From assembly GCA_024704765.1 (NCBI GenBank), contig JAKMXF010000316.1, forward strand, positions 186,001-250,000: 64,000 nucleotides of DNA. Direction: 5' to 3'. Shown here piece after piece: positions 1-64,000 of the stretch. The translations under genes were made by a program, and so were the position numbers. Below the pieces are notes generated by a model. That model worked only from the letters and a program-made list of their open reading frames with translations. It was not told the DNA's origin and made no database searches. Origin of the DNA: Oopsacas minuta. Its lineage: Eukaryota; Animalia; Porifera. Every line of letters begins with the position of its first letter. Positions within the stretch are counted from its first letter, which is position 1.

Positions 1-506
1 TATTGTTTATTTACTAAATATTCAATTAGAACCCATAATGAAGGTCATTGTATGTAAGTCTTGAAATCTGTTGTACAAACAGGGCTAATGTTGTGGTTGC
101 ATGAGACATAAAATTTGTTGTTTGCTTTTCTACTCGATCTCGAGGTTTCCCAAAGCTTATCGTGACAAAAGGTGTTTCGTGATAGACTCAACCCGATGGA
201 TTTACGTACACAACGAGACTAAAATAATAGTGAATGATCAAAAGTTAATTAAGTCTGCTCCAAACTATGCTTAACGTTTGCTTAGATTAATAATTTATTT
301 ATGGGGAATGAAACCAAACGACCGAATGTCCGAGTAGAAATTATTGGACCACGTATGGTCTGGTGAGACGCCCATAGGGGAGGGTTAGCGTTCGCAAGTT
401 GTGCAGTCGAGCGAGCTCAATGGCTCATATCTTATATTTTGTCTCAAAAAGTTTCTTTACATACGAAAGGGCTACTCAATTATCAAATCTCATTGCTCAA
501 TAATTA

Positions 507-2606
507 CACAGATCAACAAAGAAAATTCTATCTCTTGACTCAGATTGTTGGAGTGTTTTTAGGGTATATCAGGGTTGCTGTATCCGAAAATACTATTAGT
601 TTTGCTGAATTGGCTCTAGTTTTCTAGATATTTCACAACCTTAAATTTTAAGGTAATACTACAATTATTTTCGGTTTGTATGTTTATATTAACATTTACA
701 ACTATTTGTCCATAACATAGAACCTGTTATGGATTCAAAATGCATTAGATGTTGTTACCTCAATGATTCTGATGTCTTTTGCTATATTTGTGGTGAATAT
801 ATGGCAAAGGAACATCGTTGTAATATTAGAGATGTCACCAAAATAGCTTATCAGGCTTACTTTGGTATTAAATTAGACGAACAGGATAAGTCAGGGAGCC
901 CTTACAAAGTGTGCAAACATTGCACAGAAACCCTTCGCCTATGGACTCAAGGAAAAGCCAAATCCATGAAGTTGGTGACCAATGGTTTGGCGAGAGCCCA
1001 AGAACCATCACGATGACTGCTACTTCTGCATGGTTAAAATGTCTGGATGGAACCGGTAGAAAAAGAATTCGTGGCATTATCCTGACATACATCCTGCAAG
1101 ACGCCTAATTCCACACTGCAGCGAATTTCAGGTGCCTGTTTTTACGTCCTTACCTGATATTACGTTTACTGAGGCAATTGATGAATCGTCGGACAGCAAT
1201 AGCTGTAATGAGTTGTACCGATAAGTATAGCGGAGCCTTTCACACAGGGGCAGCTCAACGACTTAGTGAGAGACTTAGGCTTGTCAAAAGAAGCTTCAGA
1301 GATCCTGGCTTTCTGTCTCAGTGAACACCATGTTCTCCACAGTGAAGCTAAGATAACTTATTACTGACGCAGAGACGAAGAACTTCTTCGCTATTTCAGT
1401 GAAGAAGGCGGTTTGTGTTTTGTAATAACATCCCAGGTCTTCTCTCAGCAATGGGACTGTTCCAATACAATCCAAATGAGTGGCGTTTATTTATCGACAG
1501 CTCTAAACGGAGTCTAAAGTGCGTGTTGCTGCATAATGGTAACAAATTTGCCTATGTTCCGATCGGCCATTCAGTAATCTTGAAAGAGCACTATGCAACT
1601 GTAAAGATGGTCCTACAAAGCTGTGTTATGATGAACATAACTGGATCGCGTGTGTGGACTTGAAAATGGTCAATATCCTGTTAGGACAGCAAAGTAGTTA
1701 TACTAAATACCCATGCTTCTTTGTTTGTGGGACAGCAGAGCGGATGAGGTGCACTGGGAAAAGAAGAACCGGCCAGTTAGTCAAAAGATTGTCGTGGCGG
1801 AAAAGAACCACTACATACCAAGTTGGGACTGATGAAACAATTCGTAAAGGCATTGGACAAAGATGGTACCTGTTTCAACTACCTCTGCTCAGTATGTCGT
1901 GGTCTGAGTATCGAAAAACTTAAGGCAGGAATTTTTGATGGACCACTAATCAGAAAACTGATAAAGATGAAGAATTCGCCTCACACATGACTGGAGTTGA
2001 GGCTACCGCGTGGTATTCCTTTGTCGATGTTGTAAAGGGATTCTTAGGCAACACCAAAGTGGCTAACTACCAGAATCTGGTCGAAGGCATGCTCAAGAAC
2101 TTCCACAGTCTGGGAACCAGAATGAGAATAAAACTTCACTATCTCTATAGCCATTTAGAGAGATTCCCTGACAATCTTGATGATTTAAGCGAAAACAGGG
2201 CGAGCGATTCCACCAAGACATCAGGACTATGGTGGAACGGTACCAAGGAAGATGGGACACTCATATGCTGGCAGATTACTGCTGGAGCCATATGCGTGAT
2301 TGCCCCCAAGGACCTCACAAGAGGAATTCGTATAAGGGAACATTCGTTTATGATTGTTAAGTATTCAGATCATATTATATCTCAAATTATCTGCTTATTA
2401 CGTAAGTTTAATTCTAGTTGTAATGTAACACATACATACTATATGAGATCAGTCAACTGATTCACGGATGCTGAAAAACATAATTTTACAATATCACGAA
2501 AAGTAGAGCCAATTGACCAGAACTAGTGCCATTTTTGAACTCAGTGACCCCGATATACTCTAGAAATAGTCTCAACATATCAGCCAAGAAAATGTTGTTG
2601 GCCAGG
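507..2606 (+). mobile_element. Chapaev3-like (CMC group) DNA transposon, apparently full length, transposase frameshifted
   Basis: ORF pieces at 729-2330 read FCYICGEY..AYQAYFGIKL.EQDK..P.KVCKHC, then LFIDSSKRSLKCVLLHNGN, DLKMVNILLG, KGFLGN..NY..LVE.ML...MRIKLHYLYSHL.RFP.NL, all typical of this family. About 110 bp of imperfect terminal inverted repeat (about 507-625 vs about 2490-2606). Left end starts CAC; TTA flanks both ends (504-506, 2607-2609). Confidence 0.8.
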
Positions 2607-2703
2607 TTATTATTTATATTGTAGTCATCACTTGAATTTCCTAACTTCTATTTTTATCAGACAACAATTGCTTCTAATATTCATTATTGGTAATATTCGG
2701 GTA

Positions 2704-3193
2704 CAGTGTAACATCTATAAGTGGGGAGCATGGGACGGCCGAAATTGGAATTTCCCCCCATTCCCCGGTTATAATTAGTATTATGAAGTACGCATTATTG
2801 CTAATTGCTTCGTCTATTTGCGGTATAAATTAATGAATGTGAATATTATACCCCTGGGATGAGTGTGGATACTTAAAATCAACCATTGGGTATGAAGCAG
2901 AGAAAATATAAACAATATTTTTCACCATCCTGATTCCCCCTTAGATTGTTCGAATAAAATTGTGTAGTTTACTACATATAAAGATAAATTTAGGGGAAAA
3001 TGATGTTTAGCCCCCCCCCAAATATTGAGGTCATTTTGTATGGATGAGATAACTTCTGAAACTCTAGGTCCCCATTCCCCTCTTCCCCGTTTATAGAGGT
3101 CCATTTTTATGGAAATGAACAAAGAAGGTCCAAAGTTCCCCGACTTATAGAGGTCCACCATTTACAAAGACCCCACTTATAGAGGTTGCACTG
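2704..3193. mobile_element. pogo/Tigger-type MITE
   Basis: Ends CAGTGTAACATCTATAAGTGGGG and CCCCACTTATAGAGGTTGCACTG are inverted repeats. TA on the left. No coding capacity. Confidence 0.7.
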
Positions 3194-3412
3194 TTTTAGG
3201 CTTTACTTCATATGACAGTTATTATTTATATCCTAAATCTCAATTATTCAAAAATTCTCTAGATAACATTCCTTTTAACCAAAAATATGTGAAACTCACT
3301 TTTGGCAAATGATTTTTATAGTAGTGAAAGTTCTTGTTCTAGACAAGCTTCTACATTCGAGAACATTGGATACAAAGTGGCCATAATAAAGAATCTCTCA
3401 CACAGTAGGTAA

Positions 3413-3599
3413 AGTATATAATGGATATAGTGATATAGCTGGGGGGCATAAATATTACGGCCTAATTATCTCTATAACATCACTATATCCCATAAATTTT
3501 ATACGGCGTATATGTAGATGGGGAAGAATACTAAGGGATAATAATATCACTCTATCCAATATATCACTATATCCATGATCACTATATCCATTATATACT
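3413..3599. repeat. Short inverted-repeat element with internal ATCACTATATCC repeats
   Basis: 22-bp perfect inverted repeat AGTATATAATGGATATAGTGAT / ATCACTATATCCATTATATACT, plus several internal copies of the core motif. Confidence 0.7.
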
Positions 3600-3747
3600 A
3601 TACAAGTATTTATCTGATTTTTTCTCATTATTGCTTAAGGGTGTCCCGTTTGAGGAGGTGCCCCGATTGTCGAATGACTACTGTACTTGTTTTCTGATAA
3701 TAATTATTGCATTAATTTTTTAAAGCCTTCTAAGATAACATTTGATT

Positions 3748-4108
3748 ATGGCAGAATCATCTAAGCGAGGTTTCAGTTTACCACCTGAAAGCAAGTCAAA
3801 GAAAACCTGTTCTGAAATTGATATATGTGGGCATGTATACAATTCTGATGATGATTATGATGATATTTCTGACGAAGATCTAAGTGGTTCCTGTAGCTCA
3901 ACTTCAGTTGACTTAACTGATGAAGAAACTGTAACCTCCGAAGGTTCTTCTATTTCAATGATGGATGATGGCCCATGCGATTATGTGTCTAAAGACTGCA
4001 CTAAATGGTGGAATGAACCCCCTTCTGATTTTCACCAAGACGAATACTTTTCGAAAGATTTTCAGCCTCAGCTTGTGGGCCCTAGTATGGAGAGTGATAC
4101 TTGTGGAG
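3748..4108 (+). pseudogene. Putative exon 1 of a piggyBac transposase-like gene (acidic N-terminus)
   Basis: ATG at 3748. Acidic DDISDEDLS tract and SKDCTKWWNEPP motif resemble piggyBac N-termini. Donor GAG|GTAATT at 4108/4109 is phase-compatible with the acceptor at 7956/7957. Confidence 0.55.
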
Positions 4109-4394
4109 GTAATTTTACAAAAACTAGTTTCCTCCGGTTGCTCAGCTCGGTCGCTTCGGTATATGAGTGACTAATGTGAATCATGTCTCTTCGCTGCATG
4201 ATTCATATTCGGACTCAACATGCTCGATTACCCTGCGTACCCGTCGAAAGTGTGATTATATGCTTATATACAACAATAAATATTCATCATTTCGTGCTGA
4301 AAATCTCATATTCGGAAGTAGCATGCTTGATCCCTCTATTTACAACTTTTTTGTTAATGTATGATCAGTTCTTGTAGATTGTAAAAAGAACGTA

Positions 4395-4531
4395 TAGTAA
4401 GACTCTCGTAATTACGAACACTAGCGGATTCTAAAATGTATTCGTATTATCCGAATGAATTTGTAACTTGTGATCTTGGGGATGAAGAAAGTTTTCGTCT
4501 TATCCGTGTTCATACTAACGAGAGTCTACTG
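4395..4531. mobile_element. Small pogo-type MITE
   Basis: TAGTAAGACTCTCGTAATTACGAACAC and GTGTTCATACTAACGAGAGTCTACTG form imperfect TIRs. Confidence 0.6.
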
Positions 4532-6851
4532 TGAACACACATATATTGAGATTTAATATTATAGAATCATGTCTACTTTAATTGCCTTTTCATTGTATAA
4601 ACCCTATGGTCCCCATGAAACAATTTACATAGGAATTGTTATATATAGTGTTCGCTTATTATGAAGTATCTATACTAGTATGTAATAATTATGGGCACAA
4701 ATTTGGCTCTTTGAATGTTCAGAATACAAGTACCGTAGTCCACATAAATAATACTTGTTTATCATCCCAGACCGGCCCAATTTTTCTCGTCCGTTCGAAT
4801 AATATATTAGTATTTTATATCTACTATATATGTATTTTGGATGACCTTATGAGTCTTGTTTTTCAGATTACATATCCCATGCACGTATATGTTATGTGTT
4901 TCTGGTTTGAGAACCCAATATTAGCAATACATATAGATGGATACATATACCATACGCTAATCTATTGTAAAAATATGTGGATTCCTTGTAGGTAAATTAA
5001 TATACAATATTAACATGATGCTGTCCGCCTTCCCAATTTTGTTTTGAAGTTAAAACTACTACATACAAATGCACGATGTGTAATAACCCGATTAATAGAA
5101 ATTTTGATCCGATTATCCGAAAATATTTTGTACTAGTTTCTATAGGCACGATTTCGTTCCTGAAAAATGACCCAAATATGCGGCTGACCCGAATAACTGG
5201 TGGGTGTATTGAGCGGAGTCAACTGTATAGATAATCCTATGTCTATCATAATATGATCTCGAATAATGTCCTCAAATAGGCTTATTAACATAACAATTTC
5301 GGAAATATTTTTTCTTGATACTAGAGAATGAGTAAGCATATTTGCGTTTTTGAGGAACACATATTTCTCTTTTCGGTGGGCATACATATCGTATGGAATT
5401 TACATGCTATGTTCTCGTGATGGGAGTAAGGTATTAGCGATTTTGTGACTTTTTATCGTCATCATGACGTAAATGACTCGAGAATGTGTTAGCATATTCG
5501 TGGTTGGTAAGGACCATGTATTAATGTCCTCGAGAGGCATATGCTACAGAATTTTCATGCTTTATTCCCAGGAAATTGAATGTTAGGATCGATTTAGTAA
5601 AATTTTATTCTTTTCGTCAAATAATGATGATGAAATCACTAGACAAAGAGTTAGCATATATTTGTATCTAAATTTACATATTTTATTATAATTTCAAGTG
5701 TTTACTCTTATAGGGCAATGTTATAAGCAAAAGGGTGTGTTTGTCGGACATTAATTTTCGTAGCTAGGTGTGAAAATTCACCGTATTTCCTTCAGAATTA
5801 TATATTTTGCTCCACAATCTGAACTTGTTGTAAGGTGTCGATTATTTACTTACATGTCAAATGTCTACCTTTGTTCTTCAATCACTTAGACCAGTATACA
5901 AACTTATATACTATAATATATTTATACAGTTGAACCTCCAGAAGTGGGTAGTGGTGTCTTTGGGCTCAGCAAAATGCCTATTGGTTTTTCCCCGTACAAA
6001 GCACCTTTATGAGTTGGCCCCCACTTTGGTATACTTTGTATAGAAAAATGATGAAGATGCATAGAAAGCTACCAAACTTTAAGGCCATTCACCCCCTAAA
6101 TGTATAATTTTGAAAACGACTCATAAATTGGTAGAAAAGTCTTATCTTGGTTTCAACTTCCACATCTGTTAAATAAAGCTTAAAATTTCTGATAAATTTC
6201 ACATTTTCACCCTAAAGAGGCATATAATTTCTCTAAATAATTTGGATTAGTAACAGAAAATGTCCGAACTTTGTCAGTTTTGGCCAATTTTACATCTCTT
6301 TGTTTGAATAATCTTCTCTCAGCGTTTCTATATGAAAATAGTGATTTGATATCTATATACCACAAAAAGAGGTACATTAGTGTGATTGTACCCGAGGCTG
6401 ATTATTGACAGAGCATAAATTCGGTTTGTGGAGCGAAATCTCAAATTCTCACCGAAATATGGTTAATTTTCACACCAATTGCAAAAATTTTGTCCGAAAA
6501 CACATTTTTCGCTGTTAACTTTACCCTAGAAGAGTAAACAGCATGAAATATCAATAGAATATGTAAATATAAGACACAAATATATCTGTCACCCCAAATT
6601 AGAAACATTCTGGGTCTTCTCGAATTATTATGTCATGAAGACTTTCAATAATTAGCTTAAGTTACAAAATCGCTAATAGCTTCCACCTTCCACCAAAAAT
6701 GGCATGAAATTTCTATAGAATATGCCCAACGAAGAGACAAACATCTGCCACAATTTATCCAGATGTGCTTACTTATTATAATTATTATATAGAAAAGCCT
6801 ATTTGAGTGCTTTATACGAAATATATTTAGATAGGTCACGAATCGTGCATA

Positions 6852-7750
6852 CGGGGTCCATTTGAAAAGTAAGTTTCCATAGTTCAGCCTAAGAGCTGCG
6901 TTACAGTTTTAACCCTCGTATTCCCTAACTATTAGTTTAACTTGTAATCTAACCATTTCATTTATTAGCTAACAATTATTCACTCCAAAATTATTTTCTC
7001 TGATCTTGTCATTATGGATAAGTTGTCCACACAGGCTTCATTCACGAGTAGGGACATAAGAACAGTCATCAATTTTTTGTTCAATTATATAAATCACCCA
7101 TAGAAACCCACCAAAATCTGAGTGAGGCATTAGGAGATATCGCTCCATCAATACTAACTGTGCGAAAGTGGGGTCGTTATCATCAGAGAAGGAAGAGAGG
7201 ATATGGAAGATCAACCTCGATCAGGACGTCCGGAAACAGCCTCTACTGAGGAGAATGTCAACTGTGTGGTGGAATTACTATTATCTTTGGGTTTTGAGAG
7301 AGAAACACGCCCTGCAATTAGTAAAAAAGGCCAGGACTGTTAGAAAAAGGTGTGATATTCCATCATGAATGCCCCAGCCCTCCACCAAAAAGGAAATTGT
7401 CCAAACATTGGAAAGATGCGATTGGGAAATTCCTTTCCACCCTCCTTATTCCCCAGATTTGGCACCGTGCGACTTTTCATCTTTTCCCATGGATGAAGGA
7501 ATCGTTACGAGGAATTTGGTTCGAGACGAAGAGGAGATTATTGGAGCGATGAGAGACTCGACAAGGCGCCTGGACAAAGACGGCGTACAGAGGGGATAGA
7601 AGCTCTGGTACACAGATGAGAAAAGTGTATTGAACTTAGGCCGATTATGTGTATAATAAAGCATAGAAGTAGATAGTGTATTATTTTTAGATTAATTCTT
7701 CCGTTAACTTCCCGAGATATAAATTAGGGAAACTTTTCGAATGGACTTCG
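6852..7750 (+). mobile_element. mariner element, internally deleted
   Basis: TIRs CGGGGTCCATTTGAAAAGT and ACTTTTCGAATGGACTTCG with TA at both ends. Remnants DQPRSGRP and HPPYSPDLAPCDF. Confidence 0.8.
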
Positions 7751-7956
7751 TATATAAAATGCGGCAGCAAGTGCGATTGTTGTTTACTTACTGTCGCCGT
7801 TACGCACGTTCTGTCGCGAAGCGACTAGGCAAATGTAGCGCACTAGTATACTTGAATATTATTCTAATAGTATTGCTGCATTGAACAATTTCTACTCATT
7901 GTAACTCCTTAGACGTTGACTGTCGGCACATATGTGATTTAATTTCTTAATTTTAG

Positions 7957-9407
7957 ATTTTTTCAAGTTGTTCATCACACATGAATCATGCTCATACATT
8001 TTATCTCAGACGAACAACAAATTGGAATCATATTTGCCATTGAATCAAGTTCCTAATCCACAGAAAAAGTACTTATACGCTATCACACTAGAAGAATTAT
8101 ATACCTTTCTTGGTATGATGATTTTATTTGGCGTCTTTCGTTCTTCTAAGGAAAAGATTTCCAATCTGTATTCCGATGATCCAAATGATTGTGGACCAAT
8201 TATCAAATGTTCGATGCCACGTGATAGGTTTAAGGTTATTTTGCGTTTTTTGCGCTTTGATGATCTTTCTACAAGATTGGAAAGAACCTTTCAAGATAAA
8301 CTAGCACCGATTCGTTTTGTATTTGATTCTATAAACACTACTCTTTCCGAAACTTACACTCTGGGTAAGTGGTTAACCGTGGATGAGCACATGACAGGTT
8401 ATCGTGGGAGATGCCCTATAATGCAATTTATGTCAGTCAAGCCTGACAAGTACGGCATTAAGATATTTATTCTTGCTGATGCTAAAACGTATTTTCCTTG
8501 TGCGATGGAGGTATACACAGGAAGCAAGTCTTATATTGCTAATAAGCCAAATTATATTGTTCTTAGGTTGTGCTCGAGCTTAGTCCTGGACATTTTGTAG
8601 CAGGCGATAATTTCTTTACTTCAAAAATGTTATCGGATCAATTTCTTACCAAATATAAAACATATTACATGGAGATGTTGCGGAGGGATCGAAGAGAAAT
8701 TCCAAAAGAAATGAAAGATACCAAGGGAGTATCAATACATTCTTCCAGATTGTATACACACAATAAGGATATAGTACATTAATTTCTTTCATGGCTAAAA
8801 AGATTAAGAACGTTCTTATTTTATCAAATATACACCGCAATGAGCAGATTCCTAATATCAATAACCCTAAATGTAACCCTCAGCTATTTTGGGCTACAAT
8901 AAGTTTAAATGTGGCGTCGATAAGAACAACCAAATGATTAAAGAATTTAGATCTCATCGAATCATCCGTAAATGGCCTTGTGTATTGTTTTTTGATTTAA
9001 TTGGCGAAGTTGCTTTGTCATCATGGATTTTGTGCTGCCTGAAGCACCCGAATGAAGACATTGTACAAAAGAAGGATAGACGACAGTTCTTATATTTACT
9101 TGGAAGTGTTCTAGTACTTCCATCCATAATCAGTCTTCAGTCATCAACTTCATTTCAATACTACCATAAGCATTTAAAGACCCAAATCCAATCTATTACT
9201 CAATCCTCTACTTTACCAGTTGAATATCAAGTTTCAAGTATTGTTCCTTCGAGAAGAGGTCGTTGTTACATGTGCGAAAGGGGAAGAGACATGAAACGAC
9301 GTTCCGTATGTTCGAATTGTCAGAAACACATATGTGAAGTACAGTCCAAAATTCTCAAATTTTGCGAAATATGCCAAGAGGATATATCATTTTTTGGTCC
9401 ATCTTAA
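7957..9407 (+). pseudogene. piggyBac (PGBD4-like) transposase core and C-terminal Cys-rich domain, about 3 frameshifts
   Basis: RDRFKVILRFLRFDD, TVDE, KPDKYGIK, GDNFFTS, YN..KCGVD, RKWP and C-terminal CYMC..CSNC..C motifs give the DDD triad and CRD. Preceded by acceptor TTCTTAATTTTAG. Confidence 0.9.
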
Positions 9408-9758
9408 TTCATTTGCTGCAGTTTCGTCCAATTATATAATTATCAGGCTATACTAATCTATTTAGCTTATATTTACCCTGAGTTAGATTATTATCATGTT
9501 ATTTCACATCGGATAAACGTGTAGAACATTATTGACAACTGATACACTTAACAATTTTTTCCCTCTTCTATATCATTTACTTTTTATACATGTTTACCAA
9601 TTTTGTGAGCAATTAAATCTTTTTTATATTTTACTAGTTTCGCGTCGAAGCGCATTTGGCCTATAACATATACGTAAAACTATCCTGGGGTAATCGAGTA
9701 TGCTGATTCTGAGCATCTTAGTATCGAGAGTATGCGATTAATATACTGTTTGTGAGTA

Positions 9759-10090
9759 TTGTTGAACCTCGCCTACAAAATATTCCCCGCTTAGCATCTG
9801 TTGTAAAAATTGGTAGAAAGAGGTACTTAGCTGTATTTTAATGTATTTATACTATCCGCAATGGCTTCTAAGCCATTCCAATACCACTTTTCACATTATT
9901 TCTATCAAATCGTGGGGTTTGTACAAATCAGAATAATTTCAACTTATAAAAGTGCAAAGTGAACTTCAAATATTGCACTACAAGATGGTGTGAAATGATT
10001 TGGGTCCATCACTAACTTCCAAAATCGAAAAATAGAGCTTAATGTTCCATTTCAACTATAAAAAATTCCCTGCTTAGCGAGGTTCCACTG
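9759..10090. mobile_element. pogo-type MITE
   Basis: TTGTTGAACCTCGC and GCGAGGTTCCACTG inverted ends, TA flanks. Confidence 0.55.
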
Positions 10091-10099
10091 TATAATTTA

Positions 10100-10960
10100 G
10101 CCGAATTTCAAAATATTGCCACATCTGTCGAGATACCTGAAGCGATCTCAACCAAATTTTGTGTGTCACACAAATGTTGGTCCACCATTTCAAATAAGGA
10201 GTATTTAAGAGAAATTTTTATTTTTACAAACGATGTGTGATTTTTCAACACCTCTTCCATACGAATCAATACAATAAATTTGGATTTTTTTCATTGGCCA
10301 ATTAAATTCTACCTATACGTAATGGTATAGAATTGGTAATGTTACACCAACTGATTGCGTAACTTAGTTCTGCACACCGTTTACTCATCGCCATTGCATA
10401 CATACCATTTCCACTTTTAATATGTATTCAATGGAATTGGAGTCTTTTGAATTCGAATGGCATGTCTACTGGAAGGAGTGGAATTCTTAGGATGAATATA
10501 TCTTCTCCAAATCCCGTCCAGTTAGTCAAGTACATGAGGCAGGATGGATTTGATTGCAAGGCGAGTTGCAATACATAGTTTGGGTAAATCTAAGTCTTAA
10601 CAGTATGATTGTCGCTCCAACTGAATCAGTTGTGTGGTGGCAGTCCTGGTGGTTGTAATGAGTTAAGAAACTCAGTTGATATAGAACTGCAGTATCCGGC
10701 TCAACAACTGTATCAATGGATCTGTATATTATTTAGTACCAGCTAGTTTTTTGAGTAAAATATAATTTGATCGCTTCCACTTTATCATTCCTTGGGACCA
10801 GGATGGCCCTTTACAAACCCACTGGAATTTACAATTTAATTTGGTATTCAATAAGTTCCTAACCCAATCTACTAACATACAATTAATCACCAATTCTGCC
10901 AAATTACGCATAAATAGGATAGTTTGAACACTGAACTCATTAAAAGTCGTTTGTGCAAAT
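10100..10960 (-). pseudogene. Probable degenerate 3' segment of the CFAP46-like gene
   Basis: Manual translation gives NCMLVDWVRNLL, LIQLERQSYC*D, LDGIWRRY, DMPFEFKRLQFH and IGRI*L, in the order of recalled human CFAP46 C-terminal motifs (SCSASETMRDVL, LLQLQHQLRCQD, VSKAWQNL, EMPPTFWILFLH, VMRLAI). Contains stops and frame changes. Confidence 0.5.
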
Positions 10961-11009
10961 CTATGGAATGATTTCTGACATACGCATTCTTAAAGTTATG
11001 CAGCTTTAA

Positions 11010-11210
11010 GTACAGTGAAAATAAGTGTTGGTCCACCACTTCAAATACGAAGTATTTAAGAGATATAAGTATTTTAAGAGAACAATGTAAATTTTCACCA
11101 CCACTTCCACACAATTCATTGGCCAATTAGTTCTTCCCACACATAATCTGCAAATTCTCGATCGGATCTTTGGAAGCCGAAGGCCCCATAAATCTTTCCG
11201 CAAGAACTAG
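11010..11210 (-). repeat. Diverged duplicate of the 10150-10340 segment (CFAP46-like remnant)
   Basis: Direct repeats TGTTGGTCCACCA.TTCAAATA...AGTATTTAAGAGA (about 10174 and 11025) and TTCATTGGCCAATTA (about 10291 and 11116). Both copies encode SLKY..FE.VDQHL. Confidence 0.6.
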
Positions 11211-12239
11211 TAGAATAAGCCGCACGAGGGCGGCGTTTCGGCTAGGACTATTAAAACGCGACTGTTGGATACAGAGAGTTGCACGCAAGGCGGTCTGGCC
11301 CACGGGCAGCCCGCACCTGCGGACCAAGTTTTATTTATCGGGCCACAACAGGCACACACCATACACATAACTCTCTTCTTCCGCCCAAATACGTATCAGG
11401 ATTATAATATATTTTTGTTGCTTATCTTGGTGTCTGCTAAATTTAATTAATTTAGTTCATACATTTAAATTAGTTGGCTAAAATACTTATCTGCTTTGTC
11501 AATACAAACATTTTATAGGATAGGAAAATTTTGAGGTCAATACAGATCGTAATTTTTTGCGGGATGCATCAGGCAGGATTTGTTAAAATTGCGGGCATTG
11601 GATATAAAATTTCGGCCCAAATGTTACTTTGAGTATACATAATATGTATAGAGGTATCCCTCTCTGTTCGCGCGGGTTACGTTCATGAGATTCACCGTGA
11701 ATGGCAATCCGCAAACAGCGAGACTAAATGTCAATTGAAAAAAGGAGGTTAGGTTCCCCAATTCTAGGTCAACACATACAAAAAGTTCATAATTGCCAAA
11801 AAACTTGAAGTGTAAGTCAGGAATGGAAGAAGATCGAGCAATTCCCACTTGGTAAACAAAGTGACAGCAGGTGCTATGCAAGAAATGATCACCTAACAAT
11901 TGTCACCAATGAATGGTAGAAATACATGGTTCTAGTTTAGAACTGTTAAATTATTACCAATATTCATAGAATCACTAAATAATACCCAAATCATTTCGAA
12001 ATTAGAAATACTTAAATAGTAAGGTTCAATTTCAAAGTTTTGGTAATCACTGAGACATATAACCAAAATTATTACTCAAAAACCGCGAATAGTCGAGGGA
12101 ATGTGTCGCGAACGGCTAAATATGCCACAAAATATTATTTGCGAATGGTCGAAAGCGCGAACGTTGAGGGCTGATTGAATTGGGCCTACTACAAATAATC
12201 CGCTCAGCATTAAAAATAATAAGGGCAATCATTAGTACT

Positions 12240-12813
12240 GGGCCTGCCACGAAATTTTTGGTCCGAGGGATCAATTTTTTCATGGAATATGGGTCCGTTG
12301 CTGAAAATCTTAGTCATAGAGCGGACAATTTTCCATGGAGTTTTGGTCCATTGTAGGACCTGTCGCGAAATAGTCGGTCCGGCAGGAGCGAATATTCCAG
12401 ATATATTTGGTCTGGCTGGTCTAAAATATTTTCAACCATTTCAGGTTCTGGGTACTAAATGATATCTTTCTGACAAAATACAGACGTGTTGGGGTTTTCT
12501 AAGCAACCTAGGTTGCTATATAGGAACCCTCAAGCAGAAGACTGCCATCGGTCCCTAAAATACTCGAGCAACCTAGGTTGCTAAGAAATATCCAGCAACT
12601 AGTTTGCTATTTTGAAAATCTTAATCAATAACTAACAGCAAAATATATGCAACAATCCGGGTTAGAAAACGTCCGTATTTTGTCAGAGATATCATTTGGT
12701 ACTCAGAGCTAGAAATGGTTGAATATTTTGGACGACCAAATTCTACACGGTCCGAATACATCTTGACAGATTAACCAGATTTTCAGTTAGGGCCAATTTT
12801 CCAGTGACAGGCC
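12240..12813. mobile_element. Foldback-type MITE with GGCCTG(T/C)CAC termini and nested palindromes
   Basis: Terminal GGGCCTGCCACGAAATTTTTGGTCC vs GGGCCAATTTTCCAGTGACAGGCC. Inner inverted repeat of about 70 bp (12423-12502 vs 12662-12729). Two perfect AGCAACCTAGGTTGCT palindromes. Confidence 0.65.
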
Positions 12814-13064
12814 TACTACAAGTAATCGTCACAGGGAAAATATACATTACCACCTGTGCCGACAGGTAATGTCAATGAGGCACTATATTTTGGGCATTCT
12901 TAAAGCACCTCCATTGATATTTCCTGGCGTAACGGGTTGTAATAATATTTTTGGTGAATATTTTGAAATTTTTGATGTTATCGTCACCTAATTATGCTGA
13001 CGTCATCATATTATGGATCAATGGATAGATATCCATCCAATGAACATTTCATTCATTGTAAGAA

Positions 13065-15239
13065 CAGTGGAACCTCGAGAACTGGGCACAAAAAGTAGCC
13101 CGAACAAGTGCCCCAGTTCGGGAGAGTGCCCCAATTCGCGAGTCTTTAAAATGTCCCACATTTCCAAACGCAACGCATAGGTGGTAGATATAAAGCTCAT
13201 ATTAAGATTTCACAGTTACAGTCAATCACCAGTCAAGTTAATATCATTGTTCAGAATTTTTGAAGAACTCAGTGATGCTCGTCTGACGAAGCTCAGAGGC
13301 CATTCGGTCTGTGATGAGTTGGCTGTACCACTGCAGGTCAATAGTATCACCGATGGCGTTTTTATCTCCACGAAATATGGCGTACATTTGCAGTGTCCTG
13401 ATAGCAGCGAGAGCCTCGGAGTTCCTTGGGGCTTCAGAGGCGGTTTCTTCCACTTCTCCGATATCGCTGAGATACATTTTGTCTCCTCCGGAGTCCACAA
13501 CTGTAGAGTTGTCAAGCACAGCCATGTCGGATAGAGCCTCTGGAGTCTCTTGAGGAGGGAATAAGACCTTGTCATCATCCTCCCGGACCTGCATGTCCAG
13601 TTCCTCCTGTTCTAACTCATCGCAATACCCTAACTTCATCGCAGGAGCGGGATCGGCCACTACACCAACCTTACAAAATCCGCGGTTTGCGAAGCACTTC
13701 GAAATTGTACGTTTCTCGACTTTTTCCAGGCTCGAAAATCCACACCATGACCAACGCGATGTTGATGGCCTTGAGGGGGTCGTCATCAGCGGCCTGCTGG
13801 CTAAATAGGCTGCCGAGTATATGGATGGAGCTGCTCTCTGTACTTCAGTTTTAGAGCTTGAATTATCCCTTCGTCACATGGCTGAATGCACGACTTAGTA
13901 TTCTTGGGGAAGTATACGAGCTTGACTGCCTTTAGTGAAATATCACGCATATTATGTACCCCTGCATTGTCCATGGTGAGCAGCACGTTTCGGCCCTGGG
14001 CGCTCATCCTGCAGTCGAAGTCTCGAAGCCACTCCTTGAATATGCGACCAGTCATCCATGCAAATTTCTATGACCGGTAAATTACAGGCAACTTTCCTAA
14101 ATTGGCGCCTTTGAGAGCTCTCGGGTTCACTGCCTTTCCGATCATCAAAAGCTTTCCCTTCTCCCCCATCCATGAGCAGCAGATGAGCACAGTCAGCCGT
14201 TCTTTCTGAACCTTCTTCCCGTGACCACTGTCCCCAGCCCTGACCAGAGATTTCTTCATGGCTTGTTTGAATCTTAGGACGGTCTCGTTGCAATTAAAAA
14301 CCTCTTTCATCCCATATTCTTTCAATATATCAGGCAATTCCTCCATCCAGTTCTTAACCAGTTACTTGTCCACAGCAGCCGCCTCTCCACTCTAGTTCTT
14401 TCTGACAATCCTGTGTCTCTTCTTCACCTTATCAAGCCAGCCTTCTGAAGCCTTGAAGTTGTTGATGCCACGCTTAGTCGCTTCTCACTTGCCTAACTCC
14501 GTCAACATGGGACCAGTGACTGACATACCCCTCTCCTTCGCCACTCAATGAAGCTCACCACAGCATTTTCGATGTCTTCATACTGCGGGTTGATCTGTAC
14601 GATCTTCCTTTTCTTAACGTGATCTGGTATTTCGTCTTGTCCGTTCCTGAGCTTTTCGATATCCTTCTGCTGCCGCTTCAACTGCTGACGTTCCCTTTGC
14701 TAGTTCCCATGTCTCTGGCTATCGCTCGTTCGGCCAAGCCTTCCTCGGACAGTTTGAGGATCTTTGAACGCTGTTCGAGGTTAAGATGTGGTTTGGATGA
14801 GGAAAACATACAGGAGATATAGAATGACTAATAAAAAAAATACCGAGGAGACGTCGAATGCGTGCATTATTCAATTCATGTTACAAAATGAACATGAACT
14901 ACATCGTATAATGAAGATGAATGTTCATTTCTTGAAACAAACATGCCGCAGTGTTCCTACCTTAGTTCTAGATTTTGGAGAAAGAAATCGAAAGATTGTG
15001 TTGAAAAGTTGAGATGATGATGACACATACACACACATACTTACATACAATCACATACAATCACAGAGAGAGAGAGACAGGGAGCATAAAAAAACAAAAA
15101 ATCTTATCAAAACAAAGCGCCCCACTCCGCGAGGGTAATATGCTAGGAACGGAACCAAAATGTCAAAAATTTTGGGTCAACTACCCCACTTCAAGAGGTG
15201 CCCCACTACGCGGGTGCCCCTGTTCTCGAGGTTCCACTG
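13065..15239 (-). mobile_element. pogo/Tigger transposon (TIGD4/6-like transposase), full length, disrupted
   Basis: TIRs CAGTGGAACCTCGAGAAC. Minus-strand pieces FKASEGWLDKVKKRH, FNCNETVL, KERLTVL, AWMT..IF.EWL, LLTMDNAGVH, QPCDEGIIQALKLKY. AC/AG microsatellite at about 15020-15080. Confidence 0.9.
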
Positions 15240-15693
15240 TACCACTAAAATATCACATATCCGAAAAACACCACTTGTGTGCCAACATATCGACACAATG
15301 TATCGGACTTGTTGACTACGAAAAGCACATTCATGACTAACAAGAAACTTATGTACGAAATTTCAAAATACAATTCAGAAATTGGGATCTTTTGATGCAT
15401 CATCGTCACCCAATGTTGCAAAAGTCATCATTATGTAGGCCAATGGATTAAAGTCAACCAATAGACATTATATAAATTCGAAAATATTTTATAGGTGTAA
15501 AATAATTTGATGTAATTCACATTGTATAACTTACAATGACAATTCTGACCCCACTTCGTCAATCAATTAATGGTCAATCTGGGGTCAATTTTGACCCCAC
15601 TAAGTCTATTTTTATGAAAATATATACTCAGTTCATGCTGTGATATACTTTATATAGAACGATTTTAAATTCACGTGTCACGCTCTAGTAAAT

Positions 15694-18600
15694 TTAGTGG
15701 AAAAGTCTTGTATAGTTAGGTATTAAATCAATAGCTGAAAACTGGATATAACTAATATCGGTTAACAAATTAATATTTATCCCATCTTTTAGGCAAAGAA
15801 GTGTAAGCTGTTGAAAATGTTTATTACTAGAAGCAATGTAAAAAAGAGCTTTGGATTGGGAAATTTCGTGTTCTTTGAATTCTATAATCTCTAACATTGT
15901 CGATCGAGAATATTGATCAGAGTCAGAATTATAGCACACCCACATTTGATCAGTTTCTGTTCCAAAATAGTGGTATAATGCGATCATTGCCCTCGAAAGT
16001 TGAACAATATACTCTAAAGAAGGATTATTTTGTAATGATACTAGAATTGCAATTGATTCAGTAATAATACGAAAACAATTTTGGATTAGCTGTTCACTAA
16101 ACTCTAACGATTTAAAGTTTCGATAAACAAGCATATCGAAAATTCTGTGGGTGGATGTAGAGATGTGGAAGTTCAACTTTTTAGTACATAACTCAGTACA
16201 CTTTTCGAAGACGGTAATCCCGAAAGATGAGAAAGATATCTGGGTATTCGCAAAATCAGAGCATATAGGAGAATAATTATCAAGAAAAACATCAAACTCT
16301 AATGAAACAGAATTCAAATATGAAATAGTGTCGATATATAGTTGATTAAGTCTTTTGTAAGATAATACTGTTTTCATTACATATCTAGAATAAGTTTCCA
16401 GCGGAATGGCTTCGTCAATAATTGTAGCGAGTTTGCATAAATAAAATACGTAATTCTTCAAGGAAGAAATGCAATCAATAAAATTTTGAGAAGAATAATA
16501 CATGCAAAAACAACTATATAAAGTTTCAAGTAGGATCTCAATATCTATTATGTTACGTTTTCTATTCGTTTCGATATGAGAGAAAGCGAAATCAAGCTTA
16601 CGAGTTGCCAATTCAAATTCGAATCTTGTTTTTATGTATGAGTAGTAATTCCAAGATTTATCCGAAATATTTTTATGAAATAATCGTATGTAGTTTTCCA
16701 GATATTCATTAGCTAAAGAATATTCCAAGAAATTTCCAACAGAATTGTAGAAATGAAGAAGTACATTAATTGGAAGAAATTTATCTTGTAACATACGTGT
16801 AATAATAGATTGGCCATTAATTGAGAAATTGAATGCATCGTGGATAGATGCCTTCAATGACTGGATCTTATAATCAAAGAAGAGTTTAGGTGACAATTCT
16901 AAAAAGACTTCACATTCAGCCACAATATCAATCGTGGGCTGCAGTTCTCCTAACTCTAACAATACATTTGAAATTTCTAGTGCCAAATAAATGATGAAAT
17001 CAGATTGATAGAAGGTATAAAAAATATCTAAATTTATATTTTTGCAGGTTGCTGATGCGCTATCAGGTAAAAACGGACCCGGTAATACAATTGCTTGATT
17101 ATGAAAATCTTTAGTAATTTCATGCAGAATACTTCTATCTTCTTTTGCAAAGTATTCTCCATACAATTTTTCCTTCCAAAATTCATATGAAGAATCGAAA
17201 ATGAATTTTTTGGAATATATCATCATACTTATATAGGATAAATGCAACCAACTTCTTGGACAATTTTCATTAGTTGTTGATATGTAATGGATAAGAAGGA
17301 GAGGGATTAACTGATAATGTGAGAATAATGACAATTTTAATTCCTCCTTGAAATAATTGAGATAATACATAGTAATATTTGGATATTTCAAAGAAATTTT
17401 AGGCCTTTGGTTAGTATCAATTAGTTGAGTTCGATTTAGAATATATTGTGACCAATCGGGTAAACTATGTGGTACAGCCATATTAGTATTGAATTTAGTA
17501 GATCCTTTACTCTTTTTCGACAGTTCTTGAGTCGTCATTCTAAGATCTGTATCTCGAACAACAGTTTGGTTCAACATTGAATAAACACAAAAGAGAAGAA
17601 GTCGAAGATTGGAATCATACAAAAGTCCATCTGATCTACCAGAGAGAATTAGGGATATGATAGATAGTCGAAAAAAACAGTCAATTTCGGGGGTAGTCCA
17701 TTCCTCAAAAGATTGATTAAATTTTCCATAGTTTTTGTTTTGATGTATAAATTCGGGAGCAAGAGGCGCATCTTTCTGATATATTCCATCATCATCCCCT
17801 ATATTGTCAATCAATCTCTCAAACACATATTCAATAAGTTGTCCTAATGTATCTTCAAACAAAGTACACAACACTTTGGGAGGATATTTGATCAGCACCA
17901 ACCAGCTCAAAAATTCGAACAAAACTTCAATTCGTAAAAGAAAATCATCAACACCAGAAAGGGATTCAAGTGCAGATTTATAATAAACGAATTTAAACTT
18001 AAATGAAGTTGAAGCATGAGCAGCCATCAACCACAAGTCAGATTGATCAATCTGATCAAAATCTGCAATAATTCGTAAGATATCCATGTGTACGTCTATT
18101 TTCATATTTGATTTGAAAATGATCAAATATTTAAATAAATTTTGATGGGATTCTCTAGGGATTTGTGTCAATGCCAATTCCACAAATTTGAGACCAATAT
18201 TCCACATCTTCTGGCGAGAGAATGCATCCAAGCAAAGCATAAAAAATTCTATCCTAATGTCTTTACCTTTATCAAATCTAAAAAGTGAAATTTCTACTTT
18301 CTTATATTTAGACAAATATGATAAAATGGTTGTTGCATTTTTGGTAAGGAAATATGTAAACTCAGGTGTGTTTAAAACTAGCCTACAATAATTTAATATC
18401 ATTTGTAAACAGTATAAAAATAAATTTACACTGTTACTCTCATTTCCATAAGAAAACGCTTTGAGCATTTGTTCGAATATTTCGCTCGATCTTGCAAAAG
18501 GTTTCACACAAGACAAACTTATTGCTGAAATAGACTCCAATTGTGACAAACAAAAACATATTTTCTGGTGGACAATCATAGTTTGTGACTCGCTCAAAAG

Positions 18601-19641
18601 CAAAATTCCAATATTTCGCCCATACTCAACACAGGAAGATACCATACTATAATGCTCTACATTAAGGTAGAGTCCCGCCAATTCTATTATTAGTTCCAGA
18701 TTGATTATACTGTTGGGACTTTTTGAACACGTCAGGCAGTCAAACGCAGAACTAAGTGCAATTTCTGGAACTAGGAGATTAGAATTTTTAGAGGATAGTA
18801 CTTCAATCATCACAGTAGCCTTAATTATATGCAAATCATCAGAATCTTTGAAAAGTTCGATTAAGAATTCATAGCGAATTTTCTGACCAAGTTGAATTAA
18901 GACTTTGACCCAAATAGAGACTAACTGTTTGAAATTTGTGAGATTTAAGTCAATGTTCATTAGCAATGAAAGTGAAAATTCACATATTTCCTTGGCTTCC
19001 TTTAATAATTCTTCACTAACTACTTCCAATTGTGTTCCAAACCCTGAGGATGAGATTGGAGTATCGACATTCTTTTTATCTTTGTCATTCTTGAGAGAAC
19101 CTTTCAAGGTTGTGCCTGGGATCACGGGTGGAACAGATTTAGTATGTTGTGACGATTGGTATAAGCAATTGATACATGCATATGATAATTTGTAGATGAG
19201 TAAGTGTGGTGAAACATTATGTTTTGAGGTAATGTGAGAATATATGTCACGTAGGGGTTGGAGGAGAACAATTTCGTTTTTCAGTGTATATAAATGTCTT
19301 GTGTAGTTCCAAAAGCATACCAGACTGTTCGAAATTAGCCAACTTTGGTTTAAATCTAATGCCCATTGTCCAGCAAAAATAAATCTCTCAACAGCTGTAA
19401 CACTCAGTGTATTCATCAAAGAGGCAAATTTCAACCATCTCTGGTCATCTTTATACAAATCATTAAGATGAAAACTCGTTAAATCAGGTGAAACATGGAG
19501 TTGTAAATCTTCCTTTAGTATAAATTGAACAATTCCTTCAGCTAAAATGTACTGAGCTTCGGCAAATATTTGGAGAATTCCTTGATCACGAAATTTCAGA
19601 CTTGAGTTTTTCTTGGAGCTGCGTCCACTCGCGATGCTGGC
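15694..19641 (-). CDS. CFAP46: Large intact exon of CFAP46/TTC40-like gene (1,316 codons including the TAA)
   Basis: Acceptor CTTTAG| at 19642/19641, phase 0. Open frame to TAA at 15694. Matches to recalled human CFAP46 include IFAEAQYILAEG, WLISNSLVCFWNYTRHL, EICEFSLSL, KQLVSIWVK, WNIGLKFVELALTQIPRESH, PHSLPDWSQY and ALFYIASSNKHFQQLTLLCLKDG. Confidence 0.85.
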   Translation of the reverse strand, partial: ASIASGRSSKKNSSLKFRDQGILQIFAEAQYILAEGIVQFILKEDLQLHVSPDLTSFHLNDLYKDDQRWLKFASLMNTLSVTAVERFIFAGQWALDLNQSWLISNSLVCFWNYTRHLYTLKNEIVLLQPLRDIYSHITSKHNVSPHLLIYKLSYACINCLYQSSQHTKSVPPVIPGTTLKGSLKNDKDKKNVDTPISSSGFGTQLEVVSEELLKEAKEICEFSLSLLMNIDLNLTNFKQLVSIWVKVLIQLGQKIRYEFLIELFKDSDDLHIIKATVMIEVLSSKNSNLLVPEIALSSAFDCLTCSKSPNSIINLELIIELAGLYLNVEHYSMVSSCVEYGRNIGILLLSESQTMIVHQKICFCLSQLESISAISLSCVKPFARSSEIFEQMLKAFSYGNESNSVNLFLYCLQMILNYCRLVLNTPEFTYFLTKNATTILSYLSKYKKVEISLFRFDKGKDIRIEFFMLCLDAFSRQKMWNIGLKFVELALTQIPRESHQNLFKYLIIFKSNMKIDVHMDILRIIADFDQIDQSDLWLMAAHASTSFKFKFVYYKSALESLSGVDDFLLRIEVLFEFLSWLVLIKYPPKVLCTLFEDTLGQLIEYVFERLIDNIGDDDGIYQKDAPLAPEFIHQNKNYGKFNQSFEEWTTPEIDCFFRLSIISLILSGRSDGLLYDSNLRLLLFCVYSMLNQTVVRDTDLRMTTQELSKKSKGSTKFNTNMAVPHSLPDWSQYILNRTQLIDTNQRPKISLKYPNITMYYLNYFKEELKLSLFSHYQLIPLLLIHYISTTNENCPRSWLHLSYISMMIYSKKFIFDSSYEFWKEKLYGEYFAKEDRSILHEITKDFHNQAIVLPGPFLPDSASATCKNINLDIFYTFYQSDFIIYLALEISNVLLELGELQPTIDIVAECEVFLELSPKLFFDYKIQSLKASIHDAFNFSINGQSIITRMLQDKFLPINVLLHFYNSVGNFLEYSLANEYLENYIRLFHKNISDKSWNYYSYIKTRFEFELATRKLDFAFSHIETNRKRNIIDIEILLETLYSCFCMYYSSQNFIDCISSLKNYVFYLCKLATIIDEAIPLETYSRYVMKTVLSYKRLNQLYIDTISYLNSVSLEFDVFLDNYSPICSDFANTQISFSSFGITVFEKCTELCTKKLNFHISTSTHRIFDMLVYRNFKSLEFSEQLIQNCFRIITESIAILVSLQNNPSLEYIVQLSRAMIALYHYFGTETDQMWVCYNSDSDQYSRSTMLEIIEFKEHEISQSKALFYIASSNKHFQQLTLLCLKDGININLLTDISYIQFSAIDLIPNYTRLFH

Positions 19642-19922
19642 CTAAAGAAAGCTTCAATAAAGCCACGATAATGAATAAAACACAACACGTGACGTATATA
19701 TCTAAACATTGGCAAGAGAAAAGGCAAGGGGTTATGTCTGGCATATTTATACCATTGACAATCTTTGGATAGTAATTTCACAATTACTTCAGGATTTTAC
19801 TCAGATAGAAAATAAGTTATAAAAACCGGGGTAAGATAATTTCAACTGTAACCTATCAACTAAGCAATATTTTTCCAAAATTATCCGTAGAGTGCAAAAT
19901 AATGCACCTTTTGATCTCAGGA

Positions 19923-20500
19923 TCTATATTATTAAATCACAATTGTTGTCTATCTGTTTGTCTGTTTATCTGTTTGTCTGTCTATCTGTTTGTTTGCCCG
20001 TTGTCAGGGAAAGGATTTACTGTATGCAATTTTGAAATTGTCGCATAACTTTGTAGTTATCGTGTATATCAAGGAAGTAAATTGAATTCCATAAATCATG
20101 ACTAAATATACTGATTTTCATACTTTTGGATTAATCATATTTACTTTGTTGTTGCTTATATTAATATAATGCCAACATATTATCCAAATCTCAAAATATA
20201 CATACAGGTTATTTCTAAACTGTTGTCTAGGAGTAAGTCAATATGCTGAATACGAATTTCGAATTTCAAGTTTCTCATATATAAATATATTGTTGTTTTT
20301 ATGAATATAAAGTAAACAAATTTCAAAATTGAGGTAGAATCATACTTTCAACGACTATACTGGAATAGTCGAGTATGCTGAATCATAATATCATAAACAA
20401 CATCAATATTTGTAAATCTCAATTTTTGTTACATGTTTTTTGTCCGTTGAATACCTCGAGGTGCAACGCGCCGAGTTCATCGTGGGATCGACGAGCCATT
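19923..20500 (+). mobile_element. Non-autonomous Helitron-like repeat
   Basis: A|TCTATATTATTAAA start followed by a (CTGT/CTGTT)n microsatellite. Contains unit CAAATTTCAAAATTGAGGTAGAATCATACTTTCAACGACTAT shared with 44200-44400 (partial copy at about 9680). No clear 3' CTAG. Confidence 0.45.
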
Positions 20501-21155
20501 CTCGTTGGTATGAATTGTTCATTCTACAATTTTGGTGACATAACTTCTATTAGGCAGATTTCTGCAATAAATATTGTGTATAAAAACAAGAGTTCTAGAA
20601 TTGTTAATGATAAATCTCAGTTTAGTTGAAAAATGACATAATATTGATAATAATGTGACTTATAAATGTCTAACAGTGTCAAAATATCATATTTCGAGGT
20701 TAACATAGAACTATAACTCGTCCAAATAGAGCGTGTAAAACGTATTATACGGATAATCCGGTTAATAGGGACAATCTCCAGGAATGGAATAAACTCCATT
20801 ATAGTCAACATTTCAGGTAACGGGACAAACCTTTTAATCGAGTAAAATAGTAACTCAATCAAGAAGAAATTTCTCTTGAGTTAGGAAATTCAAATTTTTC
20901 TAGGTACACGTACAAAATTTAGATAAATATAGACTAAGTTTGGGATTAATTTGACCAAATCAAATTCTATTTCCAAGTCATTGCTATCAACATGAATCAC
21001 GGAAGGTACTAAACAATCCGAAAATTTTGAATATGTTGTAAGGTGTGGTTTGGCACATTTAGTCAGATTTTGGTATTATCAAAGTCTGAAAGTATAAATT
21101 CACAGATTAATCATATTTTCACACCTTTTTGAATGCATTTCAAAATTATCCTATA

Positions 21156-22995
21156 CAGTAGAAGCCGCTAAATCAGGATGCCTGATGAATCAATGATTCG
21201 TCCCGGTTAACAGATTGTCTCGATTAACCGATCATTATAAGAAATTTAAATTACCACCACTATATCATGGCTATAGGGTCTAGCAAGATGAGTTGTTGTA
21301 GCACGCATATAAAAGTTAAAGTTACAGTGTGTCCCATAAAAACCTGGAATAGGTAAATCATTTCAAAGAATATTATTATCGAAGATTTTTGCAATGTTTT
21401 CCGAAATATCTAAAGTAATTTAGTAGTTCTTCAGTATTATATCTTATAACCTCTACTTTCCTGAACCAGCTGACATCTTTTGGGCATGGAAGCCCAATAA
21501 GGTCGAAGAAAATCTGCATCTATCCCCTCCCAAATTTTCAATAGTTGTAATTGAGGTCTCGAATATTTTTAGGGTTGCGTTTGATTAGTTCTAACTTAAT
21601 CCAGGCGAACAAGTTTTCAATAGGGTTAACATCTGGACTTTGACTTGGCCAGTTTATTCTGTTTTGTTTCATATTTTTGTCAATCCATGCCTTGGTTAGT
21701 TTGGCTGTGTGTTTTGGGTCGTTATTCTGCACCAAAAACCACTCAGACCCATGAAAAACAGTTGCTTGTGTTATCAAATGCCCCTCTAGTATATTCACAA
21801 AGAGAGCTGCTGTGAGTATTTCTTGGGAAATACATAGTGGAAACATTCCTACAGACGAAAAAGCTGCCCAAATGTTGACTTTTTGGGTATGTTTCACTGT
21901 TGTTCCCAGCCTCTCAGTACCTTCCTTGGTCTACATGCGAATTCTCCCACGTGCGATCCAAATCGAAGCCTCATCGGCGAATATAGCATGTTGCCAATCA
22001 TTACTAAGATTTTTCTCTGCCCATTCAAGTCGTGATATACGATTTTTCTCAGATAGTAGAGGAATGGGGCTATGGCAGGGCTTCGTATACCTTAACTTCT
22101 TCAAAGCACATGCAATCGTATTCTTTGAGCTGGTAACTGGACACTTATCTGCCATAGCTCTAAGAGAAATGTAAGGGGTTCTCCGAATTTGTTGTGCGAT
22201 ACCGTTCGTTATTAATGGGAGTAATTTCCCTGGCCTCCCACTCCCTTTTCTTCGTTCAATTGGCAAACATTCACTTATTCGGGATTTTAGGTTGTAAACC
22301 GTTGATAATGAGACCCCTACAATTCTAGATATTTCCTTAACTGAGTGTTTATTCCTCTTTAGAAGTATAATTACGTGTTACCTTTTCTCAGTCGGACACA
22401 TGGTGAATAATAAATGCTATTAAATCAGAATGAAAATACAGCTATAAATGACTATAGCAAAAGTGTTTGTGTCATGATGATGCAACAATAAATATGCGCA
22501 AAAATGTTATATAATATAAGGAAAATGTATTCCCAATAAAAACATGACTTAATGGAATATAAAATTTTAAGTAGATATGTCTAATACAAACTATCAAACT
22601 CATAAAATGCTAGATGTAAGATAATTGACCAATTTCCAGATTTTTATGGGACATACTGTACAACTATGAAAATTCCTTTTTAGAAACCAAAACATTATAT
22701 AAGTGATTCTGAATATATATCTCGATTAAATTAAAAAGAATTGATAATCACTTAATTGGGATTGAAATCCAATTTAGCAATAATTTATCGAATTATTCGG
22801 TCTGCCTGGATAGAAACCCAGAATATGAGCGATAATAATCTTCAAAGTATTAGGTTACTGGATAAGAAATCCCGAGTAGCCAATTTGATCTCTCAATTAT
22901 CTGACGATATTTGTATGCAAAAATCTGTTTCTAAACATTATCCCGTTTAAGCGGATATCCCGATTATCCGAGTCCCAATTATGCGGGTTACACTG
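21156..22995. mobile_element. pogo-type MITE (same family as 48352-48903) interrupted by a Tc1
   Basis: CAGTAGAAGCCGCTAAATC and AATTATGCGGGTTACACTG ends. Subterminal TTATCCCGTTTAAGCGGATATCCCGATTATCCGAGTCCC closely matches 48848-48886. Confidence 0.7.
21325..22658 (-). mobile_element. Tc1 (DD34E-type) transposon, disrupted
   Basis: TIRs CAGTGTGTCCCATAAAAA and TTTTTATGGGACATACTG, TA TSD. Motifs FADEA, Q(N)NDPKH, WPSQSPDVNPIENL. Confidence 0.9.
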
Positions 22996-23389
22996 TATTT
23001 CAAAATTATCCTATTTCAGTTTAACACTTAATAAGGTGCAATCGGCTATGCAGAATAAGATTCTAATATTTGCAATATATATTTACACGATTTTTATATC
23101 ATTAATCATTTTTTATACATTTGGCCTATATTTCGAATGATATCAAAAATTTGCTTATTTAGCTCAATGGTTTTGTTTATTTGTAAGATACATGATCTAG
23201 AGCAGTTATTATCTACCTTATCAAAATTTCGGACACTCTGTTGATATCAATATATTCCGACGGTCCATTTTAACAATAATTATACGTATATTTTTAAAGA
23301 TGATTGGTATTAATACTATAGAGTTATAATCGTCAAATATCTGAAGTAGTAACTGTGGGTAAAATAATTGATATCGCGGTTCTATATTC

Positions 23390-23900
23390 TGATCTTAATT
23401 GCTTTCTTATCCTTGTGTATCATAAGCAAGGAGTTCAATTTTTGGCTTAATGTTTATTATCGCAAGCCTGAGGTCATTATGGATATCCAGTCTATTCTAG
23501 TTTTGTATTCTATCGCACAACATTACTGAACGCTATCTCAACCAAGTAAGTTGTTGCGAAAGGTAAAATCAACTCTTTTAGAGCGATAGAAGATAATGTC
23601 TTCGCTGTGATGGTCTTTGCAACCCAGAAGCATATATATCCCTTCTATCGAATGATTGGTTGCTCTCCTATTCGTTAGGGTTGTATTAATCTTTGATAAT
23701 GTGAAGGATACAAAACAGCTAAATTATTTGATTATCCATGTATTTAGTTATCCTTACATCCAGACAACGCATTAAGGGACTGAGTAAAGCTCCGAATTTT
23801 CCTTCTTTATCAAAATAATTCAATTATACTTAATTCTGTGGTGTATTTGCACTTTATTAATCATATTAGGAGGATATATTGGACTGAATCCATGGTGCCA
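23390..23900 (-). mobile_element. hAT (Buster/ZBED5-like) transposase C-terminal remnant
   Basis: Minus strand gives LILPFATTYLVEIAFS and RLDIHNDLRLAIINIKPKI, the hAT dimerisation domain. Confidence 0.7.
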
Positions 23901-24149
23901 ATCTAGGAAGAAGTGTATTTTTATATTCATCCAAATTGCTCCCCGATACTTTCAAGTCTGGTATTTCGTTTCTGCAGGAGTTCAGGAGAAATTCATATTG
24001 ATAATCTACTAGACCTTCAGTGAAAAAGGAAGCAGATAGATGGTCCCAAATTAAATCAACTATACAATTCGAATTTACCAGTGTAGTAATATTCTACACA
24101 TCAAAGTAACACAAACCACGGTGCAAAACAAGTACTACCAATCAACGAA

Positions 24150-26640
24150 TTATTTTCCCTTGAATCAAGTCCACAAATGTGAAGATGATGATCCAGGAAG
24201 TAAAAAACTGTTTCAACGGGTATCTCAACAATACCAAGTGATAGCTGTATATATTGGTGGTATATGGAGTGACCACTTTGTCAGATTCTGAATGCGTTGC
24301 ATTTGTCCGACAAATCGCACACAAATTACCAATGAATATCTGAATGGGATCACCTTCTTCATCGGAACTAACATCAATTGTGATTATCTCCGTTGAAGAC
24401 CACATCATTTTCATGATATCTTTAAGAAACTCTAATGGTGAAAAACACACTCATAAGGTATTTCCTGCATTGACGATTATACTCCTCATTTAGTATACAG
24501 TAGAAACCGGATATTTTTAACAAATTTTTGTGCAAAGAATCCATTATTTCTTCGGATATTTTTACTTTATTGTCAGTTTACTTGGTGAATATTCCATTCT
24601 TAGCCATGTCTTCCCAGAAGCGCTTGTCTTTAGCTCAAAAGTATGCCATTATTGCTACATACAATGCACCTGTTGGCGCCTATAAGAGATCTATCACTGA
24701 GCTGTCCAAGGTTTATGATGTTTCGAAACCGGCCGTGAGCTATATCCTGAAGAACCAGGAGAATTCAAGGGTACATTGGAGGCTGGGATGCCCACCAAAA
24801 GGTTCAACACTCGTCCTCCATTGAAGTACAGCTTGATTGACGGCCACCTCATGGACTGGTTTACAGCCCTGTGGGCTGCTAACAAAGAGATCAACGGCCA
24901 AATCATGCTACAAGCAGCCAGAGAGATTGTCAAAATGCTTGGAGCTGGTGATCCTGAGGATATGAACGAGTCCTCGATCCAGAGATGGCGCGAGAGGCAT
25001 GGGGTCCACTACAAACCCTCCATGGTGAGGCTGCAGAATGTCCTGACTTTGAAGAGTGGTTGGTGACCATCAGGCCCATCCTGAGCAGGTATGCCCAACG
25101 GGACATCTATAACGCTGATGAGACAGCCTTGTTTTGGAGGATGTCTGAGGGAAAGTCTTTTGTGGCTGCCAACGAAGCTAGGGTGGCTGGCCGCAAGACG
25201 AGCAAGTCGAGGGTTACGCTACTTATTGGATCCTCTATGACTGGCGAGAAACTTCCACTTTTGTGCATCGGTTCTGCCAAGAAGCCTCGCTGGCCTGTGG
25301 TGTTAGGCAAGAAAGCTGATGCCCCTATAGCCTCGCCAGTTCAGGAAAGGGTTGGATGAATACTGCATTGTTCAACAAGTGGCTACAGGAATTCAATGGT
25401 AAAATCACAAGGCAGGGCAGGCAGTGCATGTTGCTCGTAGACAACTGTCCTGCACATCTGGGCTTGTGCGAGAAGTATGATGGAGTGAAGGCAAATCTCA
25501 AGTTAGTCATGTTGCCAAAGAATACAACTGCAAAGCTTCAGCCCTGTGATCAGGGAGTCATCCGATCCCTGAAAGCCCACTACCGAGGCAAGCTTGCCAG
25601 ACTCATCCTCAACAAGGAAGCCAAATCTGTCTCCCTCTATGAGGGGCTCTGTATGGTTCGTTTAGCCTGGAGTCAAGTCACAACAGAAGTGGTGGTGAAC
25701 TGCTGGAAAAAGTCTCGCCTGAATGATGGAAAGGATCAGCCTGATGTTGATGAGGCGGAAGTGGCAGATAAGGATCTGGATGATGTGGGCGAAGTAATGA
25801 GGATGGCTAACATAGAGGATATGCAACCAGTGGCTCACGAGCCCGTTCCTGATCTCGAGGCATTCCTGGCTACCTTGACACTTCATACGGATGTTGGGAT
25901 AGAGGACACTGCCGAACTTCCTGATGGTGACGAGTCTGACATGGGTGAGGATGGGGATGAGAAAGCTCTTGCCTCGAATGCCCACTGCCTTAAGTTTCTG
26001 TCTCGGATCAAGAACAGGCTAATCTATACTACTGGTCAGACCCCTGATTGCTTGGTGGAACTGCAATCCATTCTCATGCACCAGCCGCAGCAACAGGCCA
26101 AGATAATCCAATTCTTCCCTTTGCAGTGAAAAGGGACGATGAGGAAATAGCTGTTCAAACACTAATTTACTGAATATTTATAGATACCGTTAAGTTATAG
26201 TTGTAGTAGTAGCTAAAATCGGATATTTTCAACAATCGGATATTTTTAACAAATTTTCGTGCAAAGAATGTGTTAAAAATATCCGGTTTATACTGTACAT
26301 TGCTTTTCTTTGGTCTTGTTATTGGTAGCATTTTCAATCTACTTAGCTCGTTGCCCTATCTTGTATAATTTCATTAATTGTTCTACGAGGTTTCAAATTC
26401 TTGGATGGTTGCATTTGATGATAGATTGTAACCTACCATGGTAGCTCTCTGCCCCATTATTAGTTAAAATCCCATTATGCCAGTTTGATAACTGTTCACT
26501 AGATACTTGGTTTATCCACCTTCTTTGCATAAAGCGTTCCAATTTCATGGCCAAAAGGAGTCCATGATAAGGTACTGATATGCAACTTTATTGGTATATG
26601 TATTTTCAAAAATCACAATTTTCTACCATCTTTGTATTTA
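24150..26640 (-). mobile_element. MULE transposase C-terminal remnant split by the Tigger at 24498-26295
   Basis: TNNGAESYHGRLQSIIKCNHPRI at about 26400-26470. PITRPKKSN resumes after the Tigger as LNEEYNRQC...FSPLEFLKDI. Confidence 0.6.
24498..26295 (+). mobile_element. pogo/Tigger transposon, full length, about 3 frameshifts
   Basis: TIRs CAGTA(G/T)AAACCGGATATTTTTAACA, TA TSD. ATG at 24606. Motifs IYNADETALFW, KSRVTLL, WM..ALFNKWL, LLVDNCPAH, LQPCDQGVIRSLKAHYR. Stop at 26129. Confidence 0.92.
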
Positions 26641-26869
26641 TCATGATTTAGAATATATCCCAGTCAAAATAATTGCTTAAACTAAATGATATCCAATATT
26701 TTATTCTATATCCCGATACCATATAAACAAGCAGTTGGACAAATGCCAACATGGCGAGTCGGAGATACCTAGCGTCTCCGTGGTCTATTTGTCGATTGGC
26801 ATGTGTGTTTTTAAGGAATCCAGAAAATAACTTAAGTAACCGGTATAATAGCCTATCTAAACTAATTCT

Positions 26870-27330
26870 CTTAGTCGTCGTCAAGTAGATTTAATCGAAA
26901 AGATAAGCATGAATCTTGAGGAAACTTCTCTAAAGATGGAAACCCCATACAACTGACTTTTGGTTGACATAGACCATTTTACTAGAAGATCAATCTTGTA
27001 CCTTTATTGCAAAATCATCCGAAGAAGTTTGTGAAGTCCTTCTTGACATATTTTTGGGAGCAAAGCTCGTGGATGTTGTCAGGACGTCTGATTACCTCAG
27101 GTTGTTGGATTAAGACTTTGGAATTATTATTTACTTGCTGCATTGGAAATTACAGGATTCATTATGAATATTGTTTACAAATGACTGGTCTTTCAAATTT
27201 TTTCTATACAAGATTGAGTAATAGAAATGTCCGTGAGACGAAAGGTTCGCCATTCATGTGAACCGTTTCCCGGAGGATGATTCATATATTCGACATGTTC
27301 ATATTACTGGTGTTCTTATAAACGATGCGC
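26870..27330 (+). mobile_element. Degenerate GIN/Ginger2 (KRBA2/SCAND3-like) integrase fragment
   Basis: RQVDLI, DHFTR, KSSEEVCEVLLDIF remnants, related to the 38989-39643 copy. Confidence 0.55.
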
Positions 27331-28368
27331 TCTAAATCCGAAACATTGAAAATACTCATTCTATGGGTGTTGACATTATAAAGCGAAGCTTGGTGAATAT
27401 ATTTGCTTGCGGGTATAATGAATTTGTGTTTAGTATACTACCGTGGAACCAATATTAACCTACATTCGTTGGGACTGAAAATTGTTTAGCAAATTGCCGG
27501 AATGTGTAGGTGAATTCTTAATGTCGGAAGCGGTTTCAAATTGGAAGCACTGCAGGGGGCGTCCACAGATTAAAGTATGGTGTAGGCAATCAAGGGGTTA
27601 GTAATGAATGCTGGACGCTCCTCTAGGAGTGCGACTTTTGATGAAATAATATTTAGGAACGTGAAATTTGGGAACCCTTTCCTATTCCATAACAATAATT
27701 TACTGATTGAGGCGTACGAAAAATTTGAGAGGTTTCCGAGCACGCTCCTAACCCTCATCGAGTTAGGAGGATGCTCAGAAAACCCTGGATAACCCCCTGG
27801 GCACAATAGATATGAAATTGAAACACAAACGTAGGCATGGAGAATAAATCACACTCTTGTCTTCATTTATTTAAGTTTCAGTGGAGAATAAGTCACAATA
27901 CAAAAACATTTGACGAAAACTTCTAATGAAGATGACTAATACCTGACATAAGTATTCTATTCAACAAGAGGAATATAGATTAAATACTGAATCAAAAGCA
28001 ACAATAATTCTCCTGTAACAAGGGAAGAGGAATAAATCACTCAAATATATAATTCGAGTAATTTGAACTTCATTGTGAAACTGCTAAAGTTTTTGAAGCC
28101 AAACTATTAGTTATAGTGGAAACTCCATAGGTTAAATGGTGAACTCTATAAGGGGGCAATTTGGTCCATCTCCATTTACTTTCATAGAAACGAACCCCTA
28201 TAAGCGAGGAGTGCAATATACTCTAGAGGTGCTGCAGTGATTGCAATAAAACCAGACTAAATATTCACTATGTTTTTATTCATATACAATAGTATTTTGG
28301 AAAATGTGCCAAATTGCAAAATCAGTTACAATTTTGGCTATACTGAGAAATGATGAAGAATTTGGTAC

Positions 28369-28689
28369 CTTGCTCGTGACGACAGGATATTCTGCAGAGT
28401 TTATCAATTCCTTTTCAGAGGATGGTGCTACATTGCTAAATTTAGCGAAATTACCCCAACGTCCATCATTGTAGAATAGACAAAATCTACTAGAGATCCT
28501 GCAAATATCCCATATTCCCATCTGTCTTGCTATCTTTGATAATTCAAACAATAACTGGCAACGTAATTTATCCATACTAGTTGGAAGAGTGTGAACTTGG
28601 ATACGCTTAGAAGATTCAATAAACATATCTACAGATCTTTCAAGAAAATCCAATATCAAGAATGGGTCATCTGTCCGGAGATCTGTGTG
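28369..28689 (-). CDS. CFAP46: CFAP46-like internal exon (107 codons)
   Basis: Acceptor CTCTCTTTGTAG| at 28690/28689 and donor AAG|GTACCA at 28369/28368, both phase 0. ELSKIARQMGIWDICRISSRFCLFY matches recalled [25 protein letters not shown]. Confidence 0.88.
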
Positions 28690-29899
28690 CTACAAAGAGA
28701 GGGTACAAATTTCAGAGTAAAGAAAATTAGAAAAATATATAGCAAATGACAAGTAAATTCTATATTGTAGAAATGGTGGAATTTGCAAGAATAAAGGTAT
28801 TGCATTGTTGTAGAACAAAGAACTATCAACCATTATATACTAGAATATTTCAAAAATATGTCAAAATATTTGTCCAAAACACAAGCATTTTTAGTATACC
28901 ATTTTCGATTCATTGTAGAGCCTAAAAATTGCATATTTCATTTCAACGATAATATTTGAATAATTCATAGGTTTAAGAAGAAATGTTAAAACAAGTATTA
29001 CAAACTTGATTCGTTCTAACAGTAGGGAACAGGGTGACACAATTTCATGAACATCAAATATAACCCGAAAGTTTATTATGGATAATCAAGTAATGACAGC
29101 AATTTTGTAGAAAATACCCGATTCGCCATACCCCTGATAATATATTTTGATAAATTAACTCTTACCAATGTGAAATTATGGTGAATACACCAAGATATGG
29201 TAATGGTTAACTTTACGCAAACATTTTCAGAGTTATCATATCAAAATGTATCATCAGGGTATGGGAAGTCGGGTATCAACTACAAATTCGCTAGCTTTAC
29301 TTGATAATAATTTTAAGGCTTTTCGAATTATAATTGAATATTTAAAAATGTTTCAACCCTGGTCTCTACGGATAGAACGAAGCAACTTTTGTATTATAAA
29401 TTTTATCGTATTTACACAATCTGTGAGTAATATCAAATACACTCTGTGAAATGAAATACGCAATATTAGGTTTAAAAGGGATCAAAGAATGAAATATTAT
29501 ACCAAAAAATGCTTGCTAGGCACATATTTTGACCTATTATTGAAATATTATACCACATAATATTTGATGAACTTTTGATCTACATACATGCAATGCATTT
29601 ACTCTGGCAAAAATGCGCTGGTTTCTACAATAGAGAAATCACTTCGAATTTGGAATATTTGCTAACCTATCCCGAGTCCAAATCCACAAGTTACCTTCTT
29701 ACTTTACGTATAGTAGGCTGTGGTATAACCTAACTATCGTATGATCGTACCATGCCTAGATTTTCGGTTTGAGACCAGTCTGAACATATTCGAATTACAT
29801 TTTATACATTATTCCCTGAATGATGGACAGAGAATAATGTATTTAAGTCTAAAATGGCTCAAAATGGTGATGGCCAAACCCAATGAAAGAGTAGAGACA

Positions 29900-30900
29900 G
29901 ATATTTGAAATTTGGTATATTTATAGATCCATTATATATATTTAGTTGATACAAGTTTCAAATACATAGGAATTTGCCCACATGGCCATCCATTTATACA
30001 AAGTTGGAGTATTTTTTGTTTTTGTGAGAACATAAAATGTTGTAACCCATCACTGGACCTTAACTGAATATTGCTGAAACCAATTCGGTGATGAACCTGT
30101 AACCCTTTGTCTGACGATATCTCAGAAATCTTGGAACTACAAAATGACAATGTATTAATATTTTGTACAGAAACGGTTTTAGATCATTTAATATATCAAC
30201 ATTTTGAACACGTGTGAATAATGAAAGTCCTATATGGTTTCAAAAATTGAGCAGTTTTAATATATATTTGCCAATTACGCTAACAAATGACGTCACTCGC
30301 ATTTGTAAATTATAATAAATGTGGCTTTGCGAATCCGTATATATCAATAATACAATTATTCGGGTGAAATGTACAAGTTTCTTATAATCGGCGATTATAG
30401 ATTCCCATCAAAAAAATATAACCACTTCCTTTTATCCCTGGACCAGGGTAGTGATCAGACATTATCTTTAGTAGGCTATGCATAATTGTATAGCGAGATA
30501 TTCAATTATATTAATAACTACTAGTAGGCAAGGCGTCGGGAGTCCAAGGAAGTAAGAGATCGATTAATCTGATTGAGATACGATGTGCTACACCTATAAA
30601 TACCTTTGCAAGGTGGAAAACAAAGAAATTCCAAAATCTCAAACTAATGAAATCAATATCCGCTCACCCTAATGTCCGTTGGACTTGTGCAATACATCAG
30701 TCCCATCACAATCTCGGATATTTTAGGGGGTAAAAGAATAATGGATATCGCAAGGAGTCGAATACAATCACTTGAAACATGCATAAATAGCGCCGATACA
30801 AAAATGCTAGTCCGGCCTGATTCAAAGTGGAGAAATTGATGAGAAGTGAACGTAAATTGCAAATATACTTTGAAAATATTATTAACGGCCATCAATACGT
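29900..30900 (-). mobile_element. Highly degenerate MULE-like transposase fragment (tentative)
   Basis: IRLLAISIILLPPKISE resembles the MULE R.LMALP.LP motif. Remainder is badly broken. Confidence 0.3.
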
Positions 30901-33900
30901 GTATATAGCTCAGCTATGCTGGTACAGCCTTTTTGTAATAGCTTATCTATCTGGGAAGAAGGTCATTTTTCAGATTCATTAAAGTTACCTTTTCAACCGA
31001 GGGTATGGGTTTTGCATAAATTCACTGGACTCAACTTTAACTCAACTATATATCAATGAAACTGTTAGTTAATATACATTTTCCTGCCTGGTTTTATCAC
31101 CTTTGAATGAACTCCATGTATACCCCATTTATATGTACTCCGTGTACAAGGTATAATATAATCGCTTTCTTTCTAAACATTGGCTCGGAAGACTCCTCTT
31201 GACTAGCCAATTCAAGTATACTCTCAGATATGTTATATATATACAGAAATTGTTCTTCCTAATACAAATTACCTTGAAGCTGTTTTCTTCCCAAAATCTG
31301 TACACAATGCACTTTTCGATTGATTTCTATTCCCTAAATATATTTTTGAAGTAATTCCTACATACCAGCAAATTATTCCAAATTTAAATTAAGAATCTAA
31401 GTAATGTTACTGGTTTCAGTAATTCAGTAGATTGAATCTGTTATAGTGGGTCCTCCTATGATATTATCTCCAGAAATGATTGAATATGCTGGAAGACACA
31501 CAAGGTTGATGTATTGCATAGATGTAAATTTAGGCCTGGCAGAGAAAAAATCGATTCATCGACGAAAATTCAAACCTATGATAAGGTTATGATGTAGTTA
31601 CCCCCATTTTGAATTTCGAAGAATAACATTATGAGCCACTGCTCAGCCAAAATAGATTTTACATGGTTGAATTTTATATCCCAGGTACTATTCAATACAA
31701 TTTCTTGACGTAAAATTCTGTTCAATAAGTATCCCATTGAAGTGAGGCCGCAGAAACTCGGGTGACGTATGCCAAATTTAGTGCTGTTTCACCGTGTCAC
31801 ACTTACGATTCTAAGCCACCTGACTATAGGGGAGGCATGGTTTGCATAATTAATTAGGGCAATAAAATTACTAGTTAATGAATGGTTAATATATATATTG
31901 CAATGCAATCGTGGCCTGGTCCACAATCTCCATCGCTTCCCCACTCGCACGAAGTAACTGATCACTAAAGAGGAAGGCAAGGAAACAAACTGATTAACTA
32001 AAGTTTACCAGTAATTATTTATCAAATTGACAACATAATGTGCAGACACGCGAGGATGTAACTGATCGGGAAGAGCCACAGAGATAGACACGTACTAATT
32101 ATCTTAATTAGACTAGTCGAAAATACATTTTTATAGCTTTCGGATGGCATTGATTTAGGGATCTCCAATTCTCGTAACACCACCTCTAAATTCTGAGAGA
32201 CGTTAGTGGTCAGCTTCCTCGTAGTATAAGAGTAGTTTCTTGGGGCACAAGCTGTCATTTTGGGAATCTGTGAGGGAATGTGGGATCCTCTTGGAGCATA
32301 CTTTAGTTCATTTACGAGGATGGCAGGAGCATCCCCCGTTGAAATCCCTACAAGTGTTACTCACTAGTCAACAGTAATATGTGGTCTTCTTCTACCCCTA
32401 AGGCAATTTCGAGGGGTATTTCCGCAGTTACAGGTTTTGGGCGTCCGTTCTGATAGTCACAGTCTAATGCCTGCTGCTCCCAAGAAATCGCTTGCCTCAC
32501 TCCCTCACACTGGTATATGAAAGGCTAGCATCTTTATAATCTATTTCCAAGCTAATAAGGATGTCTTTCTAGCCATAACCAAGAAGAGTGATAATTTTGG
32601 ATATTGGTACTTTGAACTATTTAAAGATTTTAATCCATTTTTTGGTTGAAAATATCACCCAAGTTACAATCTAGAGTGTTGAAATGAGTAAATATATCTT
32701 GAAAACAAATGTTCGTATCTTGTAATTTGATAGATCTTACTAGGCAATCGCAAAATGTTCATTTTTAACATGGCCACTAGATCAATTTAAATTGAAATCA
32801 AATATGATGTAGTCCCGAGACCTTTGAACACCCGTGTTAATAACTTAATAATTACACATTGGAAACTCGTGTATATTGGACTTTCTACTGTGTTTCGTCT
32901 CGGTAAAGACTCGTCAGTTAAGCTGTCTTTCTTTCAATATACTTGAAACTGTAGAGTGTTTATATTTGCACTGAAGATAATCTCGTTGTAAATCGCGTTT
33001 CCAGTATTTCGGCTCACCAGGTTAAAGTCTGGAGGCCTAACATAACTGTTCACCCAAACAAATTGCTATATCTTGTTTTATTGGACTAAACCGTAATATG
33101 ATCCCCCTGGAATGTTGATCCCATATAGGATAAATTCACGGTTAGGTTTCTTGTTAATTTGCATAATCATCAATCGCAAATTTGTGACACAGTTTGAAAT
33201 GTAAAAGCTTCAAAATTCAATTGTATTACTCATACAAATATTTTGTGGTCATTATTCGTCATCGGCTAAAAATCTCATTTTTAGTGGTTCCTTGAATATG
33301 TTTGGGAATATTTTTCCAACCGAGTGATCCCTTGTTAGATGCCACTAGCCTATCTGATTCTCTCAAATATGCGTACTTCTACGAGTAAATCCATAGGTGT
33401 ATCAATGTGGGGGACCGTTGCGCCCCACGCAATAAAAGACATTGGAAGATCAGGAACTAATCAGTTTAAATGTATTGTATGATAATTTAAGATTTCTTAT
33501 ACTTAGAGATTAAGTGAATTTTTGAATAAATGTGATAAAATGTCGCTTTTAGATGTTTGCCTATTTTTAGCCTTCAGGGTCAGTTCTTAGAACAAATTTG
33601 TATTTATTCACTATTATCAGATGTTTTCTCATACTTCAACTGACTTGAGTGCGCAAATACGTGTACTGATATATCATATTATGTGGTGCTATAATGATAG
33701 TATTACTTGTGATAATTCTTAGACCCTCATTGGAAATTTGAATTTTAGATTCGATAATCTCAGTGATATAATCCATGCTTTTGGCTCCCCCCCAACATTA
33801 TAGTTTTCGTATGCCTATACCTAAATCAGTCAATTAGTGTTATGGTATAGCTAAAGGTCCTCAATATTCAAGCTTCTTTATATACCTTTACCAAATACAT

Positions 33901-34040
33901 AGTCGTAGAGGTGCGGCTAATGATTCTAAATAATGACTCGGTATTTGTGAGAAAGTATTCTTGAAATGTACTGAATCCTTAGTGGAGTTCATTAGTAAAT
34001 TTTCGATTTGAATAGTTTAGTAAATATACTTAATATGCTA

Positions 34041-35192
34041 CGGGCGTTCAATAAGTAGTCGTTATTCCAAATTATGTAAGTCAGAATATTTCGATCTCAA
34101 TCAAACTGAATTTTCTAATAACAATCCATCCATTGTGAATTTAATAATGCAAAGCTTTTTTGGTTCTGATGTGTCGTTCTAACATTGTTCCTATTTATAG
34201 TTTGACAGTTTATTATAGTAACATTTTAATGGCTTCAAAAAGTACCGATTTCAAAATTGAGCAGAGAGCATATGTGAAGATCAGAACACTGTTCAAAATT
34301 TCACCAACAGATGTCCACAAAGATTTAGAGGAAGTTTATAAGGATACAGCACTTCCATATCACACTGTTGTTGATTGGGCCAGACGCTTTCGTGAGGGTA
34401 GAGTGTCCATTGAAGATGAGGCAAGAGAAGGGAGACTAGTATCCAGCGCTAGTGACCAAAACATCCTTGAGGTATCCGCGGTAATTGAAAAAGACCCTCA
34501 TATCAAGAATGTGGAGGTAGCCAATGCGGTTGGGATCTCAACGGGAACTGCTCAAGCTATTGGACATGATAATATGAAATTCCGAAAGCCATGTGCTTGA
34601 TGGGTGCTGCATTTACTAACTCAGGTCCAGACAGCAAAGAGGATCCAATGCGCTACTAAATTGCTCTCTGAGTTTGATCGAGCTGACTCCAAGAAGGTTA
34701 TTTGAGATAGTAACAGGTGACAAAACTTGGGTACGTTATTCTGAGCCTTTATCAAAAGAAGTAAGCCACGTATGGGTGGCAAAGGACAGGACCCAACAAT
34801 GATCCTTGACATGACTTTCGGGATCCGGGGTCATGTACTGCAAATTTTTTTATTCTAATTGTCTAGTGTGCCAGATTTGTGTCCCCAAATACCAAACAAC
34901 ATCAGGCTATTCTACACCAATGAGTGTCTAACAGAGATTGAAAAATTCGATCAAAATCGACGACTAAGGATTGGAACTCGTAGATTGCGAATATTGCATG
35001 ATAACGCCCGACCGCACAAGACAAAGCTAGTTAGAGAAAAGTTGGAAGCTATGAAGATTGTGGAGCTAGATCATTCTCCCTACTCGCCAGATCTAGCTCC
35101 CTGTTCCTTTGAGTTATCTCCAAGGCTAAAGAAACATCTATCAGGCAGGAAATTCGAGAGTCACGCTCAGATGGGATCGGCGATTTTCCAGT
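34041..35192 (+). mobile_element. mariner (SETMAR/Hsmar-like) element lacking its right TIR
   Basis: TA|CGGGCGTTCAATAAGT left end, ATG at 34229. Motifs EQRAYVKI, WARRFREGR, WV(L)H.LT, VTGD.TW, LHDNARPH, YSPDLAP. Confidence 0.88.
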
Positions 35193-35214
35193 AAAATAAA
35201 TTTAGTAGTGTAAT

Positions 35215-35350
35215 TAGGGTTGCCAGGCGGCTTTGAGCCGGACAATCTGGTTTGGAGTGATTTTTGTCCGGCTTTAGAGTCTAGAGTCAGGGAATGGACC
35301 AAGATTGTCCGGGTTTGGACAATTTTGATTCCTTTCAGACTACTCAGGAC
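35215..35350 (+). mobile_element. Left end of a hAT-like MITE (TAGGGTTGCCAG terminus)
   Basis: Characteristic terminus followed by CCGGAC/GTCCGG subterminal repeats. Partner end not found. Confidence 0.4.
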
Positions 35351-36301
35351 AGTCAATATCTTCTACACTCATCTAGGTTTGACTAAATCCTAGTAAACAC
35401 AGAAATGATCGCGCTCGCTACGCTAGCTCGTCATCAATTGGTAAGATACATCATCACCTCAAGAATTACACAACTGATTGTCCAGTGAACAACCTTGTAG
35501 AAGGTTAAACTCTATCCGCTCGCACGATCAATAGCAATTTTAGGATAATTATGTACTGAAAATTCTTCTATGTGAATAGATACGGATAATACAAGGGCCT
35601 CAACATCTTATCGGTGCTTGAAACCGATCTTTGGTAGAAACTACGGATTATCGCTGTATAATAAACCCAAAAAAGATTAGCGTATGTAGCTATTTTACAA
35701 TCATCACATAGCATAAAATACAAGAAAATTAATTAATTACCACAAAAATATCGATCCTTAAATCAATAATCATGTCACGAATTGTCAATCATAGGTATTG
35801 TAATGACACGAATTGTATGTATTCAATATAAAGCCACTAAATAGTATAAATGTACCATGAGTTGAAAATATTCAGGATTAGCATTTATTATCTAAATAGA
35901 AAGTCTGTACTGCAGTTGGAATAGGAAAAATTCAAATTTGACGTTAGTAGGGTCAAAATCTAAGGTATGGTTGATAAATTCACCTTAGTTATCTTAAATT
36001 ACTTACTTTAGAAGATATAATATTCTTTGAGTTCCTATTTGCATGATCGTGCATGGCTAAAAGAGTTGCAACTTGTGTTAACCTATGATAGATAATTTAC
36101 AAAGTGTTTAGTGATTTACACCATAATTACTATTACATACGGCATCAATTTTGTCACATCCTGCACTTGGAGTATAATACATTTCCGAGAAATGTGTACA
36201 CAGTTAACGCTACGTGTAAATAGATTCAATATAATTACCATCAAATTGGGCTATAATCATTTTCATTATAATCAGCACCCTTGAAAACATTCCTTGTACT
36301 A

Positions 36302-37608
36302 CTTAGGGATTTCAATATATTCCAGGCCCTACATCATATTTGCACAAATATATATCCACATTCTATTTAATGTATATTCGTATTTACCCATTACATTTAC
36401 CCATAAAATACAGTTGAAATTATTCAATTCGGACTAGCAATGTGTAAATATCACAAGCTCTTGCATAATACATTATATAGCCCTTTTGATATCATGGCCT
36501 CCCCTGACTTCAATTTGAAATTTGAACAACGGGCGGTAATAAAGTTTCATTTAAGGCTTGGTGAAACGCCGATTGATATATATGAAAGGATGCTGAAAAT
36601 ATATTCGGATGATGCTCTTTCGTATTCATATGTGAAATGATGGACCAAGAGATTTAGGGACGGTAGGGAGAGCCTGGAAGATGCGGCTAAATGGGGACGC
36701 CTTATTTCCGTTATCACACGCCACATACCATCGATATGAGCAAGGATATTGTAGTTGACGATCCCTACTCAACTATCCCTGAAGTGTTGATGACATTTAG
36801 ATCAACGATCTTGAATATAGAAATATTTCTTCCAGATGGACGCCGCATGTTCTCACAGAGAATAAGAAAAGTGCTCGCCTCTTTTATGCGAAGGAATTAT
36901 TGAAATTCTATCAGTATGCTAACTATCACAGGTCAACTGAGGTTTGCACAGGTGATGAGACCTGGATTAAACATACTGAGCCTCTGGTAAAAGAATAGAG
37001 CAAACGTGGCTCCCTAAAGGTGCAACCCCAAACACTAATCTCAGGCCTGACTTCCGTACAATGAAGGTTCTATACTGTATATTCTTTGATTTTCATGGTA
37101 TAGTAGCTTACCATTTGTGTCCCAAAGAAGCGTACCCTGACCGGACAATTTTACGTAGAGGAATGTTTGACGGAGGTAAGAATCATTACTATTCGAAGAG
37201 ATCAAGTTGTGGGGCCAAGGGATCCGAATATTGCAGGATTATAACAGACCTCACAAATCTAAGATTGTCGGTAAAATGCTGAGTGAAATGGGAATGGTTG
37301 AGTTGCCCCATCCTCCTCATAGCACTGATATATTGCCATGTGGTTTCTTGCTTTACGGTTTGGTCAAAAAGCATTCGGCAGGCAAGGTTCTTGACACAAG
37401 ACTTGTGCTCAGATACGAGCTTCATAAAACCCTTAAAGACATACCCGAAGAAGAGTTCAAAGAACAATTCTGATGTGTATGGAGAGGTTAAAACTATGTG
37501 TCTCGCACAATTGCGAATATTTTGAGCATACCATGAAATGATAGATTTACCTATGATCTTATCTATGATTTTAGACTAATAGGCCAGGAATATATTGAAT
37601 GCCCCAAG
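36302..37608 (+). mobile_element. mariner element, full length, heavily mutated
   Basis: TIRs CTT(A/G)GGG..TTCAATATATTCC(A/T)GGCC, TA TSD. ATG at 36494. Motifs EQRAVIKF, TGDETWI, LQDYNRPH, PHPPHSTDILPCGF. Confidence 0.88.
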
Positions 37609-38988
37609 TAGCTCTACTTTGAGATGATAACATGCACATCGAATTAAAGTCAAGAGAATCATAGAATAGCCTATATCACAAAACCATAAATTTTGGGAAT
37701 AAGACGATAAGATAGTGTAAATCATAAAAATTTTCCACGAAGTGCAATTTCTCACTCAATAACATAAGTTATTAAGTATCTGAAACAAAATTGGAGAAAA
37801 TTCAGGCAAGGTTTCCTAAACATGCGCGGTATTTTCACGATTTTAACCATCAATTCAAATCTCATTCTACCAGTTCGTTTCTTGGCATATTCTTAACAGT
37901 ATTCTACAATTTTATGCCCCGAAGTCAAAATCTGGTGTGTGTGTGTGTAATATTATGTTACAAATGCTCAAATAATAATTTCCCTTTGATCAAATTCACT
38001 CTAAGTTGGCTCATCTTTTGTTTATCCGAACAATAATCGATATTTTGGAGTTAATAAAGACTTAGAATGGCAGTGGTGTAGAAATAAATTTGTAACAATG
38101 GGACACCACTTAGAGGAGATTACTAATAATAATTTCATATCTGAATGTGGTCCATAGGAATCACTCTACATTTATTAAGTTGTAATATTTCGTTAATCTA
38201 GCTTTAATTTTGATTAGTCCAATAGTTATTATCATTACAGATACTTTTGGTCCTCTCTAATTATTCAGTTCTCCAATTATCCAGGTTCTCTAATTGTCCG
38301 CTGGTGATAATTATAGAGACAAACTGTAATGATGATTAAAATATGCGAATTATACCAATTCACAGTAAATATAATATCGCTATCAGTATTTACATATAGT
38401 TGTAATAATTCCAATATATAAATCAAAATAATAGAAACCAGCGGAATTGTTGGCGAATTGAGACCGTGGAATGCAAAAAGTATTAAAGTAAAATTTGGAG
38501 CATTCGATTATCTCGGAATACTCTAGCTTGAAGAAAAACATAGAATAATTCAGCGGCGGTGATGAGAAACAAGTTGGTATATACCTCAAAATATCATAGC
38601 CTACAGAAAGTTCGCTCATATATATGTATTGCATGCAAATCGTGAAATTGCCCATTTCATGCATTGGGCAAACAAATTGCTCAATGGGTGAAATGGGCAA
38701 TTGTATTGTCCATTTCATTGAATAGATATTTGGTTACTCATTTCATGTAATGGTCTTTCAAATTATTGTACACTTCATGAAATGTGCAATGCTGTTGTCT
38801 TAGTAACATGTTAATCATATATAATCAATTTTCAACACCAATTATGATTACACTCTTCCTTATTGAATATAATGTTGTCTTAATAACACTTAGTTATGAG
38901 TGCATATCAAAGCATTCTTCATTTATAAATTATCTCAATTCGGCAACATCAATGCTTTTGTTTTTCTCTTTGGTGAATTAATCATAGA

Positions 38989-39643
38989 TATGGAGGAGAT
39001 AGTGGCAGAAAATCAAACTCCATGGGATAGGAATTATGAAAAATACGTCGTCGATGTCTTGAGACGTGGAAAAACGGAGAATCTCATCCAAGAGAATGTT
39101 ATAATATATTGAATGTTTATTCCTTAGTATCTATTGGATCTGTTGCTAAGGTTACTAAGCGGAATGGAAAATACATGGCAACAAAGGAGGAAGTTATTAA
39201 TGTGATATTTTCTATGCATATCGCAACAGGCCATGGAAGTGAAAAGAAAACTCACAAAAAGATACAAGATAAATTTGCTAATATCTCGCGTTACCTTGTC
39301 CAGGAATTTATAAAACGTTGCGAAAGATGTGCAGAGAAGAGAGCAAACGAGAGACTGCTTCGGGCGTAGTTATACGTCCTCTAACAGTGAAAGACTTAAG
39401 TGAACGTGGCCAGGTGGATCTTGTTAATATGCAAACTATCCAAGATGGTAATTTCAGATTTATATTACATTACATGGAATATCTAACAAAATTCCATGTT
39501 ATTCGTCCTCTACAAAGAAAAACAGCTACAGAAGTTGCAAATCAATTGCTTCTGATTTTCCTAGACTTTGGAGCACCAAATATCTTACAATCAGATAATG
39601 GTCGTGAATTTACGGGACAAGTGATTCAAGAACTTTCAACTCT
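38989..39643 (+). pseudogene. GIN/Ginger2-type (KRBA2/SCAND3-like) integrase, frameshifted, truncated by an assembly gap
   Basis: H..TGHG...C..C zinc motif, RGQVDL, YLTKF..IRPL..KTA.EVA..LL.IF..FGAP.ILQSDNGREF. Confidence 0.88.
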
Positions 39644-39672
39644 NNNNNNNNNNNNNNNNNNNNNNNNNNNNN
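39644..39672. other. Assembly gap (29 N)
   Basis: Run of N. Different elements are truncated on each side. Confidence 0.99.
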
Positions 39673-40472
39673 GTTGAAAGCAAGCGTTGAATGGTCAGAC
39701 TAAGGATAGAATGGTAAGAGACGCAAGTCCCAATTGACAATGCTTCGGGGTCTCTAACTATTTCCATTTCATTTATTAGGCTTATTTCCCTACGATATTG
39801 CGAGACAAGCTTATAGGAAGGAAGCTTAACATCACCTTTGAGAATTCTTTTCAGATTCGTGTATTAACTCGCCCCAATTTCTAAACTGTCCAATATATAA
39901 GCACATTTAGAGATTTGTACTTTGTTCAATACACCGCTAAAAGATCCCTAATCAATTATTTCTCTGCACATGTCTGAAGTATCACGGTAATAGGATTTAT
40001 TTGAGACTAATTCTAAAGCTAGAGCGAGTAGTTGTTTAGGCTCAATCATTTCTCTCTCTACTAAAAAGTCCACATGCTCTAAAAGAACACCAAGTCTTGA
40101 TCTGGAAGTCTTCATGTGACATTCGAGAATATGCTTCCGGGATTCAGTTACAATCTGTTCTGAAAAGTTTCGATTTTCAGAATCAGTGACTAAAGAAAAT
40201 TCAGGATCAAGCGATATTCTCTTTCTTGGATTGGATATTGTTAGATGAGTAGAGTAGAAAATCATATTATCCCATGTTTCAAGATCCTTCCTGCGGTAAG
40301 CCTCTCTGGATGTTAGAAGTGATTTAAATTTTAAATGGAGAGTAGCAGTTTCTTCATCGGATAAATGGTTGTTCTCAATAAGCTTCTTAACAGAGACTAT
40401 AAAACTTCTGCCATTCGAAATATACAAATTATATGCCTCATTATTCGTGATTTGTACAGACATGATCCGCAA
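39673..40472 (-). pseudogene. RAG1-core-like / Transib transposase, N-terminal part (NBD-like and DDBD-like), 2 in-frame stops, cut by the gap
   Basis: RKHILECHMKTSRSRLGVLLEHVDFLVERE..KQLLALALELV resembles the RAG1 NBD ([30 protein letters not shown]). Continues CAYILDSLEIGAS*YTNLKRIL..LPSYKLV and SYHSILSLTIQRLL, as in Transib. Confidence 0.7.
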
Positions 40473-41149
40473 AAGGGCTACTTTAACATAGAAACATTAT
40501 GATATGTGATTGTAGGGTATTGGAATAACTAATAACCAGCAAAATATAGAATTTTACTGAAAAAATTTAAATCGTATGAAAAATATATATTTCGGATTTT
40601 TGTCCGGTCTGGACAATGAATGACGTGATAAATTTTTGGGCAGCTTTTGGCAAGCCTGGAAAGTGATTAAATAGTTGACTAAATATAGCAACATTACGTA
40701 TATATTAACAGCGTTTTGTCAAATTTTGTCAAACAAGAGATGCTACACTTCAATCAATGAGAAAAATTCCATATTATAACTTTGGGAGGGCCAAACTAGA
40801 CACCCGGAAAAAGTACAAATGAATATCTAGACTAACCTATCAATGATTAAATTGTTGTTATAATATAGATTTATTATAAGATGTTTTTCACTCTGATATT
40901 TAGTATTTAAGTCAAATATGATTACTTGCATTACGGCATAGGAATTTACGGTTTGAAAATATATTTCTATTATTAGAAACACATAACAAAGTTGTGCGTA
41001 GTTAGGATTCCTAACTGCTTCTAATGCTGCCAATGATATTTTCGTACTAATTGAACTATGGAGAATTCGAAAAATGCATTGAAATATGTTTTTTCAAATA
41101 TGCCTATAGAATTGCGAAGTACAACAAAATTTACAATACAATACACACA

Positions 41150-41310
41150 CCAGCTTGAGAATCAGGTATTCTCGGAATATGCGGGCGCTCTTATAAAGAT
41201 TTCTGAATAAGAACTTATAAAGGTTCTAAACTAGAACCTTGCGGCACTCCAATTTCGGCGGCAAATGTTCTCATTGTGCCAAGCCCACGAACTGCTCCAA
41301 GTTTCTCTTC
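41150..41310 (-). mobile_element. Non-LTR retrotransposon reverse transcriptase fragment
   Basis: IGVPQGSSLEPL motif at about 41215-41255. Confidence 0.6.
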
Positions 41311-41473
41311 ATACTAATCCATAATAGTATTTTAGATCGAAATTGTATAGATTCTCAACAAATTATATGTTACGATTAAAGATTACGAACTTACACAAAC
41401 ACAACTTCACAGATCACAACCTCCTGTGTCGTTGGGGAACAGACTCATGTCAATTCAAATTCAATCTCACATA

Positions 41474-42808
41474 CAGTCTCTTACATAATAATTCGAAATT
41501 TTAATATACTTTGAAAATATACCATAACTTAATAGAATCATTGTGTATTTGAAAGTGAATACATATTTTGAATTGTATAATAGTACATACGTAATTCGAT
41601 TGTTTTATTTTGTTCAATTAATCAACTTCTCGAACATTTCTCTCTTCTGTAATAATTGTTGTGACGTCATTTCGTATTATTCGTAAGTTTACCATTTATC
41701 TTCTCTTGTCTTAAGTATTAGCTATTTCAGATGGCACAATTGGATAAGAGAAATACTATCAAGTTATTACTAGAAGCTAACAGCCATAGCTCAAAAGAAA
41801 TTGCTCAAACTGTTCATGTAAGCTTGTCTACTGTATATTATTTAAAGGCCAAACTAGAAAAAGGAAATGATATCTCCCATCAAAAAGGAGCTGGAAGGCC
41901 ATGCTAATTGAGAAATAGGATTAAACAGTCTATTAGCCAACAAATAAGACAAAAACCATACTTGTCACTAAGAACATTGGCAAGTAGAGCTCCTATACCT
42001 GTATCCTACCAGACTGTACGCCGAGCCTTAGTCGATTCCAAATATTCTAAGAAATATCCCACAAAAGTACTTATGCTGAGTGAAACAAATCGATTTTATC
42101 GTGTCCAATTGGCAAAGAAGTTTAAATACCCCAAAAGCAATGGGCCAAGACTGTTTTTGCTGATGAAATGTCGATTTGGCTGTCCAGGGGTCGAATGAAG
42201 ATGTGGACAAAAGCCGATCAGAAAAGATTTGTCCCCACCACTAAACATACTCCAAAAATAAATGTTTGGGGGCATTCTCCTCCATTGGAACTTTCCATTT
42301 GTGCATATTTACAACTAATATGGACAGTTCATTATTCCTAGACATACTTCAAGGTCATCTCCTAACTCAGGCCGAAGTTTTCCATGGAAATGATTGGCAA
42401 CTAGTAATGGATAACGATCCTAAGCATACAGCGACAAAGGTTAAGAATTGGTTGAGTACTAATTTACCAAAAGTACTTCCGTGGCCATCACAAAGCCCCG
42501 ATCTCAATCCTATTGAAAATCTGTTCGCGTGGGTTAAGCAAGATTTAACTAAGCAAGGCCCAAAGACAATTTCAAAGCTGAAGAAAATGCTGGAAATTAC
42601 CTGGAGCAGGCTAGAATCAAATTTTCTAGAGCCATATTGGTCTTCAATGCCACGTAGGTGTCAAATAGTCATTACTCAAGAGGTCTACCAATTAAATATT
42701 GATTATACACCTCTTGAGAATATTTTAGTCAATTTTAGTATTGTGTAAGAGTAAATCCGATCGTATGATAAACTAATCCATGATTCCAAATAATTAAGTA
42801 ACAGACTG
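41474..42808 (+). mobile_element. Tc1 (DD34E) transposon, disrupted; related to 21325-22658
   Basis: TIRs CAGTCT(C/G)TTAC(A/T)TAAT, TA TSD. ATG at 41731. Motifs FADE, MDNDPKH, WPSQSPDLNPIENL. Confidence 0.9.
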
Positions 42809-43706
42809 TATGTTGATTTATTCAACACACCTTCATCCTCCCATTATATCTCAATGACACAGTAATTTCTCTAAGACCGAAGAATTCAATATTACAAGAA
42901 AGTAAATTTCAGGTAATGAGATTCAATGGTTGTGTTGAGTAATATAAATATTTATGGAAATATCTCTAGATTAGATAACAAGACAAAAATAACTAATTGA
43001 ACGGATAGACAATTTAGAACAATAGTTCGTACAGTTACGTTACAGGTAAGACAAATTTGTGAGAGTTTTAAATAAGTACAACATTTGTGTTCGTGTGTGT
43101 ATTTGGAGTGTACTATAAATAATAAAAAAATATCAAGTATTTCTTTCTCGCAACTTGACTACCTAAAGGAATTAGGGATGGACAAATCTGATATAGATCA
43201 GCCAACATTGGACCATTTAGTAGGGAGACTACGTTAATTAAGAAGCAAAGGGTCCATTAAAACAACATTAACATAAATTACTGGATTATTTAATTAATGA
43301 TCTTCTATGATGCATTCCAGGTCTAAATGGAAGTGAAAATTCTGATTAACTTAATTGGGAATTAATTAATTACATTTTTCCCGCTATATCAATACTTTGA
43401 TCGTCATTGATATAAGCACTTAACTTTGCAACTATTTACAGATGAATACTAATCAACATTTACAAGAAGAGTGGGTGGTCGCAGACCTGGTGGGCGGAAA
43501 CCAGGGCGTGGTGGCTATGGCCACCCTTATTAACTAACTTGGTAAGAACATATGAGAACATAGTAATGGTGAGTACACATTGTAATCACAATCTATATAA
43601 ATCAACCGCTCACCACATATTTCAATTTAGAGCGAAGATGGGAGCCGCCAGAGGGCGGAAAGGAGGGGACACAACTTCTTCGCTGCCGGAGGAGCCTCAA
43701 CATCAT

Positions 43707-43707
43707 C

Positions 43708-43805
<98 letters not shown>
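43707..43805 (+). repeat. (CAA)33 trinucleotide microsatellite
   Basis: Perfect CAA run of 99 bp followed by degenerate CAA/GAA/CCA units up to about 43860. Confidence 0.97.
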
Positions 43806-44039
43806 ACAACCACAAGAACCACCAAGAGCACAACTAGAACAAGAACCACAACAACAACCTATGTGAGGTGTCTGTGTCTGAATTTCGTATTTGTTTAGTT
43901 CGTGTTGGGAATATTGTATAAAAGTTAAATATATCTTAGAATCAATTAAACAGCTTAAATGTAGAAAAATTGGGTATTAAGGAATTAATTTAACACTAAA
44001 TTGTTGAGGTTGTAGCATAAAGTTATAGAGGGTATTGGG

Positions 44040-44813
44040 AGCATGCTCCCAATACATCTCGAGTTAAATTTTAATAATGTCAAATATCAATAATTTAATC
44101 TCACAGTATAGAGAAAGAACTCAATTGATCTTCCTGATTTTGCATATTCAAGTTTCTCAAATGTACGTTAATTGTGGTTTTATGAATAAAAAGTTAACGA
44201 ATTTCAAAATTGAGATAGAATCATACTTTCAACGACTATCCTGGGGTAATAGAGTATGCTTAGTCTGAATATGATATTGTAAACAACATTTTGTGAATAT
44301 TTGTTTACTTTTAGGTACATAATGTAAACAAATTTCAAAATTGAGGTAGAATCATACTTTCAACGACGATACTGTGGTAATCAAGCATGTGGAGCACGAA
44401 TATGGTATTGTAAACAACATCAATATAAATAAATCTCAATTGTTGATTATCAGTGTATTTTCCGTTGATATGTAATATATTGTTGGATTTATGAATTGGC
44501 TTGCTCCAGATGGCTACACGGGGCCACACAGTACACTGAATCCGAATTTTGAATTATCAAATTCATATATGTGAATGAATTGTTGTTTTAATGAATATAC
44601 AAGAAATAAATTGGCAAAATCTCAAATTTACGTAGATAATTGATCTCAACGGCCTCTAAAGGGCTTATATCTTACAAATTAATTCAATAATATACATTCC
44701 ATATATGTATTTTTGTGAATTATATTGTCCTAACTCTATCTATATTATAACCAAAAGCCAGTAAATCTGGCTGCCTCGAGGGCAATGCGAAGAGATCATC
44801 GCGAAGCAACTAG
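44040..44813 (+). mobile_element. Second copy of the Helitron-like repeat family (tandem subunits of about 130 bp)
   Basis: Two tandem AAATTTCAAAATTGAG(A/G)TAGAATCATACTTTCAACGAC units. Ends CCTCGAGGGCAATGCG..CGCGAAGCAACTAG. Confidence 0.45.
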
Positions 44814-44829
44814 CTGTCCGATCGTAGCG

Positions 44830-46330
44830 AGCCCTGATCGGCTTGGAAGTTGTTTCATACATCTGCAAGCACTCATTAGAGTGCTATGATTTGGTATCCT
44901 GGCAACAGCTTCTGCCTTGGGCCCTCCGTTGCCATTTTGCATACCCGATTTGATAGTGTCCAGTAACAGGTGAATGTAAATCCAATACCTTAGCCTCCAT
45001 AATGTAAAACGTTCCATTCTTCTCTACAGATTGATTCATCAATGTATCTCCGACTCAGTTTAGTGGTTAGATTCAAGTTTCTGAGACCTATCTAATATCC
45101 AGTGTATCTTTAAGCTATTTCACATGGCTGACTGGCACGTGAGGTGACAAAATGTACTTATGGAAAGGAAATAAAGCAGATGCACAAATTTGGTGGAGTC
45201 GACGGGGGTAGAAATTTCGTATGCCATGTTCAAGAGACCGGCAGCATTCACACGAATCTTGACATCGTTAGAATAATTTGGGACCTCGTCAAAAAAGGTG
45301 ACTATCCTTTTGTAGTTGAAAATATCGAATCGAGGCTTGCCTGTGTAATGAAAAATCGAGTGCGACATAGTGGGCCAATAGCTCCACATCCGTACTTTGT
45401 TCTGTCTCATCTTCTGCAATCAACTCATAATATAGCTCTGGGTTGGTTCGTGTGCACTAGGACCTCAGGTTAAGTTTGGCACTGTGCATGCAAGATTTTT
45501 CTGAGAACATGGGGAAATTCGATTACAGTAGCGAATACGTCAACTTTCTAAGCCCATGCTTGATAACCAGTTCAAGCATGTGCCATTGTTGTATGAAAAT
45601 ATTGATTTGATTGAATTTCTGTAACTCTTGTTCGGACCTCAGTGAGGTGTCCTTCGTCATGGATCCAAATCATACCATTGGTCCAGGCAGGATTTTATCT
45701 TAAGCGACCCTTTGCTTATGTTTCCCAACATACTGACGGGCAGGCCTGTTAAAGTGTCAGCGGTGTCCTTGGTATTATATAAACGATAAAATATTCCGAA
45801 ACTTCAACATCCCAAGAGACTGTTCTTAGGACGATAGCCACTTGCTCAACTGTTGCACAGCCAGTGGTCTCATTCATAATTGCTGACACTCACCAATGTT
45901 CTGAGAACCTCATTACCAGAGACCCAATGAGAAGTTGAATCGCTTTGTATAAGTATTTTTCGAGAGAAGCAGAAAACTTCTAATCCCTGTCTTTCTAGTA
46001 ATTTACCGTTTGAATAATGGTACGAATAGCCAATGGTTTTCTATTTACTGTTCGCTGAACTGATCCGTCAACTGGTTCCAGATAGAATATTCTTGGCAAA
46101 TTCAACTCACAAATCTCAGAGCCTGCCAAAGACTGGAGTTATCCTGCTCCCTCGACCTTCCCCATACACTCCATACTTTCTCATACAAGTACTCGATTAC
46201 ATCACTTGCTTGGCTCCTTGTTCTTCATGCAGATTGATGGGACCGTCTTTAGCCCTCTTTCAAATGCCTCAGAAAGCTTTTTCAAATGCAGGATTAAGCT
46301 CGATCCATGGAATGTCGAGTTAACATAAGG
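44830..46330 (-). mobile_element. hAT (ZMYM1/P52rIPK-like) transposase remnant
   Basis: AIMNETT..ATVEQVAIVLRTV, FNYKRIVTFFDEV...KIRVNAAGLL and AKVLDLHSPV in the expected order. Confidence 0.7.
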
Positions 46331-46529
46331 GATTAAAATGACGAGACATAGCAAGTAATCAATATTATATCTGATCCAAGGTTACATTGTAACATGGATT
46401 TAAGGAAGAAGGTACGACCAAGATAATTCTAAAAATACATCAATTTAAATAATATTTAGGTCATTTCAAACTACGGATCACCCCCCCCATCACATTGACA
46501 ATAAGGTATAACTGACATGTAATAAAATC

Positions 46530-46825
46530 ATTGATTTCAAAATAGTCCTTTTGATAAGAATATAATCCTCTAACCAGTCTATCCATTAATGAAATGTCCT
46601 TTTCTACTTCGTCTGTGGGATCGATTCAAGGTACTTATTTATCGCAAAATCGATCTCCATCCGAACTGTGAACTCCTTGCCAAAGAGGTGTCCTATAAGC
46701 TTGGAAACAACCAAAAGTCAGAAGGACTTAAGTCAGGAGAGTAAAGAGGGTGATGGAGTGTTTGTATCTTCATATCATCGATGTATGCGACTATCTGCTT
46801 AGTTTTATGGTTACTTGCAGTATCA
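46530..46825 (-). mobile_element. mariner C-terminal fragment
   Basis: HCDTASNHKTKQIVAYID..LHHPLYSPDLSPSDFWLFP. Confidence 0.8.
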
Positions 46826-49320
46826 CAGTGTTTCTCAAACTGGAGGTAGCGGAACATTATAAGAGGTTGGCGAGATACAATTCATCTCTGAAAGAACACC
46901 CGGAAGTTTACTAAATAATATTACCAAGTTCTTTTTAAAGTATATTCTTTACTCCTTTTAGTTAAAAGTGTAAATAAATATAGGATTCTCTAATATTAAT
47001 AGATACGCTTTGAGTTGTTCTTTTCACCTCGGTTGTAATTTCTCGGCTTCTTGATCAAAATATACATCATATATATTACTTCTTGAAAAATATGTACATC
47101 GTACTTGTATGAATAGTTTCACAGTATCATGAAAAATTAAATTCCATTCAATCTAAAATCTAAATAGTCAAAAGTGATCGCCATACAACCCAAAAAAGCG
47201 AAAATATATGGACAGTTATATTGAATTATGGGTTTAATATGGTTGACATGCAATTAGGAGAAATCAATAAAACCGAGTAAATCCAAACGACACTTGGAAA
47301 TTCATCCTGAGTATTTAGAAAAAGATCCTTCATTATTATATAAAAAGGAAAATAATTACAATTGTCAAGACTGGAAACAATAGGTGCATATTGCAAACAA
47401 TCATTTGCTTATATTAAGCTTCATATGCTGTTTCGCTACGAAATTCGCTACCAATGGATATGATCCGATATGTTTTTAGGACATAAGAATGCTAGCAAGT
47501 GATCATCAATTCTCTTATCTAACGACACAATTGATAGGCGTACTTCTGAGATATCCAATAATATTTGTTGCCAGTTGTTAACAGTTAGAGTCAAGCAGTT
47601 ATAAAATGTTCTCCTCATAGGTTGATGACTCAACTGATGTTTCTTTATGCTCAGAAAATTAGGTACGTTCGTTATGTATCTGGGAAAATTTATGGCTATG
47701 TCGCGAACTTCAAGATATGTCGATTGATTGATAAATATTTCAAGAGAATGGAATTGAGTGTAAGAATGTGTGGAATTTGTAGCGAGGGTACAGTAGTAAT
47801 ACTTGGCTCACGTTCTGAATTTCAAAATTAAAGGAAAGAACACCACAAGTCACAGGTATACATTGCATGATCCATAGTAAGCACTTTGGTTGTAAAACAA
47901 TGCAACCACAGTTTTTGACAGTGATAACATCAGTCATTAAGAGTCAATTTTACCAAACCGAGTGCGTCTAACACTCGCATTTTCAGGTAACATTGTGAAA
48001 AACTGACTGCTAGCCATCAGAATCCACTTTTCCACGTACAAGTACATTAACTTCATTAAAAGAGTTGTAGAGTTGCCTTCCAAGATAAAATATTCCCTGA
48101 TGAAGATAGCAAACATGAATTTTGGCACAAATCAATCATCCAAAAAGTCTTGGGCGTATTAGTGTACCTCGAGGATATATTTGAACGCATCAATACATTG
48201 AATCTCTCACTTCAGGGGAAGGAAAAGTACACAAATATTTGAGTGAAATACTCAAAAGTTTCCGAATGAAAATTCACTATTGGTAAAGACAAATTAACTA
48301 AGGAAATATACTTATGTTTGAAAAATGGCCGAATATTCGAAAATATAGATACAGTGGAAACAGCTTAATCGGGACAGCTCGGGAGTCAATGTTTTGTCCC
48401 GTTAACCGATTGTCCCGATAAACCGAATATGATATATCTAAGTATTCAAAACTAGTTTTTATAGTCTCAGATCATAACCAGAAATATCGTATTACACTAC
48501 TACAAAATCCTAATTTATATAGGGAGTGGAGCAAATATAATATAATCTTGGTTTGTAAATTGTAAACGAATCGGCGTTGTATTGTCATGGGTGTAGAATA
48601 TTAAAATTCCTACTTTTAACAACAAACCATATTACAATGATTCTGTATAAATGTACAATAGTTTAATTAGGATAAAATCCAATTAAACGAGCATAATTTT
48701 CATATTCGGTAAATCGGGACAAGAATTCCCAATTAATTTATTATGAACCATGAAATAATCGGTCAATCAGGATAAAAAATCAACTAACAGATTCGATATC
48801 TCAATTATTCCACGAATTTCTATGTAAGAAATCTGTTCCCAAAGATTTATCCCATTTAAGCGGATATCTCGATTATCCAAGTCCCGATTTTCGGCTTCCA
48901 TTATACTGAATTGGATAATGATATGAAGACTATAATCTCGGAACACACTGGAAGAATAATTTTCGCATTATTATCCTGAGCGGGAGTATTCAGCAGATTT
49001 GAAATCATTAAAATCCTTTTACTACATCTCTCGAAGCAATTGCAGGTAAATATGATTGGTCACAGGATGGATTGATACATCTCAATAGTGATGTATTCTT
49101 TTGGTACTCAATGGAGGATACCTATCCTATTCTAAACAAAAGTATCCTTAAATTATGTGGCCTTTCTCCGGGACCTACCTTTTAGAATCAGGTTTTTCAA
49201 TTCTGTTACAAATTATAACCAGCATTAGAAACAAATTAAAGGTCGAATATGATCATCGCTGTGCACTGGCAAGCAAGAAGCCGGAAATTCAGGATATTGT
49301 TGAATAAAAGTAACTACATT
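46826..49320 (+). mobile_element. hAT Buster/SPIN-like (ZBED5-like) element, degenerate, right TIR missing
   Basis: Left end CAGTGTTTCTCAAAC. Motifs LSNDTIDRR, VDDSTDVS, YLEDIFERINTLNLSLQGK, ESGFS..RNKLKVEYDHRCAL. Confidence 0.8.
48352..48903. mobile_element. pogo-type MITE nested in the hAT element
   Basis: CAGTGGAAACAGCTTAATCGGGAC and GTCCCGATTTTCGGCTTCCA ends. Same family as 21156-22995. Confidence 0.7.
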
Positions 49321-49339
49321 ATATTAACATTTCATCTAT

Positions 49340-49860
49340 GATGACAACCTCATACAGCCGGCATACACAACATTTTTTCGAACTGTTCATTACAACATTC
49401 TAGCATCTGAATGCGTATCGGGACTCACCGATCGCAAACTCTTCTAAATCTGAGAACATTGATTAGAATACGATAAATGTTTCCCGTTTAGACCCCAGTA
49501 TATCTGGAAATCTCTTCAATCGAGCAAAAAGGATCATATCGAAGAAACTCGTCCACAAACGCAATTGAATTACCACACATAGAAAGATGTAGGTCGACCA
49601 GTCCGAGGCTCATTTCTGTCTGTCTCCACCCTCACTAAATAGCTGAGCCCATTTTCATACTGTGGAGTAAGCAAAACTTGGTCACCATATACTTGTAAAA
49701 GTTCATAAAAGATGTTGTTGCTAGAGTATTCCAGAACCTTACGAAATTGATGTATGCTCTTTGCTATTGTTCGATTATTGAATATTTTGAAGCAATTATT
49801 TAGACAAAACAAACCAAATGTAACTAAAATATTTCTAAAAATCATTGGCTATATTTCTGT
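49340..49860 (-). mobile_element. mariner N-terminal fragment
   Basis: NRTIAKSIHQF, ELLQVYGDQ, NEPRTGRP and R.VCDR*VP remnants. Confidence 0.65.
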
Positions 49861-50546
49861 GAATAAGAGATGTACCATACTATTTGATTTGAATGAATGG
49901 AAAAATTTCATTGATAATAAATGACACTATCTATAGTGATCAGTAATGATGTTATGATCCAAATAGTATTACTGCAGATTCAGCGACTAGTTATGACAAA
50001 ATTGTGGTAAAAAAGAAGTGTCAAATGATTTAAGAAATGTATAATGGCGTGGTCCCAATAGTTGTATCGAGGTACACAGCTTGCACTTTTGGCTAAGGTA
50101 AAGTTTGAGCCTATGTAGATAATGATAAATATCCAAAGGAAGTCAAAAGGCGCCGGTCATATGACATCAATACCGGGTAAAATCCATGCATATGTGACTG
50201 GCATACAGAGGGCGAAATTTCTCATCTATTATATTCTAGCAATAGCACTTCTTGCCCTGACGCATATAAAAAGAATCAGAAAGTTTGTAAGGCGTATGAA
50301 GTATGCACCTAAGAACATGGATGAAACAATGGATACATGATTCAGGAATCAGAGGTAGTCTAAATACTTCAATTTACACAAAACATCGCAACAATGCTAT
50401 TAGTATTGCCAAAAGAAAGCAAACGCCTAAACTAACAAGAGTACTAGAGATCTATGATAGAAACGAACTAGTAATCTAATAGCAACCAATAAATACCATA
50501 AATCACCTAGGCGGGCTGTAGTAAAATGGATCTAATGAGAACTCAC

Positions 50547-50912
50547 ATTATACTCTTGTGTATCAATAAAAGGAGATATTGAATGTCCAATAAGAAGTTC
50601 AGCAATATTAATAAGAGTTTCACGTAATTTAATCCCCTGCATAACCTTTGAAATATTGCTGAGTAACTGAACGGCCCGAATGAGCGGATCATTAGCAAAC
50701 GAAAAGCGGTGCATCTTAAGTTTGAGAAGTGATATTTCATAATTAAGTTTCATAATCCAATGCTCATCATTGATGTACTTGAGCGACTGTTCCAAGTGAT
50801 TCAAAGCGACTTCAAACTCTTGGCATTGTTGCTCACAAAGAGCAAGTTCTCGAAAATAATATGCTCTCAAGGAATGATGTTGAGAGCCGATTTCGCCAAG
50901 TATGGAAGATAT
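50547..50912 (-). CDS. CFAP46: CFAP46-like internal exon (122 codons)
   Basis: Acceptor TTTTGTAG| at 50913/50912 and donor AAT|GTGAGT at 50547/50546, both phase 0. LRAYYFRELALCEQQCQEFEVALNHLEQSL matches recalled [30 protein letters not shown]. Confidence 0.85.
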
Positions 50913-51284
50913 CTACAAAATATTTGGAGTAACAGAAAATGTATAAAAAATAGTAACATAGCACAATTCAAAATATTTCTCTAAATTCAATAGGGTTTGC
51001 TATCGCCTGTCAGGTCGATGGCAATAAGAGACACAGATTGGGTATTTACATCGACTGGAAACATCGATATTCACTCATTCTAAAAAATATCACCCTACTA
51101 GATATTTCGAGAAATGATATTTGAATATAAATTCATTTTAATCACGCAGTTGTTAAATTCGCACTTGATTATTTTATATGGAGTATTGCATACACTAAAT
51201 ACCTGTGTTAACAAATTTATGGAAAATTTGTAATGGTATAATGAATTACTCAAATGAATTATTCGAATTAAAACCTAAATATTA

Positions 51285-53925
51285 CAAGGTATCCCAAAAT
51301 AATTGCCCTATTGCGTATAGCACAAAATATATTATAACTGAACCTTAAAACAGTATAGACATTAGTTATGGTGATTGAAGAATTGAAATATAACTGCTAT
51401 TCAACTCGAAATATTATAGCTGCTATTTTATAAGTATTTAAAAAATTTTGTCCTCTTTGCCCTGACTGGATTTACTGCCCAATATGGATGTCAATGAAAA
51501 TAAACTACAGGTTAGAAATCGTGCTATCGGTATGCTACCCGCAGGTTCTACTCAGAACTATGTAGCAAACAAACTTAGAAAGGATATCCGAAAGGTTCGG
51601 AGATGGTTGGCACGGTATAATTCTTCAAAAGACCTCCAACACATAGAAAGGGGGATGAAAGGCCCAAAAAGCTAAAAAGGCGGTCCAAAATCATTATTGC
51701 AAAATCTCTTGGTAAACAACACAAGCCAACGCGATGTATTGCCAAACAAATTATGAGAACGTGTGCTCCTGTCTCAAAAGACACCATTCATCGCTATTTA
51801 GCAAAATATTTGGGAGTTAGGCCCTATAAGCGACCCAAACATCCAAAACTCTCTGCAAAACAGAGAGAAAACAGATTAAATTTCTGTCTGGCAAAGCAAA
51901 ACTGGACTGTTGCTGACTGGAGAAACATCCTTTGGTCTGACAAATCTTCTTTCGAGCTATTTCACCCAACAAATCACCAAAATGATAGGATGGGCCAAGA
52001 ATAGCTCGAATATCATGCACAGGAAACGGTGAAATTTCCCCCGAAATTCATGGTTTGGGGAATGATGAGCTTTCGAGCTATATCAAAATTACACTTCATC
52101 CCTCCCAAACAGAAAGTGAATACAGCCTACTATATAGATGAGATCCTGGCTAAGTCTTGTTTGGATACCCTTCGCAGAACTAAAAATAATGGATCAGTTT
52201 GGGAGATGAAAATGGTACCAAACATGTCAAAGGTTGTTTTTAGGCAGGACGGTGTCCCAGCTCACACGCCCAAAATGACCCAAGGTTGGTGCAAGGAGAA
52301 CCTACCAAACTATTGGGAGAAAACTCAATGGCCGGGGAACTCTCCTGACTTAAATCCAATTGAAAACCTATGGGGATATCTTCAGGAAGAACTGAACAAG
52401 AAGGAGCCGCAAAAACTATTTCGGACCTAAAAATGCAGCTCGAACCTGCCTGGGAAGCTCTACAACCAAGTTTTCTGCAAGCGTTAGTAGATGGAAGCCG
52501 GAAAGAGTTAAAACTTCCATCGAATTGGATGGTAAATATACAGGGTGTCTAATAAGCTCTGTCCTCAATGTTTTGCCTGCCATATTTTCTATATTAAACC
52601 AATTTGGTCGATATTTTACAAACTGATAAAATATTTAGTAATAAATTGTTTAGTAAAGTGTTTACTCAATATATCCTCCCTTTTGAGAAATTACAGCCTG
52701 TAGCCACGTCCTAAAGTTCCCTACTGCATTTCGCAGCTCATCTTGTGGTATTTTCTGCCATTCATGCTGAAGGGATAGCTTCAGAGAATCCAAACTCTTG
52801 GGAAGTTTAGCAAAGGCCCTTGCCTCCAGATTAGCCCAGACGTTATAATCGAGCGGATTGAAACTGGACTAGATGGGGGCAATTCGGCTTTGCGAATAAA
52901 CTCGATTTTTCTTGCCCTTAAACAGTCTTGAGTGTTTTTGGATGCATGTGCAGCGGCAGAATCCTGTTGAAAGATCTAAGTGTTAATTCTAAAGAGATTT
53001 TGCCCCCAGTTACACTGATTTCCTGTTCCAAATCAATTCTTGTTATGTCGCAGAGTTGATTTTGACCCCTTGGGGGACAAAAATCAGATTTGTCCGACAC
53101 ACCACGCCAGACCATCACAGACATTGGCTTCTGCACTTTATCGATGTATTATAAGTTTTCTGGGATAGCTGTGGAACTGGTAACAAGAATCCGATCATTT
53201 TGTCTGCTCTAAGCCTCTTCAATCGTGAAAGTTTTCTCATCTGAGAAGAGGATCCGGTCTTCGGCCCCAGGAGCGAACCGCTGAAGAAGTGCTTTCGATC
53301 TAGCCAGCCTCTTAGTCCGAATGCTCGGGTTAAGGTGGTATACCTTCTTTCTTTTAAGATACTTTAGCCCTAGATCCTCAACTAGCAGCTTTCACATCGT
53401 TTCATGACTAACCGATAACTCACGGGCCATTTTCCTGATGGATCTCCGGGGATTCCGAGAAAATTCGGCAGCGGACTTTGTTCTTCAAGGCCGGAGTCCT
53501 TACAGACCTTTGGACGACCGGATCTAGGTTTGTCACTCAAGCTTCCAGTATCCTTATATCGTTTTATGGTACGATATATTAGCTTAGGTGAAACCTTTCC
53601 ATTTTTTGGCATTTGAAATTTCCTTTTTTGAGCTACCTATCTCGAAAAGTGCGATAATTTGGATCTAATTTTTCTGAGCCATTATTTCACAAGCGTAAAT
53701 AATATTATGTAGAAGCCTATTATATCGTTAGAAAGAGTCGAAAAGTGTCACAAATTATGCATCTAAAACTCCTTGTGTGTTCATACGTAACTATGCAATG
53801 AGATGTGATTTATGAGGACAGAACTTATTAGACACTCTGTATATCCAAATGAATGCTAATATTTTCCTCTTTTCTACTATTTTATAGCTAGAACTATAAT
53901 AGGGCAATAATTTTGAGACACCCTG
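51285..53925 (+). mobile_element. Tc1-like DD37E (TRT-like) transposon carrying a nested maT
   Basis: TIRs CA(A/G)GGT(A/G)TC(C/T)CAAAAT(A/T)ATTGCCCTATT, TA TSD. WSD, QDG and PIE motifs with 37 residues between D and E. The C-terminus rejoins when the insert is removed. Confidence 0.88.
52541..53838 (-). mobile_element. maT (DD37D) transposon nested in the TRT-like element
   Basis: TIRs CAG(G/A)GTGTCTAATAAG(C/T)TCTGTCCTCA, TA TSD. Motifs FSDEK, QQDSA and SSP(D)FNPLDY; spacing is 37 after restoring a 1-bp deletion. Confidence 0.88.
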
Positions 53926-54720
53926 TACATTACAAATGTTTGTATACTACAAGGAAGAAATCCAAATGGAAGTTTGCTAGATCGCATGTTTTTCTTCTCA
54001 CCATGGCTATCAAAATGTTCAGATTTCTAATCCTATTTATGCTATATCTGCATGACACTTCTGGAAATCTTTGAATATATAATTTCAGACATCAAGAGTT
54101 AATGGTAGGTATGAATTATTCAACTAATTAATGAATTCATTAACTCATAGATTTGTTAACTTAGCTTGATAATCACTACAAATACTTTTGATATACTTAC
54201 AATAACGCAAATATTAATACTCATGAAATTGTAGAACATAAATCTTGTGGGATCGATCATTTTGTTACAGCCCAGCACAGATGGAAATAGGTGGGAGTGG
54301 AGATATTTTACATGTGTATAAAATGTCTAGATTTCTGTTTACCAGTTTTCAGAATACCATATTTCATATAAACTGAGTTTTAGTGATAATAGTTCTTCAA
54401 CTCAATGAGTTATGGAATATACCTCGAAATGTTAATTTTCTTAAATGTATTGTTGTGGTCTCTTAGTCAATAAAATTTACTTCACTATACCCACCTCCTC
54501 CTATACACAAAAGCGATAGCACTCAATTCAATTCGGACCATGGATGCGAATTACCTGGACTTCAAAGCTAAAAATAATTATTACACAGCCTTTCAATGCT
54601 GCCAATTAAATATTTACCGTATACTAGTATATACCTTGTTCATGTGGCTAACCCAACCTACCTTATGAATATCTAACACATGATAAAGCATTTAAATTCT
54701 CCCTATGAAGAATGTGATTA

Positions 54721-54955
54721 CAGTAAAACTGGGTAATTTTGGTCCAATTGGTTTACTTTAGCACAAATATTGAAGTTCTCAAGAAATTTCGATATGATTC
54801 ACTGTTAACCTGTAAAATGTCCAGGCATATTTTGATCAACTTTTAAACCATATAGGTCATTTCGAAATGAAATTACGGATGATATGATATTTTAAGAAAT
54901 TTAAATCTTTGGGTTAAAGTGAACCCTATGAGAAAAATAACCCCATTTACGACTG
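54721..54955. mobile_element. Degenerate pogo-type MITE
   Basis: CAGTAAAACTGGGTAATTT and AAATAACCCCATTTACGACTG imperfect inverted ends. Confidence 0.4.
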
Positions 54956-56701
54956 ATAAACTTTCTTAAAGCGAGAATGTATTTTTTTGAAATGCAAAAC
55001 AATTAAAAGTTGAGAACAAAATTGGACTATAATCCAGACCGAAGCGTGTCCTATAGTTATAATATGTTGATTTTAGAAGTATACTTCACGAGTTTTCTAA
55101 CTATAAATGCAGACATAATTTTTCAGGCAAGATTGAAGAATAAAAAATCGAGTATCTTTTGAAACTATTTGTAACGATTCACTAATTGAAAATCTTTAAA
55201 TTTTGATGACAAAGTTGCATTTTGTGACAATTAATCAAACAATTAGACCAATATTCTATATGGGTATCTTCTAAGGATAGAAATGTATGAATATGATTTT
55301 CGCAGTTGTTCCTAACCACAAATTTTGCCTGAAAATGCGAAACTTGACAATCAAAATGATGTACTTTTAGTCTCTCATTTGGCAGAAAACTTGGCATAAA
55401 TATCATTCAGATATATATGAGCAATGGGAAAAAGGAATTATCTTTATGAAACGAGGAATTTTCACCCAAATCCTTACCCCAAACTACTGTAGACTGTCAA
55501 GCAGATTCCACTGCACTGTGAGTAGATGAGTGAGAAGAATACACGATCTCAAACACGGAAACATGAAAGAATAATTTATCCTATCGTGACCTAAGTTATA
55601 ATGAGTCCTGTTCACTGGAGTGACAATTTGGACGTCTATGAAGACCATTGGTTTATACTACAAATAATAATGAAATAGATGGCATTCAACCAAGATAACA
55701 ATTAAGAACTTGTTCTTGTGCGATTTTAAGGACCATAGATGTCGTTGAATTAAATTGATTATAAGACAATACAATGTTATATATAGATATAAGATCACAT
55801 AAGTTACACAGTACAAGAAGTAAAGGCATATTTATTGGTTGAATACAAGAATACACTAAGTCACACATTAGATAAATATGAGTTGGGTTTAGAGACAAAA
55901 CAAATAAGAAGCCATTTGGGTTTCAACTACTTCAATTTTTGAGTGTTTTCCACATAAGTCTTCAAGAGTAACAACTAGCAAGTAATTCATACACTGGCGT
56001 CGGAAAAAGGGGGGCTGGGGGCTCTGGCCGGTTGACTTTTTGGGATATATTTCATGTTTCCTGTACTATCAAAATAGTGTATTATTATATGTCACAGCTA
56101 TATCCAAACGTTTTCAGACTGACACTGTTGTATGTAGCATCTCAATCTTTTAAATTGATTAAGTAGTTTCCAGTTTGTTCAGGCCTGTGTTGATTGAAGT
56201 GGGAAATGAATTTGTTGGAGGCGCAAATTCTCGTCAATCTCTGAGTGGAAAATTTGTAATGAATGATAATAACTATCAGATGATACAATTATGTATTATC
56301 GTAACAACTTTTCATTATTTATTACAACATTATATATTAGAATCTGAAGGCTCTTCATTTTCTATTGAAATATCTTCTGTGAGAAATGAGAGACAAGATT
56401 GTCATCTGCTAGAATGTTTGTAATAGACATAAACTGCAATGAAGGTGAGTGACTGGGCGAATTGAGTACTTAATTCATTTGCAGAATAATCTTTAATGGC
56501 AAAATGACATTATAAAACCTGATAGAAAATGGAGAGTCTTGGTCGCAAGTTGATGAGCATAATTCTAAAAAGATCCTGAGTGAAATATTATTTTCTAAAG
56601 GATTTTCTGAAAGAATTCAAGGATTCTGGGCTATTTAACCTATGTTCTGTTCAAGTATCTGGCAGTGGCTAATCTTGAACAAAGAGACTACATGCTTTTA
56701 C

Positions 56702-58030
56702 ATCTTGAATCACTGCTTTGTAGGAAATGATTAAATAACAGATGAGTTAGCACAGGAAGTAAACGAACAATAATTGATCATTTCTTCGACAAACTGGATA
56801 CCATGAATGCGAAACTGTTGAGTAGGATCAGAAAGTTTGTAAACTCAGAATCGGAAATAATAATTGAATACAAGCGGTTAAGAGTAGAAAGATATGGTAA
56901 AAATACGCAATCCAAGGATTGCAGATATTTATCTGAAATATGCGATATAAGCCGGGCTTTTCGCGAGAGTACAAGAATTTCAAGGTTGTTTCGAAATATA
57001 TTTTTCGCTTTCATAATGTCCTCCAACTGAGATAGTATGAACTTAAGACAATAAAATACAGGCTGGCAAACGGAGTCTTCTCAGCAATTGAAATGCCTCA
57101 ACAGAAATATCATCAATAGTAGCTGGAGAATGGTGAAAAATTTGTAGTAATAGATATACTCCATGAATATCATATATCTGAGACAGGGTTAAATAAAGTT
57201 GTACACCTTCATAGTAACCAATAGTATGTAGTGATTCGATAGCTATAAAAGGTATTAACGAAAACGAAATCAATGCACTAAGTGTTTGAAAATGCATGAA
57301 CAATTTCAGGGAAATATCATCAGAAGGCGAAATTATCCAATGATCACCGAAATGTATGCATCTTGTTTTAGGCACTAAAATTTCTAAATGGTACTTTAAT
57401 AGACTCTGATCTATAGCAGTATCAATTAATTCTTGTTCTTTCAAGGCTCGATCAAATCGCCGTTCTTTGATAAAAAAAGATAAACGAAATGTACAGGGGG
57501 CAGGAATCTTGAAAACGCTTCTCTAGCTAATTTGCTGAGCACTTCTAAATATGATCGATTTGATTGAAGGACAGGATAACTTATAATGTCATATTGCGAG
57601 GATATGTTTAGAACAAACAAATACAGATTTCAGGCCTCCGATATCTTTCGTCAGAGCGCACGTAGCCATTGATTTACAAGTTCAGGTGGACCAGTTAGTT
57701 CCTTAAATACATGAGTATAAGGTTTCCCTGATAATTACTCCGGCAGTCCGGGGTAGAACAATTGTTAAAAATTACAAGCTAATGGAAAGTATAACAAATA
57801 AATATACATAAGAAAGTGATAAATAAGAGGTAAATTAGAAAAATGTGTATAAGTAAGATAAAAAATGATGAGACAGGATATATCTAAAAGAATGGCACAA
57901 TAATCACGAAACTCTCGATAGGGTGATATTGGCAATATGTATGTCAATTTCCTCAGCATCCCAATTCCAGCAGACACCAGAAATACCCAAAAATTCAGGA
58001 TATGGCTATCTATCTTCATCAAAATTGATA
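56702..58030 (-). pseudogene. CFAP46: Degenerate 5' coding region of the CFAP46-like gene
   Basis: Colinear matches to recalled human N-terminus: YILPISPYREF, VNQWLRAL, FVLNISSQYDIISYPVL, FFIKERRFDRAL and LPVLTHLLFNHF. In-frame TGA at 57651-57653, 57630-57632 and 56778-56780, plus frame changes near 57480, 57062 and 56720. Candidate donor GAT|GTAAAA at 56702/56701. Confidence 0.7.
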
Positions 58031-58399
58031 AAATAAGCTATGGGATGGAAAACTAGCTACAGGATGATACAGAATTAAAATCTATGCTAGTACAGTGGAA
58101 TATTACTGCGAATTACCAGTATTAGGGTTTTACACGTTCAATTTTAGATTAAGTTTATACAATGCATAAATAATTTATAGTAGGTCGACTATTACGGTTC
58201 GTTTGTTGATTTCAATTTTGTTGTATCACATCAGGTTTTCAATATATGACATAATCTTAATTACCATATACAGAAATACAGAAATCTAGATATTCACGTA
58301 ACTTAGTTATTATTAGAAGAAAATGAATATATGAATAAATTATATTAATTGAAGAATAGCTAACATATAAGTATCTCATTGATGAATTAATGTTAACTA

Positions 58400-61300
58400 C
58401 AAAAAGAGTTCATCTATGGAATTTTGAAGACTATTTTTGCTTGTCTGGTAATTACACAATTCTTTTGATAGCCTGCTTGACCACAGGTGGAACAAATGAT
58501 AATCTTTCGGAATTTTTCATTCAGAATTGGTCAACCATAGATGTAGAGCCCATTGTAACATCACTTAATTTACTTAGAAAATCTAATTTCCTGCTCAAAT
58601 ATTTTGAGATTCTTGCATCAACACATGTCCTCGTTCTAACCCTTCTTCAGAAAGACTACACAATCCTACCCTGTCATTTCTCTCAATAAACTGATGGGCA
58701 TGAGCGAAAAATTTGTGGAGTGTGGTTCTAATACAGGGTGTATCCAAAGTGCTGGTGTATTATATATTTGACTATAACATAGTCAATAAACAATATAAAC
58801 TTATACTCTATTTGCCAATATAATGTTCTGACCGATTTATAACTTCGCTAATGCGATTAGGCATACCATTTGTCAAATTTTGAAGAATCACAGGGTCAAT
58901 CCCTGACTACACCTTTTTCAAATGAATTACGAGGGAATTTATAGTGCTAACTTCGGGGAGTTGCCTGGCCAGTCAACCTTCGCCTAGTAGTTCGGCAGGT
59001 ATTCTGAATACCAAGTCTGAGTGAGCTTGGAGGTGTGCGCTAGAGCGCCATCTTGCATAAAAATAAACTGGGACATCTTTTTAGTCATAGACTGTCCCAT
59101 AATAGTGCCAGAATTTGATGTTCTTCTTATCGCATCCATGCAAGTCCTTTCAATATTATTTCTCGTTAATACTCTCCTTTAACATGTTTCTGAGGGATTA
59201 TATGGAGTTCTGAGAGTGCTGATGAGACATCATCCCCCAAACTTGGATTATCGTTTGGAATTTAACACATTTGAATGACTGAACATCGGCTGAACTATGT
59301 GACCACATTCGGTTGTTCTACCTGTTTGGTGCTACAATAGCTGAAAAAGTGATTCATCGGACCATAAACCTTCTCCCAATCTGTTTACAATCCAATTCTT
59401 ATGTTTGAGAGCGAAGAGGAGTCGATCTTGCATCATTTTATTGGTGAGACGAGGGATTCGCTGCCTTTTGTAAGGATAAACACTGATGAAATGCCTCAAA
59501 TACCGATGGACTGTTGAATGTGAAGCAGAAAAACCAGAATTGAACAATGTACGTGCTATAGATCGTGTAGATTTTCCTCTCTTGCACAAAGCCTTGGATA
59601 TGATGATCTTAGGGGCGCGAGAAAGGATCTTTGGGCGTCCGCACCTGGGTAAAGTACCCAAGGATAGTCCAAGTTTTTCCCGACGGGACCAATTTAGACT
59701 GATCTAATTGAAATACTAGAGCTTCTGATACTTTTTTAAGATTCAAACCAGCCTTTAGAATCCGAATTGCTTCATTTCGAAGTTTAATACCATGGTCGTT
59801 GACATCCATTATGCGAAAAATGCACAACAATGTAAAAACTTAGAAAAAAATATCACAAAGTGAGAATATAGAATAATTTGTGCAGATAAATATACAAAAG
59901 AAATTCAAATATCGGAATGATAACGAAATGATAAGAGTAAGGAATGGGTTGCGATATTATGAACATCGGATAATTGTTAGTTATACGACAGCACTTTTGA
60001 TACACCCTGTAGATGCCCAGGGAAATGTTTGTAAGATTTAGTAAGTTGGTTTCTTGACTTAACACACGAAATCTGTCTATATCGACAACTTCACTACTAA
60101 AGGTGATGGAGGAAGTACATCAATGCCACTTGCAGGTTCGTGTGTAATCCCACACCGTTGCTTTGTATTGTAGATCACCGGCTCTTTCCCATTAGGGTTT
60201 AACTGATGGATCGTCTCTTCGATCTCCTCTATCGAACAATCCAAAGGAAACCGGCAAACAACTTTCGTAATACAATTTATATCACTTCGGGTTGCTTTGC
60301 AGGCAGTACATCGCGCTCTTCCTTTACTTGTCATTGTTGCTAGCGTTTTCCGTCAAACATTGAAGCTTTGACTTCTACTTTACCATGGCCATTTAGGTGA
60401 TCAAAACCATTCTCATTAAGTGAAACAATTTCAGGGTTTAGTTACTTGCTTAATTCTATAACAGTGTCAATAGTCTCCTTTGGCAAATAAATGCTACTGG
60501 TTGGTTGGAAACACACGAGTTAGGATGCTTATTTTTCCCACAGAACATTCGCGAATCGATCTATTACATGGAGAGGTGAAACCATGAAGACAATATAATT
60601 TGATCGGTCTATATTCAAGTCTGATAAAACCCAAGAAAGGAATGAGATCCAGAACCATCCAGTCCATGGTTGATTTGGAGTGTTAATGGATAGAAGTGTG
60701 ATGCAGGGAAATTTAGCACACATTCTCTTGACAACCGGCCAAAGAGAGAAATTACATGTGATGAGTAAGATGTATAGACCCCTGTAAGATTGGAAACATT
60801 TGGATACCAGTCGAATGTTGGAACAATTGATTTTCTAATTTCACTAATTTTTCCCAAGTTACCAAAACGAGGCCTTCTGATTTGAGATAATATTTAAGAT
60901 CTTTCCATTCTCCTTTCCCCAGCTTAAGTTGATATGCTAAGAATGTTGATTTTTCTGTGGAAGCTATGTTAGTGGGAGTTGGTATCGATTCTTCATTATA
61001 GATTCTCCAAGCGATATTAGCGATGACTTTAAAACCAATTTGTTCTACAGCTACAATATACAGGAGGAGAGCAACGTAGCGAATAACAGAAATATTTTCA
61101 AGTTGTGCTAACTGCCAGATGGACAGATGGAAGTAAGTATCCCAGTGATCAAGTCTGATCATTTTAAAACGAACTTGGATGTCATCAATTGATTATCTCC
61201 TCTCTACATTGAGAACCAATATAACACCGCTTTCTACATCACAACCTGAAACAGAAAGAAATGATTGGGTGCTCTTAGGTTTAACAGGGATCCAAGGAAT

Positions 61301-61531
61301 TCTTACACTTCACCAATCACCATCTAAGCTCTCAATAGATTTCTTAGTCTTTCTGATTCAAATGATATTTTAAAAATTAGTGAGTATACAGAATGTCTTG
61401 TCAGCCTCGAGATTTAGTAAACACACTATTTCATCTGCTGCTTGATTGGTATCATAGATGTGAGCCTTCAATATGATAGCCAAGTCAAGACGTGTTTTCG
61501 GGTTTTCAGATAATATTGTTGCTTCAGGCAT
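58400..61531 (-). pseudogene. RAG1-core-like (Transib superfamily) transposase, degenerate, interrupted by a Tc1-like element
   Basis: ATG at 61531. Motifs GLDGSGSH (D 60657-60659), SMFDGK (D 60352-60354), CTACKATR, FPWASIRTTLHKFFAHAHQFIERND (joined across the insertion) and SEEGLE (E 58634-58636). Confidence 0.88.
58734..60009 (-). mobile_element. Tc1-like DD37E (TRT-like) transposon, same family as 51285-53925
   Basis: TIRs CAGGGTGTATC(C/A)AAAGTGCTG, TA TSD. MDVN start, GRPKIL, PYKRQRIPRL and WSDES motifs. Confidence 0.88.
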
Positions 61532-64000
61532 CTTTAAATTGATAAGTAAAGGTTAAATAGGTTATCAAGTTACTGAACTTGTATGCTACCTCGTAATATG
61601 CAGTATATATAAAGAATTATTGAGTTACATTGGTGTAAAATTACCATGTAGTTACATCACATTGTATCGTAGCAACGTAGATGTGAGAATGGAATTCGAC
61701 AAATTTAATATGTTGCGCAATGAAGTCGCATTTGTACTTTGAATATAATGTTTATATTACTTGATAAGAATATATACTAAAAATTCAGGGTGCAAACCAG
61801 TGGAAACAAAATTTGCTGCCACCAAAATATGACCGATGACCAAGAGAAATTTCTACAAATTTACCCAGTATTGTATCCTTAATATCTGATCAAACCTTGC
61901 GTTCCTGAAGAATATGAATGATATATTCAATTTCAGCGCACTCACTTTGCTTGGAAAGCATGTAAAAAACAATAGTATGCATCATAAATTCAGCAGATTA
62001 CTGAAATAGCTTAAGTCATATATATAATGAATGTATAAACATAGAATACAGCAGTAAAGTCCTACATTTGATTGACCACAAAAATAGAAATACTTAACCA
62101 TATCATGTGATATTTTACATATTGCTCATTGAATATATCTAGAATCTAATTCATAATTCAAAATGGTATAAATAGAAAGATTTTGGGCCTAATGCACCCT
62201 AGTAGCTCACCGTGTGCTAATGGAGCACATTTATCACTTGAGTAAAGGTTTCATATAAGATATTCATATATTATTTCACAACTTAGTGAGATGGATCAGT
62301 GGCATAGCAGACCGGGCTGGTTGCGTGAGTCAGGAACCAGCCCGATCCCCCAAGTACCCCAGTTCGTGCTATATATTGTGATCTATATGGGAATTGATAA
62401 TAACTTTGCTCATGTATGGGCATTTTGACATTTAGACTTGTTAAATACGTACAATGACTAATTTTGTCAAATATGGTGATGTAATTCCATAATTTTTCAA
62501 ACTGTGCCTTGACAAACGTAATCTAAGTCCAACTACCAGATTGAGAAACGGTCGCAGAGTATTCATTTCTCTCACAACACTACCGCAACAAACACTTAGA
62601 TCCATTAGATCTTGGACCATGAATGCAGACCTGTGCATCACAAAAGCTCTGGTTACGCCAATGAGATGGATATCAAAGAGAATATCTATCGAATAAACCA
62701 GTTATAGATTTTGGGAACCTGGTATAAGTGCTGAAATTAGTCGACAATCAAGAGATAATGTAATATTTAACGAAAGGCTGAGGGTTAAATTGGAGCTGAA
62801 TTCGCAACCTTGATAATCCGAACTCGTTGGATCCTGTAATAAGAGTTCTGATAATAGATGTCGTTGAGGCACAGTGGAAAAGGAAGTGGGGCCAGGGCAT
62901 ATTCGGAAAATCGAGGTTGTACTGATTTCGGAGTCTGAAATTGTACAGATTTCGTCCCAAATCGTTAATTCCCAAATTTCATCAGTTTTATGGCATACTA
63001 CTAATATGAAGGGATAATACCCTCATAAGCTCTCAACATATGTAGCAAGTAAGATATCGAACTCCAGATAAATGGAAGGTATAATTCAAGTCCCTTAAGA
63101 TTCGATATAGCTATAGGATAATGTATAAAACAGTGATTATTTAGGTGGAAAGAGGCTTAATTTTTAGAATATTAGACGTTTGCTTCAATTATCTCAGTTG
63201 ATTTAACATGTCTTCAATGTAGAAATACATAAATTCATTATGAATGAACAAGTGTATTGGTTGTTGTGAAAACAAATATCTGCACATTTCTGTTGCTTGA
63301 AATTTGCGGTTTATCAGAATTGATCAAGATGTATTAGTGGAATTTCACTATGGTTACTTGGTAGGAACTTTTATTAGAGTTACTGAAATATGTACATTGA
63401 AGTATTAAATGTAAATATTATACTAAATTACATTAGCTTTGTGTTTGAATCTACAACCTTATAAACTTGATGACAATTTAAAGATAATTTTTCACGGCCA
63501 CATAATATTTGATGAAAATTGTTGTGGTGTTTCGTGGCGTGAACTCACAATGGTTAAAAAATAGATGTTGATAGTATATTTAAAAAATAATTTAACCTGC
63601 ACAAGTGCGCACGAAGTGGAAAATTACATATACTTGCATAGGACTAACAAAATATCTAAATAATACACTACATTAAATTTATTTGTAAAATCAATAATAG
63701 TGGTGATTCGAATGAGAAATTAGAGCTGAGCGGCATATACAGACCTGATATTTGTTAATCACTACCATTTTTCTTTAACTGATAGTGGATGATAAAGACT
63801 AACATATTTGAAAATGGAATATTTACACCAAACAAAATAAAGTATTTCACTGTCTAACCTCTCATTTGACAAGACATCATTTCATAACTTATTTGGTAAA
63901 TTGCAATAGTTTAGGGTGGAATTTCATACCGGAAACTAGAAATTATCCAAATTTCTATCTTGTTTGTAATAAAATTATTGAACAAGTGAGTTGCTAATAT

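Follow-up and report, generated by a model that had tools for sequence, protein, structure and literature searches.

CFAP46 of Oopsacas minuta, a glass sponge: an intact head, an inverted and frameshifted tail, and the probable retention of a shortened scaffold protein

In the central pair of cilia, CFAP46 serves as the scaffold protein of the C1d projection. With CFAP54, CFAP74 and CFAP221 it forms the group of four C1d genes that lead to primary ciliary dyskinesia when lost. In humans, this disease is also caused by the CFAP46 frameshift p.Glu2429...fsTer9 at residue 2429 of 2715 (PMC11651342), so that a working CFAP46 without its C-terminal region would be unexpected. Some birds have lost CFAP46 together with WDR93 (PMC10445033). 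The glass sponge Oopsacas minuta has flagellated chambers and ciliated larvae as well as a genome with a mean intron of 341 bp, whose Illumina-based, Pilon-polished assembly was produced with SPAdes in hybrid mode on corrected PacBio reads, followed up with SSPACE and GapFiller (PMC10280926).

We analyzed a stretch of 64,000 nucleotides of contig JAKMXF010000316.1 (positions 186,001 to 250,000, in the following "the window"; C316 denotes the whole scaffold), which carries a part of CFAP46 on the minus strand. Like the human allele, the sponge gene has lost its C-terminal part while the remaining frame is intact. The human allele is, however, a rare disease allele with little, non-working protein, whereas the sponge truncation is larger, affects the sole copy in the assembly and leaves a remainder that looks maintained. 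The situation also resembles the loss in birds, since in both cases CFAP46 is disrupted in a particular lineage although motile cilia are retained, but no exon remnants are left in birds, whereas in the sponge four-fifths of the gene are intact and the exon-cutting inversion is still legible at the base level.

A single CFAP46 gene with seven in-phase head exons

Three exons of the gene lie in the window, and the preliminary description was right in splicing them in phase into 4,635 nt without internal stop, as all three are open, in phase 0 and flanked by canonical borders. They map in order on a profile that was built from 23 full-length CFAP46 proteins. In detail, the fifth of the seven exons found (window 50547..50912, C316:236912-236547, minus strand; 366 nt, 122 codons) covers profile positions 422-488 (E 1e-4) and is bordered by the acceptor ...tttgtag/ATA and the donor AAT/gtgagt. 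Exon 6 (window 28369..28689, C316:214689-214369, minus strand; 321 nt, 107 codons; acceptor ...tttgtag/CAC, donor AAG/gtacca) covers 578-628 (E 1.4e-11) and was also recovered when the whole genome was searched with the profile. The giant exon, which is now the terminal one (window 15694..19641, C316:205641-201694, minus strand; 3,948 nt including the stop), covers 637-1535 (E 6e-61), follows the acceptor ...tttag/GCC and stays open through 1,315 codons up to a TAA stop at 15694-15696. The assignment to CFAP46 made in the preliminary description is borne out by this profile match and by the similarity of the giant exon to the solved CFAP46 chain 9ijj_A (E 7.5e-14, residues 648-1235). In addition, all long multi-domain matches of a library search aligned in the CFAP46 register. 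Pfam gave nothing useful on the three window exons, PDB searches with exon 5 and with one piece of the tail returned no CFAP46 match, and a word-index protein search with the giant exon found only the giant exon itself and hence no close relative.

Four further exons are located on the minus strand of the same scaffold, 17 to 89 kb past the end of the window, and these are likewise open, in phase and spliceable. Exon 1 (C316:339050-338749, profile 46-121) begins with an ATG and contains the Pfam domain TPR_CFAP46_N (PF25439; 30.6 bits against a cut-off of 27); it is followed by exon 2 (C316:307041-~306705, profile 123-212), exon 3 (C316:~294571-294413, profile 296-334) and exon 4 (C316:266895-266629, profile 334-423). 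The match of exon 3 is weak (E about 1), and its junction with exon 2 was picked by phase alone. All junctions of the seven exons offer compatible GT-AG phases, and no splice site is damaged. The 5' end had been regarded as pseudogenised, which is contradicted by these exons, and the internal starts that had been proposed instead (the ATG at 50753 or the MNTLSV of the giant exon) are superfluous given an upstream exon with an ATG.

The window thus holds only the last three exons of a head of seven in-phase exons and about 1,900 codons, colinear on the minus strand over profile positions 46-1535. The head is spread across about 137 kb although the mean intron of the genome measures 341 bp; its introns are stuffed with transposons and reach up to about 100 times this mean. 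The 21.9-kb intron between exons 5 and 6 includes an assembly gap (39644..39672), into which a plus-strand frame (39318-39641) runs that encodes an rve integrase fragment of a retrotransposon; no plus frame continues beyond the gap. Exons 5 and 6 meet on the profile (about 542 to 546), so that the gap should contain no CFAP46 exon; it leaves the CFAP46 frame unaffected.

The preliminary description had also called for a search for further CFAP46 copies, and genome-wide searches revealed a single copy of each CFAP46 part in the assembly. Judged from its sequence, the gene is the sole CFAP46 (FAP46) orthologue of Oopsacas minuta. With its N-terminal TPR_CFAP46_N domain, its colinearity with the profile and its single-copy state it resembles known CFAP46 genes, from which it differs by a very low sequence identity to non-sponge CFAP46 (about 23–25%) and by a last fifth (in the solved chain, roughly residues 2100-2641) that is severed, inverted and frameshifted. 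Among the C1d partners, CFAP74 is represented by a match to Ig_CFAP74_1st (124 bits) within a 1,304-codon open frame on scaffold C318. A search for the CFAP54_N family found no match in this genome nor in 14 bacterial and archaeal control genomes where the family is not expected, and is therefore uninformative.

The detached tail and its junctions with a satellite

Four metagenome-derived contigs, presumably of glass-sponge origin (P0002-P0005; loci L006 and L007), share the giant exon with Oopsacas minuta, and it starts at the identical acceptor position. Its identity amounts to 38–41% to P0002 and P0003 and to 29–30% to P0004 and P0005, with an overall range of 28–41% for the four. In the relatives, however, the exon continues unbroken for about 480 further codons up to a conserved ...YGLGYL... 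end, which is not the case in Oopsacas; in P0002 and P0003 the giant exon and the tail form a single uninterrupted ORF. The upstream exons of the window were not found within 10 kb upstream of the giant exons of the relatives, and no synteny was detected between their flanks and C316.

The only location of the tail in the sponge assembly, comprising the last ~485 codons, is C316:7054-8510 on the plus strand, 194.6 kb from the giant exon. It covers profile positions 2130-2440 and, in the solved CFAP46, roughly residues 2100-2641; since these profile positions sit on the plus strand, the exons do not cover the whole family profile colinearly on one strand. As assembled, the tail contains five frameshifts in 1,457 nt with no in-frame stop between them, and P0002 and P0003, when used as guides, both put the five frame changes at identical places. 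These frameshifts and the separation from the rest of the gene leave no C-terminal region (roughly 500 final residues) in an intact state. Functional terminal exons beyond the window had been suggested earlier; both ends of the gene do lie there, but the 3' end, being inverted and frameshifted, is broken. In P0012, the one full-length CFAP46 that was scanned, Pfam scores the C-terminal region as Peptidase_C50 (separase)-like, a signal that Pfam did not pick up in the sponge sequences. The tail sits 7–8.5 kb from the scaffold end in a repeat-rich region where the consensus quality could be lower, and a search near it for a single-copy host gene, as a gauge of local consensus quality, found transposon ORFs only.

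The homology of the giant exon stops at about 15724, and its last nine codons (IPNYTRLFH) are satellite DNA, not CFAP46. This proximal breakpoint (window 15723..15724, C316 about 201723/201724, minus strand; precision about 2 nt) lies inside the ancestral giant exon: the head ends with ...SAIDL where the relatives read ...S(T/A)IGVFDSKIT, and the missing FERKIT... starts at C316:7075 on the plus strand. At this distal breakpoint (C316:7074/7075, plus strand) the left half of a satellite unit (C316:7028-7074) abuts the detached tail. The right half (window 15645..15723, minus strand) is joined to the giant exon and is 80% identical to an intact unit at C316:6897-6978; the length of the unit is 176–178 bp, and a satellite array is found at C316:4906-6016. 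Both junctions are reciprocal, with the right half at the head and the left half at the tail, cut at the same point of an intact unit and with zero coding loss. The exon and the satellite have at most 3 nt in common at the break, and neither junction contains N runs. Such reciprocity favours a genuine two-break inversion over a misassembly.

The ancestral last exon would then have been one giant exon that ran up to the stop codon, a state kept by the four relatives, and a two-break inversion of about 194.6 kb would have cut it between two codons and cut a satellite unit as well. Following the inversion, the head would read nine satellite codons and then stop, and the detached last ~485 codons would have been left on the other strand near the scaffold start, where five frameshifts have presumably been acquired since. 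Recombination between inverted repeat copies was considered as the cause of the inversion and rejected: the exon shows no homology to the satellite where they are joined, and the pieces of satellite are not crossover partners but complementary halves of a single unit. The idea of an intron at the breakpoint was likewise discarded, as both junctions lack a splice signal (GT at the head, AG at the tail).

Retention, decay or artefact

The five frameshifts in the 1,457 nt of the tail stand against none in the 5,697 nt of the head, a distribution with P = 3.5e-4 under even decay (P = 1.4e-3 for the giant exon alone versus the tail), and decay of both parts at one rate should have left about 20 in the head. 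The earlier argument that the lesion density is too uneven for uniform decay thus holds for the true tail. This uneven load suggests that the truncated head is probably still under selection. The amino-acid branch of the head (0.60) shows no acceleration when compared with those of P0002 (0.61) and P0003 (0.89), and in a three-taxon tree (G000, P0002, P0003) the branch share is 0.33 for the tail versus 0.28 for the head, a difference that is not significant (bootstrap P = 0.11). As the branch of the tail is barely longer than that of the head, the break is young on the time scale of this gene, which weakens the case for long-term retention. An estimate of dN/dS is not feasible because even the closest relatives are only 41% identical. 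Taken together, we consider it rather probable that Oopsacas minuta has a single CFAP46 with an intact head and a decayed tail that was severed by an inversion, and that the truncated head would still be expressed and selectively kept as a C-terminally shortened C1d scaffold.

It is unlikely that the whole gene is instead a young pseudogene, in which the inversion or the first frameshift of the tail killed CFAP46, the head is open by recency or luck and drift in an isolated cave population fixed the loss. The population is indeed isolated, the protein divergence of the tail barely exceeding that of the head would fit a recent event, and the gene lies in a transposon graveyard with introns of up to about 100 times the 341-bp mean; moreover, C-terminal loss is pathogenic in humans (PMC11651342) and there are birds that have lost CFAP46 (PMC10445033). 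However, under a uniform frameshift rate since the first lesion, a placement of all the next four to five in the tail has P about 2e-3 to 3.5e-4, and the head shows none of the about 20 to be expected; the splice sites of all seven exons are undamaged, and the animal still relies on motile flagella and cilia.

Rather improbable in our view is an artefact in which the giant exon is whole in the living genome and the inversion, the frameshifts or both arose from hybrid assembly, scaffolding or gap filling. The assembly was made with hybrid SPAdes using corrected PacBio reads, SSPACE and GapFiller, the tail is situated 7 kb from the scaffold start amid satellites and transposons, and at least one frame change looks as if one base had dropped out of a short run of T when the DNA context is compared with the residues of the relatives. 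On the other hand, Illumina reads were used to polish the consensus, no indel is present in the 3.9-kb head exon of this scaffold, and the junctions without N runs coincide with one point of a satellite unit and one codon boundary, where the at most 3 shared nt offer no repeat for a crossover by the assembler.

Transposon remnants and the meaning of the truncation

In the preliminary description, a region of about 1 kb with about six lesions upstream of the three exons and a region with stops and shifts downstream were taken for CFAP46. Neither the CFAP46 profile nor tblastn detected CFAP46 similarity in 10100-15693 and 50913-58030, and when the window was searched by tblastn with the relatives' tails and with the true N-terminal exons, only noise came up. 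A PDB search with the upstream region likewise gave no CFAP46 match. The downstream region turned out to be a frameshifted pogo/Tigger-type transposase remnant (13247..14880, minus strand; Pfam DDE_1 with 74.7 bits, while another DDE_1 piece and an HTH lie in different frames). The upstream region consists of two elements. One is a fragment of a multicopy gene or repeat family (56781..57522, minus strand) with at least 33 genome copies, some of them in open frames of up to 952 aa; it matches neither the CFAP46 profile nor the true N-terminal exons and has no Pfam domain. The other is a frameshifted transposase remnant (52665..53636, minus strand) in the intron upstream of exon 5, with consecutive pieces in three frames, which we take to be Tc1/mariner-like from the look of its translation and not from a domain match, as its HTH_32 and HTH_29 matches are weak, both below the Pfam cut-offs and confined to one piece.

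As these stretches are transposon and repeat remnants, their lesions are not CFAP46 lesions, and the proposed dead duplicates are debris in an assembly where each part occurs once. The stretches do contain stops and frame changes, but it is very improbable that the window holds decayed or duplicate ends of a CFAP46 that is translated from an internal ATG, since these remnants lack CFAP46 similarity, the open upstream exons with the ATG lie outside the window and the assembly contains no duplicate. Although exons of opposite strands are trans-spliced in Drosophila mod(mdg4), least credible of all is a gene that is split yet complete, with the inverted tail transcribed apart and trans-spliced or made as a second subunit, as five frameshifts disrupt the frame of the tail and the junctions lack a GT at the head and an AG at the tail.

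The locus illustrates that "decayed ends" recognized by eye beside good exons can be mere transposon remnants in long introns, and provides a clean example of an exon-breaking inversion, in a gene that has swollen to 137 kb within one of the most compact animal genomes. If the shortened head is indeed retained, a glass sponge might make functional 9+2 flagella while the entire C-terminal fifth of its CFAP46 is missing, a proposal that we put forward tentatively and with slightly more doubt than confidence. In that case, either the C1d projection would be remodelled or the C-terminal domain would be dispensable in sponges, and this truncation, of natural origin and apparently fixed in an animal that lives by pumping with its flagella, would show which part of the scaffold is dispensable.

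CFAP46 exons inside and upstream of the window

The three minus-strand exons at 50547-50912, 28369-28689 and 15694-19641 proved to be CFAP46 as first proposed. None of them contains an internal stop, their lengths are all multiples of three and the AG/GT borders are canonical. Used singly as queries, the big exon (15694-19641) matched the solved CFAP46 chain 9ijj_A with an E value of 7.5e-14, and a profile built from 23 full-length CFAP46 proteins, collected by library search, orders the three exons colinearly at profile positions 422-488, 578-628 and 637-1535. The only N run of the window (39644-39672) falls in the intron of 21.9 kb that separates the first two, but as the flanking exons are contiguous in profile coordinates, no part of CFAP46 is expected inside the gap. 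An rve integrase frame (39318-39641, plus strand) enters this run from the left and is cut off there, with no continuation in any of the three plus frames to its right; the sequence beyond is unrelated to it and the gap may conceal most of a retroelement.

The preliminary description had also proposed decayed CFAP46 ends on either side of these exons. This assignment is contradicted, since neither the profile, nor C-terminal tails from the nearest relatives, nor the true N-terminal exons gave any CFAP46 signal in 10100-15693 (3') or 50913-58030 (5'). They hold instead a frameshifted pogo-type DDE_1 transposase identified by Pfam (13247-14880, minus), a frameshifted transposase remnant that is Tc1/mariner-like by look and has weak Pfam helix-turn-helix matches only (52665-53636, minus), and a fragment of a multicopy family found at least 33 times in the genome (56781-57522, minus). 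The latter includes an open piece of 159 codons without any Pfam domain, and some copies lie in open frames of 600-950 codons; together they may represent an uncharacterised large gene family that is either repeat-borne or expanded.

Searching the whole genome with the profile and then scanning 184 kb of the scaffold C316 in six frames identified four additional upstream exons on the minus strand, outside the window. All are open and colinear with the profile. Exon 1 (C316:339050-338749, profile 46-121) has an ATG immediately after a stop and scores over the cut-off of Pfam TPR_CFAP46_N. It is followed by exon 2 (C316:307041-~306705, profile 123-212), exon 3 (C316:~294571-294413, profile 296-334), a weak match which keeps the family pattern A-x-D-C-L-x-E-L, and exon 4 (C316:266895-266629, profile 334-423). 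Phase-compatible GT-AG sites are present at all head exon junctions, the putative exon 2/exon 3 junction having been picked by phase alone. The head thus comprises seven exons with ~1,900 codons over ~137 kb (C316:201694-339050), and its introns measure ~8.7 to 32 kb, compared with a genome mean of 341 bp (PMC10280926). Where inspected, the introns contain transposon remnants (pogo, Tc1/mariner, rve retroelement), and the ~204 of 390 kb of C316 that were read resemble a transposon graveyard. The suggestion that terminal exons lie outside the window thus holds: those of the 5' end are open, and the 3' tail lies outside as well but is frameshifted and on the opposite strand.

The severed tail and its junctions

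The nearest CFAP46 relatives (P0002-P0005, presumably from glass sponges; at least P0002 and P0003 on metagenome contigs) show 28-41% identity, no relative in the libraries searched being closer than 41%. In P0002 and P0003 the giant exon is a single ORF which extends ~480 codons beyond the Oopsacas minuta stop point. The corresponding tail is absent from the window; the search for additional CFAP46 copies revealed a single tail in the assembly, at C316:7054-8510 (plus). P0002 and P0003 agree, in frameshift-aware alignments, on five frame changes in it (near C316:7330-7342, 7602-7608, 7720, 8025 and 8300), between which there are no in-frame stops, and the conserved motifs RDFSLQ and YGLGYL are retained. 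As the P0002 tail aligns with residues 2086-2594 of the 2,641 residues of solved CFAP46, the severed part corresponds roughly to the final fifth of the protein. The equivalent region of P0012, the only full-length CFAP46 scanned, scores as Peptidase_C50-like. Transposase-like hAT/DUF4371 ORFs are found ~2.5 kb past the tail end both here (C316:11045-13320, minus) and at the locus of one relative (L006:17559-17822, plus); comparing the two flanks beyond the tail gave no sequence similarity, and this placement is therefore probably a coincidence.

The head ends with ...ISYIQFSAIDL, followed by IPNYTRLFH and a stop, and the tail starts with FERKITVQYLAL. P0003 reads LSYIQLSTIGVFDSKITAHYLAL across the corresponding point, so that no codon is missing at the break. 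Past the head break (15645-15723, running down from 15723) the DNA corresponds to the right-hand portion of a 176-178-bp satellite unit, and the left-hand portion of the same unit makes up the 47 nt in front of the tail (C316:7028-7074); both portions terminate at one identical point of the intact copy C316:6853-6981. The satellite forms an array at C316:4906-6016, with further units at C316:6850-7074; near the start of the scaffold its units occur in either orientation. A second repeat downstream of the head junction (~15400-15640) has a ~41-bp tandem unit, of which long arrays exist on the scaffold C338. Exon and satellite share at most ~3 nt at the joins, and N runs and splice signals are absent from both junctions. 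Re-inverting C316:~7075-201723 mentally brings the tail directly behind the head on the same strand. At the sequence level, the reciprocal junctions are the signature of one two-break inversion of ~194.6 kb, which would have split one satellite unit and severed the CFAP46 tail from the head.

Probable maintenance of the truncated head

The tail has five frameshifts in its 1,457 nt, whereas the head exons have none in 5,697 nt (P = 3.5e-4 for an even fall of lesions; P = 1.4e-3 for the tail against the big exon alone). If one frameshift is regarded as the first, killing event, four remain to be placed (P ~2e-3). For branch lengths, the translated big exon was placed in a single row with the pieces of the tail, an X marking every frame change, and this row was aligned with the four relatives. 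The head branch in the five-taxon tree is 0.60, not longer than those of the relatives; together with the lesions this suggests that the gene, though truncated, probably remains in use.

The main rivals are a young pseudogene and an assembly artefact. In a three-taxon tree the share of the tail is 0.33 and that of the head 0.28, a slight and non-significant rise (P = 0.11), and a share so barely raised indicates a break that is recent relative to the very deep divergences compared. Birds that lost CFAP46 provide a precedent for loss (PMC10445033); given the uneven lesions, we nevertheless consider a young pseudogene unlikely. An artefact appears less likely still: the assembly (61.46 Mb in 365 scaffolds; published as ~61 Mb, 365 scaffolds and 36% G+C, the window ranging from ~31 to 46% in 2-kb steps) was built by hybrid SPAdes from Illumina and corrected PacBio reads, scaffolded with SSPACE, polished with Pilon and gap-filled (PMC10280926), yet an assembler would have had no shared sequence for such paired joins, and we take the inversion to be real in the sequenced material.

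Flagellated chambers are present in Oopsacas minuta, as are multiciliated cells in its larvae; the sequenced animal came from an isolated cave population. CFAP74, whose state had been raised in the preliminary description, has an open reading frame in this genome; its first Ig domain (C318:223447-223737, plus) lies within an open frame of 1,304 codons, and giant exons may be common among the axonemal genes of this sponge. Human CFAP46 has 2715 residues, and its truncation at residue 2429 is pathogenic (PMC11651342); a functioning truncated protein in the sponge would therefore be unexpected and of some interest.
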